A stretch of DNA of 64,000 nt. Source: Diadema setosum (lineage: Eukaryota). The notes below the pieces were generated by a model. The model was not told the origin of the DNA and ran no database searches. It saw only the letters and a list, made by a program, of their open reading frames with translations. A program made the position numbers and the translations under genes. This document shows, in pieces, positions 1 to 64,000 of this stretch; positions within the stretch are counted from its first letter, which is position 1, and every line of letters starts with the position of its first letter. The stretch spans positions 24,289,037-24,353,036 of the forward strand of contig NC_092698.1 in NCBI RefSeq assembly GCF_964275005.1. The letters run 5' to 3'.

Positions 1-1
1 T

Positions 2-791
2 CTTGTTCTGCAAGTTCTGCTGGTGGAACGCTGCTTGCTCCTTTGAGAGAATCAGTTGCAGCATCCAAACCTCCTTGTCCTTTCACCTTCAAACAGGAAC
101 TTAACACAGAACTTTCTACGAGCACACTTTTTGCCATCCCAGTTTCTTTACCAGGTGAAACACTCACTACCACATCAGCTGCTGTTCCTTCACTAACAGG
201 GTCTGTCTCTGCAGTCACTGTAATCTCAGAACATCCATCAGCTGTCGTCAGCTGCAAAGATGTTGGTTCCTCTCCAATGGAAGTGGAACTTACCTCCATT
301 TGCTCTGTGGCTTCCTCAACACCACTTGAAATTGCAAGATTTCTCTCTGTATCGCAAACTGTTTGTTCACTGTTTTCATGAGACGGACTGGGAAAATCAC
401 CTCCTGTATCCATTCCCTCTTCAACAGTGTCCGATAGAGCAGAGTTTGAATGTCCAGACCCTTCTGGAGGAAGCAGTCTTAGACTGGGAACAGAGCTCGA
501 CTGCATCTTGGTCTGCACTCGATCCTGCTCCTCGACAGTTGCTGTCTGGCTTTCCCTTTCGTCTGGGACATTGCATTCTGGCACTACATTTGTATCCTGC
601 TCAACTTCTGAAGCAAATGATGTTCCATCCTTCTCCAAGTCAGTCCCTGAACCATGGGAAACTTGACAAGAATTGCTATCTACTTCCATATGCTGTATAG
701 TGACTGCCTCTGACAAGCTTCCACCAGGAGTTGCATTAGCTACTGCACTGCCTGCATGTGATGCATCACAACGTTCAGCATCGCATTCCAT
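2..791 (-). CDS. First coding exon of a gene that runs off the window start, encoding a Ser/Thr/Glu-rich low-complexity protein. Translation begins MECDAERCDASHAGSAVANATPGGSLSEAVTIQHMEVDSNSCQVSHGSGTDLEKDG... and ends ...KGASSVPPAELAEQ.
   Basis: Hand translation of the reverse complement gives an open frame of about 263 codons. It starts at the ATG at 789-791 (complement), has an in-frame TAA 9 nt upstream, and stays open to the window edge. The three plus-strand ORFs listed at 43-700 are shadows of this stop-poor segment. The ORF track omits it because it is truncated at the edge. Confidence 0.5.
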   Translation of the reverse strand, partial: MECDAERCDASHAGSAVANATPGGSLSEAVTIQHMEVDSNSCQVSHGSGTDLEKDGTSFASEVEQDTNVVPECNVPDERESQTATVEEQDRVQTKMQSSSVPSLRLLPPEGSGHSNSALSDTVEEGMDTGGDFPSPSHENSEQTVCDTERNLAISSGVEEATEQMEVSSTSIGEEPTSLQLTTADGCSEITVTAETDPVSEGTAADVVVSVSPGKETGMAKSVLVESSVLSSCLKVKGQGGLDAATDSLKGASSVPPAELAEQ

Positions 792-2039
792 CTTGAGACG
801 TGTTTAAATGGGTGTGTCTACTTGAATAGGTGTGTCACTTCGGTTCCATCTAATGAGGAAAGAAAGAAAAAAATGAAGCATAAATTAATCTATTGTGAAT
901 CAAGAAAATTGCAGTCAATGAATCTTTCACATGTCAATTATGATGAGCTTTGCTTGTTTTTAGTTGTACAGATGTGAGTAAAGCTGTACATGACACAATA
1001 GCTTCACAAATATCTGTGCATTACCTTAATGACAGTTCTGCAAAGTGCAAAATTCAGAATTAAAAAAAAAATCACAATGCAAAATATTTCATAACAATTT
1101 TTCCCCCATGGTCTTTCTCTCAATCTGCATGCTAGTGATGTCAGAATTTTGGAACAGAGAGATTGGATCAAATCTGGAAATTTCACCTTGTTATTGCAGT
1201 GCAACTACAATGTACTTTAACTACCAATCATTTGAGTTGACCTCGCTGTGACTGGGATCTCATCATGTTTCAACTTAATTTAACTCTAAATGCACCGCTT
1301 ACAGTCTACTTTCAAGTCTTGCACATCTTGCACATGACTTGCAAAAATGATTTGCAAAAATGAGGCATACCGTTACAACACTACACGACCTTATATTCAT
1401 GCTCATCAGACCAAAGATGGCTTAAAAATGTGATTTTGTGTACAAAGTCAATGCAAACAGTGTTTTAACTCCTTATTGTACATGTTAAAGGTATTAGGAT
1501 TATCCCTTTCATTTTCAATGACATGAAATTAATTAATCTCAGAATAACTATGCTTGAAATAGGTTGTGTGATAAACTTTGCAAGAAAAAAACAACAAAAG
1601 GTCAAAAAAAGAAATATATAAGAAATTTATAAGATACCAAAATACATAAGATTCCAATTTTGAAACATCATTTTTTTTTAAGTACTGTACATTGTAGGAC
1701 AGCTACAAAGAATAGAATACAACTAGAAATGTCGCTTTGGCGACTGGTATGCCTCCGCCATAATGCATGATTTTCCCAATAGGTCTAGATAGTACATGTG
1801 GACAATGTGTGATTACATTTTCACAAAATTGGCAAAATATTAAAATGACAAGTTTGTCACAAATGTGTTGAATGTTCACCTTTCTTGACCTACAGTTGTA
1901 GGTTTAATTGGATGAATAGGAGAGCATGTATCTAGGGATTTAAGGACTTTAACTCGACTTTGATCCATATACATTTAGGCATTGAGTGATTTTCAAGGTA
2001 CAGGTGTGGAGAAAAAGTGCAATTTCTGAATTGAATAGT

Positions 2040-2425
2040 AAATTGTTACCATTTTCATCTGGCCCTTGACCCTAAAATTCATAAGATAATCACTTTCAGG
2101 TAGAACATGCATAATATGTACTAAGTTTCAAGATAACTTGAGCCACTTCCGAGATATGGAGGAAAAAGTTAGTTCAGCACTTTCACTTGATCTTTGACCT
2201 TTTGACCTTTGAGGCAAAAAAAAAGAAGAAAAATTTTCCAGACAATTTCTATTAGGTTACACATGTATGCATACACCAAGTGTAAAAAAAAAAAATAAAT
2301 AACCCTGCTGGCATAGCATGATAGGAGGGAAATAGTAAAATTTTGAAGTGTTGCACTTGACCTTTGACCCCTGACCTTTGACCCCATCAACCCTACATTC
2401 TCTAGATAATCACTTCCAGTCAGTA
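2040..2425. repeat. Tandem repeat block of units about 140-180 bp, each ending in (TTTGACC)n-like microrepeats (cttgaccttttgacctttgacc). This is the left flank of the large palindrome.
   Basis: Repeated modules visible at about 2090-2215 and 2340-2390: aagtttcaagat...ggaaaaagt...tt(t)cacttgaccttttgacctttgacc. Confidence 0.6.
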
Positions 2426-2428
2426 TAT

Positions 2429-3255
2429 GTATACGGGTAATTCCATGAAGTTGGGGCAGTGTCCATGTAGCATCGTGATATTTGAAAAATACATTTCAGC
2501 ATAACTCAATATTAATTATGCTATACATTTATTGTTAGTAGGCTTTATATTTGCATTGAGGCCACACATTTTCTTGGAAACTTTGTGCCATTCAGACTCA
2601 ATTTTGATGAAGTTATTAAACAATATGTAACGGTGTCCTGTAGCATCGTGACGTGTCCATGTAGCATCGTGATATTTTAAAATTTGGTCTTAAGAGACAA
2701 ATTATGGCAATCAGCTTGACCAAAATTTGATGTAATATGCATATTTACTAGATTAGTCAGGTAGCTAAATATCTCAAATTTCCTGTACACAGTTTTCATT
2801 TTAAAAGAAAATTACAAAATGTATCACGATGCTACGCGGTGTCCTTTTTTGTTACATTCGGTGGACACTGCGTAGCATAGTGACATTTTTTGTAATTTTC
2901 TTGTAAAAGTAAGACTGTTGAATGGAGAGTAAAGATATTTAGCTATCTGACTAATTGAGTAATTATGCATATTATATCAAATTTTGGTCAAGCTAATTGC
3001 ATTAATTTGTCTTTTAGGACCAGATTTTAACTATCACGATGCTACATGGACACGTCACGATGCTACAGGACACCGTTACATTTTTTAAAAATAACTTCAT
3101 CAAAATTGAGTCTGAATGGCACAAAATTTCCAGGAAAATGTATGGTCTCAATACAAATGTAAAGCCTATAAACAATATATGTATAGCATAATTAGTATTG
3201 AGTTATGCTAGAATGTAACACTTTGTGCCCCAACTTCATGGAATTACCCATACAC
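2429..3255. repeat. Near-perfect ~830-bp palindrome (foldback) with ~410-bp arms, centred near 2865.
   Basis: The left arm (gtatacgggtaattccatgaagttggggcagtgtccatgtagcatcgtgat...catttgtgccattcagactcaattttgatgaag...) is the reverse complement of the right arm (...cttcatcaaaattgagtctgaatggcacaaa...gccccaacttcatggaattacccatac). At the centre, cacgatgctacgcggtgtcc opposes ggacactgcgtagcatagtg. Each arm also carries internal copies of gtcc(a/t)tgtagcatcgtga. Confidence 0.7.
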
Positions 3256-3665
3256 TATGTTCCATGAAGATACCTTCTAGAACAATTTTCCAAGGTATGG
3301 AGAAAAAAAAAGTTTTAATATTTTTACTTGACCTTTTGACCTTTGACCTTTGACCTCATGACCCAAACTTTCACCAGAGAATCTTAATTGGGTAATACAT
3401 GTTTACACTAAGTTTCAAGAAAATATCTTCAGGCATTCAATAGATATGGTGGAAATAGTGAAATTTTATGTATTTCACCTTGACCTTTTGACCTTTGACC
3501 TTGAGCATGTGCACCCAAAAGTTGATAGGCACAACTTCACCCCCTAATACACATACATGCCAAGTTTCATTAGGATACCTCAACAGGTTTTGATAGTTAC
3601 CTTGTCCACAAAATTCATTACGGACGGACGGAAGGACGGACGAACGGAAGGACGGACGGACAGAC
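3255..3665. repeat. Right-flank tandem units of the same TTTGACC-containing ~140-bp repeat. The block ends in a 13-bp-stem hairpin at 3681-3712 (atgcctccggcac...gtggcggaggcat).
   Basis: Units at about 3240-3365, 3370-3500 and 3500-3650 share aagtttca(a/t)ga...tttcaccttgaccttttgacctttgacc. A related gcctccgcc motif also occurs at 1750-1762. Confidence 0.55.
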
Positions 3666-6261
3666 GGACAACCCGAAAACATGCCTCCGGCACCACTTCG
3701 TGGCGGAGGCATAAAAATAGGCTTCTAGTCTGAGCTTTATTTTGTGATTTAGAGCAAAAGGTATGAATTCCGCAAATATCAGGAATTCATATTAATTAAC
3801 ATTTATAAAATAAAACAAAGGAAAATCTATTTCATGTATAGTCTGGTAGATTATGCCACAGGTAATGTACTGTATAAGCTGTTATTTTTGGGAAATGGTC
3901 AATTCCAGCATAACGGACATGACATTCAGACCACTTTTTTGAAATTCAAACCATCACACAGTGAAATTGGCAGTCTCCGAAAGATTCTGAGTTTATCAGA
4001 CACATTTAAGTATACGTAACACACACAGAAAATTTCATGGAAATTTTTCAAGTGGTTGTTGAGAAATTGCATTTTTTTGCGAGCGTAATGGACACGACAC
4101 TAAATGGACAAGGCATTTTGATCTACTTATGTACCATTATGAAAATTCCTGTGAATTTTTGGATAAGATACAGCTGGTTTTGGTCTTCATTAAACCTTTA
4201 GGTCATGCTTTACTCATAAAGTCCTATTTTAGAGTAGTTTTACTGTTCATTCTTTTTTAATAGTTTAAAATATTGCGTAACGGACATGACACTTTGAGTG
4301 TAACGCACATGACAGTTCTGTCCACTTTTTGTAAGCTAACAGAATTTTTTTATTACAAGGTACAGCAGATATTCAATTGTTGACATAGTAAGGTTAGAAC
4401 ATAGGGACACACATCATAACTGCAATCTTGTAATATTTCTTATATTTTTATCATTTTAGGAGGGTTGGTCTTTTTATATATTTACAAAACAGACAAATAT
4501 AAAACAAATTTGCTCCTGCACCAGCTAGCTACAATTAGTGAGAAATTTCCAGTTACTACCACCCACCATAGCAAAACAGGACAAGAATACATATATCTTA
4601 AATACTATGGAGATTTTTTTTCTTTGTGCCCTAATATTTGATACTTAGTATTATACACTAGCGTAACGGACATGACACCCTTGTAAAGTGAACCATATTT
4701 TCACTTCTTTGTTTCAAATAAAAAGATTAAAATAACTGCACACTGCTCTCTACATTATGTTCTTGAGCAAAACATCAAAAAGTCCTTTTGCAGGTTTCAG
4801 TGATCTAACGGCTACTCTAAAGCACATGGAGTACAATGCCCAGAGTACCACAATGGCATGTATTGTACAACACAGAAGACCATGTCTCCATATCTGCAGA
4901 TAGGCAAAGAAAACAGAACGAACCAGATCTGTATTGAAAGTTTGAATACAACATCAAAATGCACTCAGGATTGCATCAACTTTTATGCAATAAAACAGGA
5001 CCACAAAACTGTTTGGTACCATTATCAATTTAGTATTATAATCTGAAAGAAATAAGGTATGTTTATTTCATTTCTGCAAAGTTCTTTCATTTGGCATTAA
5101 TGTCATCCTTGGAGTAGAATCATCCTCTGTTATCCAATCTTGGATAGACTATTGTAAAAACTTCCATTGCTACTACTAGTACTTTATCATTTTCAACAAA
5201 TGCTTTCTTTTCTTGGCTAGAAGTGAATGATCAAGCCAAGGGGCTTGTTTTCTGAGAATTTTCACAACATATAATCCATTTCCATGTAGAGTGGTCACCT
5301 GGGCAACAAAGTATTTCATGTTTTCTTCATGGCAAATTCAACTCGTACAAATTGTATAATCAACTTATTGCTTGCTTAGGCACTTCTTGAGGCTTGCCAG
5401 AGTGGTGTACTGGTTACATTATTCTCACCAGCTTGTGAGTAGGACTTTTTAAAATACTGGATGCCAACTGGTTGTAACTGATTATACAGTGTACCTTTCA
5501 GTGGATAAACATCTTCTCATAGCATCTTAAAATTGTGCTTTTTATACGATGCTGTGTGCTGTCATAGTATATACCGGTATATCCCTTGGCGTAGAGGTAC
5601 ATCCACATATAGTTTTGTATTGATGAAAAGGATAGGCAGCATTCAGACCAAGGGTGAATGAGCCCATAATGTTTCTATGACTGGCATCACTTAGTAGAAA
5701 GCAGAAATTTTATAGACTTCTTTGAATAATGCATCAAAGGATATTCTGTAAGATAAAGCCATGAAGGTATCCTCTAGACAACGAAAGTTAAGAAAATGCG
5801 TTTCGATTCCACTATCGACAGCCAGCCAGCCAGCCAGCCCATCAGTCGAACTGGAGGTGCATCTTAAGCTTTTCTGCAATATTTGTTCAACTCAAATAAT
5901 ACAAGTGTACATACAAAATCATATCTACAACAATTGTATGTTGCTGTATAATCAAACTACTTTTTTTCAATGTTAATTTTGTTCAAAACATTATAAAATT
6001 TCACAAAATCCTAAAATATTATCACCTTGATAATCCCCCAGAATCCGTCTGGCCTCTCCGTAATTCGGACGCGGGCTATGCAAGTTCAATGTCAATGCGT
6101 GTACAAGGCCACTGAAAAATGTGCTGTGCCATACCTTGTTGGCGCAAGGTTGCATCGGGGGCATTGCGGCACCAGTTGATATCCAAATTTTGGCAAGTCA
6201 GCACTTTCATTCAAACCCTATACATTGGCACGTTTTTTTGAGGATACCATACACTCTGAGC

Positions 6262-7397
6262 ATGCGATAAGCACAATTATCATCTATATAGGACGTTTTA
6301 GCGGCGCATTAAAAACGCGTATTGTACTCCGCTCAATTTTTACCGTTCAATATCGGAGCATATTGAACGAAACGCATAGGCCAACGTGTTACTTCCCCAT
6401 AGGCTACCGTTGTTACTTGCCGTTCAAGATCATACCATATTCAATTCTGTCTCGTCTATTGCGCGAGCGCTTGCTGAATGCGCAAACGCTTGCTACTAGT
6501 GCGCGTCATTTTTGTTACAATTCACAAGCGCGCAAGCATCTTGCTAGTTGTTTGTTTCATGTACGCAGTTTTAGGGGCTTCCCCTTTTCAGCGCTGGGAT
6601 GTGACTGCCGAGTCAACTTCAAAGACGAGTAGAAGCCGGGTAATTTTGTGCAGTTTATGCTTGCTCTACTTCATTGTATAGATGATAATAATTATATTGG
6701 ATGGCCTTGATTCATGGAATACCAGGGAATATTGCACTCGTTAGGGCCAATATTGCACTCATCTTCGATTCGTGCAATATTGGCCCTAACTCGTGCAATA
6801 TTCCCTGTTATCCCATTCATAGCCATCCAATATAATATAATTATCATCTATATAAGACGTTTTAGCAGCGCATTAAAAACGCGTATTGTAGTCCGCTTAA
6901 TTTTTACCGTTCAATATCAGAGCATATTGAACAAAACGCATAGGCCAACGTATTAATTCCCCATAGGCTACCGTGGTTACTTGTCGTTCAAGATCACACC
7001 ATATTCAATTCTGTCTCATCTATCGCACTAGCGCTTGCTGAATGCGCAAACGCTTGCTACTAGTGCGCGTCATTTTGTTACAATTCACAAGCGCGCAGAC
7101 ATCTTGCTAGTTGTTTGTTTCATACGCAGTTTTAGGGGCTTCCCCTTTTCAGCGCTGGGATGTGACTGTCGAGTCAACTTCCAAGACGAGTAGAAGCCGG
7201 GTAATTTTGTGCAGTTTATGCTTGCTCTGCTTGATTGTATAGATGATAATAATTACAGGTGTATATTGGATGGCCTTGATTCATGGAATACCAGGGAATA
7301 TTGCACTCGTTAGGGTCAATATTGCACTCATCTTCAATTTGTGCAATATTGGTCCTAACTCGTGCAATATTCCCTGGTATCCCATTCATAGCCATCC
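6262..7397. repeat. Two tandem copies of a ~570-bp unit. Each ends in a ~180-bp hairpin; the cores are at 6699-6828 and 7268-7397.
   Basis: atcatctatata(g/a)gacgttttagc(g/a)gcgcattaaaaacgcgtattgta... recurs at 6278 and 6843 with more than 90% identity over about 570 bp. The hairpin ggatggccttgattcatggaataccagggaatattgcactcgttagggccaatattgcac / gtgcaatattggccctaactcgtgcaatattccctg..tatcccattcatagccatcc is flanked by inverted tatagatgataataattatattg, which looks MITE-like. Confidence 0.65.
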
Positions 7398-8852
7398 AAT
7401 ATAATATAAATATCTCGCAACAGATCGGCATAATGCTAGATTTTTAGCGTTTTTTTCGGTGGCCCCGATTCTCAACACGGGACTTGATTTGTGCGCACTT
7501 CAGAAGTGGATTTTTAGTTGGGATTTTTGGCGGTGACTGAGGCACTTTCCGGTTTTGAACAACAGTGCCAGTACAGTATGTCAGTGACGCTAGTAATAAT
7601 GAGTCAGTATGACGCGATGTGGTAAATTATGCGTGTGTTGGACAATAGAATTTGCTGGCTTGTAATTGTGCTGTGGCAAGTCGTAAGTGGTGATAGATGT
7701 CCGGATTTTGGAGGCCAGCCAAAAACTGGGGGTTTTACTCTAGTTGTCTGTGCACTGTAGAGTAGCGGGTTACTATTATTACTAGTAACACTGTTAGTGT
7801 TCACCAGTTCACTCACGAACTATATTCACTGGTTTGATTGTACCGTTGTACTAGAGCCTACGTATTTACTATTACTAAATAGAGTTCTATAGTATTTACA
7901 ATGAATGTCAAGAAAGCATCGATTTGATGACCTTTTCTGAAAGTCCACCCTCTACGCAACCTCCAGTTGAAACTCCACAGGAGATGTCTGGGAGGTCTAC
8001 TCATCCAAGATCCAGGATCCAAGACCTACCGTCGCGTCGGACCCCAACACAACATCAACATTTTTTAATACTACGAAAAGGTCACAAGCACACAGGACAT
8101 CCATCACTACACATGGGACCGTGGATAAGACGGTCGTTCCCGAGTAACTGGACACTCAATATTGTTTATCAATACAAGAAATGTTCCTTGAAAAATACGC
8201 TACACTGCCATGACCCCCAAACACTCTGAACTCATTTATGTTAATTAGTGAGTATATATTTATACAGAAGGTGCTACTTACGGCATATGTCTGAATTTCC
8301 TCCGTATTTTCATTCACACAATAACCTACGCAGCCAGCTTTAGGCTTTGCATTTAGTACATGCGCATGCGCTGTAGGCAGGTAGCTCAGCGGAAAAAAAA
8401 ACAAAACAACAAAAACAAATACAGTTCTGTACACGGGTGAGAAATAATTATGGTACAGTGTACTAGTACTAGTATTTTGCCGTGTATCCCTTCCAATATA
8501 CGTGTACCACTGACATGAGTACCTCAATGAATGTACTTGTAAATCCTCACACACTAAAAACACACTAAAAACAATAAAGGAAGTTGTCTCCCCCGCCCTC
8601 GCCCCTCTTTTTCTCCTGGGCCCCGTCTTATAAAGCCTTCAAATCAATCACAAGTCCCCAAATCAATCGCAACTCGCATTGCAGCAAACAAAAATCTTGT
8701 GATTGATTTCTATCACAAGCCTTTATAAGACAGGCCCCTGATCTCTCTCTCTCCCCTCTATCGATACAAAAGACAAGTCAACCTATTTCAACCTATTATA
8801 AAAAAAAAAAAAGTCTCCGCTGAGCACAAGATAAGAAATCACTCTCTTTGTC

Positions 8853-8877
8853 GTATATATATATATATATATATGTA

Positions 8878-8935
<58 letters not shown>

Positions 8936-9000
8936 CATTATTATCATCATTATCATTATTATTATCATTATTATTATCATTATTATTATCATTATTATTA
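8853..9000. repeat. (TA)n followed by an (ATT)n microsatellite with ATC interruptions.
   Basis: Direct reading: tatatatatatatatatatg at 8853, then attattatt... to about 9000. Confidence 0.9.
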
Positions 9001-11280
9001 CTAAATGGTTGATGTGTGCAATTCCATGTCTGTACACTCACAGATAGATGTGTGGGATGAACAGAAACTTTCCCCATATTATTTGCAGACACTATTACTA
9101 TATAGCAGGGAGGTGGGAACACCTCTCTCCACCACCCTGTTCATAGCCATCAAGCTACGATTCGACGTCCCAACTCTCTAACACACCCAAAAGCAGTCTG
9201 TAGCTTTATTAGTTCAATTATTGAACACGTCTCGAATATAACGATTGTCATATCTTACGGTTGATTAGCCTCCCCTAGTTTTCAGTACTAATACATTCAT
9301 GGCAGTCACGTCGAAAACTAATCGATAATACGATACAAGATTATTTGTGTAACATTCAACTTGACCCCACCCACAGGTTTTACATAATTATAATATACAT
9401 ATTAATTTTATATGCATAGACAAACAAACTGACTGATAGATAGATAGACAAATGAATAGATAAACAAAGAGATTAGTAAATAAATAAATAAATAAATAAA
9501 TTTTAATAAATAGAAGAGAAACATGTCAGTGAATAAGTAATGATAATGAAAATGTAAGATTAATTGAGCAGTCCGATAATAATTAGGTTGGTAAGTCAAA
9601 TTAAAAAGTTCACCGACGAAGGTTAAAAAGCGTTTCATTGCTTTGCTACATGCAGTTGGGATATCAGTGAATGAGCAGACATGCGGATCGTACTTTGAAC
9701 AAGCTGCTGTTTGCGTTACAATAATATCAGGGCACTATCCTGAAAGTTATTGTATTGCAGCTGGTTCTATGGAAGCGATCGGTTCGGCACGTCAAGGCGG
9801 TACTACATTGTAGCACCATGGAGCACATAACATCCGGCCAATGACACACACTGACTCGATTACACGCACAAGTTGGACGTGCCAATATCGAGTTCCCGGT
9901 GGGCCTATGCATATCGCATTCATTATATCTTTCCGTGTACAGGTTGAGCAACGAGGTCCCGTCGCCTTCACGTATCGACAGGCTTGTGTGAAAAGATCTG
10001 GTGAGTATATTATTACTGTAACACACCGAGAACATTTTGCATTACCCGTAAATGGTGGTTGAGATCTATAGCAATAGATACTATGTCAACTTCGCTCATC
10101 TTTCAACCGGCTGTCTTGAACAGCTCATAAGGAGGCAATAGGATAATGTTATGAAACAGAGAGAAAACTATACTAGATTAACTTTTCTATCTGTTCCTAT
10201 AAAATGTTTGTGTTATATTTAGACCAGGAAGGTAGGCTACTACTACTAGGCGAGATACCTCCTTGATGAGACCACGTGGACATAGAAAGTAATAACATAC
10301 AACGATAAAAATAATGTACAGTTGTATATAGCTACATGATTTTCACTGCAAGTCTGTGACACTTCATCTTTGGGAAAATTTAACAATTCCCTCGTCCAAT
10401 TGCTCTTATAAGATATCAGATCACCGTTAGCTTTATTGGTTACTATCCATTTCAATTTGATCCAAATCTATCCAGTCGAATCAATTTGGTATACGATTGT
10501 AATCATGACTTTACAATCACTTGGCTCCTTTACGGAAGTGCGTGCAAAAAAAAAAGAAATTAAAAGCACAACGTATGTTATTTCCTTTCGTTTTCTTTGA
10601 TGCGGTTTTGATTTACGTTACTTGGTGTGTGCATGCTCGATCCGAACAATGACGAAAATTCCTCTATTATACCGTGAAAGTGATCGCAGTTACAGAACAG
10701 GAAAACGCGAATGTGTGAACATAGGATTATGATAGTGAATATCGCATATAAGGTTTCATGCTTCATTTTGATATCATACAATCATCGTAATCATATGAAC
10801 AATACATTCTTATTAACTGAAAGTGTTGCGTACGTGGTGTCTACAGTGGATAGTGACAGAAGGAAGGGGTTAGGTTTGAAGTTGGAGTGTCTTGAATTTG
10901 TACTTGACAAAAAAGGCGACGATTTTGTTTTGTTTTGCTTTGTTTTTGTTTTTGCTTTTGTGTTTCTTTTTTGTGGGGAGGGATCGAGCAGTGATCCTTG
11001 TAGCAACTAACAACACAACACAGTACTATAGGCGTATTCTGTGCATGTGTGATCTGATAATGTGCGTTTGTGTTTGAATGTGTATGCATTAAAAATCATT
11101 AATTACATGTACATGTATTTTACGATAAAAAATGTTATACATGTGCTCTAATAACGTAGTGTTATCTCGCACTTCGGTTCTTTCGTGAGTTCGACCGACT
11201 TCGGCTTTTTTATCAAGGTAACTGCAATAGCACTTATCATGAGCACGAGACTATTCCACTCTAGACAGAAAATGGTGTGT

Positions 11281-11520
11281 GTATCACTTAGGGGCGGATC
11301 CAGGAATTCCGTAAAGTGTGGGGGGGGGGGGCACGGTTTATATTTCTGGTACCACTTCCGGGTTTCATAGGCTGACAGAAACAAAAATAGATCATCGTGC
11401 GACTTCATGTTTATACTTTCATTAAAAACAACAACAACAACAACAAAACAAAACAAAATAAAAGGGGGCGCCCGGTTTGCTCCCCCCCCCCCCTTCCCGG
11501 ATCCACCCCTGTCACTTATA
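11281..11520 (+). mobile_element. Short non-autonomous element with GGGGCGGATCC-type ends (ggggcggatccaggaattccgtaaag ... cccggatccacccc). A second copy lies at 49775-49935.
   Basis: Both copies share the 5' module ggggcggatccaggaattccgtaaag followed by G-runs and C-runs, and imperfect terminal inverted repeats. Both sit within 100 bp of a foldback MITE copy. Confidence 0.45.
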
Positions 11521-11556
11521 TAATCACCCGCACTTCTCACCACGCTTGATCGTGTC

Positions 11557-12282
11557 TTAAAGGGATGATGGTATAGTATTGGTGGAGATGAGGATTGGGC
11601 TTTTAACTTTTTGCTAGATACCAAGAAATCACTCTTAAAATAGTTCAGAGCATATATCATTCTAAGAGGAGTTCAACGTTTATTTGATGAAAATCAGTTT
11701 TGGAATGGCTGAGACATCTAAAAAAAAAAATAAATAAAACAAAGAGATCGTATATATAGTAATAAAAGGTGAGTCCCACTTTTTATTAGGTCTTGTACCT
11801 GGGTGTGTGTGTGTGTGTGTTGCGTGGTTGTGGTGTGTGTTTCCGTGCCTTTACATTGATTGTATAATTGTAAGTTTAATGTATTGAGTGGCCCACATTC
11901 ATACAAGCTTGTCTTTTACGTGGGTCCCTCGATCTTTTCCTTTAACGCAATTATTTTGAACAATTAATTTCATAATATATGCATTTTTTGTTGTAAGATG
12001 ATACATGTCCGTTTTGTTTTCATTGAATTTGTGCAACAACAAACATGACGTGTTATTGGAAATAAAATTTCATTTGAACTGAACTGAATTGAATTGAATT
12101 AAGATCGCTCTGTTTTTGGATACCTCAGCCATTTCCAAACCAATTTTATTCATCAAATAAATCGTGAATTCCTCTTGGAATCACACGCTCTTTTATATTT
12201 CATAAGAGGTTTGTCGTTATCTCACCAAAGAATGCTAGAAACCTGAAGTTAGATCTCAACCAAAACTATACGATCCCTTTAA
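11557..12282. mobile_element. Foldback MITE (copy 1 of the family). It is interrupted in its centre by a ~370-bp insertion carrying a (GT)n run and a LINE 3' tail.
   Basis: The left half (ttaaagggatgatggtatagtattggtggagatgaggattgggcttttaactttttgc..) and the right half (..cctcagccatttccaaaccaattttattcatcaaataa...ctcaaccaaaactatacgatccctttaa) match the other copies. The 14-bp TIR is ttaaagggat.gta. Confidence 0.6.
11735..12103 (+). mobile_element. 5'-truncated 3'-end fragment of the LINE family, inserted into the MITE centre. Its tail reads ggaaataaaatttcatttgaactgaactgaattgaattgaatt.
   Basis: The 3' end resembles the 3' UTR and tail of the LINE at 15100-15180 (gcagaaataaaaactgaactgaactgaactgaa). 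The same GAAATAAA-(TGAAY)n tail is seen at about 43520-43567, 38270-38310 and 59860-59960. Confidence 0.4.
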
Positions 12283-12439
12283 TAGTAATAATTCTTGCGT
12301 TATACTCTTCTTGTATGCTTTGTATTTGCATGTTTTTTTCTTTGCACAGGATTCTGTTTTTGTTGGTTTGTTTGCTTGTGTCACTGACGTCATAATGGCT
12401 GTCTAGGACTGTCTGCACCCCCAGGAGCAGCTTCCTATC

Positions 12440-12468
12440 ATGGCCGCTGTAAAGAAAAATCTACTGGA
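12440..12468 (+). CDS. Speculative first coding exon: ATG GCC GCT GTA AAG AAA AAT CTA CTG GA | gtaagt (MAAVKKNLL-). It may be the 5' end of the PARP4-like gene.
   Basis: The ATG has a good Kozak context (a at -3, G at +4). A perfect GTAAGT donor follows at 12469. An acceptor (cccccag) lies 16 nt upstream, and a palindromic CRE, TGACGTCA, sits at 12385-12392. The phase (2 leftover nt) matches the candidate exon at 15638. Confidence 0.25.
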
Positions 12469-14066
12469 GTAAGTCTGGAAGGGACACACCTGTTCATTTA
12501 TTTTAAAGCATGTAGTTACACACAGATTGGTCCATTCATTGCCGCGAGCTTATTCACTTCCTTGTTTTTACGTAACCTTTTTGATTTCATTTAATACATG
12601 TTTATTCAATTACGAAACTCCTAATCATAATTGTATGAAGAAAAAAAAAGAGACAAATAAAAAATTCAGTACAATCATCAATCATTCAAAAGACAGCGTT
12701 GAATCTATAGGATACCAGGATCATTTCCAAAGAATGACATCAGTATATTCAAAATAAAAACCTGACCTTCCCGTCACACGCACACACACACACACGCACT
12801 CATACACTCACAAAGAAGTAAGCAGGCCCAATTTGTTCTTCGGACGGGAAAACCCTAAAACCACTACGCACTTGGTTGTATACAAAAGCCTGCATATCTT
12901 TGCAATACAGTGGACAGTGTGACGTATACAACAAATCTGCTGACTCGACCCGGATGTCGGTATGCTTTGTTGCTGTGTGTTATTACCCATTCTATACCGT
13001 ACACTAACAGTACAATTTGATCTGATTCCTTTATTCCACACCTTCGTGATCCTCAACAGTGATATATAGGCTGAGTTGTCACCTTTATGGCATAATTTTA
13101 CGTGTTGCAGACAGTAGCATACTCTGATCGTATAATTAATTCATTTTCATTTCATTTCATTTCATTTATTTCCACATTAAAAACAATCATTACATTTCAA
13201 GTCATAGTATAAACATATTCATTGTGGGGGACCAACTTAAAGCCTTTCAGGCTTGTTGGGAATAGGCCCCAAAGTAAATACAAGACTTTCTCAACTGAAA
13301 ATATATAGGTACAAAATATATAGAACACAAATGGTACACAATCAAAGCAGGCCGAAGAAGGAAAAAAGTAAAGAGTAAAATACTGGCAGAATATACAAAA
13401 CTATGTTGCTATTAAATACAAAAAGTGCGTCTAAAATTGCTTCTGAACTGCTGTAATGATTTGCAGTTTTTCAGTTCCTTTGGTAAAGTATTCCACAAAA
13501 TGGGACCTTGACAAAAAATTGTTGACTTGGCTAATTCGGTTCGGTAGAGGGGAGGATGAAAATTTTGTTGGTTTCTTGTATTATAAGAATGAATACTGAT
13601 GTTGAGATGAAAACATTGTTATAAGGGGGCTGGTAATGCACCAAATAAATACTGTTGCATAAAAATTCATATTTGAAAGCATATTATATCTTGAATTGAT
13701 GATATGTTATAAATTCAAGATATTCGAAATTATTCATAACAGTACATCATAATTTCTGTAGTCATCTCATTTCATTGATTTCATTTCAAACAAATTACCA
13801 ATTGCTATAGACATTTGAATACATATAATTACACTAAATCAGTTCAACAATCGTAATCAAGGACAGTAGCTTTGTATACGGCAGGAGCGGCGGAACGGGG
13901 AAGGGGGAAGGGCTGAGGGCTGGTGGGTTGCACCCCCCCCCCCCCACACACACATACACATTTTGGGCTCTTCAAAAAAAAAAATGGGCATGCACACACT
14001 CGCCCACACACTCTACACAATTCAACATTTGAACGTGTCTTCCTCAAGTATATCACATTTTTGTAA

Positions 14067-15180
14067 GCTGAAACAAGTATGTGTTGCATGTCTATGGAAA
14101 TATCTGGTCAGAAAAGCAACTTAAAATATATTTTATATCGACTGAAAAACTTCATTTCTCAAAATTCCCTGACTATTCTATACAATGCATTGATCTTACC
14201 ACATATCACATACTGCAATATCGTTTGGGGAAACTGTGGCTCAACTAAAATTAATCCAATTTTTACTCTCCAAAAACGTGCTGTACGTTTGATTACCAAT
14301 TCCCGTTACTTATCCCCATCCAATCCCCTATTTCATCAACTAAAAACATTGAAAATTGAGGATCTTCACACCTTTCAAACTGCTGTTTTTATGTATAAAT
14401 ATACATTTAATTGTCTTCCAAAAATTTTTGATGGCTTCTTCACTCCAAATTTCACCGTTCATTCATATCCAACACGTCAGTCGTCCGATTACCATCTCGA
14501 AAACCCCAGAATCATTTTAGCTCAAAAATCTTTAAAGCACAATGGACCAGATATTTGGAATTCTTTACCCCCTAATTTAAAACAACGTACGTCGTTGAAC
14601 ATTTTTAAACGAGAACTAAAAAACACCCTCATAATCCAGTATACTTCTGACACATAAAAATATTCATACCACCTGGTCAACAAACACCCTAAACAATGAG
14701 TTCACGGCCATAACTGAAGTAATATTCACCTCATCACACTGATACACAAAATAACACTCAACGTACAAACCAAGATTCATCCCAACACAATGCACACCGC
14801 ACTGCACCGCACGCCCTTCGCACAATTTACTTCCCACTCAGTGAGTGGCAAGATTTTCTTTATGTATCTCTTCGTTGTGCCCTTTGCACAATTACCCCCC
14901 ACTCAGTGAGTGGCAAGATTTTCTTTATGTATCTCTTTACCTGGGGCCATCTTCCTCGTCAAGCTTAGCTTATGATGATGGTCCCCTGCATTTCATTTTT
15001 ATCATTTCCTATTGCTTCCTTTCATATATGATATTCGTTCTTGAAAAAAAAAAAATGTATGTAAGATCCAAACGTTACGAATACTAGCTGTGTAAATGAC
15101 TATGTAAGTATTTTGTTGATTTGTGGATTTGTATTGATTTTGAAATGCAGAAATAAAAACTGAACTGAACTGAACTGAAA
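14067..15180 (+). mobile_element. 5'-truncated non-LTR retrotransposon (LINE). It carries the C-terminal tail of ORF2 (14067-14657), then a 3' UTR with a 58-bp internal duplication (14834-14940), and ends in gaaataaaaa(ctgaa)4.
   Basis: The ORF translation reads ...LYNALILPHITYCNIVWGNCGSTKINPIFTLQKRAVRLITNSRYLSPSNPLFHQLKTLKIEDLHTFQTAVFMYKYTFNCLPKIFDGFF...SLKHNGPDIWNSLPPNLKQRTSLNIFKRELKN. This is the conserved C-terminal domain that follows the reverse transcriptase in jockey/CR1/L2-type LINEs. An in-frame stop immediately upstream at 14064 marks the truncation point. Confidence 0.7.
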
Positions 15181-15637
15181 AAATCGAACCAGAAAAGCAA
15201 CCAATCTGATTGCATAGACAATAACAGATTATAGAGAATTATTAGCCCGTGTTTCGCAGGATGACAGTGAAGAATTCAGCGTGCTTGCAGTGTTTAATTT
15301 GAATCCCTCGAGTATCAAGCTAAGTATTGAGAATTAGTTTGGAATGCGAAGAATGTTTACAGATTGGAAATATCACTCATCGAAACAAAATGAAATTATT
15401 GCAATTGCATTTTTAAATTTTATTTTTAATTACCTAGCAATATGCTTATGCCCAAACAACGAAATTTCCAGGAAAAAGGCAAAATTTCGTTTTTCCTGTA
15501 ATACTAACTTAGATAACAATTTACGGTATAAAAGGTATAGGAGACTATCAGCTAAAATGCAATTTTACCCCTGCAAATGCAAAAAGAAATTATTTCCTGT
15601 ATATGCATATGTTTTTATCCCTGATTTCGCTTTCCAG

Positions 15638-15695
15638 TTTCGGCCCGGCTGTAGTTCCCGTTCAAGAAGAGCTTGTTAAAGCATCTATATTTCAG
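15638..15695 (+). CDS. Speculative small exon encoding (D)FGPAVVPVQEELVKASIFQ.
   Basis: Acceptor ctttccag|t and donor ttcag|gtaaag. The frame is open, and the phases are compatible with the candidate exons at 12440 and 16881. Confidence 0.25.
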
Positions 15696-15970
15696 GTAAA
15701 GATTTTCTCTTTAAAAAAAAAAAAAAAAAAAAAAAAGGACTTCACTGGTGTTCGTTTGTTTGTTTGTTTTTCATTTCATCCAAATTTGTCAGTGCATATC
15801 CTGTAAAGGGCGCTCTTTCTGAATAAGTTTCCTTTACAATGATCACATAGTAACTGTCATTTCTGGGACAATTACGCTCACGTTCATTACTCACACAAAT
15901 CTTCTAATTGGCCAAATGCTGCAGTGAAGTGTCGCGGGTTCGCCATACCTCTCGATTCTCTGATATCACC

Positions 15971-16366
15971 TTTGAAGGGATACTATAGAATTTCAGTTGA
16001 GATGGGACTTAAGGTTTCTAACGTTTTTTGATGATGATTTTTCAAGATAAAGAGAACCCTCTTATGAAGTATGGAAAGAAATATGGTTATAAGAAAAATT
16101 CGAAGTTTATTTGAGGAAAATTAGTTTTGAAATAGATGAGATGTCCGAAACAAAGCAATCCTGATAATATCGTTGTATTTTACTTTGTTTTTTGATATCT
16201 CAGGTATTTCTAGACCATTATATTCATCAAACCAACTTTGCATTCCTCTTAGAACTCTATGCTCTTTAACATTTCATACAGTGTTTTCTAGGTATCTCGC
16301 AAAAAAAAAAAGAGTTAAAAGCTTAATCCTCACGTCAACCAATGGGTTACTCTACCACCCCTTTAA
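15971..16366. mobile_element. Foldback MITE, a diverged copy of the B-variant.
   Basis: The body shares gataaagagaaccctcttatgaagtatggaaag ... ctttaacatttcatacagtgttttctaggtatctcgcaaaaaaa with the copies at 49289 and 52791. Internal halves are reverse complements of each other. Confidence 0.5.
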
Positions 16367-16880
16367 GAGTTCTTTTTATAACTTTCACATATAATCATTA
16401 ATCAACTCCCAATAAAAAATTTCTGACACATCCGACACTTATTAAAAAAGCAGGTCTCACTGTTCTTCGAGAACAGCAATCAGTTATGATGTATGTCAGC
16501 TAATCCAACATTTCATGATTAATGAATAACTGATACAGTGTACTCTGAAATACACTAGGAAACGTTAACTCAATAAGAACATCAGATTCAACTGCATCGG
16601 TGTGTTTCAAAAAGACAACTTGTATTAGGAATTTGTATAATGATATAAATAATGTAAGCGTGTGAATGACAGGAACATTATGTCACTGATGAGATATACC
16701 ACAGTGTTTTCGTCACATGATTTGATATGACAAATACACGGCTTTGCAGAATGTACACTAATACCCAGTTTTGTTTGCACGTAACCCACTAAAAATTCAA
16801 ACTATACACAATGGTGCACCCAGTACAAGTTTCCTATAATTAAGTCAGTAATGCACTCTTTGATATTTTCCTTCTGAAAG

Positions 16881-17090
16881 GAAACACACTCGTCAGCTCC
16901 GGGGAACACTCGGCTGTTTACCGTCGAGATTCAGAGAAATGTTTCGTCTTCATCAACCACGAGCTCATCTTCCTCTGTTGCCCCCCAACCGTCTAGAGAT
17001 GATTGTGACGGAAGTGCTGACGTCATTTCTACAGTCAGTGACTACCCCTTTAAAGTCGTCACGCATCTGACATCGACTGCAAGTGCTACG
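16881..17090 (+). CDS. Candidate PARP4-like exon encoding ETHSSAPGNTRLFTVEIQRNVSSSSTTSSSSSVAPQPSRDDCDGSADVISTVSDYPFKVVTHLTSTASAT.
   Basis: A 70-codon open frame lying exactly between the acceptor ttctgaaag|g and the donor ctacg|gtatat, phase 0-0. The similarity to the PARP4 region upstream of the helical domain is only weak (VVVELQ...CPFLISSHFLL). Confidence 0.35.
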
Positions 17091-18188
17091 GTATATAGTA
17101 ATTGCCATCTCTGTTCGTTGGAAGTTAAACCGGAAATGACTCATTTAAAGTGCACGGTGTACTCATAAACTTACGCAAACCTCTTGATAAAGATCATGTC
17201 GGTAGTGACTTGTTTATTGTTTCCTGTTTGGGAATAGACTGCCAATCTTGAGCACTGATTACAAGCAATAAGCCGTGATTAGGCTACACTTGCTTATGGA
17301 AAAGAAGATTGTCATTTATTGGCATTTACACCGCATTTATGCCACCTTCTCTGTTTCAATTACTAATTTTTGTCGATTGTATGAATAGGTCTTGTCTTTT
17401 CTTTTTTTTTTTCGCCACAGAGCGTTCTTCAGCGTTAATTACGAGAATGGGGAAATAAATATCTTGTTTTGAAGAATCAATGTTGATACCCTGCAAGAAG
17501 ATATATAGGAGTTTCTTACGTGTGTTGTTCGCAGTAGGCTACGGTCACAACTCAGAGCGGCGACTTACCGATTTGTAGCCTGCTCGGTCGCTACTGAAAT
17601 TTTGGCACCGCTTAGCAGTTTTGGAGATGTTGAGCAGGCTGTAAAACCCTAGCGATGACCGAGCAGTGCCCTGTCGATTTCCCGTCGGTCACCGATCGAT
17701 TTTCAGTAAAATTTTGGCGAAATATGGGGATCTGCAACGCGCAGAGTCCGAGCAGTCACCGAGCGATGCCCCATCGGCAACTGGACGATCCCCACCGGCC
17801 ACCGGCCGATTTTTAGAAAATCGCTCAGCGACCGACGGGTGATCGATAAGTCATCTACCGGTGTTTATAATCAGAAAGGCAACGCATTTTGTATGATGAA
17901 CTTTCCTTTTACAAGTAAAGGGGAAGTTATGAATCACTATCCTTATAGTTAGAACGTCTGCAGGCATGACCCTAGCACTATCGTGATCCCCCCCCCATAT
18001 CACCCTCGTGGTAGTAATAGGGCCGTCAAACATGAGTTCGGTGACAAATAATGGGGGTGGGTGGGTGATCGAGTGGCAACAAACCAACATTTGTCGGTCA
18101 GCGCGATTCCCTTATTAAAGTCAAATAATCTCCCGTCGCCATGGAAATACTCTTGTTTATTTGTTTGTTTCTGTTCACTGCATGGCAG

Positions 18189-18312
18189 AACGAGGAAAGC
18201 GGGGAGCGCGAGTGCCACTATGCGGCCACTGCCGAGGAAGCCCTTCGCATCTACGAGGACATCTACAAGAGGCGGGCCAATGACGCAGACGTTCCGATGC
18301 AGCCCATATCGG
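18189..18312 (+). CDS. PARP4: PARP4-like exon encoding NEESGERECHYAATAEEALRIYEDIYKRRANDADVPMQPIS(G).
   Basis: A polypyrimidine tract plus cag acceptor at 18188 and a G|GTGAGA donor at 18313. The sequence resembles human PARP4 ...SEDASEYFENYIEELKKQGF.... The MEILLF... start shown in the ORF track is intronic polypyrimidine tract read as protein. Confidence 0.5.
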
Positions 18313-19746
18313 GTGAGATCAGTTCGAGATGGATCGGATCCGAGGCTCTTAGAAAGGTGGGGCGCGTACCAGAAATCGCAATGACAACAACAACAACAAC
18401 AACAACAATGGCAACAAGCAAAAAAAAACAAACAAACAAACAAACAAAACAAAAACGAGACAACCAGCCGCAATAGTCCTACTGAAAGCCATACAAAATG
18501 TTGATGACAATACAAAAACTGACAACGAAGATGATTGCAATGATACAACAATAAAATGATGATGTTGATTATGATCACGTTAATGATGATTTTAAGAACT
18601 ACTCTTTATAATCACACTAATAATGCGTGAACCATGTCCTTCCTAATCAATTTGCCTACCACAGACCATCAGTTGCTCAGAATGTAGTACTTAAACCTCA
18701 AAAGACGAGGAAGAAATGCCCCATTTTCATCATGGTTTTAAGTTCAAGGAAACACGCGTTATAAGACAGGGGTCATCTTTAGTGGCTAACTCATTGAAAA
18801 TCAGTTCATAATGGTTATGTAGCGAGCCCTTGTGACCGGAGTTGATGAGCGAACCCGCAACTAAACGTGATTTAAATTAACTAATGACGAATAATCAGCT
18901 GCAATAGTCAGAGTGTACATGCCATTTCTCTATGGCTAATATTTCTAAGCACTTCTCAATCCAAGCAAAATAAGGGCCTACCTGCCCGTGAAGGAGATAA
19001 TGGTGTGTGGTATGGTCTTATGCGCTTTATAAATTAAACGTGCGCATTAACTGGGAAACGATCCTGCCATTTACGAAATTCCAAACGTTTGTTGCTACTT
19101 TTGTTTCATTTATTTTTGTATTTTGTTGAATGGAAACAAAGCGGGCACTCCTGATTTAATTCTGACAGTGATTTTCTACTACATAAAATGGAGCAAATCG
19201 AGACCATTACTGTCAAGAACTGCAAAGAAAGTACCATGAGACCTAAATAACGTATAGAAAAGTGACTATTCCTCGCACAGTTTAAAAAATGAAACATAAA
19301 TCCTCTTTCTGTGTTTCCTCATTTGTTTTTCCTTCTGCGATTGTCTTCTTGTTCAGGAATCTGCTCCCTCAAAAAATAAAAGATAAAGAAAACGAACAAA
19401 TAAAAGTAAAGTCTAAGTGTAACCATTGAAAGCTTTAGATTCGTAGCTATTTTTGTTGTTTTAGATATGCTGCTGAATCCTGACCCACTTTTTTTTTTCT
19501 TTTATGCGTGATCTTTTGTAATCCATTTTGCAATATAACGAGAGCACAGACTAACCGCTTCCTTCAATGCAACAAACTATTCTTCTCAGTTCACTCACTT
19601 CCTTTCGTCCCTGTGTTGGGTTGGGATATCATCAACGAATACGCCACGAATAATGCAACGATAGGTTGATAGAAAACTCATGGCATCATAAATCACTTTA
19701 ATACCCATATAGACCTTGTTGTACCGGGAGACTTACTCACCTTCAG

Positions 19747-19856
19747 AGTCACTATCGGACGAGGTGGCCCAACTCGTGGACAACGTCTGGAAAGAGGCCA
19801 TGGGAACTCTCCGCGAAAATCTCTCGGTCAGGGTTGAGACCATACTTCCGGGTCAG
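19747..19856 (+). CDS. PARP4: PARP4-like exon encoding (E)SLSDEVAQLVDNVWKEAMGTLRENLSVRVETILPGQ.
   Basis: Matches PARP4 TLSQEVSDLVEMIWAEALGHLEHMLLKPVN. Acceptor ttcag|ag, donor cag|gtaaat. The phase is continuous with the 18189 exon (g + ag = gag). Confidence 0.6.
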
Positions 19857-20384
19857 GTAAATGACATTGATGGCACCCATGCACATTATGGCTCAAAAGA
19901 TAAGATGGAACCGACAAAAATTGAGCAAAATACAAAGCAAAGGACTCTCGAGGGGATCCCAAGAGAGAGAGAGAGAGAGAGAGAGAAGGGGGGGGGGTGT
20001 ACTACCCCCCCTCCCAACTTAATTAAAAAGAAATTGTTCCGCGGCCCCATTATAATGAGATAATTAATGCGGACACAGACACTCAAGGGATAGTCTTACT
20101 CGAAATCCTCCTTTCAAAATGTTAATAAATAAATAAATCAATAAATAAATAAATAAGTAAATAAATAAATAGCTAATAGAAGGAGCAGTTCTAAAAAGTA
20201 GAAATATTACGGGTTGACCATCGTTGTCAGTGTATGATGTCGATCAGCCTCAAAAGGAAACAAGTTTGTTCTCATTACAAACAACACATCCTGAAATCGC
20301 TCCTCGTGTAGATGCAGATAATCCTCTTCACTGCTTTAGTTTCGTGCTACTGTACTTCACAAAGTTGGCAACCCTTCTTCCTAG

Positions 20385-20648
20385 GTTGCCAAGGCCGAAG
20401 CCGTCCTTCATCAGCTTTGGCACCTTCTTCAGCGCCGACGTCGTCGAGACGATGAGAGGAAAGAAGGGGACGACGAAGATGAGGAGGACGAACAAGGGAG
20501 ACAAGAATCCTCGGATGCAGATCGCGAGGAGGAGGAGAAACTGGAGGAGTTGGAAAAGGAATTCTACGACTTGATACCGCACAAAGAAGACATGCGCAGT
20601 TCGCTGCTGCGCAAGGGAAACGTGGCGCTCAAACTGGATCTCTGTCAG
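20385..20648 (+). CDS. PARP4: PARP helical regulatory-domain exon encoding VAKAEAVLHQLWHLLQRRRRRDDERKEGDDEDEEDEQGRQESSDADREEEEKLEELEKEFYDLIPHKEDMRSSLLRKGNVALKLDLCQ.
   Basis: The EFYDLIPHK...LDLCQ stretch matches the PARP4 motif MMTEFYRLIPHKGTMPKEVNLGLLAKKADLCQ. Acceptor cctag|gtt, donor tgtcag|gttagg. 88 codons, phase 0-0. Confidence 0.8.
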
Positions 20649-21578
20649 GTTAGGGGAAAAGCAAGGGAGAAAACTGGGAATCAATCTAGAAGTATTGGCA
20701 AGTTTTCCTTTCATCTTATAATGTTCTGAAAGGAGACACCGCAAACTGTATAATGTGAAACGATTTGTTGTTTTTTTACAACAATCCGTATACACCCATG
20801 CGTATACACAAGAGAAATACATGCATGCACACAATGCAAATCTTAGTGCCATATTTTGATTTGCTGAAACTGCACCCGTCTTACACTCGAGACTTAGCGA
20901 ACAGTTCCAGCACACTCATTTTCATAAATTTATTGCTCTTGACATTGGGATTATACATGTGTTCAGCAAAAACCAAAACAAAACGGAAACAAAAAACAGT
21001 CTTACATTGATTTTTGATAAATAGGATAATGCCAGAGGAGAAGATTGCCAGAGGTTTCCTCAGCATCGGATATGAAATACCGATGTCATGGAATTCTCAA
21101 GTTTCGCATGAAAATGTTTTCACCGAATGTTGATCCGGGCGCAACCTCAAAGAAAAGTTTTGGTTTACCCGATGATTTCATCTTCTTATATATTTTCAGT
21201 TTGTTCGTGCATAACAAAAAAGAATAGGTTTTTCGTCGACAATCCAGCAGATGCATCCTTCACACTTTCTCCGAAAGTCATTTTTTGATACGTTATCAGG
21301 CAATGCTGCAATATGTAATAGGAGTGAGTATTCATTTCCAATTACGTACGTGCAATGTAAATATCCATAATATATCTACCAAAACTTAATCAAAAATTAG
21401 TGCTATGGAGATATCTTTACGAACATAACCACGTATGATTAGTCAGTGAAGCATTATCTTGGCAGTGTGCTCGGCAGTTTCAAAACAGTCTCATGATCCC
21501 TATATACTGTTGTTTCACAAGAGGAAAACAAAATGACGCATCACTAATGTGAATTTCGATGTACGGGTGCGGTTTTAG

Positions 21579-21739
21579 ATGATCCGGGATATCGTGCACA
21601 TCAGCGAGGAAACTGGCTGGCGCCAGCAGCCAACGACGCAGGCCAAGTACAAGGCGCTGAGGTGCTACATCCGGTTCCTGGAACCAGGCCATCCGGAGCA
21701 CGAGAAGATCAGAGATCTTGTGCTTTCCACAGTTCCTCG
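21579..21739 (+). CDS. PARP4: PARP helical-domain exon encoding MIRDIVHISEETGWRQQPTTQAKYKALRCYIRFLEPGHPEHEKIRDLVLSTVP(R).
   Basis: Matches PARP4 LIRDMVNVCETNLSKPNPPSLAKYRALRCKIEHVEQNTEEFLRVRKEV. Acceptor ttttag|atg, donor cg|gtaaac. Confidence 0.8.
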
Positions 21740-22442
21740 GTAAACTCTCCAGTAGTATGCTTCCGCCAAAAATGTACCCTCAAGTTCAAGTTTCAAGTTG
21801 TTTTATTTCATCTCCAACAAATTGAGGATACAATGAAAAATGTTTGGGTATACAAATAGTGACACGAAACCTGGTGTAACATTTTTCATTACTTTTTGTT
21901 CAAGAATCTTTGTCAGTTATAAGTCAAACAGCTACAAATACAAGTTTAAAGCTGTTAGGCCAATTTTAGAGCCAAATGGCAATTCAACTTTTTTTTTTTA
22001 ATTTAGCAAATACACGTAAAATATCTCAGCAACAGACGGACTTTCTATGCACTTTGCCGTGCCAAATGAAAATGAAAGTGGTTATGACTTCAAACAATGA
22101 CCGCAGTGTCCGGATGCCAACTTGCATCACTATGATGATGGTATGCAGTCAGGACAAGAAGTACAGCTGTCTTCCTAATCCAATACTCCGGAGGAACGTG
22201 CTATTATACTTTATCGCCGGAAATAGATATTTCCTTACCGTTAATTGCGTTCTCTGCCCCTCCTTAACTTTCACCGAATATATCAAGTTCAACTTACTTC
22301 CGACCGACGTATGAGCTATGCCCATCGTCTTTGTCAACATTTATTGTGCCATTTTGAGGGTTTTAGTACCATTTTTACTCCATTCCTTCAAAGTTAGTCA
22401 TCCGCCTTTTTTTTCAAATATCCTTCTTCATTCGTTTTATAG

Positions 22443-22580
22443 GGCAACAACCATCAACACACTTCGCATCTACGCGGTGAGTAGACCGCCTGAAGAGGAG
22501 GGATTCGACCGTGGGATAGGCAACGACAGACTGCTCTTCCACGCATCCAAACCAGCCAGCATCCTCGGAATCCTATCAAG
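22443..22580 (+). CDS. PARP4: Exon at the start of the PARP catalytic domain: (R)[45 protein letters not shown](R).
   Basis: Matches PARP4 VLQIFRVGRVNETTEFLSKLGNVRPLLHGSPVQNIVGILCRG. Acceptor ttttatag|g, donor caag|gtcgag. Confidence 0.8.
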
Positions 22581-22635
22581 GTCGAGCCTTTCAAAAATAT
22601 GTGACAGAAATAAATAAATAAATAAATAGAAAATA

Positions 22636-22692
<57 letters not shown>

Positions 22693-22723
22693 TCCATATT
22701 TACGAGACGTTTATATATATTTA

Positions 22724-22770
<47 letters not shown>
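22636..22770. repeat. Two (TA)n microsatellites, at 22636-22690 and 22725-22770.
   Basis: Direct reading. Confidence 0.9.
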
Positions 22771-22771
<1 letters not shown>

Positions 22772-23509
22772 GAATGCATGGTTTACATCTAAATAGGGGA
22801 AGACATTTCGATTTTTATATTTATTGATTTTTATTGCTTTTTAGTAAGGTTATCACATTTGCAAGTTTCATATGTTTTCGAGGATTAGTTGTTCTTGTAT
22901 GAGTCACTATGTTGTCGCTGCTTTGTATCTATCCCAAATATGTTCGTCCGACACTGTGTAAGAATCTCGATAATTATTTTGATAGTGTTAGAAATACGAT
23001 AACAGTTAATAAGGAAAATCACTGTGGTTTGATATACCATACCAGTTTTTTCAGTCTACATTTTGAGAAATTTATGACAAAGAAAGGCGCTTAGCTTGAA
23101 TTGAAAGTTATTGAATTCTCTTTTACATTTTTTTTCTTCTTCTTTTGCCGTGGTAATGGCTGTTATTTTATGATGGTGGTGATGAAAGTGGTGAATATCA
23201 TCATGTTCATTGTGATTGCTTATGTACCAACATTCTTCGGTAAAAACCTAATTATCGATATCAATTTACTGGTCTCTCTAACATTGCTTAAGAAACAAAC
23301 AAACAACAAACATGGCACTTTCTAGTCACCATGGCATCGTAATTCCGATCCGATTTGATTTCACCTGAGTTAAACCCTGATTTATTGGTTACTCTTCTTA
23401 AAATATAAAGAAATAAGTATGTGTGTGTGTCTCTGTCTATGTGTGTGTGCGTCTATCTGTGTGTACACTGTACTGTATACGTTTGTGGGTTATGTTTGTT
23501 CCACTGCAG

Positions 23510-23608
23510 GGGCTTGCTTATGCCGAAAATCGTTGTGGAAATGTTCGACGGATCGAGGCGAGACGAAGGACTACTCGGAGCTGGTCTTTACTTTGGAGAC
23601 AGGACGAG
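23510..23608 (+). CDS. PARP4: PARP catalytic exon encoding (R)GLLMPKIVVEMFDGSRRDEGLLGAGLYFGDRT(R/S).
   Basis: Matches PARP4 RGLLLPKVVEDRGVQRTDVGNLGSGIYFSDSLS. Acceptor cactgcag|g, donor acgag|gtggga. Confidence 0.8.
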
Positions 23609-24483
23609 GTGGGAGTCTCTCCCCTCATTTCTCTCTTCGTCCTTTGCCCATTTTACACCTGTCATTTAACCCAGAGCTTACCACAACTCGATGACGGGAA
23701 GGCATTTAAGCGGAGCTCCGTGAAATCAACACCTCTTCGTAAAGAATGTTTTATATTCGACACAGCATAACAATTTCATTCGTTATGATAATCTGCTGAA
23801 ATCAACTGTCTTGATTGTTGATTAGTGATAGCACATCGTTGAAATGATAGTTATCAAATCAGATTGTAGGAGATGTTCATGAAGAATGTTCTATGTCCAA
23901 TAAAGTCTAACAATACCATCCGTTATGAACATCTGCTGCTGAAATCTGTCGTCTGGAATATAAATCAGTGGTAGACTATTGCTGGAAATCAAGATAGTTA
24001 TCGACTCACATTACTGAGCCCTTCATAAATGGCACGATGGTTAATTTAGAAATGTCATGTAATTTATCTGTGCCTTGACCTACTTAATACAGTAAGAACA
24101 GAATAAACTGAATTGACTTCCCTTTTACTTTTTTTACTTTGAATACTCAAAATTGTCAAGATGTCACTCACAGTACAATCCATGACCGTCAGGGATTATC
24201 CTTTACTTAGCGCTTTACAACGACGCGATGTCTCGTTAAAGTTAAGCCCGCCACACACTATACAACTCACGACTATACGACTGACAGACTATGGATCCGA
24301 AATAAATCACAGTAGCCTCAGAATAAACACGCGTGTTTACAGATCCAAAGTCTGTCTAGTCGTGAGTCCGTATAGTGTGCGGCGGGCTTTAAGGTCATTA
24401 AAAAACCCCGAGCTGAATATGGTTCCATGACATTTGCTCCTGTGAGAATTACTCCCATGAAATTTCTACACGATTGGCTAATC

Positions 24484-24597
24484 AGGCTGCTAATCATAAA
24501 TTCTACCCACCAGCATTACCCTAACCCTAATCCTGATCCTCATATCAAACTAAACCTAAAACTTTATCACAACCCTATAACCCTAACCCTAAGTGCT
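24484..24597. repeat. Degenerate interstitial telomere-like repeat, (CCCTAA)n, the complement of the TTAGGG type.
   Basis: ccctaaccctaatcctgatcct...aaccctataaccctaaccctaag. Confidence 0.55.
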
Positions 24598-24706
24598 TGG
24601 CGAAAATAAAACCCAAGCAATTGTCGCAGGAGCAACTGTTGTGTCACCGCTGAAAAAAAACTTACAATCTGATGTCCACCAACATTTGTGATTGAATTCC
24701 TTGTAG

Positions 24707-24890
24707 CACTTGCATCCAGTACTGCAAGAATGGCTACTTCTCCAGAACTCGGATGATGTTCGTCAACAAAGTGGCGCTAGGATCCGTCAAAGACTGCTAT
24801 GAAGTGGACATGACATTGAAAGAAGCTCCGGAGGGATACAACAGCACGCATGGAGTGCGGGCGTCAGTGGATAGACCTTCAGAATTCACA
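24707..24890 (+). CDS. PARP4: PARP catalytic exon encoding (S)TCIQYCKNGYFSRTRMMFVNKVALGSVKDCYEVDMTLKEAPEGYNSTHGVRASVDRPSEFT.
   Basis: Matches PARP4 SIKYSHPGETDGTRLLLICDVALGKCMDLHEKDFSLTEAPPGYDSVHGV. Acceptor cttgtag|c, donor aca|gtaaaa. Confidence 0.8.
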
Positions 24891-25397
24891 GTAAAATAAT
24901 TTTGGAATGATTTCTCACGGTCTAGTGCTATTTATCGGAAAGTCATAATGTGTTGACGAACACGAATTGATCGAAATGCATGCACACATACACATATAAT
25001 TTATATAGATATGCACACATGTAGGGCCTACATGAGTACATACTGTGTATTCTAACGAATGCATTCTGTACATGCACAGTAGTGTATCATTTATTTGAAT
25101 ATCAGATTCTATCCTACGATAGCGAATGATACATTGATATATCCATACTTAAAGGTACTATTTACTATTGGGAGCAGTGATTTTAAAAATGTTCGAATTA
25201 TCACATTTGATGCTTATGTGTAGGTCAGTTGTATCAAAACAGTCCACCATTTGTAAGAAAATTTCTCGGTAAAGTCGAAAATATAAGGAGATGCCACTAT
25301 TTTACTCAATAAACCATAAAATAATGTAGACGGTTTATTTTAGAAAGAACAATTATTATAACTATTGTTGACATTTTGTATAGCTAACAAAACTATA

Positions 25398-26859
25398 GGG
25401 TTTCCCGGTCAATTTCATACTTTTGTCATTCAAGTTCCTATTCCGAGCATTCGATTTCACACATTCTACGCTCGCAGCACTGAATCAGCAATCAAATTCA
25501 AAATCCGGTCATTCGAATTCACTATCCGAGCATTCAAATTCACTATCGGAGCATTCAAATTCACTATCGGAACATTCAAATTCACTATCGGAGCATTCAA
25601 ATTTAAGAGAGGAGCACGCATTTCATCAATGAGCATTCAAATTCATGTCAAGCTGGCGACGGAATCTCGTCGGTCATTCAAATTCGTGAATAGGCAACCA
25701 TGTTCCAAATAACTGCATTCAGTTTAAAAAGAAGTACTGAATTTAGTTAGTTTGGGGCCGTGTATGCATTTCTTTCTCATTTGGCTTTGAATATATTGGG
25801 ATTTATGATGATTATTTATTTTGCAGTAGAGGTCCACCTGTTTATTGACAATTTTGAACTCGCGCTTAGCAAATAGGAATATACAGGCACATGTCCCTCG
25901 GATTGGACATAAAATGGAGGTCCCACATGTAAGAGAGTCACAACTCATGCACGTAAAAGATCCCACTTCATTTATTCATCGCAAAGAGCAGAACATCTAA
26001 CTGGACCCCATATGGAAGACCAGCTTTTGCAGCTGAATATGGGTTATCCAGCCATCTTCTTTGATAGAAAATGAAACAAACAAACAAAAATTAGGCACTG
26101 ATGTATAGGCCTACAGACGAGCATAATACGGAGGGTTGGTTGACACTTTCGAGGAAAAAACCACAATTTCGACTATATTGACACTGATACATGAACATTT
26201 TATACGTGCTGTTTGTTGTGTATTGCTGTCTTATTGGTTTACTTTTGCGGGACTATGTGAGATCATTGTGTGTCAGTTTGTCTTAATTGTCATTATGTGG
26301 TTGGTGTTGGGGCGTTGTCAGCATGTAGTATCGTCAAGGAATATGATTACTAGTCGTTGTGTTGTTTTTATGCACTGCTGATTGGACATTGCAATTTGAA
26401 ATTTATTAAGATGAAAAACAAAGAATACATGAACAGAGAACAATGTAGAACATGTAAAATATCCTAATTACACTATATGCAAACATTCATTGGTTGTGTT
26501 GGCCCTTTTTCCTTTCTTAAAATTCTCCTCCATTTTCCTCGTTAAATTGATTGCACGAAGTAGGAACTTGATCGCCTAAAAATGAATTTGAACGCTCCAA
26601 ACAAGCTCATTGGGACTATCACGTGACTATCGCATGAATTTGAATGCACGAGTAGGAAAGTCGGTGCTCGCATTTTGAAATTGAGTGCCCAATCGTGAAT
26701 TTGATATCACGAAAACGAAATAGAACGCTCATAAATGAAATTGATCGCTCGGATTCTGAATTTGAATGCCCGAATATTTTCGCGTGCGTGCGCTGCGTGA
26801 ATTTGAATGCACATTAATGAATTTGAGTGACATAAGTATGAAATTGACCGGGAAAACCT
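25398..26859 (+). mobile_element. Non-autonomous TIR DNA transposon, copy A (~1.46 kb). It has ~35-bp TIRs (GGGTTTCCCGGTCAATTTCATACTTTTGTCA), arrays of subterminal GCATTCAAATTC-type repeats at both ends, and an embedded SINE-like module. It sits in an intron of the PARP4-like gene.
   Basis: The 5' end gggtttcccggtcaatttcatacttttgtcattcaa is the reverse complement of the 3' end ttgagtgacataagtatgaaattgaccgggaaaacc. It is flanked by TATA on both sides. Tandem cattcaaattcactatcggagc repeats lie at 25500-25620, and the inverted repeat gaatttgaatgc lies at 26630-26830. Confidence 0.7.
25905..26090 (+). mobile_element. SINE-like retroposon module (conserved 3' part ending in a (CAAA)n tail), embedded in TIR element copy A.
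   Basis: Shares ggacataaaat.gagg.ccca..tgt.agag.agtcacaactcatgc...ttcattcatcgcaaa with the standalone copy at 43700-43807. The same module occurs inverted in copy B (about 30700-30950), and there is a partial copy at 45405-45545. Confidence 0.5.
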
Positions 26860-27186
26860 ATATTATACTAATTAACATTTTTTACATTGGGTGTTTCTAT
26901 CCCTAACTGACATTTTAAAACTATTTTTAAGCACTGAAGCTAGGTTTTTGTTTCAGCTGCAAATGGTAAATACCCTGGCAATACCTTTTAATCAATCCCA
27001 TTGATATCATCAGGGGCAGATATTACGTAACCCAAATTTTACAGCAGGCTTACCAAAGGAGCATAGCTGCATATAATTATGACGTCCATTACCTACACTG
27101 TCTTGAAGCCGTCTCTTCTGTATATTTGCAAGTGCACCGCAAACAGGAAAAGTTTTCTTTTACCGAAACTTTTTCGTCCCTTGCAG

Positions 27187-27334
27187 GAGGACGAGTACGT
27201 TGTGTATTCCGCCGGGCAGCAGTGCATACGATATCTCGTCGAGTTCAGCATCGACGGGGACGATGACATGGTGGACGGTTTCGACTTCCGAGAGGAAAGC
27301 GACGTGGAAGATGAAGAACCGTACGAGAAGATCG
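27187..27334 (+). CDS. PARP4: Exon at the end of the PARP catalytic domain: EDEYVVYSAGQQCIRYLVEFSIDGDDDMVDGFDFREESDVEDEEPYEKI(G).
   Basis: Matches PARP4 DDEFVVYKTNQVKMKYIIKFSMPGDQ. Acceptor ccttgcag|g, donor atcg|gtatgc. Anchored by the ORF-track frame 27079. Confidence 0.8.
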
Positions 27335-27392
27335 GTATGCTGCACTAATAGTCTTTCAGATGTTGCTGAGATTAGATATGAATAAACCGATG

Positions 27393-27441
27393 ATGATGAT
27401 GATGATGATGACGACAATGATGATGAGGGTGCTGGTGGTTG

Positions 27442-27487
<46 letters not shown>

Positions 27488-27591
27488 AATGGGAAGGAGG
27501 AGGAGGTAGAGGAGGAGGAGGAGGAGAAAAGGAGAAATAAGAAGAGGAGCAGAAGAAGGGAAGAGGAAAATAAAGAGATATATAGGTAGGT

Positions 27592-27656
<65 letters not shown>
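27393..27656. repeat. Compound microsatellite: (GAT)n, then (GGA)n and purine-rich sequence, then (GATA)n.
   Basis: gatgatgat..., ggaggaggag..., gatagatagata...; another (GAA/GGA)n tract lies at 28340-28460. Confidence 0.9.
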
Positions 27657-28190
27657 TAATGGTCTGTATTCAAATCATGCGTGGCAACGAGAGGTTGAAT
27701 TGTGCATTAGTTTACATGAGTTTACATGAGTTCACATAAAAGATACACACTCTCGCACGCGTACATACACTTGCTCGCACACGTTGTCCTCTCATATCAT
27801 CTTACTATATTGCACGTGGGTAAAACTAAAACCTACACTTCATACACAGCGATGAAAACAAGGTCTGAAGAAGAAAAGTTTGGAAATAACAAGACGCAAA
27901 AGCAGCGGGTAAGGAGGAAATAATGATGAAACTGAGAAGAAGATGGAGATGAGGGTATCATGGAGAGACGCAGGTTATATGGCGTAAAATTTCGCGGAAA
28001 TGGGGGATTGAGAATGTAATAATATAAACCCACTGGCTATCAACACGAAATACACATCAAAATGCATTCCTAATTAGTATTATTTTGTCCCTGATGGGAG
28101 GGCTCAGAGAGAGAATGAGAGGAAAGATCCGAGGAGGAAAAAGTAGGAGGTGGACAACTAAAGCATTCAATATCTTTCATCACTTTCCAG

Positions 28191-28324
28191 ATCTCCTGGA
28201 CGTACAAGGCTGCAGGGATCCCGTCAGTCAAATAGACGCCGGACTCGTAGCGGACAATGGACGGGAGTGCGTCGACCTGCGAGAAGTTCACATTCGTGGA
28301 CACATAACTGATCTTGCGGCCAAG
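28191..28324 (+). CDS. PARP4: Linker exon encoding (D)LLDVQGCRDPVSQIDAGLVADNGRECVDLREVHIRGHITDLAAK.
   Basis: Matches PARP4 GNLVPLEDVHIKGRIIDTVAQV. Acceptor ctttccag|at, donor caag|gtatac. Confidence 0.75.
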
Positions 28325-28644
28325 GTATACCCAGGATGATAAGATAGAAGAAGGAAAGAAAAATGAAGGAGAATAAAAAAAAATACGAAAGGAGGATAAG
28401 GAGAAGAAGAAGAAAAAGAATGAGGAGGAGAAGGAGGAGGAAGAAGAAGAGGAGAGAAAAAAATAACCCTATGCTAATTATCTGTTTATAAGAAAGGCAC
28501 GTGCGTCTAGTCAGCATTACCAATAATGTATTGTATCGATTTGACAAGTGGCAGCAATACGAGAGTAGTTCATGTGCGTTCAGTGTGTAGGCTTAGAGAT
28601 ATTGTCATTTCCCCCTTGTCCGGCTACAGATAACAGTCTTACAG

Positions 28645-28854
28645 GTGTACCAGAGCACAAAGTCCGACGGTGACGTTTCGGAAGCCCGTTATGTGTTCCC
28701 GCTCGACGACCGGGCGGCCGTCTGCGGCTTCGAAGCCTACATCAACGGGAAACACGTGATTGGTCAGGTGAAGACCAAAGAAAGGGCAAAAGAGGAATTT
28801 CAGGCTGCAGTCCGAGCTGGTCATGGGGCTTACTTGATGCAAGAGGAAGCGTCG
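28645..28854 (+). CDS. PARP4: VIT-domain exon encoding VYQSTKSDGDVSEARYVFPLDDRAAVCGFEAYINGKHVIGQVKTKERAKEEFQAAVRAGHGAYLMQEEAS.
   Basis: Near-colinear with the PARP4 VIT domain KYIFPLDDKAAVCGFEAFINGKHIVGEIKEKEEAQQEYLEAVTQGHGAYLMSQDAP. Acceptor ttacag|gtg, donor tcg|gttagt. 70 codons. Confidence 0.85.
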
Positions 28855-29375
28855 GTTAGTATAATTGTTGATAATATTGTGGATGGATTTTCAAATATTT
28901 CAGAATGTTGGCCTGTTTGGCGCTCCATGGTACGAGTATGCTATTTGCAAAATGACGCCACTGTTTATGACGACATTTTCCAAATCGTGCACTATTCGTG
29001 AAAGGATATCTCAAAGTAACTGTGACATCACAAAGCAATTCTGACATTGCGCGCTGCATCTTAAAGTGACCCAAAGCAATTTATTGTCGTACATTTGAAT
29101 AGTATAATGCAATTACATTCTTGCGTTTATGATATATTATGACTCCTGTCTTTTAGTTTTTTGTCTATTTCCCTCTCTATATATACATTTACAGAGGGAA
29201 AGACAGGGGAAGGGAGAGAGAGAGAAAGTGCAAATTATCAGAATCATCTCTCCATCATGTTCATAGAAGTTGCTATGTATATACTCTAGTGGCGTTCTTC
29301 TGTCCAGGGGTTATATTGAACACACAATAAGATGAATAGCAGATTTAAGCTCTTCTTCGATCGCTGTATGGACAG

Positions 29376-29564
29376 AACGTCTTCTCCGTGAGCATCGGCA
29401 ACCTGCCCTCCCTCGCCACCGTGGTCATCCAGATCACGTATGTCACCGAGCTCGGGGCGGAGGACGATCACGCGGTCTTCTCCCTGCTCGGCAGCGTGGC
29501 CCCGTGGATACGAAAGGAGATCCAAGGCAGTCAGTTGACCGCTGACCAGCAGGCGGTCTCCGGA
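29376..29564 (+). CDS. PARP4: VIT-domain exon encoding NVFSVSIGNLPSLATVVIQITYVTELGAEDDHAVFSLLGSVAPWIRKEIQGSQLTADQQAVSG.
   Basis: Matches PARP4 DVFTVSVGNLPPKAKVLIKITYITELSILGTVGVFFMPATVAPW. Acceptor ggacag|aac, donor gga|gtgagt. 63 codons. Confidence 0.8.
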
Positions 29565-29922
29565 GTGAGTGGGCGGGAGAATGAGAGGTGAATGCACTTT
29601 ACGTTATTCCTCAGACATTCTTGGCAAGTTCCAGCTCTGAACATAACCAATAGCAACCACACGTCTATCAGGGACCAGCTGAAGAACAGCCATTTGCTGA
29701 AGCAGGTTCCGTGCTAAAATAAGATAAAATAAGCTGAACTGTCTTCTTGATCTATTCGCTCATCGCAGTATTTACATAACCATGAGCAATTCATAATTTT
29801 GATCTCACTTGTATGCCGTAATTAATGCGTGGTGTCTTATCAATACTAGTTTCTATATGATTCCAGAAGTGACAGCCTGTTGTTTCACGAGTGGTCAGCA
29901 TGAGATTTGTAATAATAATATA

Positions 29923-31390
29923 GGTTTTCCCGGTCAATTTCATACTTTTGTCACTCAAATTCATTAATGTGCATTCAAATTCACGCAGCGCACGCACGCG
30001 AAAATATTCGGGCATTCAAATTCAGAATCAAAGCGATCAATTTCGTTTATGAGCGTTCTATTTCGTTTTCGTGATATCAAATTCACGATTGGGCATTCAA
30101 TTTCAAAATGCGAGCACCGACTTTCCTACTCGTGCATTCAAATTCATGCGATAGTCACGTGATAGTTCCCATGAGCTTGTCTGGAGCGTTCAAATTCATT
30201 TTTAGGCGATCAAGTTCCTACTTCGTGCAATCAATTTAACGAGGAAAATGGAGGAGACTTTCAAGAAATGAAAAAGGGCCAACACAACCAATGAATGTTT
30301 GCATATAGTGTAATTAGGATTGTTCACATGTTCTACATTGTTCTCTGTTCATGTATTCTTTGTTTTTCATCTCAATAAATTTCAAATTGCAATGTCCAAT
30401 CAGCAGTGCATCCAAACAACACAACGACTAGTAATCATATTGCTTGATGATACTGCATGCTGACAACGCCCTAACACCAACCACATAATGACAATTCATC
30501 AATTTAAGACAAACTGACACACAATGATCTCACATAGTGCCGCAAAAGTAAATCAATAAGACAGCAATACACAACAAACAACAAGTATAAAATGTTCATG
30601 TATCAGTTTCAATATAGTCGACATTGTGTTTTTTTCCCTCGAAAGTGTCAACCAACCCTCCGTATTATGCTCGTCTGTAGGCCTATACAGTGCCTAATCT
30701 TTGCTTGTTTGTTTCATTTTCTATCAAAGAAGATGGCTGGATAACCCATATTCAGCTGCAAAAGCTCGTCTTCCATATGGGGTCCAGTTAGATGTTTTGC
30801 TCTTTGCGATGAATAAATGAAGTGGGATCTTTCACGTGCATGAGTTGTGACTCTCTTACACGTGGGACCTCCATTTTATGTCCAATCCGAGGGACATGTG
30901 CCTGTATATTCCTATTTGCTAAGCGCTAGTTTAAAATTGTCAATTAACAGATGCATGGACCTCTACTGAAAAATAAATAATCATCATAAATCCCATATTC
31001 AAAGCCCAATGAGAAACACATGCATACACGGCCCCAAACTAACTAAATTCAGGACTTCTTTTAAATTGAATGCAGTTATTTGGAACATGGTTGCCTATTC
31101 ACGAATTTGAATGACCGACGAGATTCCGTCGCCAGCTTGACATGAATTTGAATGCTCATTAATGAAATGCGTGCTCCTCTCTTAAATTTGAATGCTCCGA
31201 TAGTGAATTTGAATGTTCCGATAGTGAATTTGAATGCTCCGATAGTGAATTTGAATGCTCCGAGAGTGAACTCGAATGACCGGATTTTGAATTTGATTGC
31301 TGATTCAGTGCTGCGAGCGTGGAATGCGTGAAATCGAATGCTCGGAATAGGAACTTGAATGACAAAAGTATGAAATTGACCGGGAAAACC
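29923..31390 (-). mobile_element. TIR DNA transposon copy B, an inverted and ~98% identical duplicate of copy A, in the next-but-one PARP4-like intron. It is followed by an (AAT)n microsatellite at 31393-31478.
   Basis: The reverse complement of 29923-31390 aligns end-to-end with 25398-26859, including the TIRs, the subterminal repeats and the SINE-like insert. Confidence 0.7.
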
Positions 31391-31477
<87 letters not shown>

Positions 31478-31992
31478 TTGAATAATATGAATAATAACAA
31501 TGATAATTATAACATTAACAATTATTATCATCATCATTATCATTAGTAGTAGTAGTAGTATTTGTAGTAATATCATCATAGCCATCGTAATCATTTTAGA
31601 ATGATGATGATTATCATTGTTGTTATCATTGTCATTGGAATTACTGTCAAAAATGATTTGTATGTTAAACATTGTTTCTATGATATTACAGTAAAAGTGA
31701 TGCGTTAAAATCAAAATCTGTATGTTGGAGTTATACATAATGATGAAACACGAACTACAGAAGACCAAATATTATCTAATAAAATCCTATTCGTACTTGC
31801 GCCCTCAGTCAACACGTTATGCCAATGTCCCTCTCGACCCAGTTGTAAAAATGGACATCTGGCAAAGCCGAGGCATTGAATAGCAAGTCGCTTAAAGAGA
31901 GGAGATGTAACACTAAAGATACTGCTCCATGTAAACGAGACTCCTCTAACATGTTTTAATTATTTTCATGACGAAACTCCAAACACAGGAAG

Positions 31993-32070
31993 GAATCTCT
32001 ACAACTCAGCATCAAGATGGCGTCGGATATTCAACGCCTGGAGTCGCCAACACATCAAATCAAGGCTAAG
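31993..32070 (+). CDS. PARP4: Exon encoding ESLQLSIKMASDIQRLESPTHQIKAK. The acceptor is uncertain by a few nt (alternative cag| at 31988).
   Basis: Matches PARP4 KQSFSLTMSIEMPYVIEFIFSDTHELKQK. Donor gctaag|gtatcc. The start at 31993 is the only choice that keeps phase 0 after the 29564 exon. Confidence 0.5.
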
Positions 32071-33299
32071 GTATCCCAAATCGAAATCAAGACGTGACTC
32101 TGAACAAAGTACATGTAGTTCTTTCCTTTCTTTTCAAAACCGAGTTGCATGGTTACTATACATAGCAATCAATACGTATGCCCCCCCCCCCACACACACA
32201 CACATACGCACGCAAATAAACAGACCCAATAACAGAAAAATAACGAAACAAGTTTCTGGATTATGGGTTATTACGTTGGAATGCGTGGCAAAGGGCTGAC
32301 TCGCCCGACACATCGTCAATGGAATCAGTAATCAAAACATGTTCAGCCCTAGAAGCGACGTGTTCGCACCTTCAATTCAGCTTCAAACTATGGCTTTAAT
32401 GATGATTGTTTACTCTTTGATGACGTCACTATGGCCTTAATGATGATTGTTTACTCTTTGATGACGTCACTATGGCTTTAATGATGATTTTTTTTACTCC
32501 TGGTGATATTGACGACGTCTCTCGTCACCAAGATTGCTTGATGTTATCGTTAGCAACGTTAGATTAAAGGCATAATTTACCATTTGTAGATGAAACAAAA
32601 ACAAAGCATTAGTGCTTCAAAATAGTTCTAAAATGTGAGTTAGGGATAGAAACATCCAATGTGAAAACTTGAACCAGTATAATCGATGCTAAGTATTGTT
32701 AAATATACAAAATGTGAGCAATAGTTATAACAAAAATGTTTCCAGACTAAACCGTCTACAGTTATGGTTTAATGAGAAAAATAGTGATATCTCCTTATAC
32801 TTTAGGCTTTATTGCAAAAATTGTATATGGCAGGACGTTTTGTGATACAACTGACCTACACGTATGCATCCAAAGTGATATCTCGAACATTTTTAAATCA
32901 CTGCTCCAAAGGTAAACAGGACCGTTAATACAAATGACTCTGGACCGAGAAACAGGTAAACTTTAGACTATTCACGGGGCCTATCAATAATATCGGTTGA
33001 TCCATGAGGGTTGGGATGGCGAGGCACGGAAAACTGAAGCTCATCCCATCTCGATAAATTTGGGTGCATTTAGCAGTTGTTGTTGTTGTTGCTGCTGCTA
33101 CTGCTGCTGTTATTATTATTGTTTCAATAGATGTGACTAAGAAATCTATTTCAGGAACGATCTTTCGGTTGTAGTGATAATTATTTGCAACGGTGTGCAG
33201 TTCTAATTTAAATGTTAGAAGAGGTATTTTATGCAAGAGGGCTGTGGTATTCTAACTGCTCATCTATCTTTTTTCTTTTTTTTTCTTTTTTTTTTACAG

Positions 33300-33434
33300 A
33301 TTGGAGGGAGCAAAGCAACTGTCACTCTACAGGACTCCGTTAAGTTAGGTGATGGTTTTCAATTGCTTGTGGGCGTTACTGATCCGCATCGGCCCCGCAT
33401 GTGGCAAGAATACGACCCGAAACGAGATTCTTAC
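33300..33434 (+). CDS. PARP4: Exon encoding IGGSKATVTLQDSVKLGDGFQLLVGVTDPHRPRMWQEYDPKRDSY.
   Basis: Matches PARP4 ...SSGFSLHIGLSAAYLPRMWVEKHPEKES. Acceptor (t)n acag|att, donor tac|gtaagt. Confidence 0.75.
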
Positions 33435-33996
33435 GTAAGTTCCTTGGCCAGAGTTCGATCATATCCATTTGCGGACTTTGGTTCTTCTCGTAACAGTATT
33501 TGTGTCAAAATTCTCATGCACATCATCACTGATGATAGTCTCAAGATTCCTGCTGTAGTTTACCTACAAACCCAGACAATGCTTGAAAGCATATTCTTTA
33601 TCAATTACTTTTTGAGAAACATTTCATGCATTCAAAAGATCGTTACAATGGTGAATTTTGTGAGAAAGCAGAAAGGGAATATTCCATACGAAATATTTGA
33701 CATATTATGAAACGTCTAAGTGCTAAGATAAAGTCAAGGACTGAAGCCTGCATTTTCTACCCCTCAGTCCAGTTCTTTTCTTGTCTGCAAACTGTCAGCG
33801 GTCCATAGTCCTATTGCCTATCTAGAGTTGTAGATTAGTTTTAGCTAATAAAGTAATTTCAAAGCCGATTTTCACGACAGTGTTTGACGAACAATTCGTT
33901 GATAAAAGGCAGCAATGCTTCTTGATTGAAAGTGCTTTGCATTAAAGTGTTAATTGTAACGGCTTCGCTTCATAATGATCGTTTTTATTTCCACAG

Positions 33997-34186
33997 GCCA
34001 GCATGGCAGTCTTTTATCCTGAGTTTCCGGCGTTCGTGCCCATTGTTGACCCGGAAGTAGTTCTGCTCCTTGATTGCTCCACGTCTATGAAAGGGCAGCC
34101 GAAGGAGGACGCCAAGAAGCTGAGCAAACTGATCCTTGAGATGTTGCCAAGCCAAAGCCAATTCAATGTAATTGCATTCGGTACAG
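33997..34186 (+). CDS. PARP4: vWA-domain exon carrying the MIDAS motif: ASMAVFYPEFPAFVPIVDPEVVLLLDCSTSMKGQPKEDAKKLSKLILEMLPSQSQFNVIAFGT(G).
   Basis: Matches PARP4 ACMLVFQPDLDVDLPDLASESEVIICLDCSSSMEGVTFLQAKQIALHALSLVGEKQKVNIIQFGTG. Acceptor ccacag|gcc, donor cag|gtatgt. Confidence 0.85.
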
Positions 34187-34376
34187 GTATGTCTTCATTC
34201 CACTGCCTGGCGATCGACATGGTGTTAAAGACAAGGATTTAATAGATAGATACAAATGATTTTGTAAGACTCAATGATGGAATTCTGGTTAAAAAAAAAG
34301 ATAGGTGATATCTTTTGTTTCTACCCAGGTGATCAGATGATTGTGAATGATACGTTTGAATCTGAGCAATAGGTTG

Positions 34377-34772
34377 GTTAAAGGATATGGTACAGTATTG
34401 GTGGATATGAGAATTGGGCTTTTAACTTTTTGCGAAATACCAAGAAAACTCTAATGATAATAGTACAGAGCATACCATTTTAGGAGGAATTCAAAGTTTA
34501 TTTGGTGAAAATCAGGTTTGAAATTATTGAAACATCCAAAAACAAAGTAAAACAAAGCGATCATAATAAAGTGTGGGTCCCACAATTTATTAGAATCGCT
34601 CTTTTTTGATATCTCAGCCATTTCAAAACCAATTTTCATCAAATGAATATTGAATTCCTCATAGAAGTACATGCTCTTTCATATTCTATAAGAGGTTTCT
34701 CATTATCTCACCAAAAAAAAATGTTAGAAACCTGAAATTAGGTCTCAACCAAAACTATACGATCCCTTTAAA
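34377..34772. mobile_element. Foldback MITE (A-variant), complete, about 400 bp. The whole body is a near-perfect palindrome.
   Basis: TIRs ttaaagg(g/a)at.gtacag / ctatacgatccctttaa. The left half (gaaaatcaggtttgaaat..) is the reverse complement of the right half (atttcaaaaccaattttcatc). More than 90% identical to the copy at 39490-39885. Confidence 0.7.
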
Positions 34773-34982
34773 GCATGATATTAGTTGCCAAAATCAAGTA
34801 TTCTGTCAGCTGTAACTTGAAAGTGTTAAATGATGACAGTGGCATTTTCAGTAGATTCAACATAGCACTATGTGTTGGTACAGGTTTTCATTGATTCATA
34901 GGTGGTAAACTTATATTCCTCTGCCTTGTTGATTCATATATAATGTATTCATCTTGTATTCCCACGTCTCCTACTGTGAAAG

Positions 34983-35253
34983 ATTTTACCGAGGTTTTCC
35001 CGAGCGTGGTGCGCAACAATCGCTGCAATATTGACGAGGCCGTGGACTTCATAGAAAGAAGTTCGTCATCTGTGGGCGGCGGCGGATCGGAAGCGTGGCG
35101 CCCTCTTCGTTCCCTTTCGCTGCTGCCGCCGGCGAAGAACAGGACGCGTAACGTCTTCCTCGTGTCGGACGGTCATCTGACGAACGAGAAGCTCACGTTG
35201 CGCGTCGCCGCCGATCATCGACACGAGAACAGGATTTTCACGTTTGGCGTGAG
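34983..35253 (+). CDS. PARP4: vWA-domain exon encoding (D)FTEVFPSVVRNNRCNIDEAVDFIERSSSSVGGGGSEAWRPLRSLSLLPPAKNRTRNVFLVSDGHLTNEKLTLRVAADHRHENRIFTFGV(R/S).
   Basis: Matches PARP4 ...RYLSLLYPARGSRNILLVSDGHLQDESLTLQLVKRSRPHTRLFACGIG. Acceptor gtgaaag|at, donor gtgag|gtgaga. Anchored by the ORF 34943 frame. Confidence 0.8.
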
Positions 35254-35365
35254 GTGAGAATCCACCAAATACTTCATCTTGATTTCTATCATTCTCTTCT
35301 CCCTCCCCATCTTTCCAGTCGTTCACCCTGTTTTCTCTCTGTTTCACTTTCTTCCTCTGTTACAG

Positions 35366-35465
35366 TTCAACTGGGAATCGTCATCTGTTACGTGCCTTAG
35401 CAGACGTCAGTGGAGGGGCCTTTGACTTGTTTGAAGGGAAATTCAAGTCAAAATGGGAAGGCAAG
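35366..35465 (+). CDS. PARP4: vWA-domain exon encoding (S)STGNRHLLRALADVSGGAFDLFEGKFKSKWEGK.
   Basis: Matches PARP4 GSTANRHVLRILSQCGAGVFEYFNAKSKHSWRKQ. Acceptor ctgttacag|t, donor gcaag|gtatgg. Confidence 0.8.
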
Positions 35466-36290
35466 GTATGGCAAGAATTACTGCAAGCAACATGATTTTT
35501 TTGTTATTGTTTTTAACATGCTGGTTTCGAGACATACAAATAAAGACGCGTATAAGATCGAATTCTGTTTACCCTCCAGTAAATTGCAACATTTGCATAC
35601 GCATTGGTCTTTTTCCAAGGCCCTCTGGCTGCTGTTATCGCTGACTGTTGTGAGAGAAGAGTTAGATAACAAATGACATGTTGGCGATAGTATAACGACC
35701 ATCTGCTTGTATTCGACGACAGAGTATCAACGCATTCAACGCCCCCCCCCCCTTTTTTTTTGTCTATATAGTAACTTTGTCAAGACAACTAGACAACTGA
35801 TAGGGGGAGGAATGCATTACTGATCTCTGCGAATACGGTTTGGGATGCCCCATTCCGACCAGAAACATTCTGCTGATAAGGGATTGTGTCATTATAGGCC
35901 GACAATATCCATATACTAGCCGATTTGGATGTTTTGTTGCTCTGACTAACCTCTACCATGTCTACAGTCACATTATTGTCGCTCCATACAGAAGATGAAT
36001 TATTCTACTTGAGATTCTATGCAGTGGAAACATATCGTAATGCATTTGATAAGACACTGTACTATCAAAACAGTCTTGGTTCAAATCTCACAAAGTGTGA
36101 AATCTTTAAACAATACCTTTTTTGACAATTTCATTCATTTTAACCTTGGTGTGTCTGTCTCAAATTGAAAATTCATTTTAGTTCAAATAAGTTCAGTTCA
36201 AAGTGATTCAATGTTCTTACAAGGCTGTCCTGGATAAAGAATCTCATTATTGGAGGATGATTTTTGCTTTTGCTTCCGGGACCATGAAAG

Positions 36291-36503
36291 GTTGCTGCGC
36301 AGATACGTCGATGCCGACAACCGGCCGTCACCTCCGTTCAGACAAAATGGCGGATTTCGGAATCCGCCGGACAAGATGGCGGTGCAGGCGGGGCAGAGAA
36401 GGGTCAGCGAAAGGCAGAGCTGCTGCAGATACCAGCCCAGGTGTCGTCTGTTTTCACGGGGTCGAAGGTCATTCTTTTCTCGACAGGACCAAAAGCGGAG
36501 GAG
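36291..36503 (+). CDS. PARP4: Exon encoding VAAQIRRCRQPAVTSVQTKWRISESAGQDGGAGGAEKGQRKAELLQIPAQVSSVFTGSKVILFSTGPKAEE. This frame is absent from the ORF track because it has no ATG.
   Basis: Matches PARP4 QIEDQMTRLCSPSCHSVSVKWQQLNPDVPEALQAPAQVPSLFLNDRLLVYGF. Acceptor ccatgaaag|gtt, donor gaggag|gtgact. 71 codons, phase 0-0. Confidence 0.7.
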
Positions 36504-37645
36504 GTGACTATTATAACCATTGTGACGTCAGAGCATACCCTCTCATGGTTTTTCCCCTATGTTTTCGCTACTCTGTCTAGACAGGGAGGTGAGAGGTTCG
36601 CCTCCCTGGTATAGACGATGCCTGAACGGAGAATGTTTGGATATCCTTTGATGACTACAGCACTAAGACATTAGTGCCAGTACTGATGCTACCAAGCATA
36701 GATAAATTTATGAATCACCTAGTCAGGATAAAGTGTCTCAAAACTTTGATCCAGACTTGTAATCCTCTGCACCATCTCTACATGTAGTGTAGAGTTACTG
36801 ACTTCTAACAATGCGCAATCGGAGTTCTGGTTTGGACAGATACACTACTTTTAAAAGTAGTAAAAGTAAATTTTATGGATGACGACGTTTAACGCAGTTA
36901 TAATGTTTTTGTTTTGGGTTTGTTTGTTGTTGTGGTTTTTTTTTTTGCGTAAAGTCATTGCCCTCTTTCAACCTTGTTTCCCGTTCCTCCATCCCACAAA
37001 CTTCTATTCATGATAGCAGAGAATGCTCGGGAATCACGGAAATAATACATTTTGTATATTTATATGATAAAGGGTGAATACAGCAATCTGGATTTTCTCG
37101 AATATTCTTATTGTGTTCTTTTGAGTACTGTAATTTGTGATAATATTCAAATCGTCATCGCATTATCAATTTCAATATCCGGTAGGAATGGTTTAGTCAG
37201 ACCATGAGAATATATGTGTCAATACTTTGTTTTAATACTTAGGCTTAAGTCATTTGAATCAACAGAGAGCTATGTAAAAGTTCAGTATTTTATCTCCTAG
37301 GCCGATTAATGAGTGCTCTTTGTGTAGCTTTGGTGGTGTTTCCATTCGTAATCAAGAGAGTGCAACTATCACGACGTTGCAAACACCTAACATTGGGTAC
37401 AGCAGATAATGGGTATTGTACCAGCTGCGTTCGGTGTATCAGCTCGGGCATTTTTGCATCGTGATTTCCATTGTAAATGTAAAACACCATTGTGTCAGAC
37501 GCGATATAATTATAGACATTGACTGTAAACGTAATGTTATTTGCCTTTTTGAGCGTCAGTGGGTTTTCATAGGAGTTTTAAAGGGCATGATTGTGATCTG
37601 TCGTTGATGAAAGATTTGCCCTCTGATTTTCGGCAATCTCGACAG

Positions 37646-37726
37646 GTGAGCGTGTCAGCTGAAATGGACGGGAAAACCATTAGCGAAACCATAAGCTCGA
37701 CGTCTGCCGACCACGACGACAGTTTG
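37646..37726 (+). CDS. PARP4: Small exon encoding VSVSAEMDGKTISETISSTSADHDDSL.
   Basis: Acceptor ctcgacag|gtg, donor agtttg|gtaaga. Phase 0-0. Its length exactly fills the gap between the 36503 and 38389 exons when compared with PARP4 (...RTMVSTTELQKTTGT). Confidence 0.55.
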
Positions 37727-38388
37727 GTAAGAAACTGAGTGTAAATAACTGAATAATAAATACACGATTTTTTAATTCCTTCGCGAAATTGCTTACCTCT
37801 TGTCGCACAGGCTAGGTCAAGCCTTACTCATGACTAATCACACCTTTTCAATATACCAATTATATGTGCTATTAAAAAGAAATCGCGTACACTTTCCTGT
37901 TCACTTGTAAAGCAAATGCATTAATGATTATGAAACGCATTCAACCCCAACTACCGACTAGTTCCTATAAGCATTTCTTTTATGTAGCTCCACCATATTT
38001 TACAAAATTATTTTGGAATATATTGGAAGGGGATGGTAATAGATTTGAGTATTATAACACAACAATAATCTTATGTAATTCTCTTTTTTAACGGACCTAA
38101 GCTTTGGGATCGTTGTTTACTCAAAGATAACAATGTGTTGTCGATTCACCTCGACATCATTGTATTTAGTTTTGTAGCTATACACTTTTTTATGATTTGG
38201 ATTGTACGATGATGATTTGATATTGTTTGTCCAGTGATATGTATTGTATTTGGTTTTGTCGCGAGATGTGAAAAATAAATTCAATTCAATTGAATTTAAT
38301 TCGATTCAATGAGATGAGCATTGCTTTTTTATCAGTCTAAAAGTAAGCAGTCTGGCTGCGTATATCATTGTTTGTTTTATTAATTCAG

Positions 38389-38571
38389 ATGATACACCGC
38401 TTAGCAGCCCGAGCCCTGGTTCGCGAGTGGGAGATCGGATCCTTTGATCGCGATCACATGGCCCACGAGACACGCATGTATGATCTCAAGCCATTTCTGA
38501 CCGAGCTCAGTATCGCGCTATCGATAGTCACACCCTTTACCAGCTTTGTCGCGGTCGAGGAGCGAGACAGT
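38389..38571 (+). CDS. PARP4: Exon encoding MIHRLAARALVREWEIGSFDRDHMAHETRMYDLKPFLTELSIALSIVTPFTSFVAVEERDS.
   Basis: Matches PARP4 MIHKLAARALIRDYEDGILHENETSHEMKKQTLKSLIIKLSKENSLITQFTSFVAVEKRD. Acceptor taattcag|atg, donor agt|gtaagt. Confidence 0.85.
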
Positions 38572-39489
38572 GTAAGTTCAGCACCAGTCTAGACGAGTCG
38601 TATACAATATGTCTGAAAGTTGGAGAGATTATGAATACAGTTCTATTTTGATCTTTGAGAACATTTTGTCATGATTGAACGAAAACTTTCGTCTCTTTTT
38701 TTTGATATTTCATTGCTCGAAAATGACGTGAACAAAACAGACGATACAAGAGTCCTGTCATTTCATCAATTTCCAATAGTGCCAAATGGCAAAATACCAT
38801 TATTTCAATCGAAATAAGTTCTTTCGTAGATGAAGTAAAATAAAGTATCTATGTATGACAACTGTGGCAACCTAAACCTATAGACACATTTGGATCAAAA
38901 TGATACTTTTTCATGACTCTTTTTTTTTTTATTTAGGGATATTTTTATTGGATGCAAAAGACTGCAATTTGTCATCATCACTCACAAAAGGCTTCTTTTA
39001 TTAATGCAAGTACATTATGGATAGCTCTCCATTCGCCCCATTCTATCAGCAACTTGTTCTTTTGCACATGCAGTATAATGTCGATTAATCTTGTTCCTAT
39101 GCTACTTAAATATCAGTATATACCTTGAGTGTAGTGCAGCCGTATTGGCTGATTTTACATCGGACAAGAGCAAGGAAAGCTTCAGGAACAACCTTTGACA
39201 ATAAAGACCTGCATAAGAAATATTATATTGTTCATCAGCCTTCGGATGTGTCTATATAAAAAAGTGAAAATATAGTATTTTCTCACGAGCAAACTTAACA
39301 AAATGTGGGTGTTTTTTCTTTCTTAACTTTCTTCATTTTAAGTGCTGTACGTTATTCCGAAGGTTCGATAATCCACAATAAGGAAAAGGGATCTTTATTC
39401 TTAAGGTTGCTTACTTCGAAAAAAAAGGAAAAAATGAAAGGTGCGTGCAAATGAACCTTTGAAATAACGAACTTTATTTCGTTTATGAA

Positions 39490-39885
39490 TTAAAGGGATG
39501 GTACAGTATTGGTGGAGATGAGAATTGGGCTTTTAACTTTTTGCGAGATACCAAGAACACACTTATGATATAGTCCAGAGCATACCATTTTAAGAGGAAT
39601 TCAAAGTTTATTTGATGAAAATCGGGTTTGGAATGACTGAAACATCCAAAAACAAAGTAAAACAAACGATCGTAATAAAGTGTGGGTCCCACACTTCATT
39701 AGAATCGCTCTTTTTTGGATATCTCAGTCATTTCAAAACCAATTTTCATCAAATAAACATTGAATTCCTCATATAATTACATGCTCTTTCATATTTCATA
39801 AGGGGTTTCTCATTATCTCACCAAAAAAAAAAAAATGTCAGAAACCTGAACTTAGGTCTCAACCAAAACTATACGATCCCTTTAA
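39490..39885. mobile_element. Foldback MITE (A-variant), complete.
   Basis: Same TIRs and palindromic body as the copy at 34377. Confidence 0.7.
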
Positions 39886-39957
39886 CGAACCTTCGGAATA
39901 ACAAACTGTAACACATCCATTCACCTCGCTCAATGATTGTTATCACATGTCCTCCAG

Positions 39958-40065
39958 GACAAGCAGGAGCGAGGGGAACCCCCAAACGTTGCTGAGCTAA
40001 TACACATGATCAGCAGCGATGACCTAACGTCACTGTCCTGGAAGGAAGTGGCCGACGTACCATCG
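39958..40065 (+). CDS. PARP4: Exon encoding DKQERGEPPNVAELIHMISSDDLTSLSWKEVADVPS.
   Basis: Matches PARP4 ENESPFPDIPKVSELIAKEDVDFLPYMSWQGEPQEAV. Acceptor cctccag|gac, donor catcg|gtaagt. Confidence 0.6.
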
Positions 40066-41057
40066 GTAAGTGAGGGGGTAACCCCACATTTGCGACGAGG
40101 ACAAAAAGACGAAAAAATTGTAACTGATAGCAGTGATGGTACTGTTGACACTTGTTGACGATGAAGATTTTTGTCGGGGGGGGGGGGGGGGGCAAACCGG
40201 CGATGTTGCTGTTTGCAATGAAGCACTTACAGACTAATAATTGATGTTGCTGTTTGCAATGAAGCACTTACATTGTTACAGACTAATAACTAATGTTGCT
40301 GTTTGCAATGAAGCACTTACATTGTTACAGACTGATAACTGATGTGTTTCATGAAACTATATACTGCGTGTTCTCCTTTCTGGGAAATATTACATTGTTT
40401 GTATACAATGGAGAGAAGACCATAAGGGGAAAAATAATATTAAAAAGTTATGATGATGTTGATGCAGACACTATTGTGCTCTCAGTTGGCATATTGTAGA
40501 GGTTTTTACTTCTGTAACTTTTTTAGTGGAACATCTCATTTAGAAGAGAGTTTGCCGTATCACATTAATTGTCAGTATTGATTCTTTTTCAGTGCACATT
40601 GTAACGCCGTTTTTCTTGTGAAGATTCATGACAATGTGATGCATTTTCCTTTTTTTCCTCCACATTGTGCTACGCACGAACTCATATTTCCTTGAAAACC
40701 TACAATACCTACAAACTGTAGCTTTTCTTAGGTTTCCTTAACATTTTTTTTTTCTCTCTCTCAGCTCTGTGGCATCTGTAATATCAGCAAAATGGCCGTC
40801 GGCGTACAATCTTCGCTATATATTTTTGTTAGACATATTTTTGTACATGTTTTGTATTTAAGCATAATGTGTGTCGTTAATTTTTGAGAAATGTGAAATA
40901 ATCTAAACTGAAACAGAACTGAAACTTCGTGTAATCAAAGGTACAGTAAACTGGCGTTGGCAACAAATGCTTTTACACTACTAATGTATGCTTTGCACCC
41001 ACTTTGAATCGTCTGGAACTTTAAATGATATTTTGGGGATGGCTTTTCTCCGGACAG

Positions 41058-41207
41058 GAATCAACAGAGGGGATGATTGGCCGCCTGTTGAAACGCGCCA
41101 GGGCTGCGCAGTTTCATTTCTCCTATGCGTCTGCCGAGAAGTGCTATCATGGCGCCCTCAACGCCGCTCGAGACAACCTTCCCAACTTTCACCACTTGTT
41201 TCATACG
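41058..41207 (+). CDS. Candidate downstream exon encoding ESTEGMIGRLLKRARAAQFHFSYASAEKCYHGALNAARDNLPNFHHLFHT. Its gene assignment is unproven.
   Basis: A 50-codon open frame lying exactly between the acceptor ctccggacag|gaa and the donor catacg|gtaagc, phase 0-0, on the same strand. Confidence 0.35.
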
Positions 41208-42314
41208 GTAAGCAATCGTCTTGTTCTTGAGAGTCATCCGGGAAAGGCCAGGCATACCTCTTCTCTCTCCCTCCTTCCCTCCTTCCCTTCTCCTTCCAAC
41301 CATCTTTCTCTCATTTCACCTTTTCTCTCTGTCACTTAACACAAATAGATAAAGATTGGAAAAGAAATGAAATGGTGCAATCTTGAATTTGATTAATCAT
41401 TGTTTGGTTTGGTTTTATTTTTGCCTTTTTTCAAAATCACACATAACAAAAGAATACATATATTTAGAAATTAACATTACACGACTTTCCAAGAACTATA
41501 AGGAACTGGAATTCCCTGTCGTCAGAAATTGTTTCAGGGCCATCTGTGGGATCATTTCGAAACCGACTAACGGTTGATCACAGTGGCTAGTTGTTTTCTT
41601 CAAATTTTCTATGTGCTTGTAAATATCTGTAAATAAGCTGTATTATAATGCAAATAGCACAGTCTGCAAGAATCTTCAGCCTATTGAAGGAGGCAGACTT
41701 AATCAGAAGAAGAAGAAGAAGACTTGGGATTACATTTTTATCAGTATTAGCATTAAACCGTTAAGGTAGTTGTAGTCGTAGCATCTTTGTCATTGTTTTC
41801 ATCTTCCTCAAAATTACTGTCATCATTTTTTTTTTACATCGTTATCGCTACACTGGTGCCTCTAGGAGATCTGCTACTACTACAATTCGTCCTAATACCA
41901 CGTCATTATCATAATCAATATCAATACGCTTAATGAATTTGTATCTTATATTCTTGCTCAGTGGTAAATAGGATATGATATCTGGTAAAAGACAAACGCA
42001 ATATTTCTAACGAAATCCTACTCTGAATACCATGTCATGTTTTAAGGATATATCTTTACCTCTAGGCGTAGTGACCTGAGGTTTATAAATTACTTTTTGC
42101 AGGTAAATGTTTACTGTATCACCATCCCCTCCCCCTCTCTAAGAATTGTCAAACGCTAAAAAAACAAAAAACGAAAATCTGATATTTTGTGTTATCTACA
42201 CACATCTCCACTCTTGTCTTCCAACTAATTTTCCATTCATTCCGTACATGACGTCATTCGTTGCATTTTCATTGCCTCATGCTGCTGCAAATCTCCATTT
42301 CTGTCCGATACCAG

Positions 42315-42417
42315 TGCTGCCTGGCGATCTCAAAGTTCACGTTACAGGTCAAAGGTGACGCAGTACAGGCGATGGAGTGGCTCAGACCTGCTGTAGCCAC
42401 GCCCCCGGTTGTGAGCG
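42315..42417 (+). CDS. Candidate exon encoding CCLAISKFTLQVKGDAVQAMEWLRPAVATPPVVS(G).
   Basis: Acceptor gataccag|tgc and donor agcg|gtaaga. The frame is open. Confidence 0.3.
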
Positions 42418-43569
42418 GTAAGACACTTCATGTTGTATTGATGATAAAGTAGAGAATCATTTCCAGGGGCCAATGAGGCCACAGTACGCAAATGAAATCT
42501 CAGCAAATCATCACGTTGCTATAGTCGATATAACTTCGTTTGTGACAGGCATGCACAAACCCTCCCAGTCTCTTACAGAGATTGTAACGTAGGCTTACGA
42601 GGGGAATATGATGTATATTGTCGCAGTTGAGACTACCATTTAAGATTCCACATCACTTTTATTATCTAGGATACCCTTGAAGCAAACTCTCCCACACCTG
42701 TAGCAAAGCTCCAAGTGTCCAGTTTGACGTTCGTTTGATCCTTGGTGCATTCAATTTCATGTTCACGACATGGTTCAAGGCGGTGATCCAAAAGCCGGTG
42801 ATATGGCCTTCTTTCTCACATACTGACTTGATTACCTTTTTTCCTCTTTGAAGAATAAATTGTATTCTTTTTAGTGGATGTCTGCTGCCATCTACGCTAT
42901 CGCCCAAAGCGTCAAAGACTTGAATTTCTGTCTTACTCCAGTTCATACGTCCCTTCATTTCCTTGCTTTTCTCCTTTCAGGCGTTACAATATCACTTTTT
43001 TTTCTCCACAACTATCATCTGTTTCTCTTGACATGCTTCTGTCGGAGATCGCTGTCTCTGTTGTGCATTTTCGTTTGCTATTTTGTCTTCTGTTTGTTAG
43101 TCTTGTCCATTCCGTTTTGTCCCGTACAACCTCTTCTTCAGTAGTTGTTTCGTTGTCTAGTCTTTTTCTATGTTTGTTCGCGTCTATGAAAGTAAATGTA
43201 TCTTTTTCTGAATCTAATTCTCAGTGGGCTTCCAGACTTCTTCTTCTTTTTTTTTTTCCTTTTGTATTTATGATGCTTCAATTAATCTTCCCACTGATGT
43301 TATTTTTCCAGAGGGGCCCACATTCTACAAGCTCTGTCTTTTTAGTGGGTCTCTCCATTTTTCGCACTTTAAGCAAAGTTATACATGTACTTCATTTCGA
43401 TCACTTCTGTTTCTTTTTTTTACAACAATGTATAATTACTATAAGGTCCTCAATGTTGTACATTCTTTTCAATATATAATGTTCTGTTTACCTTATTCTC
43501 TGTTGTCAAAAGAAGTGTAACTTATGTTTTGTCGGAAAATGAAATAAACTTTGAATTGAATTGAATTAT

Positions 43570-43807
43570 GTCAGTGTATATCTCAGTCGGTAGGGCGTCT
43601 CCAGATCCAAAGGACACATGTTTAATACCCGGGTCTAATTGAGCAATGTTTTGTGTAATCATACCGCCCCCTCCAATAAAAGGCAAAACACTTTGTCCCT
43701 CCAATGGGACATAAAATAGAGGCCCCATGTGTGAGATAGTCACAACTCATGCGCATAGATTCCGCTTGATTCATTCATCGCAAAAACAAATAAACAAACA
43801 AACAAAA
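43570..43807 (+). mobile_element. tRNA-derived SINE-like element with A-box and B-box-like motifs. It carries the shared 3' module and a (CAAA)n tail.
   Basis: The head tatatctcagtcggtagggcgtctccag...atgtttaatacccgggtc resembles tRNA box A (TRGCTCAGTGGTAGAGC) and box B (GGTTCGANTCC). The 3' part matches the modules inside the TIR transposon copies. The tail reads aaacaaataaacaaacaaacaaaa. Confidence 0.5.
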
Positions 43808-43966
43808 CCCAGGGTAGGCCTACAGTAAGTGGCCCGCCTCACATCAATTCTATTCAAATGAGAATTTATTTTCAATAGCATATTTTTTGTTGATACAAGT
43901 TTAAGGGGGAAAATACAATGTATGCAACAATAGATGTAGATATACATGTACATGTGAAAATAATGT

Positions 43967-45430
43967 TCAAAATCTTTTTCTTCTCGAGTCACTACACAAG
44001 TCCTGTCCAGTGCAGAGCGCAGGATCTGGCTTTGGTGTTGAAAGTCTCCAGATCATTGACAGTGCATGGCTCTGGTAGGAGGGGGCAGACCAAAAGATGT
44101 TGCATTGTCTGATCCTGCCCGCAGTTGCAAGCAGTTTCTCCATCCCTATTGTAGCCCCATTTCTGCATGAGGACTTTGCATCGTCCTGTTCCTGCCATAG
44201 GCGATTCAGACATGACCAGGTGGGCCATGCCTCACTTGAACCCGGAGGGAGGGATTCACTTGGTCCATAGGAGAGCTTATGCGTCACAGACTGGAGGTGG
44301 TTGGACCATAGGGTAATCCTTCGACCGTGGGCGGTGCCATCAAGGGATTCGGTTGAATGGAGAAAACTGCGTCTGGATTTGAGTCTCTTTTTAGCAGGTT
44401 CACGATTGTAGAATGGGTGGCGAGGGTTAACTTCTTGCTTGGTTTTCTCCATCTGTGCTGGGACCTCTCGCCTGATGTGTGGTGGGGCAATACCACACAG
44501 TAAGTAAAGGTCATCTACTCTTGTTGGTCGCAGACATCCAGAGATAGCTCTGCAAGCTGCATTCAGGACTGGGTCGATCTTTGCAGCATGGGATGACCTA
44601 CACCAGACAGGGGCTGCATACTCGGCAGTGGAGAAGCATAGAGCAAGAGCTGTGGTGCGGATGGTTTTGGCATCTGTTCCCCATCTTGTATTAGCAAGCT
44701 TCTTCAATATGCTGTTCCTTGCTCCAGCTTTTGCCTTTGTCTTGGCAATGTGCTCCTTGTCAGTAAGGGAACGATCCAGTGTGACACCTAGATAGATCGG
44801 CTTATTGGTGTGTTTAAGCCATTTTCCATACCATCTGACCCTAAACAAGTTGTCGGTTAGCATCTCTGTTCTTAAGGTGGAAGACGCTAAGTTGAGTCTT
44901 CTCAGGATTTGCACGTAGGTGATTTGCGGCATAGTAAGGAGTTAGACCTGCCAGAGCATCACTGAGTGCTTTTTCCACCTCTTCAAAGGATTGCTTCTGT
45001 GAGGCAATGCAGAGATCATCAGCATACAGGTAGCTCCTTGTACTTGGATGGATTGGTTGGTCATTCGTGTAGACGTTGAAAAGAAGCGGGGCAAGGACGC
45101 TTCCTTGCGGGAGACCGTTTTTCTGTCTCCGCCATTTGCTGCGGGTACCATTCAGATTCACGTAGAACCGCCGGTTTGAAAGCAGGTTCTGGATCAACTG
45201 TGTCAGCTTGACATCCTTGGTCATCTCAAAGACTTTCCTTGTAAGAATCCTATAGTTCACTGTATCGTAGGCCGCAGAGAGGTCAACAAAAGCTGCTCCA
45301 GTTATCAGCCCTTCCTCAAACCCATCTTCGATGTACTGTGTGAGATTCAACAGTTGGCCAGTACAGGATTTTCCTGGCCTGAAGCCTGCCTGCTCGGGAA
45401 TGAGGAGCTCATCTACAAAGGGGGCGATTC
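43967..45430 (-). mobile_element. 5'-truncated, frameshifted non-LTR retrotransposon (LINE). It carries reverse transcriptase plus the C-terminal CCHC region and is a pseudogene.
   Basis: ORF 44841-45350(-) contains RT motifs GLPQGSVLAPLLFNVYTNDQP and YADDLCIAS. ORF 43967-44932(-) continues with ...RVRWYGKWLKHTNKPIYLGVTLDRSLT.... The C-terminal motif CNCGQDQTMQHLLVCPLLPEPC lies in a different frame (43992-44228), so the frame has shifted. Confidence 0.75.
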
Positions 45431-46188
45431 ATTCATCGCAAAATGTTCAAAATAATTGGGTTATTGGAAAACATCCAATTGGATCTCACGGTAGACCAGC
45501 TAGTGCAGCTGAACATTGGCTATTCAGCCATCTTCTCAGATGAAAAATGAAACCCCCAATTTAAACAATCAATGGCAATTGCAGCTTTTAACATAGTCAT
45601 TTGCCAAATCAATCTGTTGAATTAAATCAATCCAAGTAAAAAAAAAAAAAAAAATGTGCACTAATGAAATATGTCTATACATGTCTTGGCATATTGTTTT
45701 TCGAGTACATGATCCGCTTCTTTCAAGCTCCGCTTTTCAGAATAGATCACTCTTTTTTTCCCATCGCCGTATTTACTTTTGTCATCATTGCAAAGTATGC
45801 ATAATTTCTCTCATTATCTATCACATTCATTCGTACATGTACTTTGTATTGTACTTCTTACAAATCATTGTACGATATAATTTGCAAAATGTATACATTG
45901 TATTATTCCTTATCTTTAGATGGATGAGCATTAGGTAAATTATCAACCTGAAGTTAAATCATGTTTCAAATTAAATTTGATAAAATCAAATTAATGCAAT
46001 TAAATTAAATCCAAAGTTTTAGAAGCAACGTTTATCAATTCATATGTAGGCAGGTTTACAAGAGTAATGAATAAGCCCCTTGGGTGGATAATTCATAGTT
46101 GTTGTTGTTGTTGTTTTTCTATTATGATTTGTGTTTGATGGTATTACATCTCATGGACACGCATGAAAACTAGACGATGATGATTCTG

Positions 46189-46565
46189 AGGGACTGGAAA
46201 ACAGAACTAAGCAGTTTTCTAAAGTGTAAGTAAGCTTCAAAACCTCTTTTACATGCGTTCATATTAAGTACATTCAATGTCTAAAAGTCCTTTTCAATCG
46301 TCATCAGATGAGGGATTGGAAAACAGATCTAAGCAGTTTTCTAAAGTGTAAGTAAACTTCAAAACCTCTTTTAAATGCGTTCATATCAAGTACATTCAAA
46401 TGTTTAAAAGTCCTTTTCAATCGTCATCAGATGAGGGATTGGAAAACAGAACTAAGCAGTTTTCTAAGTGTAAGTAGACTTTAAAGCATTTTTATTTCAT
46501 TTTATTTAGTGCGTCCATGTAAAGTTCGTTCAAATGTTTAAAAGTCATTTTCAATCGCCATCTAA
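46189..46565. repeat. Minisatellite of about 3 copies of a 122-bp unit.
   Basis: gagggaCtggaaaacag(a/t)actaagcagttttctaaagtgtaagtaa(g/a)cttcaaaacctcttttaaatgcgttcatat(t/c)aagtacattcaa... starts at 46189, 46311 and 46433. Confidence 0.8.
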
Positions 46566-47012
46566 TTTCTGCTAAGGCCAATGAATGATTCAGTTCTGCT
46601 TCAATATTGTTGATAAAATAGTTGGAGACACACTACACTAACATGAAGTAAATGATAACCTTATCAGTTTATCTTTTCTTAGTGATCAAAGTTTGTTGGT
46701 TTCATGTTAGTGTTTACAGCTGGTTTACTTATTTTTAGAATGATAGAATTTCACAACTACAATGAAGAACTTTCACTGCGATTTGTGGAAAATGTACAAT
46801 GGCATTTTTGTTTTGTAAGCCTATAAATTAATTGTTTCTTGGCTCTGACTATCAGAATGAGAAAAAAACAGTCTCCTCATAGTATAATATAGTTAAATTT
46901 AAAAGTTATCAACTTGCGCAATTTTTTGCATCTCATTTTTCTATCGTATATTCTCTTACGCAATAATGTAATCACATGCTGTTGGTATTAATTTTTCAGA
47001 CTGTCTGACGTC

Positions 47013-47055
47013 ATGACGAAGGGTCAACCACAAGCTGTGCATCCAGGAAGTCCAG
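47013..47055 (+). CDS. Putative first coding exon of the SNARE-motif gene: MTKGQPQAVHPGSP(G/D).
   Basis: The ATG at 47013 is preceded by a ttttcag acceptor at 46999 and followed by a ccag|gtattg donor. The phase (1 leftover nt) matches the large exon. A palindromic CRE, TGACGTCA (47006-47013), overlaps the first base of the ATG. Confidence 0.3.
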
Positions 47056-47335
47056 GTATTGACCCCATTAGTGGATTGCCCAGCTTTGGAAAGGATCGTT
47101 TGTTTTCTTCAGATTTTAACGAAAAAAAAAATAACAGGCCTATGAATGTAGTATAATTGCAGAAAGGGCACATTTATATTGTTTGAGATAGGTTTCCTAA
47201 AACAGATATGGTATCAGTAATTTATTTCTAAAGGAAGTCATGGTATCATGTTAGATTATGTAATATATATTATATACATATATTTATCTATTTATATATA
47301 AGGTGAAGTGGGCTCGGCCTCGTATCAATATATAC

Positions 47336-47374
<39 letters not shown>

Positions 47375-47678
47375 ACTTATTTATCCGTTTCTAAAGAGAC
47401 AGTTTTATTAGAGGGAGAGAATTTAGGTGATTAGCTATGTTTAAAACATTTTCTGTTGATTACAATAATGTAGATGTAAAAGGCTGATTATAAACAAACA
47501 CCACTGTGGTGTGGCTCAGGTGAACAATTAGGGCGTCTCGTCTTTGCCACCACAACCAGAAAACTTTTTAATGCAATAAAATTAACTTTGATATTAATGT
47601 GATTCCTTGGTCATTTGATAAATCTATGCTATGATTGTCTTAACAGATGTGAAAATAAGAAGTACAAGGGACTAAACA

Positions 47679-47712
<34 letters not shown>

Positions 47713-47742
47713 TATAATATATTACTTTTTTTTTTTACCAAG

Positions 47743-48491
47743 GTATCCTCATTACAGACGAGGCCACGCAAGTGCCAGTGACACCTATGATACCACGGCC
47801 CAAACCAACGCCCAAACCACTTCCCACACCACTTACTGAGTTGGATGACGAGATTGCTCGCCTTCGATCCATGGCGATTGACATGTCGATAGATATGGAT
47901 TTAGATTATTTGAAAACCAATAGTCTAAAGATGGACACACGTAAACGGGCAGTGAGAAAACGGGGATTCGCACTGGGGTTGCCGACATTTTCTTTCTGGA
48001 AATCAGAAAAGAAAGAGAAAGAGAAGCCGAAGCCAATGAAGAAGCAACGTGAAATTCCCGAAAGTTTTCGAGATATGACTGTTGCCAGTGAATTGAGCGA
48101 ACGAGGGGATAGGCTTCACGATCTGCAGGAGAAATCCGACGACCTTGCTGCCAGCGCCGCGCAATTCAGCTCCTCTACCAGGAGAATCAAATCTGGGCTA
48201 AATTGGCGGAGTTGGCTTCCTTCATTTGGCTCAGGAGAGGCGGCGCCACCACCACTAGTACCATCGCGTGGATACGGGCCCCCTTCCCCCGGATATGCAG
48301 AGCCAAAGCGATTACCAGGGGCTGTGCCACCAGCGCCACCACCAGCAGGTGGATTGCCACCGCCACAGCCGGAGCAACTCATGAAGAGATCGGCCAAGCA
48401 ACCGCCACCACCCCCTTCCCCCGAATTTGTAGAGTCAACATATTTTATAGCGCAGGGGGGTGATGACATCCCCGCCGCGATGATATCGCCG

Positions 48492-48522
<31 letters not shown>

Positions 48523-49028
48523 CTCTATTAACTTCTTCTACACAGAGACAACTACCACATTCGTTGATAGCAGAACGAGATGACGAAGGCCGCAGAGAAA
48601 AATTACCCCGTGATAGATTAGGTGATGTACCGTGTGCAGGGGGTCTTCCAACACTAGGCATAAGATATATGTCAAACAGATATATGTCAGACTATGAGGA
48701 GAGTGAGGATGAGGAGGAGGAGTACTGGGAACCCATTGAGGAGTATGAGAAGCCTACGCGAGAACCAGCTGAGAGTGGATTGCCCTCACGAGAAGCTCTT
48801 GGCGCTCCAAGGAAGTTAGCAACAGGAGACATGATGTTTGCTGCTTTGGATGATGGGGTATCCACCGCCGATGATTTATATCGTCTGGAAGACTTCTGCT
48901 TTATAGGACAGGGAGAACTCAAGAGGAAGCCAGAGCGAGAGGTGTCCGCGCTCCGGTTTCCCTTTACTGTCCGCCGAAAGCAGCTGAGCGCTGAGGACGT
49001 CAACAGGATTTTACACCGGCAGAGCAGT
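47743..49028 (+). CDS. Large coding exon of about 428 codons. An R-SNARE (synaptobrevin-like) coiled-coil motif at the N-terminal end is followed by proline-rich and acidic low-complexity regions. The acceptor may instead be at 47758.
   Basis: The continuous frame is ...IPRPKPTPKPLPTPLTELDDEIARLRSM...FRDMTVASELSERGDRLHDLQEKSDDLAASAAQFSSSTRRIKSGLNWRS...PPPPPPPPPPPP...YEESEDEEEEYWEPIEEYEK...RILHRQSS. The SNARE motif aligns with VAMP2 [44 protein letters not shown]. Donor agt|gtaaga at 49029. The ORF-track entry 47772-49046 uses a GTG as pseudo-start; the frame is open upstream to the acceptors. Confidence 0.6.
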
Positions 49029-49058
49029 GTAAGAACCTTTGGATGATATACGAGGGGA

Positions 49059-49096
<38 letters not shown>

Positions 49097-49288
49097 GTGT
49101 GTGTGTTGGGGGATGAGTGGGTGTACATGAGTGTGAGAGAGGGAGAGAGAGAGAGAGAGAGAGAGAGGGAGATCCTGTAACCGTGCATCACAAGTCTAAC
49201 AAAAAGTCACATGCCAGGATTAATCACGTGAGGACTCAAAATTGGTGAAATGGATTAACCTAGTCAGTTTTCAGTTTTTGGTATTTTC

Positions 49289-49680
49289 TTAAAGGGACTG
49301 TACAGTACTGGTTGAGGTGGGGATTCAGGTTTATAACATTCCTGAGTGAGATAATGAGAAACCTCTTATGAAATATGAAAGAGCATGTAATTTTAAGAAG
49401 GATTCAACATTTATTTCATGAAAATTGGTTTTCAAATGGCTGCGATATCCAAAAAAGTGATAATAATAAAAGGCGACAGGCCACGCCTTTTATTAGGATC
49501 TCTTTGTTTCACCTTGTTTTTGGATATCTCAGCCATTTCAAAACCGATTTTCATCAAATAAACTTTTGATACCCCTTAGAATTGCATGCTCTTTGACATC
49601 TCATAGAGTGGTTTCTGAAAATCTCGCAAAACGTTAAAAGCTAAATCCTCACCTCGACCAGAACTGTACAGTCCCTTTAA
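49289..49680. mobile_element. Foldback MITE (B-variant), complete. The GGGGCGGATCC element 49775-49935 lies immediately downstream.
   Basis: TIRs ttaaagggactgtacag / ctgtacagtccctttaa. The palindromic body contains gagataatgagaaacctcttatgaaatatgaaagagcatg. Confidence 0.65.
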
Positions 49681-50809
49681 AGAGAAGCCCTTACATTACA
49701 TAATGTTGAAGTTTGGAATCATAAAATGAATTGTAAGTTGTGTTTTTCTAGAACACTTTTTTATTGTAGAAGCAGGGGCGGATCCAGGAATTCCGTAAAG
49801 CTATAGGGGATGCGCCTTTGCAAAATTAATGGGGCGCACGCACCCCCCACATTTTTTTTAAAGGAATTTCTTTCGTTTTAACCAAAAATAAAGGGGGTGC
49901 AAGCCCGGTGCCCACCCCCCCCCCCCCCCGATCTGCCACTGAGAAGTGTGATAAGGTATATTTCAGGGGCTGCTTGTTATTTCATAGAAATCCGTACACG
50001 CTCTTCACTTTTAACTCTAAGAACTTTCGAAAAGATAATGCTACTGCTTTGAAAGTTTGCAGTGGTCTTGAGTAGAATGTGTTAATAAAGTGTGCAAAAT
50101 TTCAGCTTAATTTGATAATTCCTTCATTGTGATTGCCTAGGGGCTTTACACCCCGTTTTTTTGTTCCGTTTGTCAGACAGAGTACAGCTTGGTTAGATTA
50201 TCAACACTCTTGAATAGACCCTTAACTTCAAAGCCTCTCATCTCAGTAAGCTCCGTTCCAGGGTGTGTACTTTCTTACAATTATTTAGATATAGGTTAGG
50301 AGAGTTCATTTGCATATGGTAATGCATCATTTTCAAGCTTGGGGTTTACTCTCTCAGAATCTGTCCTTTAACTAAAAATCCATGCCTAGCGACTTTTTTT
50401 TTTGTGATGATTTGTGATGCAGGGTTACCTATGTACCTGATGATATGGGGGGGGGGGAGAGTAGGAGGGGAGGGGAGGTTCGACTGGAAAGAAAATCATT
50501 CTCATTGCCCTTGAAGTCGGGTTGATATAATCATTGACCTACTAACGAAAAGACTTTCAACGAAACTTACCACTTTCAAGTACTTTGAAAGACCTTATGG
50601 ATAGTATGTACAGAGTTAAGGGTTTTATCTAAGCCAATCTGCACTTGAAGCCACCAAAGGGTTAAACCATTATAGCTATAGCCCTCGGAGGAGAAGGCTT
50701 GACGTTGTTTGTTTGTTATTGTTTTTAAATAATAGTTCACTGAAAGCGCAGCCCATGATTAAAATATAACAATACTATATTATTCATGGACTTTTGTTTT
50801 TTTTCTCAG

Positions 50810-50882
50810 GCTGGATACTGGGAACTTAGTGCAGTCTACGAGATCTTTTCGGGGAACATCGAGACACTCGTCTCAAAGATAA
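50810..50882 (+). CDS. Exon encoding AGYWELSAVYEIFSGNIETLVSKI (+1 nt).
   Basis: Acceptor (t)8ctcag|gct, donor ata a|gtgagt. The frame is open and the phase is continuous with the 49028 exon (phase 0). Confidence 0.45.
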
Positions 50883-51028
50883 GTGAGTATCTCCTGTTTT
50901 TTCCCGTTATTATGTATTCTACCTGTTGTCCGGTATTATTGGATGGTAATGGGAAATTATAATATTCATCAACCGGAGCACAGGAATCGTCTAAAGCAGA
51001 TGGTTATCGGTAGTCCAGAGTTTACCAG

Positions 51029-51072
<44 letters not shown>

Positions 51073-51287
51073 ACACAAACACACACACAGACACAAGCAC
51101 ACAAACATATTATACACAACTCAATAGTATATGTAACCGAAGAAGTTTCCAGACATTGGATGTGTGTGTGTGTTTTTGTAATAAAGCCTCTGCTTGGCGA
51201 TGATTATGACATGCGACACAGAATGTTGGTCATTCTGTAAATGAAATGATGTATGATTTTTTTTTTAATTTGATTTTTAACTTTTAG

Positions 51288-51562
51288 ATGATAAGAGCAC
51301 AGCGGCGGATGAACCTCTTCACAAGATACTGCTTGGTACCCTGTTGGTCATGCTCTTCCTCGCCGAGTTAATCACCGCTATTCGTCGTCAGCGGAGGCTG
51401 GGTGCCGTCGGTGAGCTACACGATCTCGAGCCGACGATCTCGGCGAGTCTTGAAAAGGGAGAGCAGTGGATGGAAAGCCTGGAGCCACCGCTGGTAGAAT
51501 TGGCGCGGAGGCTTATAGACGACTTGCCTTCTGCAGAACAGCACATAGTGCTCCAGTGCTAA
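51288..51562 (+). CDS. Terminal coding exon: (N)DKSTAADEPLHKILLGTLLVMLFLAELITAIRRQRRLGAVGELHDLEPTISASLEKGEQWMESLEPPLVELARRLIDDLPSAEQHIVLQC*. It carries a predicted transmembrane helix followed by a basic stop-transfer sequence.
   Basis: Acceptor cttttag|at. The phase is continuous with the 50882 exon (a + at). A hydrophobic 19-mer, ILLGTLLVMLFLAELITAI, is followed by RRQRR. Stop TAA at 51560-51562. Confidence 0.45.
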
Positions 51563-52790
51563 ATTTCTACCGTCACCTAAAAAAAAATATATATATATAT
51601 ATCTCTTGTACGGCGAAATTCACTGTGTTACGTCACGTATACTAGTGTGTTTCTGTGTTTGACGTCACCCAAACTTTGTGCACGCAGCAGCTGTCGCAAC
51701 ATGCAACACCATAACAACATCTCTATCATTTCGAAAAAACAAAACAAAACTGCGGACTACTTCCTGTCAGAGTGCGCCAGGCTTGGACCTATAGGGAAAT
51801 CTCCCAACGACTTGACCAACCCAGGCCGTGACACCGTGGGATGGTTACGGCAGTTTCGTGACGCGGTGTATAGCAGCTTTATAGCAGTGTATTAATCTTA
51901 GAAAAAAATATTAAATGTCTTCATACAGAATAAGGAGAAGATTTTGAAGAAAAAAAAATATGACAAATTTTGACCATGAGTCAATTGGGTCCTAAATGTG
52001 GACACTGCCCAAATTCGACTGTCCCTTCACGATACGTTTTACTGCCAATATGCCTTTCATAATAGTAAAGCCTAAAAAACCTTTTCCAATAATGGACTGG
52101 TTTAGACGATTACAAATTAGTACATACCAATTCAATCTTAAACCCCATTGGAGTATAAGAAAATTGCACAAAATCATTTCTTCATTTCTCACTTTTGTTT
52201 AGTCGTATATGATGACCAGTTGAGGGTAACTTTATAAGGATCATCGCCAGTTTAATAATTAGTAATGCCGTCAGTTTGAGAGTATTCTTGAGAGTTTACA
52301 CAATAGGTTCGCTTTTTAATCTGTTGTGATGTTATGATTCATGTATTGATCATAATAAGATGAAGATTTCGTTTCCTCGTCGTCATAACGGCTTTGACTT
52401 AGAACCGTTTGACACCATTAGCCGATTGGAATCATACCCCCTCAAACCAAAGTGATGTGGAATGGGCAGAACATCCCACGATAGTCAGATCCTTGCATCA
52501 TTTTACGCCTGTGAAATTTTCTTCAGCCATAGACTGAAACCTAACAAATTATCTGTTACAATTCATCAGGCATGTTTATAGAGGGAATTTAGAAGTAATT
52601 CTCCAATCAACCAATTGAATATTTTAAATACTTGTCGATCACCGGATGAATATCAAGTGAAAACTTTAGTGTATTGGATTAGTCGATTGCGATCCATTAT
52701 TCTTTTGTAATTAAGAGTCAGCTCTGATTTGCTGTTCTGTATATCTTATCTTTGCATTTGTCTTATGATGGTTTGAACCTCTTTGTATGC

Positions 52791-53175
52791 TTTAAGGAAT
52801 CGTGTAATTTTAGTTGAGACCTAATTTCAGGTTTCTAGCATTTTTGTTTTCGATGAGATAATGAGAACCCTCTTATGAAATGTGAAATATTTCAAAGATC
52901 ATTTCATCAAAGATTTACTTGAAGAAACTTACTTTTGAAATGGCCGAGATATCAAAACCAGAGCGTTCCTGATATAAGGTGGGACCCACCTTTTATTGCG
53001 ATCGCTTTGTTTTACACTTTTTTTTTTTAGATGTCTAAGCCATTCCGAAAACCGATTTTCATCGATTATACTTTGAATCCCTCTTAGAATGGTATGCTCT
53101 GTACTTTTTCATAAGTGGTTTCTTGGTATCTCGCAAAAAGTGAAAAGTTCAATCCTCATCTCCACCATTACTACT
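52791..53175. mobile_element. Foldback MITE (B-variant), a 3'-degraded copy.
   Basis: ctttaaggaatcgtgtaattttagttgagacctaatttcaggtttctagca...gatgagataatgagaaccctcttatgaaatgtgaaat... shares the body of the 49289 copy. Confidence 0.55.
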
Positions 53176-54760
53176 CACGGTACCTACCAAGCCGTTATCA
53201 TAAATAATTGTGTCGATTGGATAAGTAGAAGAGATAGGATTTCGCTAGGACATAAGGACAGAAACGGCCAAAACGTACAAAAACAAACATTATTTCCTTG
53301 AATGGTTGAAATTGTATTTACAATACTTTTTATAGACATTATGCACATATGAAATGAATATTGGTATATAAACGTGAAGAAAAAAAAACCAAACAAACGG
53401 TAAGGGTTCTTAGACAATCAGCTAAAAATGTCTGTGTTTGAAAGTCTGTCGAGAATGCATGCTGGCGTTGAGGTACAATTGTATATATAACTTTGTAGAG
53501 AAGTCTTTTATATATGGAAAATGATCACTGTTTCAGCCGATTTTATAAGTTACGATCCTAAGTGACTTTTGATAGCATATTGTTATGAGATATCTTCTCC
53601 CCCAATGCAGAAAATAGCAAAAATTAAGTCATTATTACCAATTGCATCATTTGATCCGGAGTCGACGAGTACAATGTGTATGCGTCTTTATTCGGACACA
53701 TATCCCATCACGTAACAGACATAATAGATGTCCATTTTATCGACACTGTACCCTGGAAGCTTAGATTGATGCGTGTAAAATTGTTCACAATTAATGTTAC
53801 GTGGTTTATGCACTGGAAAATTCAATGTACAATCAAATGTCACATGACTACACGACAGCAATTATAACACGATGAACGCGGTTGAGGGCTTCTGAATTAA
53901 TATCAACATACCCAGGCACCCCCCCCCCCCCAAAAAAAAAAAAGTAGCACGAAATATCGATTTCCTGATTTTTTTTTCACTCGTGCTTACAGAACTTATA
54001 GAGCATTTGCACATTGGACACTTTTAAGATACATCACGGTGCATTCCTGGCATCAGTAAGTAGGATTTACCCGACTAATATCAGATTTCTGAGATAAAAA
54101 TTACTAATAACAAATAAAATGAAATGCAAAATATTCTTTAGCATGTCAATTCCACTGCTTTACATACATCGTGAAGGTAATATGCATGCCGTCAGTGCCA
54201 TATCCCCATTCACACACACACACAACTAGGTTATTATTTAAACATTATTCATGCATTACTGCAACATCATTCCACTGATTTAATGTCTACGGGGAGATAA
54301 CTAGATCCGAACTAGATTCTCTGGGACATCTGAATACCAATTGTAACTGGTTTAGAGGAAATTATTCGTGATGTGACGAGGGACAAGGAGTACTGATCAA
54401 TTCTTTTGCAGCTAGTTACAGGGACATTTATTTCAACTTTTGTAATTATATATGTATGCGCGTAATTACTACTCAAACCATACCACCGTGTACACAGTCA
54501 TATTATACAAGTCCATGGTCTCACAATGAACATCACGTCTGATGATATATCTTATGGAATGCTTTATTTTGATTGTTTGTTCACATCCATCGAAGATTTC
54601 GTCCATCTTTGGCTTCTAAGAATATTTTCTCTTGCAAATCAGACACTGATTAAGTGGCTGATAACCAACATGATAGTCCACACGGTAGAGTACAGTCCAG
54701 AAAGAGATCAAACAATACACATTGGCTGCAAGAAGGTCCAAAAACTTTGCAGACGACTGC

Positions 54761-54966
54761 TCAAACGTTTCCGTCACTCCACGCGTCCTTGGCGCTGACG
54801 GTTTGTACCGGTTCGACTTTCGCGGTTTCGCCATTGACTTTCGCGTTGTTTTTCTTTTTCCCGCACACGCACCAGCCGCTAATCTCGTCGACGATGTACT
54901 CGCCGAATTGGACCACTGTCAGCGCGCTCGCTCCGAGAAATAAGCCCATGTTGCCGCCAATCACGG
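54761..54966 (-). CDS. Last coding exon of a DEG/ENaC/ASIC-family channel gene, covering TM2 and the C-terminus: (A)VIGGNMGLFLGASALTVVQFGEYIVDEISGWCVCGKKKNNAKVNGETAKVEPVQTVSAKDAWSDGNV*.
   Basis: Matches the ASIC1 TM2 region [35 protein letters not shown]. Minus-strand acceptor ttgtttcaaacag|cc. Stop TGA at 54763-54761. Anchored by ORF 54761-54979(-). Confidence 0.8.
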
Positions 54967-56474
54967 CTGTTTGAAACAAGACACAGACAAAGAAATAGTG
55001 TAAGCAAACGTTTCGTAGTCAGGATATACGATTCTCGATGCTAACAATCATCAGTGACTAAAGTACACAAGGTCCCGGGAGAAAGAAATAAGATCAAATT
55101 CATAAGTGTATTTTCTCAAGTTTCAAACCCTCAAAACAAAAAGGCAACAACAACATCAACAGCAACAACAACAAAGACAATAAAAAAAAAATCAAATTTA
55201 CTAAAGTGCTAAGATTTTCCAACTGTATTTACCAATTTGATCAATCACATATGGTTCAGGTTGGCGGCTAAGTTTGCCGTGACATTGTACAGTTTTGTTT
55301 TGAAAGACTAAATGTGGTTGTATACCAAAATATAAAAGTATGCATAAGGGATAATCTTCAGTCAATCTGGCTGTTTAAGAGTTGCTAGAAACAAATTGAA
55401 TTATATAATAGGTAGATGACTATAGAGTATACCAAGAATGTGTTTGTTGAAAAGATGTAATAACTTTCCTTCAGAACGTAAGCGTTTACTTATAGTTCGA
55501 TAGTGTTTCATTTTTGATAATGGATAAAACTTTTCGTTATTTTTCATGGAACTGCGAAATAAAAAAAAAATGTTTAAAACCAGTTTTTGTCTGTATTGTT
55601 TTGTATTTTGAACCCTTCTTTATCCATTAGACGTAATGACCAAAGCATCGGGACATTTTACTATCTAAGCGCTACCTTTTGCGTGATCAAACATGTAAAG
55701 ATTCTGAAAGATTGTTCAAACTAATATACGAAATCGTTTTGGTATTAATACGCACTTCATGTAAAATCGATTAGGTCCTGTTTACCTTTGGGAACAGTCA
55801 TTTTAAACATTTTTTTTTTAAAGATATGACATTATATTGCATATGAGTTTGTCTGTTGTAGCACAAAACATTCTATATATATATAATATTACATATAAAT
55901 TTTCGCGATAGAGCCTAAAATATGAGGAGATATCTGTATTTTTCTCATGAAACCGTAACTCTGGAGGGTTTAGTCTGGAAGCCTTTTTTATTATAACTAT
56001 TGATCACATTTTGTATATTTAACAATACTTACCATCGATTTTACAGATTCATATTTTCACAGTGGTTGTTTCTACCTCTAACTCACATTTTAGAACTATT
56101 GTAAAGCACCAATGCCGGGTTTTTGTTTCATCTGCAAAATGGTAAATTTTGCCTTTAACCCCTTACGTACCAACGAGTCTAATGTGCACAAATTTCAAAC
56201 AAACCTATAGACAGAAAATTAACGTGGCACGCAGATAGTAAGGGACGACTTCAAGATAAACGCTTATGCATCTATGACGTATCCTAAAATGCTTCATGTG
56301 TACATGTATCCGCTGGTAAAAGGTTATCTATATGCAGCGATCTTTCAAAGCGGGAATCTTTCCTAGATGGGTCTAATTGCCCTGTCATTCATTTTTGTTG
56401 CTGATACAGTTGTTGTTAAGATGATCATATTGAAATACGTACACATTGATAAATATGATAAACAGGTATCTTAC

Positions 56475-56566
56475 CTAAAAGAGTAGGGAGCGTGTACTCA
56501 GGCAGCATTTCAATGGTCTCGTAGTTAAGGGCCTCGTAGTAGAAACTTATTATTGCAATGTTGTTG
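56475..56566 (-). CDS. ASIC-like exon encoding (D)[30 protein letters not shown](A).
   Basis: Matches ASIC1 [32 protein letters not shown]. Minus-strand acceptor cctttcag|c and donor tttta g|gtaaga. Confidence 0.8.
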
Positions 56567-57323
56567 CTGAAAGGTTGGAAAGAAGAATTGAGATGAAAGC
56601 TCGATTTATATTTAATATGTCTCTATTAATACTCATACACAACAGGCATAATAGTATGTACAAATGGACAGTAATACATTGATGATATACATGCATACAT
56701 AATTATGAATGTTATATTATATCTATGCGTGGCATTCATTAATTTTGTTCTATGGCACGTCATGATGATATTTTTTAGTATTGCACGGGCAATTCCGTGT
56801 TAAAAAAATGGAATAAGTCATCTTGTTTACCTTGCACTGGCTTTCGGCCCCCATGAAATAAAAATGCACTTTATGGGCAATCATGCGTTAAATTTGTCGT
56901 GCATATAATCCAGCATGTGCATTCAAGATCATGCCCTATTACATTATGTCGCATAATGTGTGTGTATGCGTGTATACAATTTTTGAACTTAGCTTGAAAT
57001 ACGCACATCCACCACGAGAGTATGTTTATTTGTAGTTGCAAGTGTTTGCGTCTTTTTTCTTTTTAAGATTTTTTTTCATCTTTTAGAAAAAAAGAAATTA
57101 TCACGTATAGCGTTTTAAATAACATTCTCTATTTTTCCGACAATTTGATATTAAAACTATTAAAATGACGTCCGCTCCGACCATGAAATTAGACAATTAT
57201 CTACAATTTAAGATGACACGACATTCAGGTGTATGGCATAAAACAACATTTGTGATTTTTGTGGCCTCTGGAAATCACGACCCATTCTAGACAAAGATAT
57301 GTTCCAAGGAAATGTTCTCTTAC

Positions 57324-57489
57324 TCGATGTATTCTGTGGTGAAATTGTTCGACGAATTGCTGTACTGCTTCTCCAGAAAAGAAGAACGCAATTTGGACTG
57401 GGTTGCCGTGAACGGGTAGTTCTCGAATATACACGGCGATTTGCACTCGCACGTTTCGTCCGTATCCAGCGTTCCCGCTATAAATTCTC
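57324..57489 (-). CDS. ASIC-like exon encoding (R)EFIAGTLDTDETCECKSPCIFENYPFTATQSKLRSSFLEKQYSNSSNNFTTEYI(D).
   Basis: Matches ASIC1 [53 protein letters not shown]. Minus-strand acceptor tcgttcag|ga and donor atcga|gtaaga. Anchored by ORF 57320-57511(-). Confidence 0.8.
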
Positions 57490-57828
57490 CTGAACGACAA
57501 ATGGAAAACACATATCAAAAGTAGAGAGAGAGAGAGAGAGAGAGACGAGTGGGGGCACAAAACATGATATAATAATACACTTAAAAAGAATGATTGCATA
57601 AGAGACTCATATTTTCCAGGAATGCAGCTATGTATTTCCAATACATTACAACTCGCTTTACAAGTTTACCTGTGTAGACTGTATGCACGCTTTTTTCTTT
57701 CATTCTACTTCCTTGGGCGCGCAATCATGCATCCTCGTTCATTTTTACTTGTTTCGATTTTTGAAAGCATTCTTATTTTTCATCCCAATCACCCTGACTT
57801 CTGAAACTCTGACCCAGTGATAACCTCT

Positions 57829-57970
<142 letters not shown>

Positions 57971-58022
57971 AGATAAATTGTCTACAAATCATCTAGAGGG
58001 CTCCATTAAGCCCGTTCCTTAC

Positions 58023-58233
58023 TGAGCGTGGAGTGGGCACACTCGTGCGTCTCCGCCGGGCCGCACACCTCCTCGTCCCCGGGTTGCTCGGGCAGGCGGC
58101 AGCCACACTCGGCGAGCACCACCCGCGTCTCGCACTCGATGCGACACGCCTGCAGCGAGTAGTGGTCGAAATGGGTGATGATGTCGGCACCCTCATCCTC
58201 GCAGGTCGAAAACGGCGGCGCCAAGCTTGTGAT
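58023..58233 (-). CDS. ASIC-like exon from the extracellular cysteine-rich domain: ITSLAPPFSTCEDEGADIITHFDHYSLQACRIECETRVVLAECGCRLPEQPGDEEVCGPAETHECAHSTL.
   Basis: Matches ASIC1 [70 protein letters not shown]. Minus-strand acceptor ctttcag|atc and donor ctca|gtaagg. Anchored by ORF 58006-58224(-). Confidence 0.85.
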
Positions 58234-59990
58234 CTGAAAGATGAGGGAGACATGTGCTTATTATCGTCATGTACGCATCAGCATCACCAACAAGAAGACA
58301 ATACACTCTTCCCATTGACTTCCCGAAAGCCGAGATAGAACTTCGTTTCCCTTCGCTTTACGGGTTTAATTTGATTAACTTCATATCCTCCAAAACCACC
58401 GAGAAGTAAGGCCGTATTCGCGTCATCTAATGTGAATATGAAGAACGTAAACATTATGTGAAATTACTTTCATTTGTCTTGATCTTAAAGGAAACTTTGT
58501 AAGCATAATCTTTGCTCTGAATGAGAGGAAGGTCAATTTGAACAAGGCATTTCATTTCAGCTTCAATCTGTTCTGTTTAGTACTCCTTTTTTTCTTCAGT
58601 CTTCAAACTTTATTTTGGTTCATATATCTTGGTTGGCTTTTAGACATGAGAAGAAATGACATGGGTATGCAACATTGTTTCAATAAATGTTGCGAGAGGA
58701 ATTTCACAGTCATTATATTCATGTCAAAACTTCTCTTTCTCTGTCTCTCTTTCTCTTTCTCTCCTCTATCCATCTATTCTATGTCTCTATCCACCTGTCC
58801 TCCGTCCCGTAGATAATAGGGAGTTTTCGCAAGCTCGACGAGGCCGGGAGTTCAGTGTGTAAGCCGTGTGCAAAATTTGCTTCTGCGCATGATCAAATCT
58901 GAGAAACGTCCCGTCCTGGGGAAAACGAGAACAGTTCTCGACCAAAATAGCGTCCATTCCCGATGCTGGGCAGGAATGAGCCAGCCAGCCAGGAATGAGC
59001 CAGCCAGCCAATCAGCGATTTTGTCTCCATGCCTCCGTCCTGCACAGGAAAGCGAAACTGCTTACTGGTATGGGGACGGGAGTCCGAGTGCGGGGACTGT
59101 CACAGCTGATTGCTTCTGCGTATTCTCGGTCTTCCCGTCGTGTTCGTATAGCGAAAACTTCCTACTCCCGTCCCCATATCTAAGCAGTTTCGCTTTCCTG
59201 TTGGAACAGAGGCGTGGGGACAAGATCGCTGATTGGCTGGCTGGCTGGCTGACTGACTCCTGACCAGCATCGGGACCGAACCGCAGAACTCTGAGTTCTG
59301 TGGACCGAATGCTATTTTGGCCGAGTACTGTACTCGTTTTCCCCAGGACGGGACGTTTCTCGGATCTGATCATGCGCACAAGCAAATTTTGCACACGACA
59401 CGCTCAACTTCCGGCCGCGTCGTGCTTGTGAAAACTCCCTATTGCCCAGAATAAAGATTTGCTGACAACACATATAATAAAAGTGGACTATTCTAAAACA
59501 CTCATTCCACCTAAGAAGGTCTTGAAGGTACTCACGGCGCGGCGCTATGAAATGATTGGGATAAAATCATGATACGTTATAACATGGTATCATGTTTCGA
59601 CCTCTTCATGTTTGTTTCTTCTTTTTAATTTCCACCATCTTGATACATCAATGGTAAAAAAAAAAAAAAAAAAAAATATTGCATCCAACACATCGTTATT
59701 AGTTTCATGTTAAGATGAAGAAGACATAAAGATGAATAAACAAACAACGTCACCTTCAAGCAGATTCGCAAAGCCCTTATTATTTGAGCGTACAAACGAA
59801 CAATTTTGAACAGATAGCTTTTTTTTTTTGCATTGTATTCTTTTGTGACTGTATCGGCAAAAATGTGATATATTGGAACTAACATTTGATTGAATTAAAT
59901 TGAAATTAAATTGAATTGACTTGAATTGAATTGAATTGAATTGAATTGAATTGAATTGAACAAAAGACACCGCTATAGCGATTCCCGTAC

Positions 59991-60181
59991 ATGTTCGTAT
60001 CGCATGGAAACCGTCGTGTGCATGCCAGGGGCAACAGAGAAACCGAGCTCCTTCGGATACGGAGGTTCAGTCGGATAGTGGAGCATCACCCGAAAACCGG
60101 CATCAGAGGCCCCGCCGTCCAGGTCATTGGAAGGCGTGTACTCGGGCGTCTCTAGGTCCAGCACCAGACGCAACCCGTTCG
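59991..60181 (-). CDS. ASIC-like exon encoding (A)NGLRLVLDLETPEYTPSNDLDGGASDAGFRVMLHYPTEPPYPKELGFSVAPGMHTTVSMRYEH.
   Basis: Matches ASIC1 [64 protein letters not shown]. Minus-strand acceptor ttttccttttcag|cg and donor gaacat|gtacgg. Anchored by ORF 59973-60221(-). Confidence 0.85.
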
Positions 60182-61450
60182 CTGAAAAGGAAAAAAAACA
60201 CACACACACACACACACACACACAAAGGGAAAATCACAGAAAAGGAACATGACTATTGTGATTCCACTACATATCGGTGAAATTATTTTTTGTTTACAAA
60301 ATGTAATCATGTATATATACCCTATAATGATTGTATAGAAAGATATAAATAGTTATTGTTTCAGTTGTAAAAGTCGGGTTATGCAATACGTTACGGTGTA
60401 CGTGAAGTTGTATGTCAATTAATGTTACAGTACATTTGCGCTTTGTGCAAGATCTTTGGGTGTACTTGCAATGTATTTCGTACATATTTTTGCAGTTTCA
60501 ATGTACGAATAATTTCCATCGCGGACAAAAAAAAAAAAAAAGGTGTGAAACCAATCAATCAATCTATGAAAAATGCTAATTTGAAATCGGGCATGGGCAT
60601 ACCTATACACTCTTAGATATTTATATGCAATACGCATTATCGTAATAATAATGATGTATATGCTGATTTGGAATTGGGCATCTACCTATAAACAATGTAC
60701 TCATAAATTATTCAATACACCTACGCACATTATCGATATAATCAGGATATACACGTACATAGATGTGAATGTGTGAATGATTTCAATACATATATCATTC
60801 TGCGAAAGACTTAATAGCACAGGTGACGCCAGAGGTATCATACAAGCATCAATAAATTACCTTTGGAGACAAGGTCTACATACAAGGACATGGAAACTTC
60901 AATTTATGTGAAAGCCGTGTAATGTATGAATATTGTGTGAATAGTACAAAGCATCTATATTAAGGGCATTTGCCTCTCATCTCGACTCTATCATTGTTTG
61001 TTGGTTTTTCTCATGTAATTTGCTGCGCCAATTGCTAAGTCTGTTGCGTTGACAAAGGATCTCGAGTGAATGCACTATACGAGATTAATTCCCCTACAAA
61101 ATAGGTAGATCAGACCACCTGATAAATCAACCGTAAACCACGTGATGAGTACCTAATTGACATTTAGGCAGTTTAGATCTGCGACACTACTACCGTGATA
61201 CTCCTATTAAAAAGAAAAAGAATTAAAAAATATATAATATGCTCTGCGCATGTGCGAGATATCTGTTCCCAAAGTTGATTTATTGTTCAATTAGGGAGGC
61301 GCGTCGTAGCATCAGCGTCGCAGATCTGAAGCTGCCTATTGTTGTTTATTGCACGAACGGATAGGTATAGAAGCGATGGCTAAAGATCTAGGTGAAGGCA
61401 CCAGCCTGGGTACACAAAAAAAGGGCCGAGGACGTGTGATTTTACTGTAC

Positions 61451-61589
61451 CTGCTCCTGCACTCTTCGACACGAACCAGTTCTCCTTGTCCGATTCATCC
61501 GTTTGGGCGTTGAAGGTGAAGCAATTGCCGAGATGGGTTAGCACAGATGTGAGGGCGCCATCCTCACACTCTTGGTCATCCCAGTCACA
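61451..61589 (-). CDS. ASIC-like exon encoding CDWDDQECEDGALTSVLTHLGNCFTFNAQTDESDKENWFVSKSAGA(A).
   Basis: Matches ASIC1 [44 protein letters not shown]. Minus-strand acceptor (ct)n..ccaaag|tgt and donor gcag|gtacag. Anchored by ORF 61380-61601(-). Confidence 0.8.
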
Positions 61590-61762
61590 CTTTGGTGTCA
61601 AGATAGCAAGAGAGAGAGAAAAAGGGGGGGGGGGGATGGAAGGAGAAGGAAAAGAAGGAAAGAAAGAGGGACAAAAGTGAGGGCGATGGTCAGTTAGATG
61701 TACGAGCAGGAACTCTACTTTTCAAATAAACACCGATTTTATTTTTTCTTCTTCAGAGCAAG

Positions 61763-61895
<133 letters not shown>

Positions 61896-62601
61896 TAGAT
61901 AGATAATACGCGCTTACAAGAATGATTATGTTACTAATAGGTAATATACATCCTCAATTTCTGTTCAATTCAACTTTATATCACTTCCCAACATGATCCT
62001 CCTAAATATAGGTTTCATTTATAAAAAGAGACAAAATAAAGAAATGCAGATTTTGCATTCTTCATGTCAATTAAAAGTCATCGAGTTGGTTGCTGTTAAT
62101 ACATTATAGTATTGCATCCTGCATTAAATCGTGCCATATAAGAAGGCCTTTGTAATATTTCATCTCGAGTCACTGTGCTGTGGATGGCCGTTGTTTGCTT
62201 ACTTTTGATTACTAATCTTCACACTCCCCCCCCCCCCTACACACAGTCTGAATCTAGTTCTTCTCGATAGCTATTTGTTATTTTTAGTCCTCTTCAGAAT
62301 GCTAGTTTAAAAGCTTTGTTTATTTAGTTGGATACTGACTTTCAGTGGGTGGAGATATTTCGCTTTTTCTATTCTACGATGTCTATTCTTTTACTTTGTA
62401 TTCTGCATAGATTTATCTACTGAGCGATATTCGGGTGATTTGTATCAGCAATAGTGTTATGAGCAGCAGCGAACCAATCCGATTTACGTATGGGGAACCC
62501 CCTCAAGTAGTATACCCAATCTGCTTATTGTTCATAATTATACTCAATATAAGAATGCATGTTTCCGGTAATCCTGTCGTATATGTACAGAGGTAGCCTA
62601 C

Positions 62602-62768
62602 CGAGACAACGACGTCCTCAATTTGGTGTCCAGTTCGCATGGTGAACTCCGTCATGTTGTAATCGCTGTCTTCATCGACCGCCGTCCAGTTCACGTTATC
62701 CAGAAAGTCACGGAACTCGTCGGTATAGAGATTGGGGTATATCAGGTCATGATCTTCGTCAATGATGC
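62602..62768 (-). CDS. ASIC-like exon encoding (G)IIDEDHDLIYPNLYTDEFRDFLDNVNWTAVDEDSDYNMTEFTMRTGHQIEDVVVS.
   Basis: Matches ASIC1 ...[20 protein letters not shown]. Minus-strand acceptor tttttcag|gc and donor tctcg|gtaggc. Anchored by ORF 62503-62694(-). Confidence 0.75.
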
Positions 62769-63556
62769 CTGAAAAATAAAAGAAAAGAAAAAGATACTAG
62801 AATCATCCTAGCACATCAGAGCTAGATGTGCAAAATGCCCCCCCCCCCCAATTGTACTACTTGAAAACTTTACAACTTTAACAACTTGCAAGTTACGAAC
62901 CTAAGAACAAAGATTTCCCTCTGTCGCCAGAAAGTTTTTCCAAACTTTCATCATCGGTATTTCTTTCAACGAAGCTCTAACTGAATGATACAAACTAGAC
63001 CTGACCCAGGTTGAATGACACATTCCTCAATGTCATTGAAAGCAGGCCAATAAATTTAAAATGACATGGTACCACTTAAAAAGACACAATTCTTATCATG
63101 ATTTAGAAATATGACGAAAGTCTCTTAGTGGAATTTATCATCAAAGACGAAAATGAGCTGTTCTATGGACCTCTATTTTTTCCTGTGTATTGCAAGGAAT
63201 GATACATGTAAACACCTCCTTCTCTTACTCCGAAGAAGGAAAAAAACAACAACATGGCCAACAAATAAACAAATTGACTGCTGGAAACGATTATAAACGA
63301 AAAAGGTTCACCAGCGTCAGCAATCATATTTCCGTGAGTTTATTTTATCAAATCAAATCAGGTCTGAACTAACCTTGTCTACTCTAATGATCACCAGTGA
63401 TTCAAATATGACTTATGTTTATGCACCTGTCGATAATCATGTTAAGACATGTATGACGTACATGATTTTTAACTAGGTTGGTATATCTTGGTTTGGGTCT
63501 ATATTATGTTGCACATGAGATTAAAGGGATATGCAAGAATATGTAATTCGCATTAC

Positions 63557-63614
63557 CTGAGTACACATCGGCAGGATAACTATTTTTCTCTCCTTTACTG
63601 CTGAAGTTATGAAA
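63557..63614 (-). CDS. Candidate small ASIC-like exon encoding FHNFSSKGEKNSYPADVYS, a possibly divergent post-TM1 FPAVTxC region.
   Basis: Minus-strand acceptor tttttag|ttt and donor tactcag|gtaatg. The phase fits the 62768 exon (g + gc). The alignment [23 protein letters not shown] versus FHNFSSKGEK--NS--YPADVYS is weak. Confidence 0.3.
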
Positions 63615-64000
63615 CTAAAAACTTTGTCTTCTTTTAAACATGGGCGTCAAGCAAACAGGGAAAAAGGGATTATGTGACGATCAAGAATGGATGCTTGATA
63701 GTTATTGTATCTCACTATCCCCCCCCCCCCCATGGATTCTGCATCGTTGCGGGGTGCTTCTAGTCTCTGACACGTAAAATAGACATGTTACTCCAAATGT
63801 GGCTTCGATTCACCGTGCATAAATAGGTCCATGAATTATGCCCGTTTCGTGTTGGCACTACCATAATTCCATTGCGCCACTATAGCAATCATCCCACGTA
63901 TAAACTCTCTCGCCTACACTAGAACGCCCGGCTCGCCACCGCGGGAAGCGATGCATGCCCGAATCGGGAAGTCAATATTTGCTTAATTTTTCTCAATAAA

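Follow-up and report, generated by a model that had tools for sequence, protein, structure and literature searches.

The element family and its copies

The window, a 64-kb stretch of Diadema setosum DNA, carries a PARP4-like gene, a large open exon whose assignment to a gene is uncertain, and six dispersed copies of a short repeated element, designated c1 to c6. The copies were found both by BLAST and with an nhmmer profile built from the copies themselves (E-values of about 1e-94 to 1e-125), and there are no others in the 64 kb. They are uniform in size, 385-396 bp if c1 is counted without its insert, and have sharp common boundaries, the flanks being mutually unrelated beyond a TTAA. The consensus is 393 bp long including both TTAAs, its GC content is 34%, and the family occupies about 4% of the window. 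Stop-free stretches do not exceed 59-75 codons and vary between copies, and the consensus has no conserved ORF. The elements are non-coding and, being multi-copy, small and TIR-bearing, constitute a MITE family. The initial annotation of this DNA had described such a family, of about 400 bp and with at least six copies, and the description stands, the number being exactly six.

The coordinates given here include the flanking TTAA. Copy c1 spans positions 11557-12282 on the plus strand and is split into two parts. The left part (11557-11789; profile positions 2-216, E = 2.5e-58) consists of the left TTAA, the left arm and the central stem-loop, and the right part (12098-12282; profile positions 210-396, E = 1.3e-51) consists of the right arm and the right TTAA. 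Copies c3 (34378-34771, E = 6.5e-120) and c4 (39490-39885, E = 3.9e-125) are also on the plus strand. The remaining three are on the minus strand: c2 at 15972-16366 (E = 5e-94), c5 at 49289-49680 (E = 4e-116) and c6 at 52792 to about 53196 (alignment 53176-52793, envelope 53196-52791, E = 1.9e-109). The initial annotation had found the right places, but its limits for c3 were off by one nucleotide at each end and it stopped c6 at 53175, short of the end of the envelope.

The two parts of c1 are separated by 308 bp of unrelated sequence (11790-12097), inserted at the apex of the palindrome and outside the family. The insert begins with (TG)n and terminates in (TGAAY)n. Apart from microsatellites, its only similarity elsewhere in the window is to 69 bp at 43311-43376. 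We reject the idea that it is an inner segment of a longer parent element: the other five copies do not contain it, it has the (TGAAY)n tail and it does not share the symmetry of the arms.

The VWA domain of the PARP4-like gene is interrupted by the intron in which copy c3 lies. By itself, the exon at 33979-34239 covers positions 2-51 of the VWA_3 profile; when it is joined to two further exons, 34895-35254 and 35283-35492, the match extends over positions 2-152 of 155 (E = 1.2e-18). Several copies had been assigned to introns of this gene. The assignment is borne out for c3 and is plausible for c2 and c4, but c5 and c6 lie downstream of the large open exon.

The copies differ from the consensus by a K2P distance of 0.06-0.28 (6-28%) and are therefore old relics. 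The most diverged is c2 (0.28), in which the central stem is deleted and one flanking TTAA is mutated to TTGA. Copies c3 and c4 are 92.6% identical, and the flanks of c4 are unrelated. In c5 the TIR is perfect over 18 nt (TTAAAGGGACTGTACAGT) and the hairpin is the best paired of all copies; c5 represents a separate subfamily. The left-arm terminus of c6 (53176-53196) is degenerate, and at its right end the AGG lacks its A. We infer at least two or three subfamilies or master lineages, consisting of c3/c4/c1/c6, c5 and c2.

Ends, target site and superfamily

Similarity between copies stops exactly at the TTAA on both sides. The elements terminate in 5'-AGGGA...TCCCT-3', and the outermost 5'-AG...CT-3' (RR..YY) is present in the consensus and at all intact ends. 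TTAA is followed by AGG at 9 of the 12 ends, the remaining three being point-mutated or degenerate; likewise, AGGGA or AGGGG is found at nine ends, the others being the left end of c3 (AGGAT), the right end of c6, which lacks the A, and the degenerate left end of c6. The common TIRs of the initial annotation are confirmed by the pattern TTAAAGGGAYNGTAYAGTNNTGGT, which matches six ends exactly, compared with none expected from 100 shuffles. No direct repeat beyond the TTAA was found between the two 20-nt flanks of any copy. Outside the family, the window contains no other TTAAAGGRR...YYCCTTTAA pair, and unpaired sites occur at about chance level.

Kolobok transposons have TTAA-specific 4-bp TSDs and, unlike piggyBac, 5'-RR/YY-3' termini (PMC9587614). 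The T2-MITEs of Xenopus combine a TTAA target with a terminal AGGRR and are presumed to be non-autonomous Kolobok elements; the TIR of the autonomous XKol-A5 is AGGGGAACTATC (PMC6004289). Insect Kolobok MITEs have an average length of about 386 bp (PMC5199201). Because the TTAA flanks and the AGGGA/TCCCT ends match this published signature, the family is probably a non-autonomous, cut-and-paste MITE of the Kolobok superfamily, of the Xenopus 'T2' type, and the six copies are old, immobile relics, the superfamily call being made from the end signatures, a 4-nt target and a 5-nt terminal motif. We infer a duplication of the TTAA on insertion. No autonomous partner or transposase ORF was found in the window, where none of the ORFs of at least 110 aa is transposase-like, reverse-transcriptase fragments apart.

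An origin from piggyBac is improbable, even though TTAA is likewise the insertion site of piggyBac and is duplicated by it, and intact copies are flanked by TTAA at both ends. Marine invertebrates commonly carry piggyBac MITEs, such as the coral CMITEs. A relation to piggyBac is described for those MITEs of corals that have a TTAA TSD (PMC2872659). However, piggyBac requires a terminal 5'-CC[C/T]T...[A/G]GG-3' for transposition (PMC2872659), which is absent here. The AGGGA/TCCCT ends have the opposite polarity, and it is by such a difference that Kolobok has been separated from piggyBac (PMC9587614).

The family could also be read as a Stowaway-like MITE of the Tc1/mariner type that duplicates TA and has a TIR starting from AAGGGAT, in which case the outer T and A would belong to a preferred, TTAA-like target. 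Every flanking TTAA does contain TA, and the inner motif TACAGT may resemble Tc1 termini. On this reading, 9 of the 12 ends would have to carry an unvarying T...A beyond the TSD, whereas a TTAA duplication needs no extra assumption. Furthermore, both arms of every copy conserve the 10 bases that lie outward of TACAGT, so that the motif is internal. We consider a Tc1/mariner origin very unlikely.

The palindromic body

As the initial annotation had proposed, the symmetry runs beyond the TIRs through the entire body of the element. When aligned with its reverse complement, every copy shows 67-74% identity along almost the entire element. The two arms within a copy are 63-76% identical, so that all six copies are imperfect whole-body palindromes, with a short central stem-loop, GTGGGTCCCAC, between the halves. 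The terminal arms of c4 and c5 are 29-44 nt long and 86-89% complementary; those of c5 measure 44 nt (89%) and are followed by inner arms of 89 nt (82%). Tandem arrays were not detected by TRF inside any copy, nor were direct-repeat families within c3, c4 or c5.

The palindrome is asymmetric in a consistent way. Left arms resemble each other at 74-91% and right arms at 65-93%, compared with 61-76% between left and right arms, and in an arm phylogeny left arms group with left and right arms with right. Each copy scores far better against the profile in one orientation than in the other (e.g. 412 vs 225 bits). By this measure c1, c3 and c4 are forward and c2, c5 and c6 are reverse. Since all copies have the same arm asymmetry, it must already have been present in the master element. 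The two sequence variants, A and B, of the initial annotation are actually the left and right arms of a single asymmetric element in opposite orientations; the arm asymmetry, together with the opposite orientation of the copies, gave rise to the misreading that is corrected here.

Each copy is predicted to fold into one long hairpin, in agreement with the initial annotation. The DNA folds have energies of -63 to -111 kcal/mol, and z is about -8 to -18 (-8.3, -13.0 and -18.3 in three folds); the values are -87 kcal/mol and -13 for c4, and -111 kcal/mol and -18 for c5. The hairpin is common to all copies, with 132 pairs, 90% of the cells being paired, compared with 37-50% after sliding of the partner. 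Ten pairs carry changes in both members, vs 4.2 ± 1.5 in shuffles, and mirrored private substitutions number 17 vs 7.0 ± 1.6 (maximum 12) over all 265 arm re-pairings, both tests using six sequences, whose common descent can imitate covariation. The mirrored substitutions fall mostly in c5, within its first 40 nt, and in the central stem.

Persistence of the palindromy would be accounted for if the hairpin itself were selected, all or some of the elements being exapted as intronic hairpin-RNA (siRNA or miRNA) precursors or needing a single-strand hairpin for movement. The excess of compensated and mirrored changes, the RNA folds, at -94 to -193 kcal/mol, the position of c3 inside a transcribed intron and weak, structure-only matches to long-hairpin miRNA models point in this direction. 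These matches, the best of which are to MIR8562 and MIR821, reach just 45-57 bits vs gathering thresholds of 211-249 and reflect a generic long-hairpin likeness; at the gathering thresholds Rfam has no match in the window. Furthermore, the arms are only 63-76% identical, an arm is hardly closer to its own partner (70%) than to the arms of other copies (69%), and the mirrored changes concentrate where a transposase would bind. Selection of the hairpin is thus highly improbable. It is also very doubtful that the palindrome, instead of being simply inherited, is kept up actively, through conversion between the arms or through selection, either because the element moves or acts by way of a hairpin, as a single-strand DNA intermediate, or because intronic copies serve as hairpin-RNA precursors for small-RNA pathways. 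If this were true, the family would represent a branch of Kolobok MITEs, of 'foldback' type, whose structural requirement is undescribed for the superfamily. In the favoured reading, the capacity to form a hairpin is a side effect of the history of the element rather than an established function.

Drosophila FB elements and related long-TIR foldback transposons have long inverted-repeat ends that fold back, with arms of kilobases that contain tandem sub-repeats. The elements described here likewise have foldback ends, but are about 390 bp long and contain no tandem repeats. A hAT-derived or FB-like foldback element would share the long inverted arms and the foldback structure, but is scarcely credible, because there is no 8-bp (or other) direct repeat outside the TTAA, the termini are not of the hAT YARNG type and the arms lack the sub-repeats that define FB. 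The hAT/Tc1 derivation of the initial annotation is not supported, since the 8-bp duplication is missing and the intact ends, TTAA followed by AGGGA, carry the Kolobok/T2 signature.

Comparison with known elements

Among the closest descriptions are those of the Xenopus T2 MITEs (such as Xmix/T2-A1 and T2-C; PMC6004289). Like the family described here, these have TTAA and a terminal AGGRR (here AGGGA), are a few hundred bp long and non-coding, comprise many subfamilies and are often found in or near genes. Sequence likeness is recognised only in the terminal motif, however; the inverted symmetry of the whole element is a property of the present family, and the host is not a frog. Kolobok-N2_XT, a 496-bp MITE of Xenopus tropicalis that is assigned to Kolobok, also has TIRs and palindromic internal repeats, but it differs in length and has reported enhancer associations, and it is likened here by description (PMC12676858).

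The solo LTDRs of KolobokP, which occur in bivalves and six other animal phyla, are comparable in size, a few hundred bp, and in being non-autonomous Kolobok-lineage units capable of excision on their own. They are about 450 or 660 bp long, however, with TIRs of at most 18 bp and without a whole-body palindrome (PMC9587614). In the KolobokP consensus file, 12-13-mer strings from the TIRs and arms are absent, save for chance 12-mer matches in unrelated context. The coral CMITEs, which are piggyBac elements, share the TTAA flanks, the small size and the intronic copies, but are about 100 bp long, are not palindromic and have a CCYT terminal motif that is lacking here (PMC2872659). These coral MITEs, of opposite terminal polarity, were the subject of the only transposon paper retrieved by a literature search on TTAAAGGRR and TTAAAGGG (PMC2872659).

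Wider searches gave no relatives. A 23-mer from the right arm had no matches in metagenome, genome and viral contig collections, and a degenerate 24-nt TIR had three chance matches in metagenome and genome contigs, in bacterial coding sequence and with no profile match. Two other features of the window, a LINE ORF and a VIT exon, do have homologues. The LINE ORF is 85% identical at the protein level and 96% at the nucleotide level to a TARA metagenome scaffold and 70% identical to a sequence of Branchiostoma belcheri; the best match of the VIT exon is 66% identical. The MITE is absent from ten contigs (about 130 kb) obtained through these homologues, which contain neither an empty site nor added copies. 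A search with a 424-aa exon gave no matches, the list of candidates being saturated by low-complexity words.

Proposed origin

The matched ends would be bound by a Kolobok DDE transposase that acted in trans, excised the unit and inserted it at a TTAA, and repair of the 4-nt staggered cut would then duplicate the TTAA. The palindromic body may have had a single origin, in which one end of the transposon was duplicated in inverted orientation when repair involved fold-back or a switch of template. Divergence of about 30% between the arms, with a duplication of 15 nt in the left one, would have accumulated before the present copies arose in bursts, and at least two or three master lineages (c3/c4/c1/c6; c5; c2) may have produced these. 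Mirroring of terminal changes in both arms would be expected if both ends have to fit one transposase.

Implications

With a consensus and a superfamily assignment available, the repeat can be masked before gene prediction. Imperfect hairpins of 190 bp in introns could in principle affect splicing, RNA editing and small-RNA production, which is a generic property of such structures. It is likewise a generic property of long palindromes that they can be fragile, and the sole interrupted copy, c1, is broken exactly at the apex. For the host, the family suggests past activity of a Kolobok transposase.

Copies of the element and their polarity

Exactly six elements were recovered in the window, both by BLAST of the copies and by a profile HMM made from an alignment of them, and inspection of all six intervals bore out the number and places claimed in the initial annotation. 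Including the flanking TTAA, copies c1 (11557-12282), c3 (34378-34771) and c4 (39490-39885) lie on the plus strand, and c2 (15972-16366), c5 (49289-49680) and c6 (52792 to about 53196, its far terminus being degenerate) lie on the minus strand. In these orientations all six can be aligned end to end. The full-length copies have profile E-values of 1e-94 to 1e-125, and beyond them the profile search of the 64-kb window gave one fragment with E = 0.05 and no solo arms. The copies take up about 4% of the window. A degenerate 24-nt pattern of the terminal inverted repeat (TIR) matched 6 ends exactly, compared to 0 expected from 100 dinucleotide shuffles.

The element has a polarity. Every copy scores much higher against the profile one way than the other, as exemplified by c4 (412 bits versus 225 bits). 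When each copy was cut at the central GGGTCCC and the 12 resulting arms were aligned, left arms were 74-91% identical to each other and right arms 65-93%, whereas left and right arms shared only 61-76% identity. The left arm is about 15 nt longer, the extra length being a duplicated AAAACAAAG. Because the arms cluster left with left and right with right, and because the copies have polarity, the two sequence variants proposed earlier, A (...gaaaatcaggtttgaaat...) and B (...gagataatgagaaacctcttatgaaat...), are in fact the left and right arms of a single asymmetric element, read from oppositely oriented copies. The divergence of the arms is older than the amplification of the six copies.

There is genuine substructure among the copies. 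C3 and c4 share 92.6% identity, c1 and c6 group with them at 81-87%, and c5 and c2 are outliers at 71-76%. The K2P distances of the copies to the 393-bp family consensus range from 0.06 to 0.28; the copies are old relics. In c1, a 308-bp stretch of unrelated DNA (11790-12097) interrupts the hairpin precisely at its apex. It begins with (TG)n, ends with (TGAAY)n, a repeat also seen in arrays at 13140-13172 and 59889-59960, and shares 69 bp (83%) with 43311-43376. This insert is probably a truncated retroposon or a retroposon fragment.

Termini, target site and superfamily

With the copies oriented alike, TTAA is followed by AGGGA or AGGGG at 9 of the 12 ends. In the three exceptions, one end of c2 has TTGA for TTAA, one end of c6 lacks a base and its other end is degenerate. 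Apart from these, the left end of c3 retains an intact TTAA, but has AGGAT in place of AGGRR. The similarity between copies ends exactly at TTAA, and beyond it the 20-nt left and right flanks share no direct repeat in any of the six copies. Because cut-and-paste transposition must leave a duplication and nothing beyond TTAA is duplicated, the duplicated target would be the whole TTAA or, on a less parsimonious reading, the TA inside it.

Kolobok elements make TTAA-specific 4-bp duplications and, unlike piggyBac, have 5'-RR...YY-3' termini (PMC9587614). The T2 MITEs of Xenopus, regarded as non-autonomous Kolobok elements, are defined by a TTAA target and terminal AGGRR, and AGGGGAACTATC is an example of the TIRs found on autonomous Xenopus Kolobok copies (PMC6004289). 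The ends of the present family, TTAA / AGGGAT...ATCCCT / TTAA, carry both the Kolobok and the T2 terminal signatures. At 385 bp the family is close to the average of about 386 bp for insect Kolobok MITEs (PMC5199201), and a palindromic body has also been documented for the Kolobok MITE Kolobok-N2_XT (PMC12676858). The best-supported identity, as judged from sequence features, is thus a T2-type MITE of the Kolobok superfamily, whose palindromic body would have been duplicated anciently and is now imperfect.

A piggyBac MITE would also insert at TTAA, but the terminal CC[C/T]T motif required by piggyBac and its MITEs (PMC2872659) is not matched by AGGGAT...ATCCCT. The initial annotation was right in calling the elements foldback MITEs, but erred in assigning them to hAT/Tc1; the TTAA and AGGGA ends are the Kolobok/T2 signature, and the lack of an 8-bp duplication rules out hAT. 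A Drosophila-type FB element is ruled out by arms without tandem sub-repeats.

Relatives of the family were sought with two patterns in metagenome and prokaryote-genome collections, and with one of the two in a viral collection; the only three matches were chance ones inside bacterial genes. The KolobokP consensus file contained no match. Ten contigs (about 130 kb), reached through homologues of the LINE and VIT sequences of the window, contained neither the MITE nor an empty site or autonomous partner. The family is possibly already catalogued.

Palindrome and hairpin

Aligned with its own reverse complement, every copy shows 67-74% identity across nearly its whole length, and c3, c4 and c5 each fold, as single-stranded DNA, into one long hairpin (dG of -63, -87 and -111 kcal/mol, with z-scores against shuffles of -8.3, -13.0 and -18.3, respectively), in agreement with the whole-body palindrome described initially. 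All six copies keep the hairpin, whose consensus has 132 pairs; 90% of its cells are paired, compared to 37-50% after shifting the partner by 1-3 columns. Ten pairs are altered on both sides, versus 4.2 +/- 1.5 in shuffles. Mirrored private substitutions, in which the same change occurs in both arms of one copy, number 17, versus 7.0 +/- 1.6 (maximum 12) over all 265 re-pairings of arms among copies.

This excess of symmetric changes is modest and is concentrated in the central stem and in the first ~40 nt, above all those of c5, which has the same 18 nt at both termini. Most simply, the two putative transposase-binding ends would have co-evolved in separate master lineages, and some conversion between arms may have contributed. 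Overall, an arm is 70% identical to its partner and hardly less, 69%, to the arms of other copies, and therefore there is no good evidence of selection on the whole stem. With only six sequences, shared descent may also have had effects. No conserved ORF runs across the copies, and none of them matches an Rfam family at gathering thresholds. The sub-threshold matches to MIR8562 and MIR821, long-hairpin plant miRNA models (45-57 bits versus thresholds of 211-249), reflect generic hairpin shape only.

The whole-length inverted homology surrounding a tiny central stem-loop suggests that the palindrome originated once, when one transposon end was duplicated in inverted orientation. The arms would have diverged next, ahead of the bursts that produced the six copies. 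A Kolobok DDE transposase, supplied in trans, would recognize the matched termini and insert the unit at TTAA.

Other repeats in the window

Two more palindromic elements are present. A foldback element unrelated to the MITE family (2490-3217; 728 bp, 85% identical to its own reverse complement) has ends TA|CATTTCAGCATAACTCAATA and mirrored 21-nt tandem pairs at 2633-2672 and 3034-3073. The other (58815-59443; 629 bp, 71% self-complementary) has ends AATAGGGAGTTTTCRCAAGC and mirror-image ORFs on both strands. A tandem duplication at 6275-7414 (period ~565 bp, two units 93-97% identical) contains a short palindrome (6674-6855), and a further dispersed family of about 250-390 bp occurs in both orientations at 25149-25394, 32564-32928 and 55773-56158 (67-79% identical).

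A LINE (non-LTR retrotransposon) fragment at 43967-45350 on the minus strand (RVT_1, E 2e-20) is 96% identical over 1.1 kb of nucleotide sequence to TARA_SAMEA6030248_METAG-scaffold_155111 (ENA) and 83% identical to a TARA_SAMEA2591082 scaffold; among named protein relatives the best, at 70%, comes from Branchiostoma belcheri. These similarities hint at a marine animal host. A 196-codon open stretch at 14067-14654 (plus strand) reads like the C-terminal region of a non-LTR retrotransposon ORF2 and has no Pfam match at E <= 0.01.

Placement relative to the PARP4-like gene

The window is of metazoan origin. The PARP4-like gene on its plus strand comprises a weak PARP_reg match (20385-20726), two VIT matches (28597-28998, E 3e-20, and 29349-29588) and a VWA domain from 33979 onward. 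Exon 33979-34239 by itself matches positions 2-51 of the VWA_3 profile; once the stop-free stretches 34895-35254 and 35283-35492 are joined to it by splicing, the match extends over positions 2-152 of 155 (E 1.2e-18). Because the match continues across the spliced stretches on either side, c3 lies in an intron splitting the VWA domain. The earlier claim that several copies are in introns of this gene thus holds for c3; c4, 900 bp downstream of the last recognizable exon (38347-38589), is likely intronic, and c2 lies 5' of the PARP_reg exon.

C5 lies 245 bp beyond the stop closing a 442-codon open stretch (47718-49043, plus strand), which may be a separate gene. Besides long runs of proline, this stretch contains a synaptobrevin/R-SNARE-like motif (E 5e-7). 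No homologue was found, but low-complexity words had saturated the list of candidates, and the negative result therefore does not speak for absence.

A pair of 1.48-kb transposon-like repeats (25394-26866 and 29915-31394), 95% identical and in inverted orientation, flanks the two VIT-domain exons (28597-29588). Each repeat contains a 21-nt x 5.6 tandem array and has TIRs of ~250 bp that start with TATAGGKTTTCCCGGTCAATTTCATAC. Such an arrangement could favour inversion of the segment that carries these exons. The main value of the MITE family lies in repeat masking and in interpreting the intron content of the locus.

Follow-up and report, generated by a model that had tools for sequence, protein, structure and literature searches.

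Positions 18189-42417 of the 64,000-nucleotide stretch of Diadema setosum DNA analyzed here (the window) very probably comprise exons 4 to 25 of an intact, spliced, protein-coding diadematid sea-urchin gene, whose 30 coding exons are predicted to encode a clade-5 'vault' PARP (PARP4-like) of 1838 aa. The gene is real, belongs to a known family, and is an ordinary sea-urchin member of it. The gene model is based on spliced alignment to the Diadema antillarum RefSeq protein 'PARP4-like' XP_071477881.1, the exon junctions being inferred from homology, phase and splice consensus. In this model, the coding region lies on the plus strand, runs from the ATG at 12440 to the TAA at 51560-51562, spans about 39 kb, and forms an uninterrupted frame of 5517 nt (1838 aa) once its introns, GT-AG in 29 of 29 cases, are removed. 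An in-frame TAG is located 11 codons 5' of the ATG, and spliced alignment with five homologues reached the same exon boundaries. A preliminary description had proposed a multi-exon gene with at least 20 phase-compatible AG/GT exons; 22 are found within 18189-42417, all with AG...GT flanks and compatible phases, coding without a stop for about 1164 aa. Its end coordinates coincide exactly with the start of exon 4 and the end of exon 25, and all 14 peptides that it quoted are located on the plus strand where it had placed them. Regarding the extent of the gene, its 24-kb interval holds as the middle part only: both ends were missed, and 22 of the 30 exons were seen.

Exon 1 (12440-12468, aa 1-10; donor GGA/gtaagt), positioned by spliced alignment to P0059, carries the ATG and encodes MAAVKKNLLD, the same ten residues with which the D. 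antillarum RefSeq protein begins. Exon 2 (15638-15695, aa 10-29; acceptor ctttccag, donor CAG/gtaaag) is matched by P0059 and by P0009 from L. pictus, and exon 3 (16881-17090, aa 30-99) encodes an N-terminal region with a Ser/Thr-rich stretch. The N-terminal 100 residues cannot be aligned with human PARP4, and whereas animal PARP4 normally possesses a BRCT domain (PMC4245714), none was found in the urchin protein. Exons 4 (18189-18356, aa 100-155) and 5 (19713-19856, aa 156-203), the latter containing the beginning of the helical regulatory domain (HD), together align weakly with human PARP4 204-302. The HD continues, with an acidic insert, through exon 6 (20385-20648, aa 204-291; EFYDLIPHK...LDLCQ), which aligns with the human PARP4 HD and scores 20 bits against Pfam PARP_reg, under the cut-off, and ends in exon 7 (21579-21739, aa 292-345; AKYKALRC).

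The order of domains that follows, from a PARP1-type HD to an ADP-ribosyltransferase (ART) domain and then to an inter-alpha-trypsin-like VIT and vWA module, had been anticipated by the preliminary description, and the spliced translation passes the domain-model check that it had proposed, exceeding the curated Pfam gathering scores for PARP (80 bits, E 2e-22), VIT (112 bits, E 2.4e-32) and VWA_3 (64 bits, E 2.2e-17). The ART domain is distributed over exon 8 (22443-22580, aa 345-391), with the catalytic His378 (LLFHAS), exon 9 (23510-23608, aa 391-424), with Tyr418 (GAGLYFGD), exon 10 (24707-24890, aa 424-485; VNKVALG, KEAPEGYNSTHGV) and exon 11 (27187-27334, aa 486-535), in which the catalytic Glu488 (EDEYVVY) is followed by an acidic linker. 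The H-Y-E triad of the NAD+ site is thus kept, each residue aligning with its human PARP4 equivalent. VIT begins in exon 12 (28191-28324, aa 535-579; Pfam VIT and VIT_2), has its core in exon 13 (28630-28854, aa 580-654; YVFPLDDRAAVCGFEAYINGKHV...GHGAYLM), and ends in exon 14 (29376-29587, aa 655-725), whose donor at 29587 was set by phase and P0059. Exons 15 (31989-32070, aa 725-752) and 16 (33300-33434, aa 753-797) encode an ITIH-like region. The vWA domain then extends from exon 17 (33997-34186, aa 798-861; DCSTSM) through exon 18 (34983-35253, aa 861-951; GGGGSEAW, LVSDGH) to exon 19 (35366-35465, aa 951-984), with a metal-site motif of the form DxSxS...S...D. The MIDAS had been described as intact: DxSxS (D823, S825, S827) and the D923 of LVSDGH are indeed present, but Ser896, in GGGGSEAW, occupies the position of the human PARP4 Thr. 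The 'FGTG' previously included in this motif results from reading through the exon 17 donor; the spliced product contains FGTD, and FGTG is no MIDAS element.

Human PARP4 (vPARP, 1724 aa; PDB 8sx1, 9bw6, 9bw7, 11jf) shares the HD, the ART domain with its H-Y-E triad, VIT, vWA and the ITIH-like tail in colinear order. In phmmer, residues 251-1172 of the model match human residues 312-1212 (PDB 11jf_P) with E 2.7e-188, in agreement with the near-colinearity with vertebrate PARP4 reported earlier. These matches to PARP, VIT, VWA_3 and human PARP4 are far beyond chance. Against all solved structures, the HD and ART region retrieves PARP4 with E 2e-61, PARP2 with 3.5e-16 and PARP1 with about 5e-13, and is, among these structures, far closer to PARP4 than to any other PARP. 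ITIH heavy chains and VWA5A share VIT, vWA and the TSFVAVE tail with the urchin protein but lack its PARP catalytic domain. The predicted enzyme could bind NAD+ and pass ADP-ribose to protein targets, and mono-ADP-ribosylation would be expected because RefSeq and PDB name the human protein accordingly; the VIT-vWA block may act as a protein-interaction platform.

Two D. antillarum PARP4-like proteins, XP_071487843.1 (1835 aa) and XP_071477881.1 (1813 aa), are of the same length class and domain order, with overall identities to the 1838-aa model of 88.5-89.6%, and the likeness runs end to end, from MAAVKKNLLD to the final ...VLEC/...VLQC. The proteins are nevertheless not identical, which assigns the window to a different species or copy. 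That D. antillarum carries two copies about 98% identical on different contigs, together with the repeat-filled introns and the rapid divergence of exon 28, could mean that the locus is degenerating as a pseudogene, or that it is a non-functional copy left by a recent duplication. This is most improbable given that 5517 nt remain in frame across 30 exons with canonical splice sites throughout, that the catalytic triad is retained, and that protein identity to D. antillarum reaches 95-98% over the first 1300 residues, a level that fits purifying selection.

Downstream of vWA, the ITIH-like region in exon 20 (36291-36503, aa 985-1055) is continuous in P0059 and aligns with human PARP4. Exons 21 (37646-37726, aa 1056-1082) and 22 (38389-38571, aa 1083-1143; HRLAARA...TSFVAVEERD) lead to exon 23 (39958-40065, aa 1144-1179; ...NVAELI...LSW), which encodes the final segment alignable with human PARP4 (to residue 1212). 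Helical exon 24 (41058-41207, aa 1180-1229) and exon 25 (42315-42417, aa 1230-1264) then specify a 14-3-3-like fragment undetectable in human PARP4. Its Pfam 14-3-3 match is weak and sub-threshold (E 0.012, 15.6 bits vs. a cut-off of 33.2), and covers the last third of the fold (profile positions 136-217 of 223); the homologue fragment P0064 passes the cut-off at the equivalent position with 34.8 bits. PARP4-like proteins with an appended 14-3-3 occur in S. purpuratus, Branchiostoma, Capsaspora and amoebae (Perina et al., 2014, PMC4245714). They share with the urchin protein a layout in which VIT and vWA precede the 14-3-3-like segment, and differ from it in that the urchin segment is partial.

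The C-terminus is encoded by exon 29 (50810-50882, aa 1724-1748; AGYWELSAVYEIF...) and exon 30 (51288-51562, aa 1748-1838 and TAA), which form a small helical domain with a GYWEL motif. To judge from sequence, this domain only weakly resembles the vault-docking MINT domain, residues 1562-1724 of human PARP4 (PMC12280208). A profile combining urchin, fish and bacterial C-terminal tails matches human PARP4 1574-1679, inside MINT. With the urchin sequences alone the likeness is marginal (hhalign P 0.0096, probability 4%), and neither a direct phmmer match between the urchin domain and MINT nor a Foldseek match for its AF2 model (pLDDT 60.6) was obtained. Comparable tails exist in bacterial VIT-vWA proteins, which have a helical GxWDL tail, and in VWA5A, whose C-terminal helical domain is similar to the PARP4 MVPID (PMC10450202). 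Because of its terminal position and GYWEL motif, we propose that the urchin domain is the counterpart of MINT/MVPID, the domain that docks human PARP4 inside the vault shell. Vaults are reported from sea urchins in a passage of PMC12547018 citing Hamill and Suprenant (1997). However, Perina et al. (2014, PMC4245714) record, besides a PARP4-like type with 14-3-3 in S. purpuratus, a duplication of PARP4 in the sea urchin, so the vault-resident protein may be encoded by another copy. It is conceivable, though on balance doubtful, that the gene is a genuine paralogue rather than the vault-resident orthologue of vertebrate PARP4. The missing BRCT, the 14-3-3-like exons 24-25 and their above-threshold relative, the weak MINT similarity, and the differing extra modules (ubiquitin, actin, synaptobrevin) of related invertebrate fragments would all suit such a paralogue; the very strong similarity to human PARP4 across 900 residues and the GYWEL helical domain in MINT's own position speak for orthology, and no second, BRCT-bearing echinoid PARP4 that would make a better orthologue was seen among the listed proteins, apparently all shorter than about 1000 aa.

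Between the 14-3-3-like fragment and the C-terminal domain lie exon 26 (46174-46225, aa 1264-1281), on the 5' border of a 122-nt tandem repeat, exon 27 (47000-47055, aa 1281-1300), and the single 1271-nt exon 28 (47758-49028, aa 1300-1723), which encodes a proline-rich, fast-evolving linker. Coding potential across the window peaks in exon 28, though this exon was left out of training, and its continuity was confirmed with P0060. Its identity to D. antillarum is 72-76% with several indels, vs. 95-98% for aa 1-1300, and a search of 1.84 billion representatives returned a D. antillarum PARP4-like protein as the only match (E 5.7e-161). Like human PARP4, the urchin protein passes from a long disordered linker to a small C-terminal helical domain, which the linker could tether.

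The sole unexpected feature of the gene is an R-SNARE-like motif within exon 28 (48090-48215, aa 1411-1452, ...SERGDRLHDLQEKSDDLAASAAQFSSSTRRIKSGLNW), undetectable in human PARP4. It scores 30.1 bits against Pfam Synaptobrevin (cut-off 26.4). This score, an ATG near the start of exon 28 (47787) and a LINE fragment between 43967 and 45428 could suggest that the PARP4-like gene ends at about 42.4 kb, where the preliminary description had ended it, exons 28 to 30 being a separate downstream SNARE-like gene fused by predictors. An oyster PARP4-like protein also has VIT-vWA followed by a SNARE-like motif, which argues for a single gene, although its model (P0016) contains an actin fragment and has a chimeric appearance. 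Separate genes are very unlikely, since exon 25 is stop-free and ends with a strong donor (GCG/gtaaga), exons 25, 26, 27, 28, 29 and 30 are phase-compatible, and two independent D. antillarum RefSeq models join both parts. Moreover, the terminal GYWEL domain is typical of PARP4 and VIT-vWA proteins; therefore, the transcript must cross exon 28. Within the single PARP4-like gene, the motif is poorly conserved even among Diadema-like species, the D. antillarum segment having a Pro in the helix and missing the Pfam Synaptobrevin threshold. Unlike in brevin-type R-SNAREs, it sits in the disordered linker of a PARP, its N-terminal half is degenerate, and no transmembrane anchor follows. The R-SNARE motif of tomosyn has no membrane anchor either. 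Searched against PDB, the R-SNARE-like profile (A4) matches R-SNAREs only, VAMP4 with E 1e-11 and tomosyn (PDB 1urq) with E 4.6e-4, and the urchin motif shares with VAMP4, Snc1, VAMP2 and tomosyn the ERG-x2-L-x2-L-x-[ED]K[SA] core together with the zero-layer Arg and the layers after it.

The DNA has a eukaryotic appearance, with a GC content of 35-45%, microsatellites and LINE fragments, and six-frame ORFs that are short and disconnected. All 14 peptides quoted in the preliminary description were located on the plus strand at the expected positions. Searched against a protein database, the concatenated exon peptides returned strong matches exclusively to PARP4 and PARP4-like proteins (from corals, fishes, birds, an oyster and Ciona), the top local identity being the 64% shared with a sea urchin entry, 'PARP4-like [Lytechinus pictus]'. 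A vertebrate origin was discarded, the best identities being echinoid, and the reading of the peptides as chance ORF fragments was discarded as well. In tblastn with PARP4 homologues, colinear matches begin at 16.8 kb, upstream of the interval that had been drawn.

Exon boundaries were derived using a custom protein-to-genome spliced aligner (BLOSUM62, GT-AG introns in three phases, simple splice-site bonuses). Run with five homologues, it returned identical internal boundaries each time between 18189 and 40065, and a first model of 22 exons, made of this set together with 15638-15695 and 16881-17090, gave an open frame of 1169 aa. A start exon sought by likeness to the N-terminus of L. pictus yielded only noise, and was later found with P0059 (XP_071477881.1), a PARP4-like protein of Diadema antillarum. 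Alignment with this protein delivered the full gene, 30 coding exons running from the ATG at 12440 to the TAA at 51560-51562; all 29 introns are GT-AG, and the frame of 5517 nt encodes 1838 aa. An apparent intron of 81 nt within exon 28 reflects an indel in P0059; exon 28 is therefore continuous, since the second D. antillarum protein, P0060, carries the segment. Micro-exons or mini-introns at 27940-27954, 29850-29878, 36382-36435 and 48610-48690 are aligner artefacts of distant queries, ruled out by phase, by the close orthologue and by P0060. No Pfam match was obtained in the three plus-strand frames of 40066-43900, the Pfam copy used being one that does not report PF26156 or PF26166. The span first proposed, 18189-42417, starts precisely at exon 4 and ends precisely at exon 25, and misses 8 of the 30 coding exons; the gene itself stands, extending over 39 kb and 30 exons instead of 24 kb. 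The pseudogene reading was likewise discarded. This is an intact sea urchin PARP4-like gene, which confirms what was originally observed in the sequence and supports its interpretation.

P0059 (1813 aa) is annotated as 'protein mono-ADP-ribosyltransferase PARP4-like [Diadema antillarum]', and its cluster mate P0060 (XP_071487843.1, 1835 aa) lies on another contig. Identity of the model reaches 88.5% with P0059 and 89.6% with P0060, and these two proteins share about 98% with each other. Identity to the D. antillarum proteins is unevenly distributed, with 95-98% over residues 1-1300, 72-76% over exon 28 and 88% over the C-terminal domain. Such values suggest that the window belongs to a diadematid urchin closely related to D. 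antillarum. The L. pictus PARP4-like protein P0009 (XP_063953943.1, 491 aa) ends in VGVFALFSIG through an apparent intron read-through after the equivalent of exon 10 (window 24890/24891), and is thus either a truncated model or an isoform devoid of the exon bearing the catalytic Glu. The PARP4 family is well known, sea urchin PARP4-like genes have already been described (PMC4245714), and the orthologue of the sister species is in RefSeq. As a gene call, the finding is of little importance; what is gained is a complete and corrected model, documentation of the BRCT and MINT regions, and an R-SNARE-like motif.

The enzymatic and adjacent regions closely follow human PARP4. In the profile check proposed at the outset, the spliced translation passes the curated Pfam cut-offs for PARP (80 bits), VIT (112 bits) and VWA_3 (64 bits); PARP_reg scores 20.3 bits, under its cut-off of 26.8. 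The helical regulatory domain (HD) stands directly before the ADP-ribosyltransferase domain (ART) and aligns with the human PARP4 HD (EFYRLIPHK...ADLCQ...AKYRALRC). Compared with the PDB, HD and ART together match human PARP4 (8sx1) with an E-value of 2e-61, followed by PARP2 (3.5e-16), PARP3 (2e-13) and PARP1 (~5e-13), and H378 (LLFHAS), Y418 (GLYFGD) and E488 (DEYVVY) are aligned with the human PARP4 triad residues. The VIT and vWA domains, an ITIH-like arrangement, lie C-terminal to ART, and colinearity with human PARP4 persists to residue 1212: in the comparison of the full model with the 1724-aa human chain (11jf, 9bw6, 9bw7), residues 251-1172 align with human 312-1212 (E 2.7e-188), and a weak additional stretch pairs residues 110-212 with human 204-302. 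The MIDAS motif had been described as intact. D823-x-S825-x-S827 and D923 are indeed kept, whereas the Thr position is occupied by a Ser; where the human vWA domain has the Thr of GNTDFW, the putative metal site of the urchin protein has Ser896 in GGGGSEAW.

Animal PARP4 possesses an N-terminal BRCT domain (PMC4245714, PMC10450202). Compared with vertebrate PARP4, the urchin protein has no detectable BRCT within the window: tblastn with 10 BRCT-bearing homologues found nothing relevant there, and an HMM of the BRCT domain, derived from ten homologues, gave a best E-value of 1.8 over the six frames of the 64 kb. Pfam detected BRCT neither in the 1169-aa partial model nor in the D. antillarum orthologues, and did so in the coral homologue P0002. 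The model begins at an ATG that is preceded, 11 codons upstream, by an in-frame stop; further exons may lie past the 5' end of the window.

Exons 24-25 (41058-41207 and 42315-42417) match the 14-3-3 profile PF00244 over positions 136-217 of 223, with an E-value of 0.012 and 15.6 bits against a cut-off of 33.2. This sub-threshold match covers the fold's C-terminal third. In P0064, a related invertebrate PARP fragment, 14-3-3 scores 34.8 bits at the same position, above the cut-off. Perina et al. (2014) reported a 'PARP4-like with appended 14-3-3' type in S. purpuratus and other species, as well as a duplication of PARP4 in the sea urchin (PMC4245714). As a candidate 14-3-3 segment, the fragment of exons 24-25 fits this type. 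A form that lacks BRCT and carries a 14-3-3-like fragment could be a paralogue distinct from the vault enzyme, a reading that we consider possible, if somewhat less probable than its opposite. The absence of a detectable BRCT, together with the marginal MINT-like tail described below, is relevant to the question of whether PARP4-like enzymes of invertebrates belong to vaults in the first place. Domains of several kinds are found downstream in related proteins: the oyster PARP4-like protein P0016 has synaptobrevin and an N-terminal piece of actin after its vWA region, P0064 has 14-3-3, and P0065, from the snail Bulinus, has a C-terminal ubiquitin. The PARP4-like tail thus seems prone either to the accretion of domains or to fusions in gene models.

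The ITIH-like region is separated from the C-terminal domain by a proline-rich linker encoded by exon 28 (47758-49028, plus strand), an open frame of ~1.27 kb. By codon-usage log-odds trained on confirmed exons only, this frame ranks top of the whole window. In a word-indexed protein database, where low-complexity words probably crowded out the candidates, no match at E <= 1e-3 was obtained. The same frame, searched exhaustively with HMMER among 1.84 billion representatives, gave a single match, P0059, with an E-value of 5.7e-161 and 79% identity over residues 1300-1702. Exon 28 shows several indels relative to the D. antillarum orthologues and contains 12 consecutive Pro codons at 48489-48524. 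Human PARP4 also has a disordered linker (PMC10450202), and exon 28 is a fast-evolving disordered linker that parallels the human and primate one.

Within this linker lies an R-SNARE-like motif (48090-48215, plus strand; aa 1411-1452, SERGDRLHDLQEKSDDLAASAAQFSSSTRRIKSGLNW), which scores 30.1 bits with Pfam Synaptobrevin PF00957 against a cut-off of 26.4, over profile positions 25-66 of 89 only. The oyster protein P0016 also has PF00957 at the same relative position. Profile A4, which combines the urchin and oyster segments, retrieved only R-SNAREs from the PDB, led by VAMP4 (E 1e-11), Snc1 (3e-8) and VAMP2 (~4e-7), then Ykt6, tomosyn, VAMP7 and Sec22b; human PARP4 was not matched in that search. 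In the alignments with VAMP4 and Snc1, the Arg of ERGDRL pairs with the Arg of their ERG, a position that would be the zero-layer R56 as counted on the VAMP2 sequence. The N-terminal half of the motif is degenerate in the urchin, and by reading of the sequence no membrane anchor follows it, the next stretch (WLPSFGSGEAAPPPLVPSRGYGPP) being proline-rich and without a hydrophobic segment. The motif may be a decaying relic, since the D. antillarum copies have a Pro within the motif helix and fall under the Pfam Synaptobrevin threshold.

This R-SNARE-like motif common to urchin and oyster PARP4-like proteins is the sole unexpected feature of the gene, and its function is speculative. A full-text search pairing PARP4 with synaptobrevin found no literature linking the two. 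That invertebrate PARP4-like proteins would hold, in the linker joining their ITIH-like region to the vault-docking domain, a working, anchor-less R-SNARE motif, possibly ancestral to bilaterians given its occurrence in an echinoid and an oyster and later lost in vertebrates, strikes us as improbable. Tomosyn enters or blocks SNARE bundles, and if the proposal were true the motif might let vault PARP do the same. A functional motif would connect vault PARP to the membrane-fusion machinery, and would tie components of the vault to membranes at the molecular level, in keeping with the membrane-bound vaults recently observed (PMC13100048).

Exons 29-30 encode an all-helical terminal domain that begins with AGYWEL, and a GYWEL-type motif is common to the tails of fish PARP4 and of bacterial VIT-vWA proteins. 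The mixed profile A1, built from urchin, fish and bacterial tails, matches human PARP4 residues 1574-1679 with an E-value of 1.6e-4. The MINT domain, through which human PARP4 interacts with MVP, comprises residues 1562-1724 (PMC12280208), and the matched segment falls within it. The urchin-only profile is weakly linked to the others (hhalign P 0.0096, probability 4%). An HMM of the fish and bacterial VIT-vWA tails found no match on six-frame pieces, because the domain is split across exons 29-30, and reached only 7.9 bits on the spliced C-terminus. The AF2 model of the domain, computed from a 9-row alignment, was uninformative (pLDDT 60.6), and Foldseek comparison of this model with the PDB returned nothing below an E-value of 2.8. 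In view of the weak urchin-only link and of the AF2 and Foldseek results, we infer vault docking by this domain solely as a function that its likeness to MINT would predict.

Repeats, mobile-element fragments and a neighbouring gene lie in the introns and flanks; searches of the window for Rfam families and tRNAs found nothing. An inverted repeat of 1.5 kb, with arms at 25394-26866 and 29915-31394 that are 95-98% identical and contain internal 21-nt tandem units, has one arm in intron 10 and the other in intron 14, on either side of exons 11-14, which encode the end of the catalytic domain and VIT. The arms resemble oppositely oriented copies of a single repeat element, and might base-pair within the pre-mRNA or favour inversion. 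Exon 26 lies at one edge of a tandem repeat with a 122-nt unit (46187-46485; 2.5 copies, 93% matching), whose first copy holds most of the exon and its donor, so that two more exon-like copies with gtaagt donors occur just downstream. Intron 25 harbors a LINE-type reverse-transcriptase fragment on the minus strand, antisense to the gene (43967-45428; Pfam RVT_1, E 1.7e-20). In intron 1, a 192-aa ORF on the plus strand (14079-14657; ILYNALILPHITYCNIVWG) resembles by eye a C-terminal portion of LINE ORF2 and gave no Pfam match. Downstream of the PARP4-like gene and convergent with it, exons of an amiloride-sensitive sodium-channel (ASC) family gene, identified with Pfam ASC, lie on the minus strand at 54770-60182, possibly extending to 62769. 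Two of three exon pieces are above the Pfam cut-off of 23.6 (46.5 and 41.6 bits), the third being just under it at 21.5, and the piece at 62590-62769 gave no Pfam match. At the opposite end of the window, a 159-aa stretch on the minus strand (171-647) has a coding-like composition and no Pfam match, and possibly represents an exon belonging to a neighbour gene upstream. Finally, copies of a short interspersed repeat at 34460-34721 (intron 17) and 39570-39831 (intron 22) are 93% identical, with an inverted partner at 39531-39652.

Follow-up and report, generated by a model that had tools for sequence, protein, structure and literature searches.

An inverted pair of non-autonomous TIR transposon copies around four exons of a PARP4-like gene

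The two introns that enclose exons E1–E4 of a PARP4-like gene each carry one copy (A and B) of the same 1.46-kb element with terminal inverted repeats (TIRs), and it is highly probable that these copies represent two separate insertions, in opposite orientation, of one family of non-autonomous class II TIR transposons. The arrangement is real but ordinary, and the only effect that it is likely to have is the pairing of the two copies in RNA. All positions refer to the window, that is, to the whole 64-kb stretch of DNA analysed (Table 1).

Results

Window self-comparison, pairwise alignment and BLAST agree that A and B are reverse complements of each other from end to end, as the first-pass annotation of this DNA had proposed. 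Their similarity, however, is lower than the approximately 98% given there. The identity over aligned bases is 96.3% (55 mismatches) if short flanks are included and 96.5% for the element alone (51 mismatches, 25 of them transitions and 26 transversions), and falls to 95.1–95.2% in BLAST, where gaps are counted; the alignment of the elements contains seven indels (22 nt in total) and the K2P distance is 0.036. A level of 98% is limited to the first ~336 nt. The divergence of 3.5–3.7% is evenly spread along the whole element, and the suggestion that the high identity marks a recent event was overstated. The boundaries previously placed for B stand, while A ends one base earlier. Among the long repeats of the 64-kb window, A and B form the most similar pair.

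The TIRs are 40 nt long, with 36 of 40 positions matching in A and 38 of 40 in B as counted by eye. The inverted-repeat search returned 44 nt at 91% for the ends of A, TATA being counted in, and 58 nt at 88% for the ends of B, where the arm also includes TATA and the flanking microsatellite. TIRs had been recognised earlier at both ends of each copy, but their length was put at 35 bp and the string quoted for them comprises 31 nt. Oppositely oriented subterminal repeat arrays are the usual layout of transposase-binding sites. In each copy the 5' end carries ten matches to the 12-mer GCATTCAAATTC (up to two mismatches) on one strand, and the 3' end six on the opposite strand; the window contains 41 such matches against 13 expected by chance over its whole length, and 32 of them fall inside A and B. 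These counts, together with a 21-bp tandem array, bear out the subterminal repeats reported for both copies, and the 12-mers are presumed to be transposase-binding sites. The ORFs of the element do not exceed 115 aa and gave no Pfam match above the cut-off, and no autonomous partner was found within the 64-kb window. The element may be a member of an uncatalogued family.

The homology between A and B stops at the termini. TATA adjoins both copies on all four sides, in agreement with the earlier observation, and the flanks beyond it are unrelated: A lies within an older dispersed repeat and B is embedded in an (ATT)n microsatellite. The repeat hosting A has uninterrupted paralogues, and A is therefore an insertion. 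As an "empty site" these paralogues are imperfect: they show TTAGCATCGA or TTACCATCGA at the place where the A locus has TATA alone. The copies of this older repeat around A and at 32575–32928 constitute a second, weaker inverted pair (78–85%) around E1–E4.

With two copies to compare, a TA target-site duplication (TSD) fits both of them in two registers, and AT and TATA fit as well; AT does so if the termini are AGG..CCT, and only TA with the termini TAGG..CCTA gives back a continuous (ATT)n tract at B. Published TSD rules give a 3-bp TWA duplication for PIF/Harbinger, TA for Tc1/mariner and 2 bp, typically AT, for ISL2EU (PMC4122938). The PIF/Harbinger rule fails at both copies (ATA against TAT, and no other register works). 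An assignment to hAT was rejected because its 8-bp TSD fails at A in every register, the one matching register at B lying inside the microsatellite, and piggyBac and Kolobok because they require TTAA, the flanks here being TATA. MITEs are usually defined as shorter than 800 bp (PMC5199201), a limit that both copies, at 1461 and 1468 nt, exceed.

Each copy contains a ~190-nt piece of a dispersed repeat; in A an (AAAC)n-like tail comes after it, at about 26075–26100. A SINE-like relative located elsewhere in the window (43694–43784 plus 45470–45553) is 79–81% identical to this piece. Inspected for Pol III A and B boxes or a tRNA-related head, the fuller copy at about 43570–43640, with TCAGTCGGTAGGGCG and GTTTAATACCCGG, has a tRNA-like head by eye only; ARAGORN and Rfam found no tRNA, and the module inside the element does not have such a head. 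The "SINE-like module" of the first-pass annotation is present in both copies as a dispersed-repeat piece.

The host gene is PARP4-like, with PARP, VIT and vWA Pfam domains. The exon model has canonical AG/GT splice sites and one open frame, in which E1–E4 sum up to 696 nt, or 232 codons. The location of the copies in two introns about 3 kb apart, with four exons between them, had been described correctly, the outer bounds 27187 and 29564 being exact. The term "VIT-domain exons" suits E2–E4, which encode the whole VIT domain, but not E1, where the PARP catalytic domain ends. Copy A is 328 nt from the AG acceptor of E1 and copy B is 358 nt from the GT donor of E4; complementary sequences in both flanking introns near canonical splice sites are the layout of a circRNA-promoting repeat pair. 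The introns of this gene are repeat-rich, with at least seven copies of a MITE family, a LINE fragment and SINE-like copies. For annotation purposes, masking should cover A, B, the older repeat hosting A and the nested SINE/LINE sequences, and the exon model should be adopted.

The duplex of A and B is predicted to have an energy of −2500 kcal/mol with 1412 pairs, whereas self-folding gives −445 kcal/mol and shuffled sequences give about −455. The suggested pairing of the copies in pre-mRNA is thus physically plausible. The window repeat comparison revealed no comparable competing inverted pair inside either intron.

Table 1. Coordinates of the transposon copies, their parts and surroundings, and the exons
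Feature	Position	Strand	Remarks
Copy A, non-autonomous TIR transposon	25398–26858	+	1461 nt, GG..CC; intron between E0 and E1
Copy B, same element	29923–31390	-	1468 nt; intron between E4 and E5
5' TIR of A	25398–25437	+	GGGTTTCCCGGTCAATTTCATACTTTTGTCATTCAAGTTC; inverted-repeat search and sequence
3' TIR of A	26819–26858	+	Inverted-repeat search and sequence
5' TIR of B	31351–31390	-	Inverted-repeat search and sequence
3' TIR of B	29923–29962	-	Inverted-repeat search and sequence
5' subterminal array of A	25426–25685	+	10 x GCATTCAAATTC, up to 2 mismatches
21-bp tandem array in A	25487–25603		x5.6, within 5' subterminal array
3' subterminal array of A	26584–26830	-	6 x GCATTCAAATTC, opposite strand
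5' subterminal array of B	31062–31362	-	10 motif copies
21-bp tandem array in B	31185–31301		Within 5' subterminal array
3' subterminal array of B	29951–30197	+	6 motif copies
TATA flanks	25394–25397 (A, 5'), 26859–26862, 29919–29922, 31391–31394		Candidate TA, AT or TATA TSD, or part of terminus
Older dispersed repeat hosting A, left part	25149–25394	+	
Older dispersed repeat hosting A, right part	26862–26971		
Uninterrupted paralogue of older repeat	32575–32928	-	Intron of B; inverted relative to the repeat around A
Third copy of older repeat	55773–56147	+	Uninterrupted
Internal module of A	25892–26077	+	SINE-like dispersed-repeat homologue, 79–81% identity
Internal module of B	30711–30896	-	Counterpart of the module in A
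Exon E0	24707–24890		
Exon E1	27187–27334	+	148 nt; last ~21 residues of PARP catalytic domain and acidic linker
Exon E2	28191–28324	+	134 nt; VIT domain start
Exon E3	28630–28854	+	225 nt; VIT domain
Exon E4	29376–29564	+	189 nt; VIT domain end
Exon E5	33300–33434		

Discussion

Judging from the predicted folding, intron pairing that favours back-splicing or exon skipping is the likeliest consequence of the arrangement. In the primary transcript, the intronic copies A and B would form a duplex of ~1.4 kb with E1–E4 looped out, which would set the donor of E4 (29564) beside the acceptor of E1 (27187). Such a loop geometry may favour back-splicing to a 696-nt circular RNA, in-frame skipping of E1–E4, or both. 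The predicted back-splice junction (29564 joined to 27187) would connect GGTCTCCGGA to GAGGACGAGT, and the predicted E0–E5 skip junction GAATTCACA to ATTGGAGGG; the skipping would remove the C-terminal strand of the PARP domain together with the entire VIT domain. As a long dsRNA, the duplex would also be open to ADAR-type editing.

It is nevertheless quite possible that the copies are inert intronic passengers, with fast splicing or protein coating preventing their productive pairing; in that case there would be no circRNA, skipping or editing that matters. The introns of the same gene are full of other repeats, and the A/B pair is therefore not exceptional; moreover, many exons located between complementary repeats fail to circularise (PMC4617980), and the 3.5% divergence with about a 1:1 ratio of transitions to transversions carries no signal of constraint. 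Against this, the two copies provide 1.4 kb of 96% complementarity about 330–360 nt from the splice sites, far above the 30–40 nt of pairing that suffice for circularisation in reporter constructs (PMC4201285, PMC4617980), and neither intron holds a competing partner.

A more ambitious version of the pairing scenario, in which the inverted pair is young and serves its lineage as a splicing switch by which a vault-PARP gene yields both a circle and an in-frame linear isoform, is quite unlikely. The E1–E4 block is a multiple of three, contains no stop in the coding frame and has phase 0 at both ends, and a circle would therefore carry an endless ORF across the back-splice junction. If such a switch existed, the linear isoform would lack the whole VIT domain as well as the last part of the catalytic domain.

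An action at the DNA level, in which cruciform formation or recombination would invert or delete the VIT exons, is quite unlikely. Homologous recombination could use a 1.46-kb inverted repeat that is 96% identical to produce an inversion, and inverted repeats as far as 30 kb from each other can anneal once the DNA becomes single-stranded (PMC10164571). Here, however, the copies are separated by a spacer of 3064 bp (26859–29922), and in yeast the recombination induced by inverted repeats in double-stranded DNA drops ~300-fold when a 12-bp spacer is extended to 100 bp, with a ~31-fold drop in gross rearrangements at a 1.5-kb spacer (PMC10164571). The cruciform envisaged in the first-pass annotation is thus unlikely to be extruded across these 3 kb, while a rare inversion or a fold-back after resection is possible. 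E1–E4 are intact, in frame and oriented like the rest of the gene, and therefore no inversion has taken place on this haplotype.

The earlier suggestion of a local inverted duplication, in which one copy would have arisen from the other via a replication or repair error, is very improbable, even though A and B are just 3 kb apart and no other long repeats of the window are so similar. The similarity starts and stops precisely at the TIR termini plus TATA, the flanks differ, and the repeat interrupted by A is uninterrupted in its paralogues. Ac/Ds and P elements are known to undergo alternative transposition, in which ends from two neighbouring elements are used. Here the outer 5' ends at 25398 and 31390 match almost perfectly as inverted repeats and have full binding-site arrays, but a composite macrotransposon, with the transposase using both outer ends to mobilise the 6-kb four-exon block, is scarcely credible, given that the block has no second copy in the window, that A and B each have their own TATA flanks in unrelated insertion sites, and that the 3.5% divergence suggests that transposition of the family may have ceased.

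Since the flanks of A and B are unrelated, two separate transposition events have to be assumed. An autonomous partner acting in trans would have moved both copies, which are passengers that are probably neutral to selection. What the locus predicts is clean and testable, namely that the PARP4-like gene would give rise to a 696-nt in-frame circle. Neither this circle nor a possible uncatalogued family would surprise a specialist, and the significance of the finding is little.

In their TIRs, opposed subterminal repeats, short identical flanking duplication and noncoding nature, as well as in targeting AT-rich sites and other repeats, A and B resemble other non-autonomous TIR DNA transposons, namely internally deleted class II elements of a MITE-like kind. 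They differ in being longer than MITEs (1.46 kb) and in carrying a captured SINE-like fragment. A 2-bp TA or AT duplication would be compatible with Tc1/mariner or ISL2EU; the flanks are explained just as well by a 4-bp duplication of TATA or by termini that include it.

At the RNA level, the formation of the laccase2 circular RNA in Drosophila needs base-pairing of inverted intronic transposons, and the exons of most human circRNAs are flanked by complementary Alus located in the introns (PMC4617980). Like the DNAREP1_DM pair of laccase2 and the inverted human Alus, A and B belong to one family, are opposed in the flanking introns near the splice sites and are predicted to be able to pair across the exons. 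In laccase2 the arms are of 106–272 nt at 69–75% and enclose one exon, whereas the present candidate pair has arms of 1.46 kb at 96% and encloses four. A and B add one case to the nearby inverted transposon copies in introns, a configuration known for promoting circRNA formation and exon skipping.

Two insertions of one transposon

The inverted copies A and B are two insertions of a non-autonomous TIR transposon, genuine, well delimited and moderately diverged. In a repeat search of positions 24000-33000, the inverted matches I1-I4, I10, I11 and I19 link up so as to pair 25394-26866 with 29915-31394. Aligned globally, the two segments correspond over their whole length: 1418 positions match, 55 mismatch and 24 columns hold a gap, which gives 96.3% identity over aligned bases (95.1-95.2% by BLAST, gaps counted). 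The value of ~98% proposed in the first-pass annotation holds for the first ~336 nt (I2) and not for the full length. The element alone shows 51 mismatches over 1452 aligned positions (25 transitions, only 5 of them in CpG context, and 26 transversions; K2P distance 0.036) and seven indels that amount to 22 nt altogether. When the element is cut into 150-nt blocks, their identities fall between 94 and 99% and show no trend along its length. No third copy was found within the 64-kb window.

With the element ends set at GG..CC for the boundary calls, the termini read GGKTTTCCCGGTCAATTTCATAC, and the 19-mer CCCGGTCAATTTCATACTT is common to all four termini. The TIR measures 40 nt in each copy by eye, with 36/40 matches in A and 38/40 in B; the repeat search returned 44 nt at 91% for A (I18) and 58 nt at 88% for B (I15), where the arm runs into the flank. 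With up to two mismatches allowed, the 64-kb window holds 41 occurrences of the subterminal 12-mer GCATTCAAATTC, where chance would give 13, and A and B account for 32 of the 41. Each copy bears ten on one strand in the first ~290 nt, five of these 5' units building a 21-bp tandem array, and six on the opposite strand in the last ~250 nt. Transposase-binding sites are classically arranged as subterminal arrays of opposite polarity, and by this likeness the 12-mer arrays are putative sites of that kind. No element ORF (all 115 aa or shorter) has a Pfam match above cut-off, and neither Rfam nor ARAGORN detected an RNA gene in the element above threshold.

Coordinates of the main features in the window
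Feature	Position	Strand	Remarks
Copy A	25398-26858	+	1461 nt, GG..CC ends
Copy B	29923-31390	-	1468 nt, GG..CC ends
Exon E0	24707-24890		tblastn and splice sites
Exon E1	27187-27334		tblastn and splice sites
Exon E2	28191-28324		tblastn and splice sites
Exon E3	28630-28854		tblastn and splice sites
Exon E4	29376-29564		tblastn and splice sites
Exon E5	33300-33434		tblastn and splice sites
Older repeat around A	25149-25394 and 26862-26971		~350-bp dispersed family
Older-repeat paralogue, uninterrupted	32575-32928	-	78-85%
Older-repeat paralogue, uninterrupted	55773-56147	+	
SINE-like second copy	43570-43784 plus 45470-45560	+	split by non-LTR retrotransposon
Non-LTR retrotransposon RT ORFs	44841-45350 and 43967-44932	-	5'-truncated element
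LINE match to L008	43971-45068		L008 1-1094
MITE-like copies	11557-11789, 12098-12282, 15960-16366, 34378-34784		
MITE-like copies	39490-39885, 49289-49680, 52787-53172		

A local inverted duplication, which had been offered earlier as one origin of the pair, is rejected: the similarity of A and B ends at the termini plus TATA, the flanks are unrelated, and A is nested in an older repeat while B sits in an (ATT)n microsatellite. The flanks of A are the two parts of that repeat, whose paralogues elsewhere in the window are uninterrupted, so A broke into a pre-existing repeat. The empty sites of the paralogues read AACAATAC-TTAGCATCGA-TTATAC or AACAATAC-TTACCATCGA-TTTTAC, against AACAAAAC-TATA[element]TATA-TTATAC at the locus of A. 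This comparison proves the nesting of A and not the length of the target-site duplication (TSD), for which the paralogues are too diverged.

Target-site duplication

Eleven models, each joining one choice of boundary to one TSD length, were used to rebuild the empty site, and the two copies were compared; the TSD rules were those of PMC4122938. Both copies fit TA with GG..CC, TA with TAGG..CCTA, AT with AGG..CCT, TATA with GG..CC, and no TSD with TATAGG..CCTATA. The uninterrupted (ATT)n at B is restored only by TAGG..CCTA plus TA, which hints at a TA duplication, and no more strongly than that since the microsatellite may have grown after B inserted. Of the superfamilies considered, hAT can be rejected because no register at A accommodates an 8-bp TSD, and the single register that fits at B lies inside the microsatellite. 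PIF/Harbinger is rejected on the failure of a 3-bp TSD in every register of both copies, and piggyBac/Kolobok on the absence of TTAA.

Internal module and database searches

The stretch 25892-26077 of A and its equivalent in B match, at 79-81% identity, a second repeat copy (43694-43784 plus 45470-45553) that is split by a minus-strand, 5'-truncated non-LTR retrotransposon with a (TTTG)n-type tail at ~43785-43808. This second copy reaches further 5' and there contains A-box-like and B-box-like strings; the module inside the element consists of body and tail only, without the head. The label SINE-like given in the first-pass annotation is reasonable in view of the dispersed copy and the box-like strings, and unproven, as neither ARAGORN nor Rfam called a tRNA above threshold in the 5' head. 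The closest named relative of the LINE reverse transcriptase is a protein of the amphioxus Branchiostoma belcheri (67% amino-acid identity). On a 103-kb ENA contig (L007), the LINE has a counterpart at 75% and the other repeats of the window are all missing, so the contig stems from another species. A 1.1-kb Tara scaffold (L008; ERZ28654620, TARA_SAMEA6030248_METAG-scaffold_155111) is 96% identical to the LINE in DNA and is the sole trace of the source organism, or of a close relative of it, in the collections searched. Together with the amphioxus protein, this match points to a marine animal as the probable source.

Exact scans with the 19-mer gave three matches in JGI metagenomes, judged to be chance because none was extended by blastn (two were also inspected directly), none in IMG/VR, and three in bacterial MAGs among GTDB genomes, taken as chance from their titles. 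On the premise that gene callers might have called such ORFs on other copies of the element, the concatenated translations of its spurious ORFs were compared with a protein index, and no match was obtained. Two ORFs of the window, looked up by exact match, had no record in public assemblies, and the TIR string did not occur in the literature searched.

Gene context

The exons of the PARP4-like gene were modelled by tblastn with PARP4-like proteins followed by splice-site inspection, and E0-E5 are frame-consistent with AG/GT at every junction, which confirms the earlier observation of four coding exons (E1-E4) between A and B. In the spliced translation, E0-E1 carry the end of the PARP catalytic domain (Pfam model positions 97-198 of 199) and E2-E4 a complete VIT domain (1-111 of 111). 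At 35-41%, identity to even the nearest database proteins is low, yet these have the PARP, VIT, vWA architecture. A gap of 328 nt separates copy A, in the E0-E1 intron, from the E1 acceptor downstream of it, and one of 358 nt separates copy B, in the E4-E5 intron, from the E4 donor upstream of it. E1-E4 comprise 696 nt, or 232 codons, starting and ending in phase 0. A proline-rich ORF of 424 aa with acidic stretches at 47772-49046 (+), for which public assemblies hold no exact match, may be a large 3' exon of this gene or of a neighbouring one.

The introns and the rest of the window hold further repeats. A ~390-bp palindromic MITE-like family is present at least seven times in the window, in several cases within introns of the PARP4-like gene; the copies at 34378 and 39490 share 91% identity. 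A microsatellite run of (GAT)34, (AGG)10 and (AGAT)20 occupies 27389-27656 in the E1-E2 intron, beginning 55 nt past the E1 donor. The intron of copy B contains a 41-bp tandem repeat (32387-32493; 2.6 copies, 95% matches). At 31550-31637 (-), AT-rich intron sequence antisense to the gene gives a sub-threshold Rfam match to SNORD96 (26.8 bits vs a gathering score of 43, E = 0.13), which is probably due to chance. Elsewhere there are a ~570-bp tandem duplication (6275-7414, 93% identical) and long palindromic segments at 2490-3217 and 58815-59443 (85% and 71% self-complementary).

Possible effects of the inverted pair

The cruciform suggested in the first-pass annotation is unlikely with a 3064-nt spacer between the arms, judging by yeast data on inverted Alus, in which induced recombination drops ~300-fold as the spacer grows from 12 bp to 100 bp and rearrangements drop ~31-fold at 1.5 kb, while distant inverted repeats do anneal once the DNA is single-stranded (PMC10164571). 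The exons between A and B are intact and in the gene's orientation.

At the RNA level, an intermolecular-type duplex between the two arms is predicted to contain 1412 pairs and to reach -2500 kcal/mol, vs ~-445 for self-folding of either arm and ~-455 for shuffled partners. No comparable inverted partner was found within either intron, where only the 40-nt TIRs of each copy itself compete. Around E1-E4, the older repeat flanking A and its inverted paralogue at 32.6-32.9 kb make a second, weaker (78-85%) pair. Pairing of A with B in the pre-mRNA would loop out E1-E4 and bring the E4 donor beside the E1 acceptor; the predicted products are a 696-nt circle with a back-splice of 29564 to 27187 (GGTCTCCGGA joined to GAGGACGAGT), an in-frame E0-E5 skipped mRNA (GAATTCACA joined to ATTGGAGGG), and edited intronic dsRNA from the duplex.

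Circular RNA or exon skipping favoured by intron pairing is a plausible effect of the A/B pair. Inverted pairs of intronic transposons are a common configuration in animal genomes, and the mechanism is already established. Circularisation of Drosophila laccase2 needs base-pairing between inverted intronic transposons, most human circRNAs are flanked by complementary Alus, and many exons with flanking repeats do not circularise (PMC4617980); in reporter constructs, 30-40 nt are reported to be enough (PMC4201285). E1-E4 of the PARP4-like gene likewise lie between inverted intronic repeats, here predicted to pair.

Follow-up and report, generated by a model that had tools for sequence, protein, structure and literature searches.

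Human PARP4 (VPARP; UniProt Q9UKK3; PDB 9BW6, 9BW7, 11JF) combines PARP1-like N-terminal and catalytic regions with VIT and vWA domains, a long Pro-rich linker, which is disordered and evolves quickly (PMC10450202), and a helical C-terminal domain of ~150 aa. When purified, the MVP-interaction domain of the human protein (MINT/MVPID) is soluble and helical (PMC12280208, PMC10450202), and vaults purified from sea urchins display bands of ~200 kDa (PMC550661). Tomosyn (STXBP5) and amisyn (STXBP6) are soluble proteins whose anchor-less R-SNARE helix forms non-fusogenic complexes only. Furthermore, one report contains the proposal that a SNARE-mimicking motif within the CD225 domain of IFITM3 and PRRT2 modulates SNARE assembly (PMC11730294).

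We analysed a stretch of 64,000 nucleotides of the Diadema setosum genome (contig NC_092698.1; hereafter the window), in which the interval from 47 to 51.6 kb is best explained as a whole, with a probability of roughly 0.7, as the final four coding exons of an orthologue of PARP4, the poly(ADP-ribose) polymerase of vaults. These exons are predicted to encode the C-terminal third of the protein, and the whole gene comprises ~29 exons on the + strand, from ~15.6 kb to the stop codon at 51562. Indeed, the PARP4-like protein of D. antillarum (XP_071477881.1; 1813 aa), which matches human PARP4 over 900 residues (E=4e-186), gives 29 colinear + strand matches to the window between positions 15627 and 51559 (tblastn). 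Pfam analysis of the translated window exons identified a PARP domain (24702-24890; 30.4 bits), a VIT domain (28645-28878; 70.5 bits) and VWA_3 (33997-34185; 30.3 bits), and a protein of ~1800 aa would fit the ~200 kDa bands of sea-urchin vaults (PMC550661). The module order is the same as in human PARP4, although, unlike the human protein, the urchin PARP4 proteins have no N-terminal BRCT match and carry an R-SNARE-like segment, which is not detectable in human PARP4. The features of the locus are collected in Table 1.

Table 1. Features of the putative PARP4 gene in the window (positions are those of the window).
Feature	Position	Strand	Remarks
Upstream body of the PARP4 gene	15627..42417	+	~24 exons; PARP1-like N-terminal region, PARP catalytic, VIT, vWA (ITIH-like region); tblastn colinearity and Pfam
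Exon A, last of the ITIH-like region (CCLAISKFTLQVKGDAVQAMEWLRPAVATPPVVS)	42315..42417	+	Donor GTAAGA, phase 1
Bridging exon B (DDDSEGLENRTKQFSK)	46174..46225	+	S. purpuratus counterpart L002 26377-26464
56-nt bridging exon C ((V)LSDVMTKGQPQAVHPGSP)	47000..47055	+	Contains ATG 47013
Large exon D	47758..49028	+	Linker and start of C-terminal helical domain; open reading frame
R-SNARE homology segment (ASELSERGDRLHDLQEKSDDLAASAAQFSSSTRRIKSGLNWRSW)	48084..48215	+	Pfam PF00957, layer mapping, VAMP4 match
Pro-rich part of linker	48243..48524	+	Pro12 run 48489-48524; similar tract in S. purpuratus
Acidic patch (EESEDEEEEYWEPIEEYEK)	48696..48752	+	Conserved in D. antillarum
All-helical C-terminal domain	48921..51559	+	End of exon D, exons E and F; candidate MINT/MVPID counterpart
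Exon E (AGYWELSAVYEIFSGNIETLVSKI)	50810..50882	+	Bears G-x-W motif
Terminal exon F	51288..51562	+	Stop codon; hydrophobic helix inside

The reading frame remains open, with matching phases, across exons A to D. Exon B is preceded immediately by an in-frame stop and contains no ATG, and can therefore code solely if joined to exon A, whose S. purpuratus counterpart ends in the same type of donor. The S. purpuratus counterpart of exon C is also 56 nt in length with identical phases (L002 26911-26966; LLHGMIREGKPETEQPLPR), and both bridging exons of that species have canonical splice sites and are used in the RefSeq model XP_011661876.1. A sequence-only reading of the interval had proposed coding intervals at 47013-47055, 47743-49028, 50810-50882 and 51288-51562; the GT/AG borders of these four are canonical and they form an in-frame ORF of 558 aa. 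The junctions 49028>50810 and 50882>51288 have counterparts in the gene models annotated for D. antillarum and S. purpuratus. The acceptor proposed for the large exon, at 47742/47743, lacks conservation (AT in D. antillarum); the one at 47757/47758 is kept in both D. antillarum and S. purpuratus. Exon D shares 79% identity with residues 1300-1587 of XP_071477881.1.

Within the predicted PARP4 linker is a region of R-SNARE (synaptobrevin) homology. As noticed previously, the stretch SELSERGDRLHDLQEKSDDLAASAAQFSSSTRRIKS aligns without gaps to VAMP2 residues 54-86 (12 of 33 identical by our own count), and a profile search places it above the curated cut-off of the Synaptobrevin family (PF00957; cut-off 26.4 bits, observed 29.8-31.8 bits; E between 1e-7 and 5e-7), with the match covering profile positions 25-66 of 89 and being the sole Pfam match in the four-exon protein. 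The single window segment matches the VAMP4 structure 2nps with E=8.7e-4. When four PARP4-linked motifs were combined into a profile that included no VAMP and searched against the PDB, nearly all matches were R-SNAREs: VAMP4 (2.9e-10), VAMP2 (3e-7) and tomosyn (1URQ; 1.8e-5), with Nyv1, Snc1, VAMP8, Ykt6 and Sec22b also retrieved. Layers -2 to +8 of the segment are occupied by V,L,R,L,L,S,L,A,F,T,I, those from +1 to +8 being hydrophobic or small, and they are all that survives of the R-SNARE motif; layers -3 to -7 are charged and include one Pro. The lysine formerly assigned to the zero layer results from misplacing that layer by ten residues: the Arg of 'SERGDRL' (codon 48102-48104) pairs with VAMP2 R56 in 'LERDQKL', and the Lys (48132-48134) pairs with VAMP2 R66 and adjoins layer +3, a position that holds Lys in VAMP4 and Snc1 as well.

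The nearest R-SNAREs are of the brevin type, VAMP4 (PDB 2NPS) being the closest of them, and with these the segment shares the heptad pattern from -2 to +8, the zero-layer Arg and the signature ERGxxLxxLxxKSxxLxxxAxxF, followed by a Trp-containing, juxtamembrane-like 'NWRSW'. Unlike the brevins, however, the urchin motif is not followed by a transmembrane or lipid anchor, in agreement with the earlier description, and is located midway along a ~1800-aa protein, between the ITIH-like region and the putative vault-docking domain. In tomosyn and amisyn, whose helix is likewise anchor-less, the motif is complete and positioned at the extreme C-terminus, it is accompanied by WD40 propellers or a PH-like domain that are absent from the urchin protein, and SNARE binding has been demonstrated for these two proteins. 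The proposal that the segment falls outside the brevins, tomosyn and amisyn is supported. The resemblance to IFITM3 and PRRT2, likewise proteins of another family with a short SNARE-like helix, is conceptual only, and our literature search found no paper tying PARP4 to a SNARE motif.

The question arises as to whether this segment is functional. A little short of an even chance, in our estimation, attaches to its having no function and binding no SNAREs, either as a relic or as a coiled-coil likeness arisen by chance in a disordered linker that evolves quickly. Consistent with this, its dN/dS relative to D. antillarum is 1.04 (44 codons only) and its amino-acid identity to that species, 66%, is the lowest among the segments; since this short-term ratio is close to 1, the present function of the segment is uncertain. 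The D. antillarum segment contains a helix-breaking Pro after layer +4 and an Asp at +7 and reaches a sub-threshold 14.4 bits, the S. purpuratus segment scoring 18 bits against PF00957. The charged, Pro-containing N-terminal half points the same way, as do the disorder and rapid evolution of the human linker (PMC10450202) and our finding no R-SNARE-like motif at the Haliotis, Mytilus and scallop loci, in the linker of Lottia or in human PARP4. Pure chance is nevertheless unlikely, as the profile built from PARP4 motifs only is specific for R-SNAREs, down to E=3e-10. Furthermore, the linker that follows the ITIH-like region yields Synaptobrevin matches in three urchins and in the oyster, whose PARP4-like model (P0004) yields a 38-bit match at the equivalent position; Synaptobrevin is the sole linker match in the full-length D. 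antillarum protein and the sole match in urchin fragments scanned alone. The window and S. purpuratus segments align without gaps over 30 aa (z=5.3; 0/1000 shuffles as good), against ~22% identity in the linker outside the motif, which makes the motif an island of conservation shared by diadematoid and camarodont urchins; the few other islands recognisable across this split are the poly-Pro tract, the acidic/aromatic patch and the C-terminal domain. Finally, the window and D. antillarum have the same residues at layers -1 to +6, and the comparison with S. purpuratus gives, by our own count, 6/9 identical and 9/9 compatible layer residues, as opposed to 5/20 identical at non-layer positions.

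In a PARP4 protein so arranged, the C-terminal domain would, by analogy with human PARP4, dock the molecule inside the vault, on the inner wall of its shell, and the linker would tether the catalytic and ITIH-like modules flexibly. The SNARE-like helix, having no adjacent anchor, would be unable to drive membrane fusion. If functional, it would pair with Q-SNARE helices of the syntaxin/SNAP-25 type, as tomosyn and amisyn do through their VAMP-like domains, and in that event PARP4, and possibly vaults, would be recruited or tethered to membranes; otherwise, the helix would be what is left of an ancient VAMP4-like exon in slow decay.

It is improbable that the interval is instead an independent gene that begins at ATG 47013, maybe under a CRE promoter, and encodes a lineage-specific, membrane-anchored SNARE-like protein of ~558 aa. 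The S. purpuratus RefSeq annotation counts against a single gene, in that PARP4 there stops at 1255 aa and the C-terminal part forms a gene of its own (XP_030842424.1, 'formin-like protein 20'; 496 aa, or 565 aa in an older model). A separate, membrane-anchored product would also suit the strongly hydrophobic stretch of exon F (Kyte-Doolittle 2.49) and the RRQRR that follows it, and the palindromic octamer TGACGTCA, which is indeed present at 47006-47013, occurs more often in the window than expected (8 copies, expectation 0.95). However, an AG acceptor is located 13 nt 5' of ATG 47013 with the reading frame open into it, and the supposed initiator is an internal Met in an exon that starts at 47000 and continues the upstream ORF. 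In both Diadema models the sequence continues across this Met as ...FSKVLSDVMTKGQ..., the S. purpuratus homologue of the exon reads LLHGMIREGK, with its Met elsewhere, and the older S. purpuratus model begins further upstream. The reading of the octamer as a CRE at an initiator fails because it is internal coding sequence (S-D-V-M), and a CRE over a start codon is no promoter arrangement. Even a separate transcript would still yield a protein of PARP4 linker and MINT-like domain and no new SNARE family. Colinearity, Pfam matches and reading frame all assign the stand-alone, lineage-specific SNARE-like gene of the earlier proposal to the C-terminal third of the PARP4 orthologue.

The C-terminal domain of this PARP4 orthologue is a candidate counterpart of the human MVP-interaction domain. 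The two are kin at the profile level, with the same order of a QxxxGxW motif, a hydrophobic helix and an 'EW' helix ('EKGEQW' in the urchin). An echinoid profile matches human and Lottia MINT with a probability of 83% (hhalign; E=9.5e-6), pairing LHKILLGTLLVMLFLAELI with human CLLDLIATMLVLQFI, while human and Lottia MINT match with E=6e-9. Divergence between the human and urchin domains is too great for them to match pairwise: a direct alignment of the window domain to human MINT falls short of significance (hhalign, E=0.15; z of 1.2-3.0 in shuffles), BLASTP gives no match to Lottia, and the human MVP-contact residues K1618 and R1689 are, on inspection only, not obviously conserved. A phase-0 intron before the G-x-W motif and a phase-1 intron before the helix exon are common to the window, D. 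antillarum, S. purpuratus and Lottia, and the domain is 91% identical to that of D. antillarum (dN/dS 0.35). AF2 predicts all helices with low confidence (pLDDT 49-50 in both models), and Foldseek was uninformative.

The distal transmembrane helix of the sequence-only reading exists as a hydrophobic stretch of 19 residues (ILLGTLLVMLFLAELITAI; 51326-51382), which aligns to residues 1622-1636 of human PARP4. It is most likely a buried core helix of the predicted vault-docking domain, and a role as membrane anchor is unlikely since the human helix with which it pairs belongs to a soluble domain and the stretch itself carries a conserved Glu, with Arg-Glu in the S. purpuratus equivalent (ILLTLLLILYLREVLSQM). 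Against this reading, the window helix is strongly hydrophobic (Kyte-Doolittle mean 2.49 over 19 residues); calculation by hand gives ~1.45 for its human counterpart and, for a single S. purpuratus 19-mer that need not be the best window of that sequence, ~1.3. That the diadematoid helix is a true anchor, leaving PARP4 membrane-tethered with a short lumenal tail, would accord with its value well above the usual cut-off of 1.6, its HK and RRQRR flanks and the mere two positions at which the window and D. antillarum differ, but is hard to credit given this pairing, the mid-helix position of the Glu, the just 11 consecutive hydrophobic residues preceding Arg-Glu in S. purpuratus, and a tail (59 aa, rather than 57 as first counted) that is helical and conserved like the residues before the helix, which fits one folded domain and not two sides of a membrane.

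The linker is probably disordered and is fast-evolving, with dN/dS values of 0.6-1.0 relative to D. antillarum as compared with 0.35 in the C-terminal domain. The proline run, PPAPPPAGGLPPPQPE and the acidic patch described earlier are all present, and the oyster PARP4-like model contains '..SDEEDYEKP', comparable to the urchin acidic patch.

When 1.84 billion proteins were searched exhaustively with HMMER, the translation of the large exon (47758-49028) found a single relative, residues 1300-1587 of the 1813-aa protein XP_071477881.1 (E=1e-160). The record of this protein, from the sea urchin Diadema antillarum and here termed P0001, names it 'protein mono-ADP-ribosyltransferase PARP4-like', and NCBI labels both Diadema proteins 'PARP4-like'. 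P0001 possesses PARP, VIT and vWA domains according to Pfam, and human PARP4 matches it over residues 251-1174 (E=4e-186), the second-best match being PARP2 (8.5e-15), which marks it as an orthologue of human PARP4 and not of other PARPs or of ITIH/VWA5A proteins. The exons of P0001 find 29 colinear matches on the forward strand, spread over positions 15627 to 51559 of the window; the region that a sequence-only reading had taken for an independent gene is most likely the distal part of a PARP4 orthologue. The domains detected in the window exon translations follow in the order PARP, VIT and vWA (ITIH-like), colinear with P0001. The most apt description of the locus is that of a PARP4 orthologue in which an R-SNARE-like segment is embedded. 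A word-indexed protein search, whose index apparently extends to at most ~1280 aa and whose candidates were saturated with poly-Pro, gave no match for the 558-aa model or for its C-terminal 217 aa, and no exact protein match was found for three alternative spliced models. Crinoid, mollusc and vertebrate PARP4 proteins of the match list carry a BRCT domain at the N-terminus, but their urchin orthologues (P0001, P0003 and window 15627-17117) gave no BRCT match there and begin with a Ser-rich region.

The four intervals originally proposed show canonical splice borders and encode a 558-aa ORF, and all peptides quoted from them are present in the window. The C-terminal tail is likewise present, but comprises 59 residues (RRQRR plus 54) rather than 57. 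The gene model, plausible in appearance, was nevertheless most probably wrong on its start codon, its CRE and one acceptor. The ATG at 47013 is most probably not the initiator, as its exon starts at 47000 after an AG, with a continuous frame upstream, and joins exons 46174-46225 and 42315-42417 in frame and with matching phases. Exon 46174-46225 has a stop codon immediately upstream and contains no ATG, and can thus be coding only if internal, and at the position of the supposed start P0001 reads ...FSKVLSDVMTKGQ.... Since exon 47000-47055 is in frame with these upstream exons, the TGACGTCA octamer at 47006-47013, which had been read as a CRE, would be internal coding sequence (S-D-V-M). Finally, the acceptor placed at 47742/3 is AT in Diadema, and the conserved acceptor is that at 47757/8. 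In the D. antillarum genome (JBFRCO010000039.1, 44793-44857), the large exon is out of frame owing to an A-run that differs by one base (GAGAAAATTAC versus GAGAAAAATTAC). The model XP_071477881.1 bypasses this break by means of an artificial 65-nt 'intron', and a second copy, XP_071487843.1, is intact. The frameshift would represent either an assembly error or a haplotype difference.

Coordinates of the features in the window and, where an accession is given, in related loci
Feature	Coordinates	Strand	Remarks
PARP domain	24702-24890	+	Pfam on window exon translations
VIT domain	28645-28878	+	Pfam on window exon translations
VWA domain	33997-34185	+	Pfam on window exon translations
Synaptobrevin-like stretch	48084-48215		Present as quoted
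PPAPPPAGGLPPPQPE			Among the quoted peptides, present
Pro12 run	48489-48524		Present as quoted
Acidic patch	48696-48752		Present as quoted
19-residue hydrophobic stretch	51326-51382		Kyte-Doolittle mean 2.49, then RRQRR
TGACGTCA copies	12385, 17018, 32421, 32462, 36523, 42249, 47006, 51660		
Non-LTR retrotransposon reverse-transcriptase ORF fragment	43967-45350	-	
Non-LTR retrotransposon reverse-transcriptase ORF fragment	14079-14657	+	
~380-bp element, terminal inverted repeats aaagggactgtacagtact...agaactgtacagtcccttta	49300-49685		Intron after large exon
Repeat, first copy	25365-25712	+	PARP4 intron
Repeat, second copy, opposite orientation	31076-31768	-	PARP4 intron
Oyster VAMP-like exon	JAVVLV010007607.1, 16010-16108		Short similar repeats on both sides
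S. purpuratus split PARP4 region	AAGJ06000837.1, 26040-29900		

The S. purpuratus locus is syntenic with the window, and there RefSeq terminates PARP4 at 1255 aa and annotates the distal part as a separate gene of 496 aa (XP_030842424.1, 'formin-like protein 20'; 'CDK12' in an older model), names that presumably come from its poly-Pro and low-complexity tracts. The 1255-aa model ends where it does by extending past a perfect GTAAGA donor into the intron. Two small exons (26377-26464 and 26911-26966 of AAGJ06000837.1) can link both parts, with splice sites that are canonical and phases that agree, the latter exon being of 56 nt, as is window exon 47000-47055, and precisely these two exons are contained in an older RefSeq model, XP_011661876.1. 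The distal 496 aa of our reconstruction are identical to the RefSeq protein, which lends independent support to the S. purpuratus equivalents of the two distal junctions (49028 to 50810 and 50882 to 51288) of the sequence-only reading. In the window the ORF is continuous and the phases match, and the bridging exons are kept in three urchin genomes; the Diadema models are fused and that of S. purpuratus RefSeq is split. RefSeq probably divides one PARP4 gene of S. purpuratus into two. Purified sea-urchin vaults contain bands of ~200 kDa, and a VPARP homologue is found in the genome (PMC550661); these bands are compatible with a fused protein of ~1800 aa (~200 kDa). From the genomic sequences, we estimate a probability of about 0.8 that the catalytic and C-terminal exons belong to a single gene.

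Synaptobrevin (PF00957) was the sole Pfam match of the 558-aa ORF, at 29.8-31.8 bits (over profile positions 25-66 of 89 only), which is significant against the curated cut-off of 26.4 bits and bears out the proposed kinship; the top PDB sequence matches of the segment are VAMP4, Snc1 and VAMP2. The zero layer of a SNARE is easily mislocated by ten residues. In VAMP2 it is R56 in 'LERDQKL', not R66 in 'DDRADAL', and it is with R56 that the Arg of 'SERGDRL' (codon 48102-04) pairs, even in the ungapped alignment from which a zero-layer lysine had been proposed. This Arg also aligns with those of VAMP4 and Snc1 and is kept in Diadema, S. purpuratus and oyster. The lysine, on the other hand, pairs with R66, a surface position beside layer +3 at which VAMP4 and Snc1 likewise have Lys. 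Layers -2 to +8 (V, L, R, L, L, S, L, A, F, T, I) display a normal R-SNARE pattern. The residues at layers -7 to -3 are K, K, E, E and D; a Pro occupies position -15 in this stretch, and one residue is missing when compared with the oyster motif. The segment thus lacks the full 16-layer heptad register (-7 to +8), and the motif is retained only in its membrane-proximal two thirds.

No membrane anchor, be it transmembrane or lipid, occurs immediately after the motif: as had been noted, ~300 residues of Pro-rich/acidic linker follow, and the sole hydrophobic stretch lies 340 residues downstream, inside the helical domain. Brevins combine a complete register with an anchor, and since the segment possesses neither, it is not a brevin. 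Tomosyn and amisyn carry a C-terminal motif alongside WD40 propellers or a Sec3-like PH domain, for which no matches were obtained here; the present motif has an internal position in a protein with PARP, VIT and VWA domains, and the segment therefore belongs with neither protein. Its placement outside all three classes thus stands. A WASP-type VCA reading of the poly-Pro/acidic/Trp region was dismissed by inspection, as it contains no WH2-like LKKV motif.

A profile made of the PARP4-linked motifs alone, four in number (window, Diadema, S. purpuratus and oyster), matched almost exclusively R-SNAREs in the PDB, with VAMP4 at 2.9e-10, VAMP2 at ~3e-7 and tomosyn at 1.8e-5, besides Nyv1, Snc1, VAMP8, Ykt6, Sec22b and VAMP7. 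Full-length human PARP4, which is present in the same database, was not retrieved by it. Outside the motif, the S. purpuratus linker shares ~22% identity with that of the window; the motif itself gives an ungapped 30-residue alignment (z=5.3, 0/1000 shuffles) in which the Arg and layers +1 to +8 coincide. When the large exon of S. purpuratus is translated, its sole Pfam match is Synaptobrevin (18 bits). Global MAFFT alignment had suggested an upstream window segment (ELDDEIARLR...FSFWK) as the orthologue of the S. purpuratus motif, but its local z is 1.3, as against 5.3 for the SNARE-like segment. In the PARP4-like model of the oyster Saccostrea cucullata, an exon encoding IDDIHSKMKENVEKVLERGEKLDNLTEKSQTLM after the ITIH-like region covers layers -5 to +4 (38 bits), and by residue count VAMP4 is nearest to both the oyster and the urchin motifs. 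The next exon of the oyster model (~16540-16720 of the same contig) encodes a diverged piece of the actin N-terminus (SPVIMDMGSLFMKAGFAGDDAPRAEF...GQKDSYVG; 34 bits to Pfam Actin). The VAMP-like and actin-like exons are either captured exons or a gene-prediction artefact.

These alignments imply that the motif was retained throughout the diadematoid-camarodont divergence and possibly occurs in a bivalve. Several observations argue against strong present constraint. The dN/dS of the segment relative to Diadema is 1.04 (44 codons), and it is the least conserved part of the 3' region; in the Diadema motif, a Pro follows layer +4, layer +7 is occupied by an Asp, and the score is just 14.4 bits; the Haliotis, Mytilus, scallop and Lottia PARP4-like genes and their downstream regions, the Lottia linker included, showed no SNARE-like exons; and the odd actin-like exon that comes after the motif makes the oyster model provisional.

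In human PARP4, the catalytic region is followed by an ITIH-like region, a disordered, fast-evolving linker and an all-helical MVP-interaction domain (MINT; 1562/1570-1724), which is soluble when purified from E. coli and has been observed bound within the vault (PMC10450202, PMC12280208). For comparison, human residues 1579-1724 were taken from PDB sequence records, and the Lottia counterpart, which matches human MINT at E=6e-9, was spliced from three terminal exons. A C-terminal profile of three urchins aligned with human plus Lottia at an hhalign probability of 83% (E=9.5e-6, 63 columns), pairing QSSAGYW with QTEDGFW, and LHKILLGTLLVMLFLAELI with CLLDLIATMLVLQFI (human 1622-1636). The urchin domain and MINT have the same order of motifs, and a phase-0 intron before G-x-W and a phase-1 intron before the helix exon are common to the window, Diadema, S. 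purpuratus and Lottia. The hydrophobic helix contains a conserved Glu (the S. purpuratus version being ILLTLLLILYLREVLSQM), and the entire domain, including the 'tail', is 91% identical to that of Diadema, with a dN/dS of 0.35. Compared directly with human MINT alone, the window domain gave no significant match (hhalign E=0.15, shuffle z 1.2 to 3.0), and BLASTP found none between it and its Lottia counterpart. PARP4 was absent from the PDB sequences matched by the C-terminal profile. AF2 models of the domain, from a single sequence and from a 5-row alignment, are all-helical and of low confidence (pLDDT 49-50), and Foldseek was uninformative.

The helix had been described as a distal transmembrane segment, and the window version is indeed unusually hydrophobic in Kyte-Doolittle mean over its 19 residues. 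Against this stand its pairing with a helix of the soluble human domain, the shared introns, the Glu within the helix and the conservation of the whole domain, and we consider an anchor quite improbable. Most likely, the 'transmembrane helix' lies buried within the putative vault-docking domain. In Lottia gigantea (KB201931.1, 20282-28530), a 990-aa 'partial' PARP4 model ends after the ITIH-like region; acidic, FG-rich and Pro-rich ORFs and the three MINT-like exons lie downstream on the same strand, which indicates that this gene model is truncated.

The C-terminal domain would dock PARP4 to MVP and the linker would serve as a tether, and the half-motif might pair non-fusogenically with Q-SNAREs in the style of tomosyn and amisyn. 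A functional segment and a relic carry about the same weight; should the helix prove to be decaying, nothing would set the locus apart from other PARP4 orthologues. Vaults and their resident enzyme PARP4 are, to our knowledge, still of unknown function. A 2026 in-situ study reports vaults to be membrane-associated and notes that a motif responsible for this association has yet to be described (PMC13100048). The helix raises a testable hypothesis of Q-SNARE binding and of the placement of PARP4 or vaults on membranes: in urchin PARP4 (and perhaps ancestrally in bilaterians, given the oyster), a VAMP4-derived R-SNARE helix might zipper onto the membrane-proximal half of syntaxin/SNAP-25-type Q-SNAREs, tethering PARP4 and docked vaults to specific membranes. 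We hold this full scenario to be rather unlikely; if true, a Q-SNARE-binding helix would supply the membrane-association motif so far undescribed for vaults. No literature linking PARP4 with synaptobrevin or SNARE motifs was found, and an R-SNARE helix within the PARP4 linker hence appears to be an unreported domain combination.

The window DNA is of animal type, with microsatellites, GT-AG introns, retrotransposon fragments and ~38% G+C. The TGACGTCA palindrome is present in eight copies, where dinucleotide-preserving shuffles lead one to expect 0.95. Two of them occupy neighbouring units of a 41-bp tandem repeat, those at 17018 and 47006 are within coding exons, that at 42249 is just upstream of exon 42315-42417, and that at 51660 is in the 3' flank. 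The reverse-strand reverse-transcriptase fragment sits in the intron of 3.7 kb that separates exon 42315-42417 from exon 46174-46225. The element with terminal inverted repeats matches the D. antillarum locus at unrelated positions and in both orientations, which suggests a MITE-like repeat, and the two opposite-orientation repeat copies in the PARP4 introns have the ORF text ...GFPGQFHTFVIQVPIPSIRFH...FKFTIGAFKFKRGARIS...SFKFVNRQPCSK in common.
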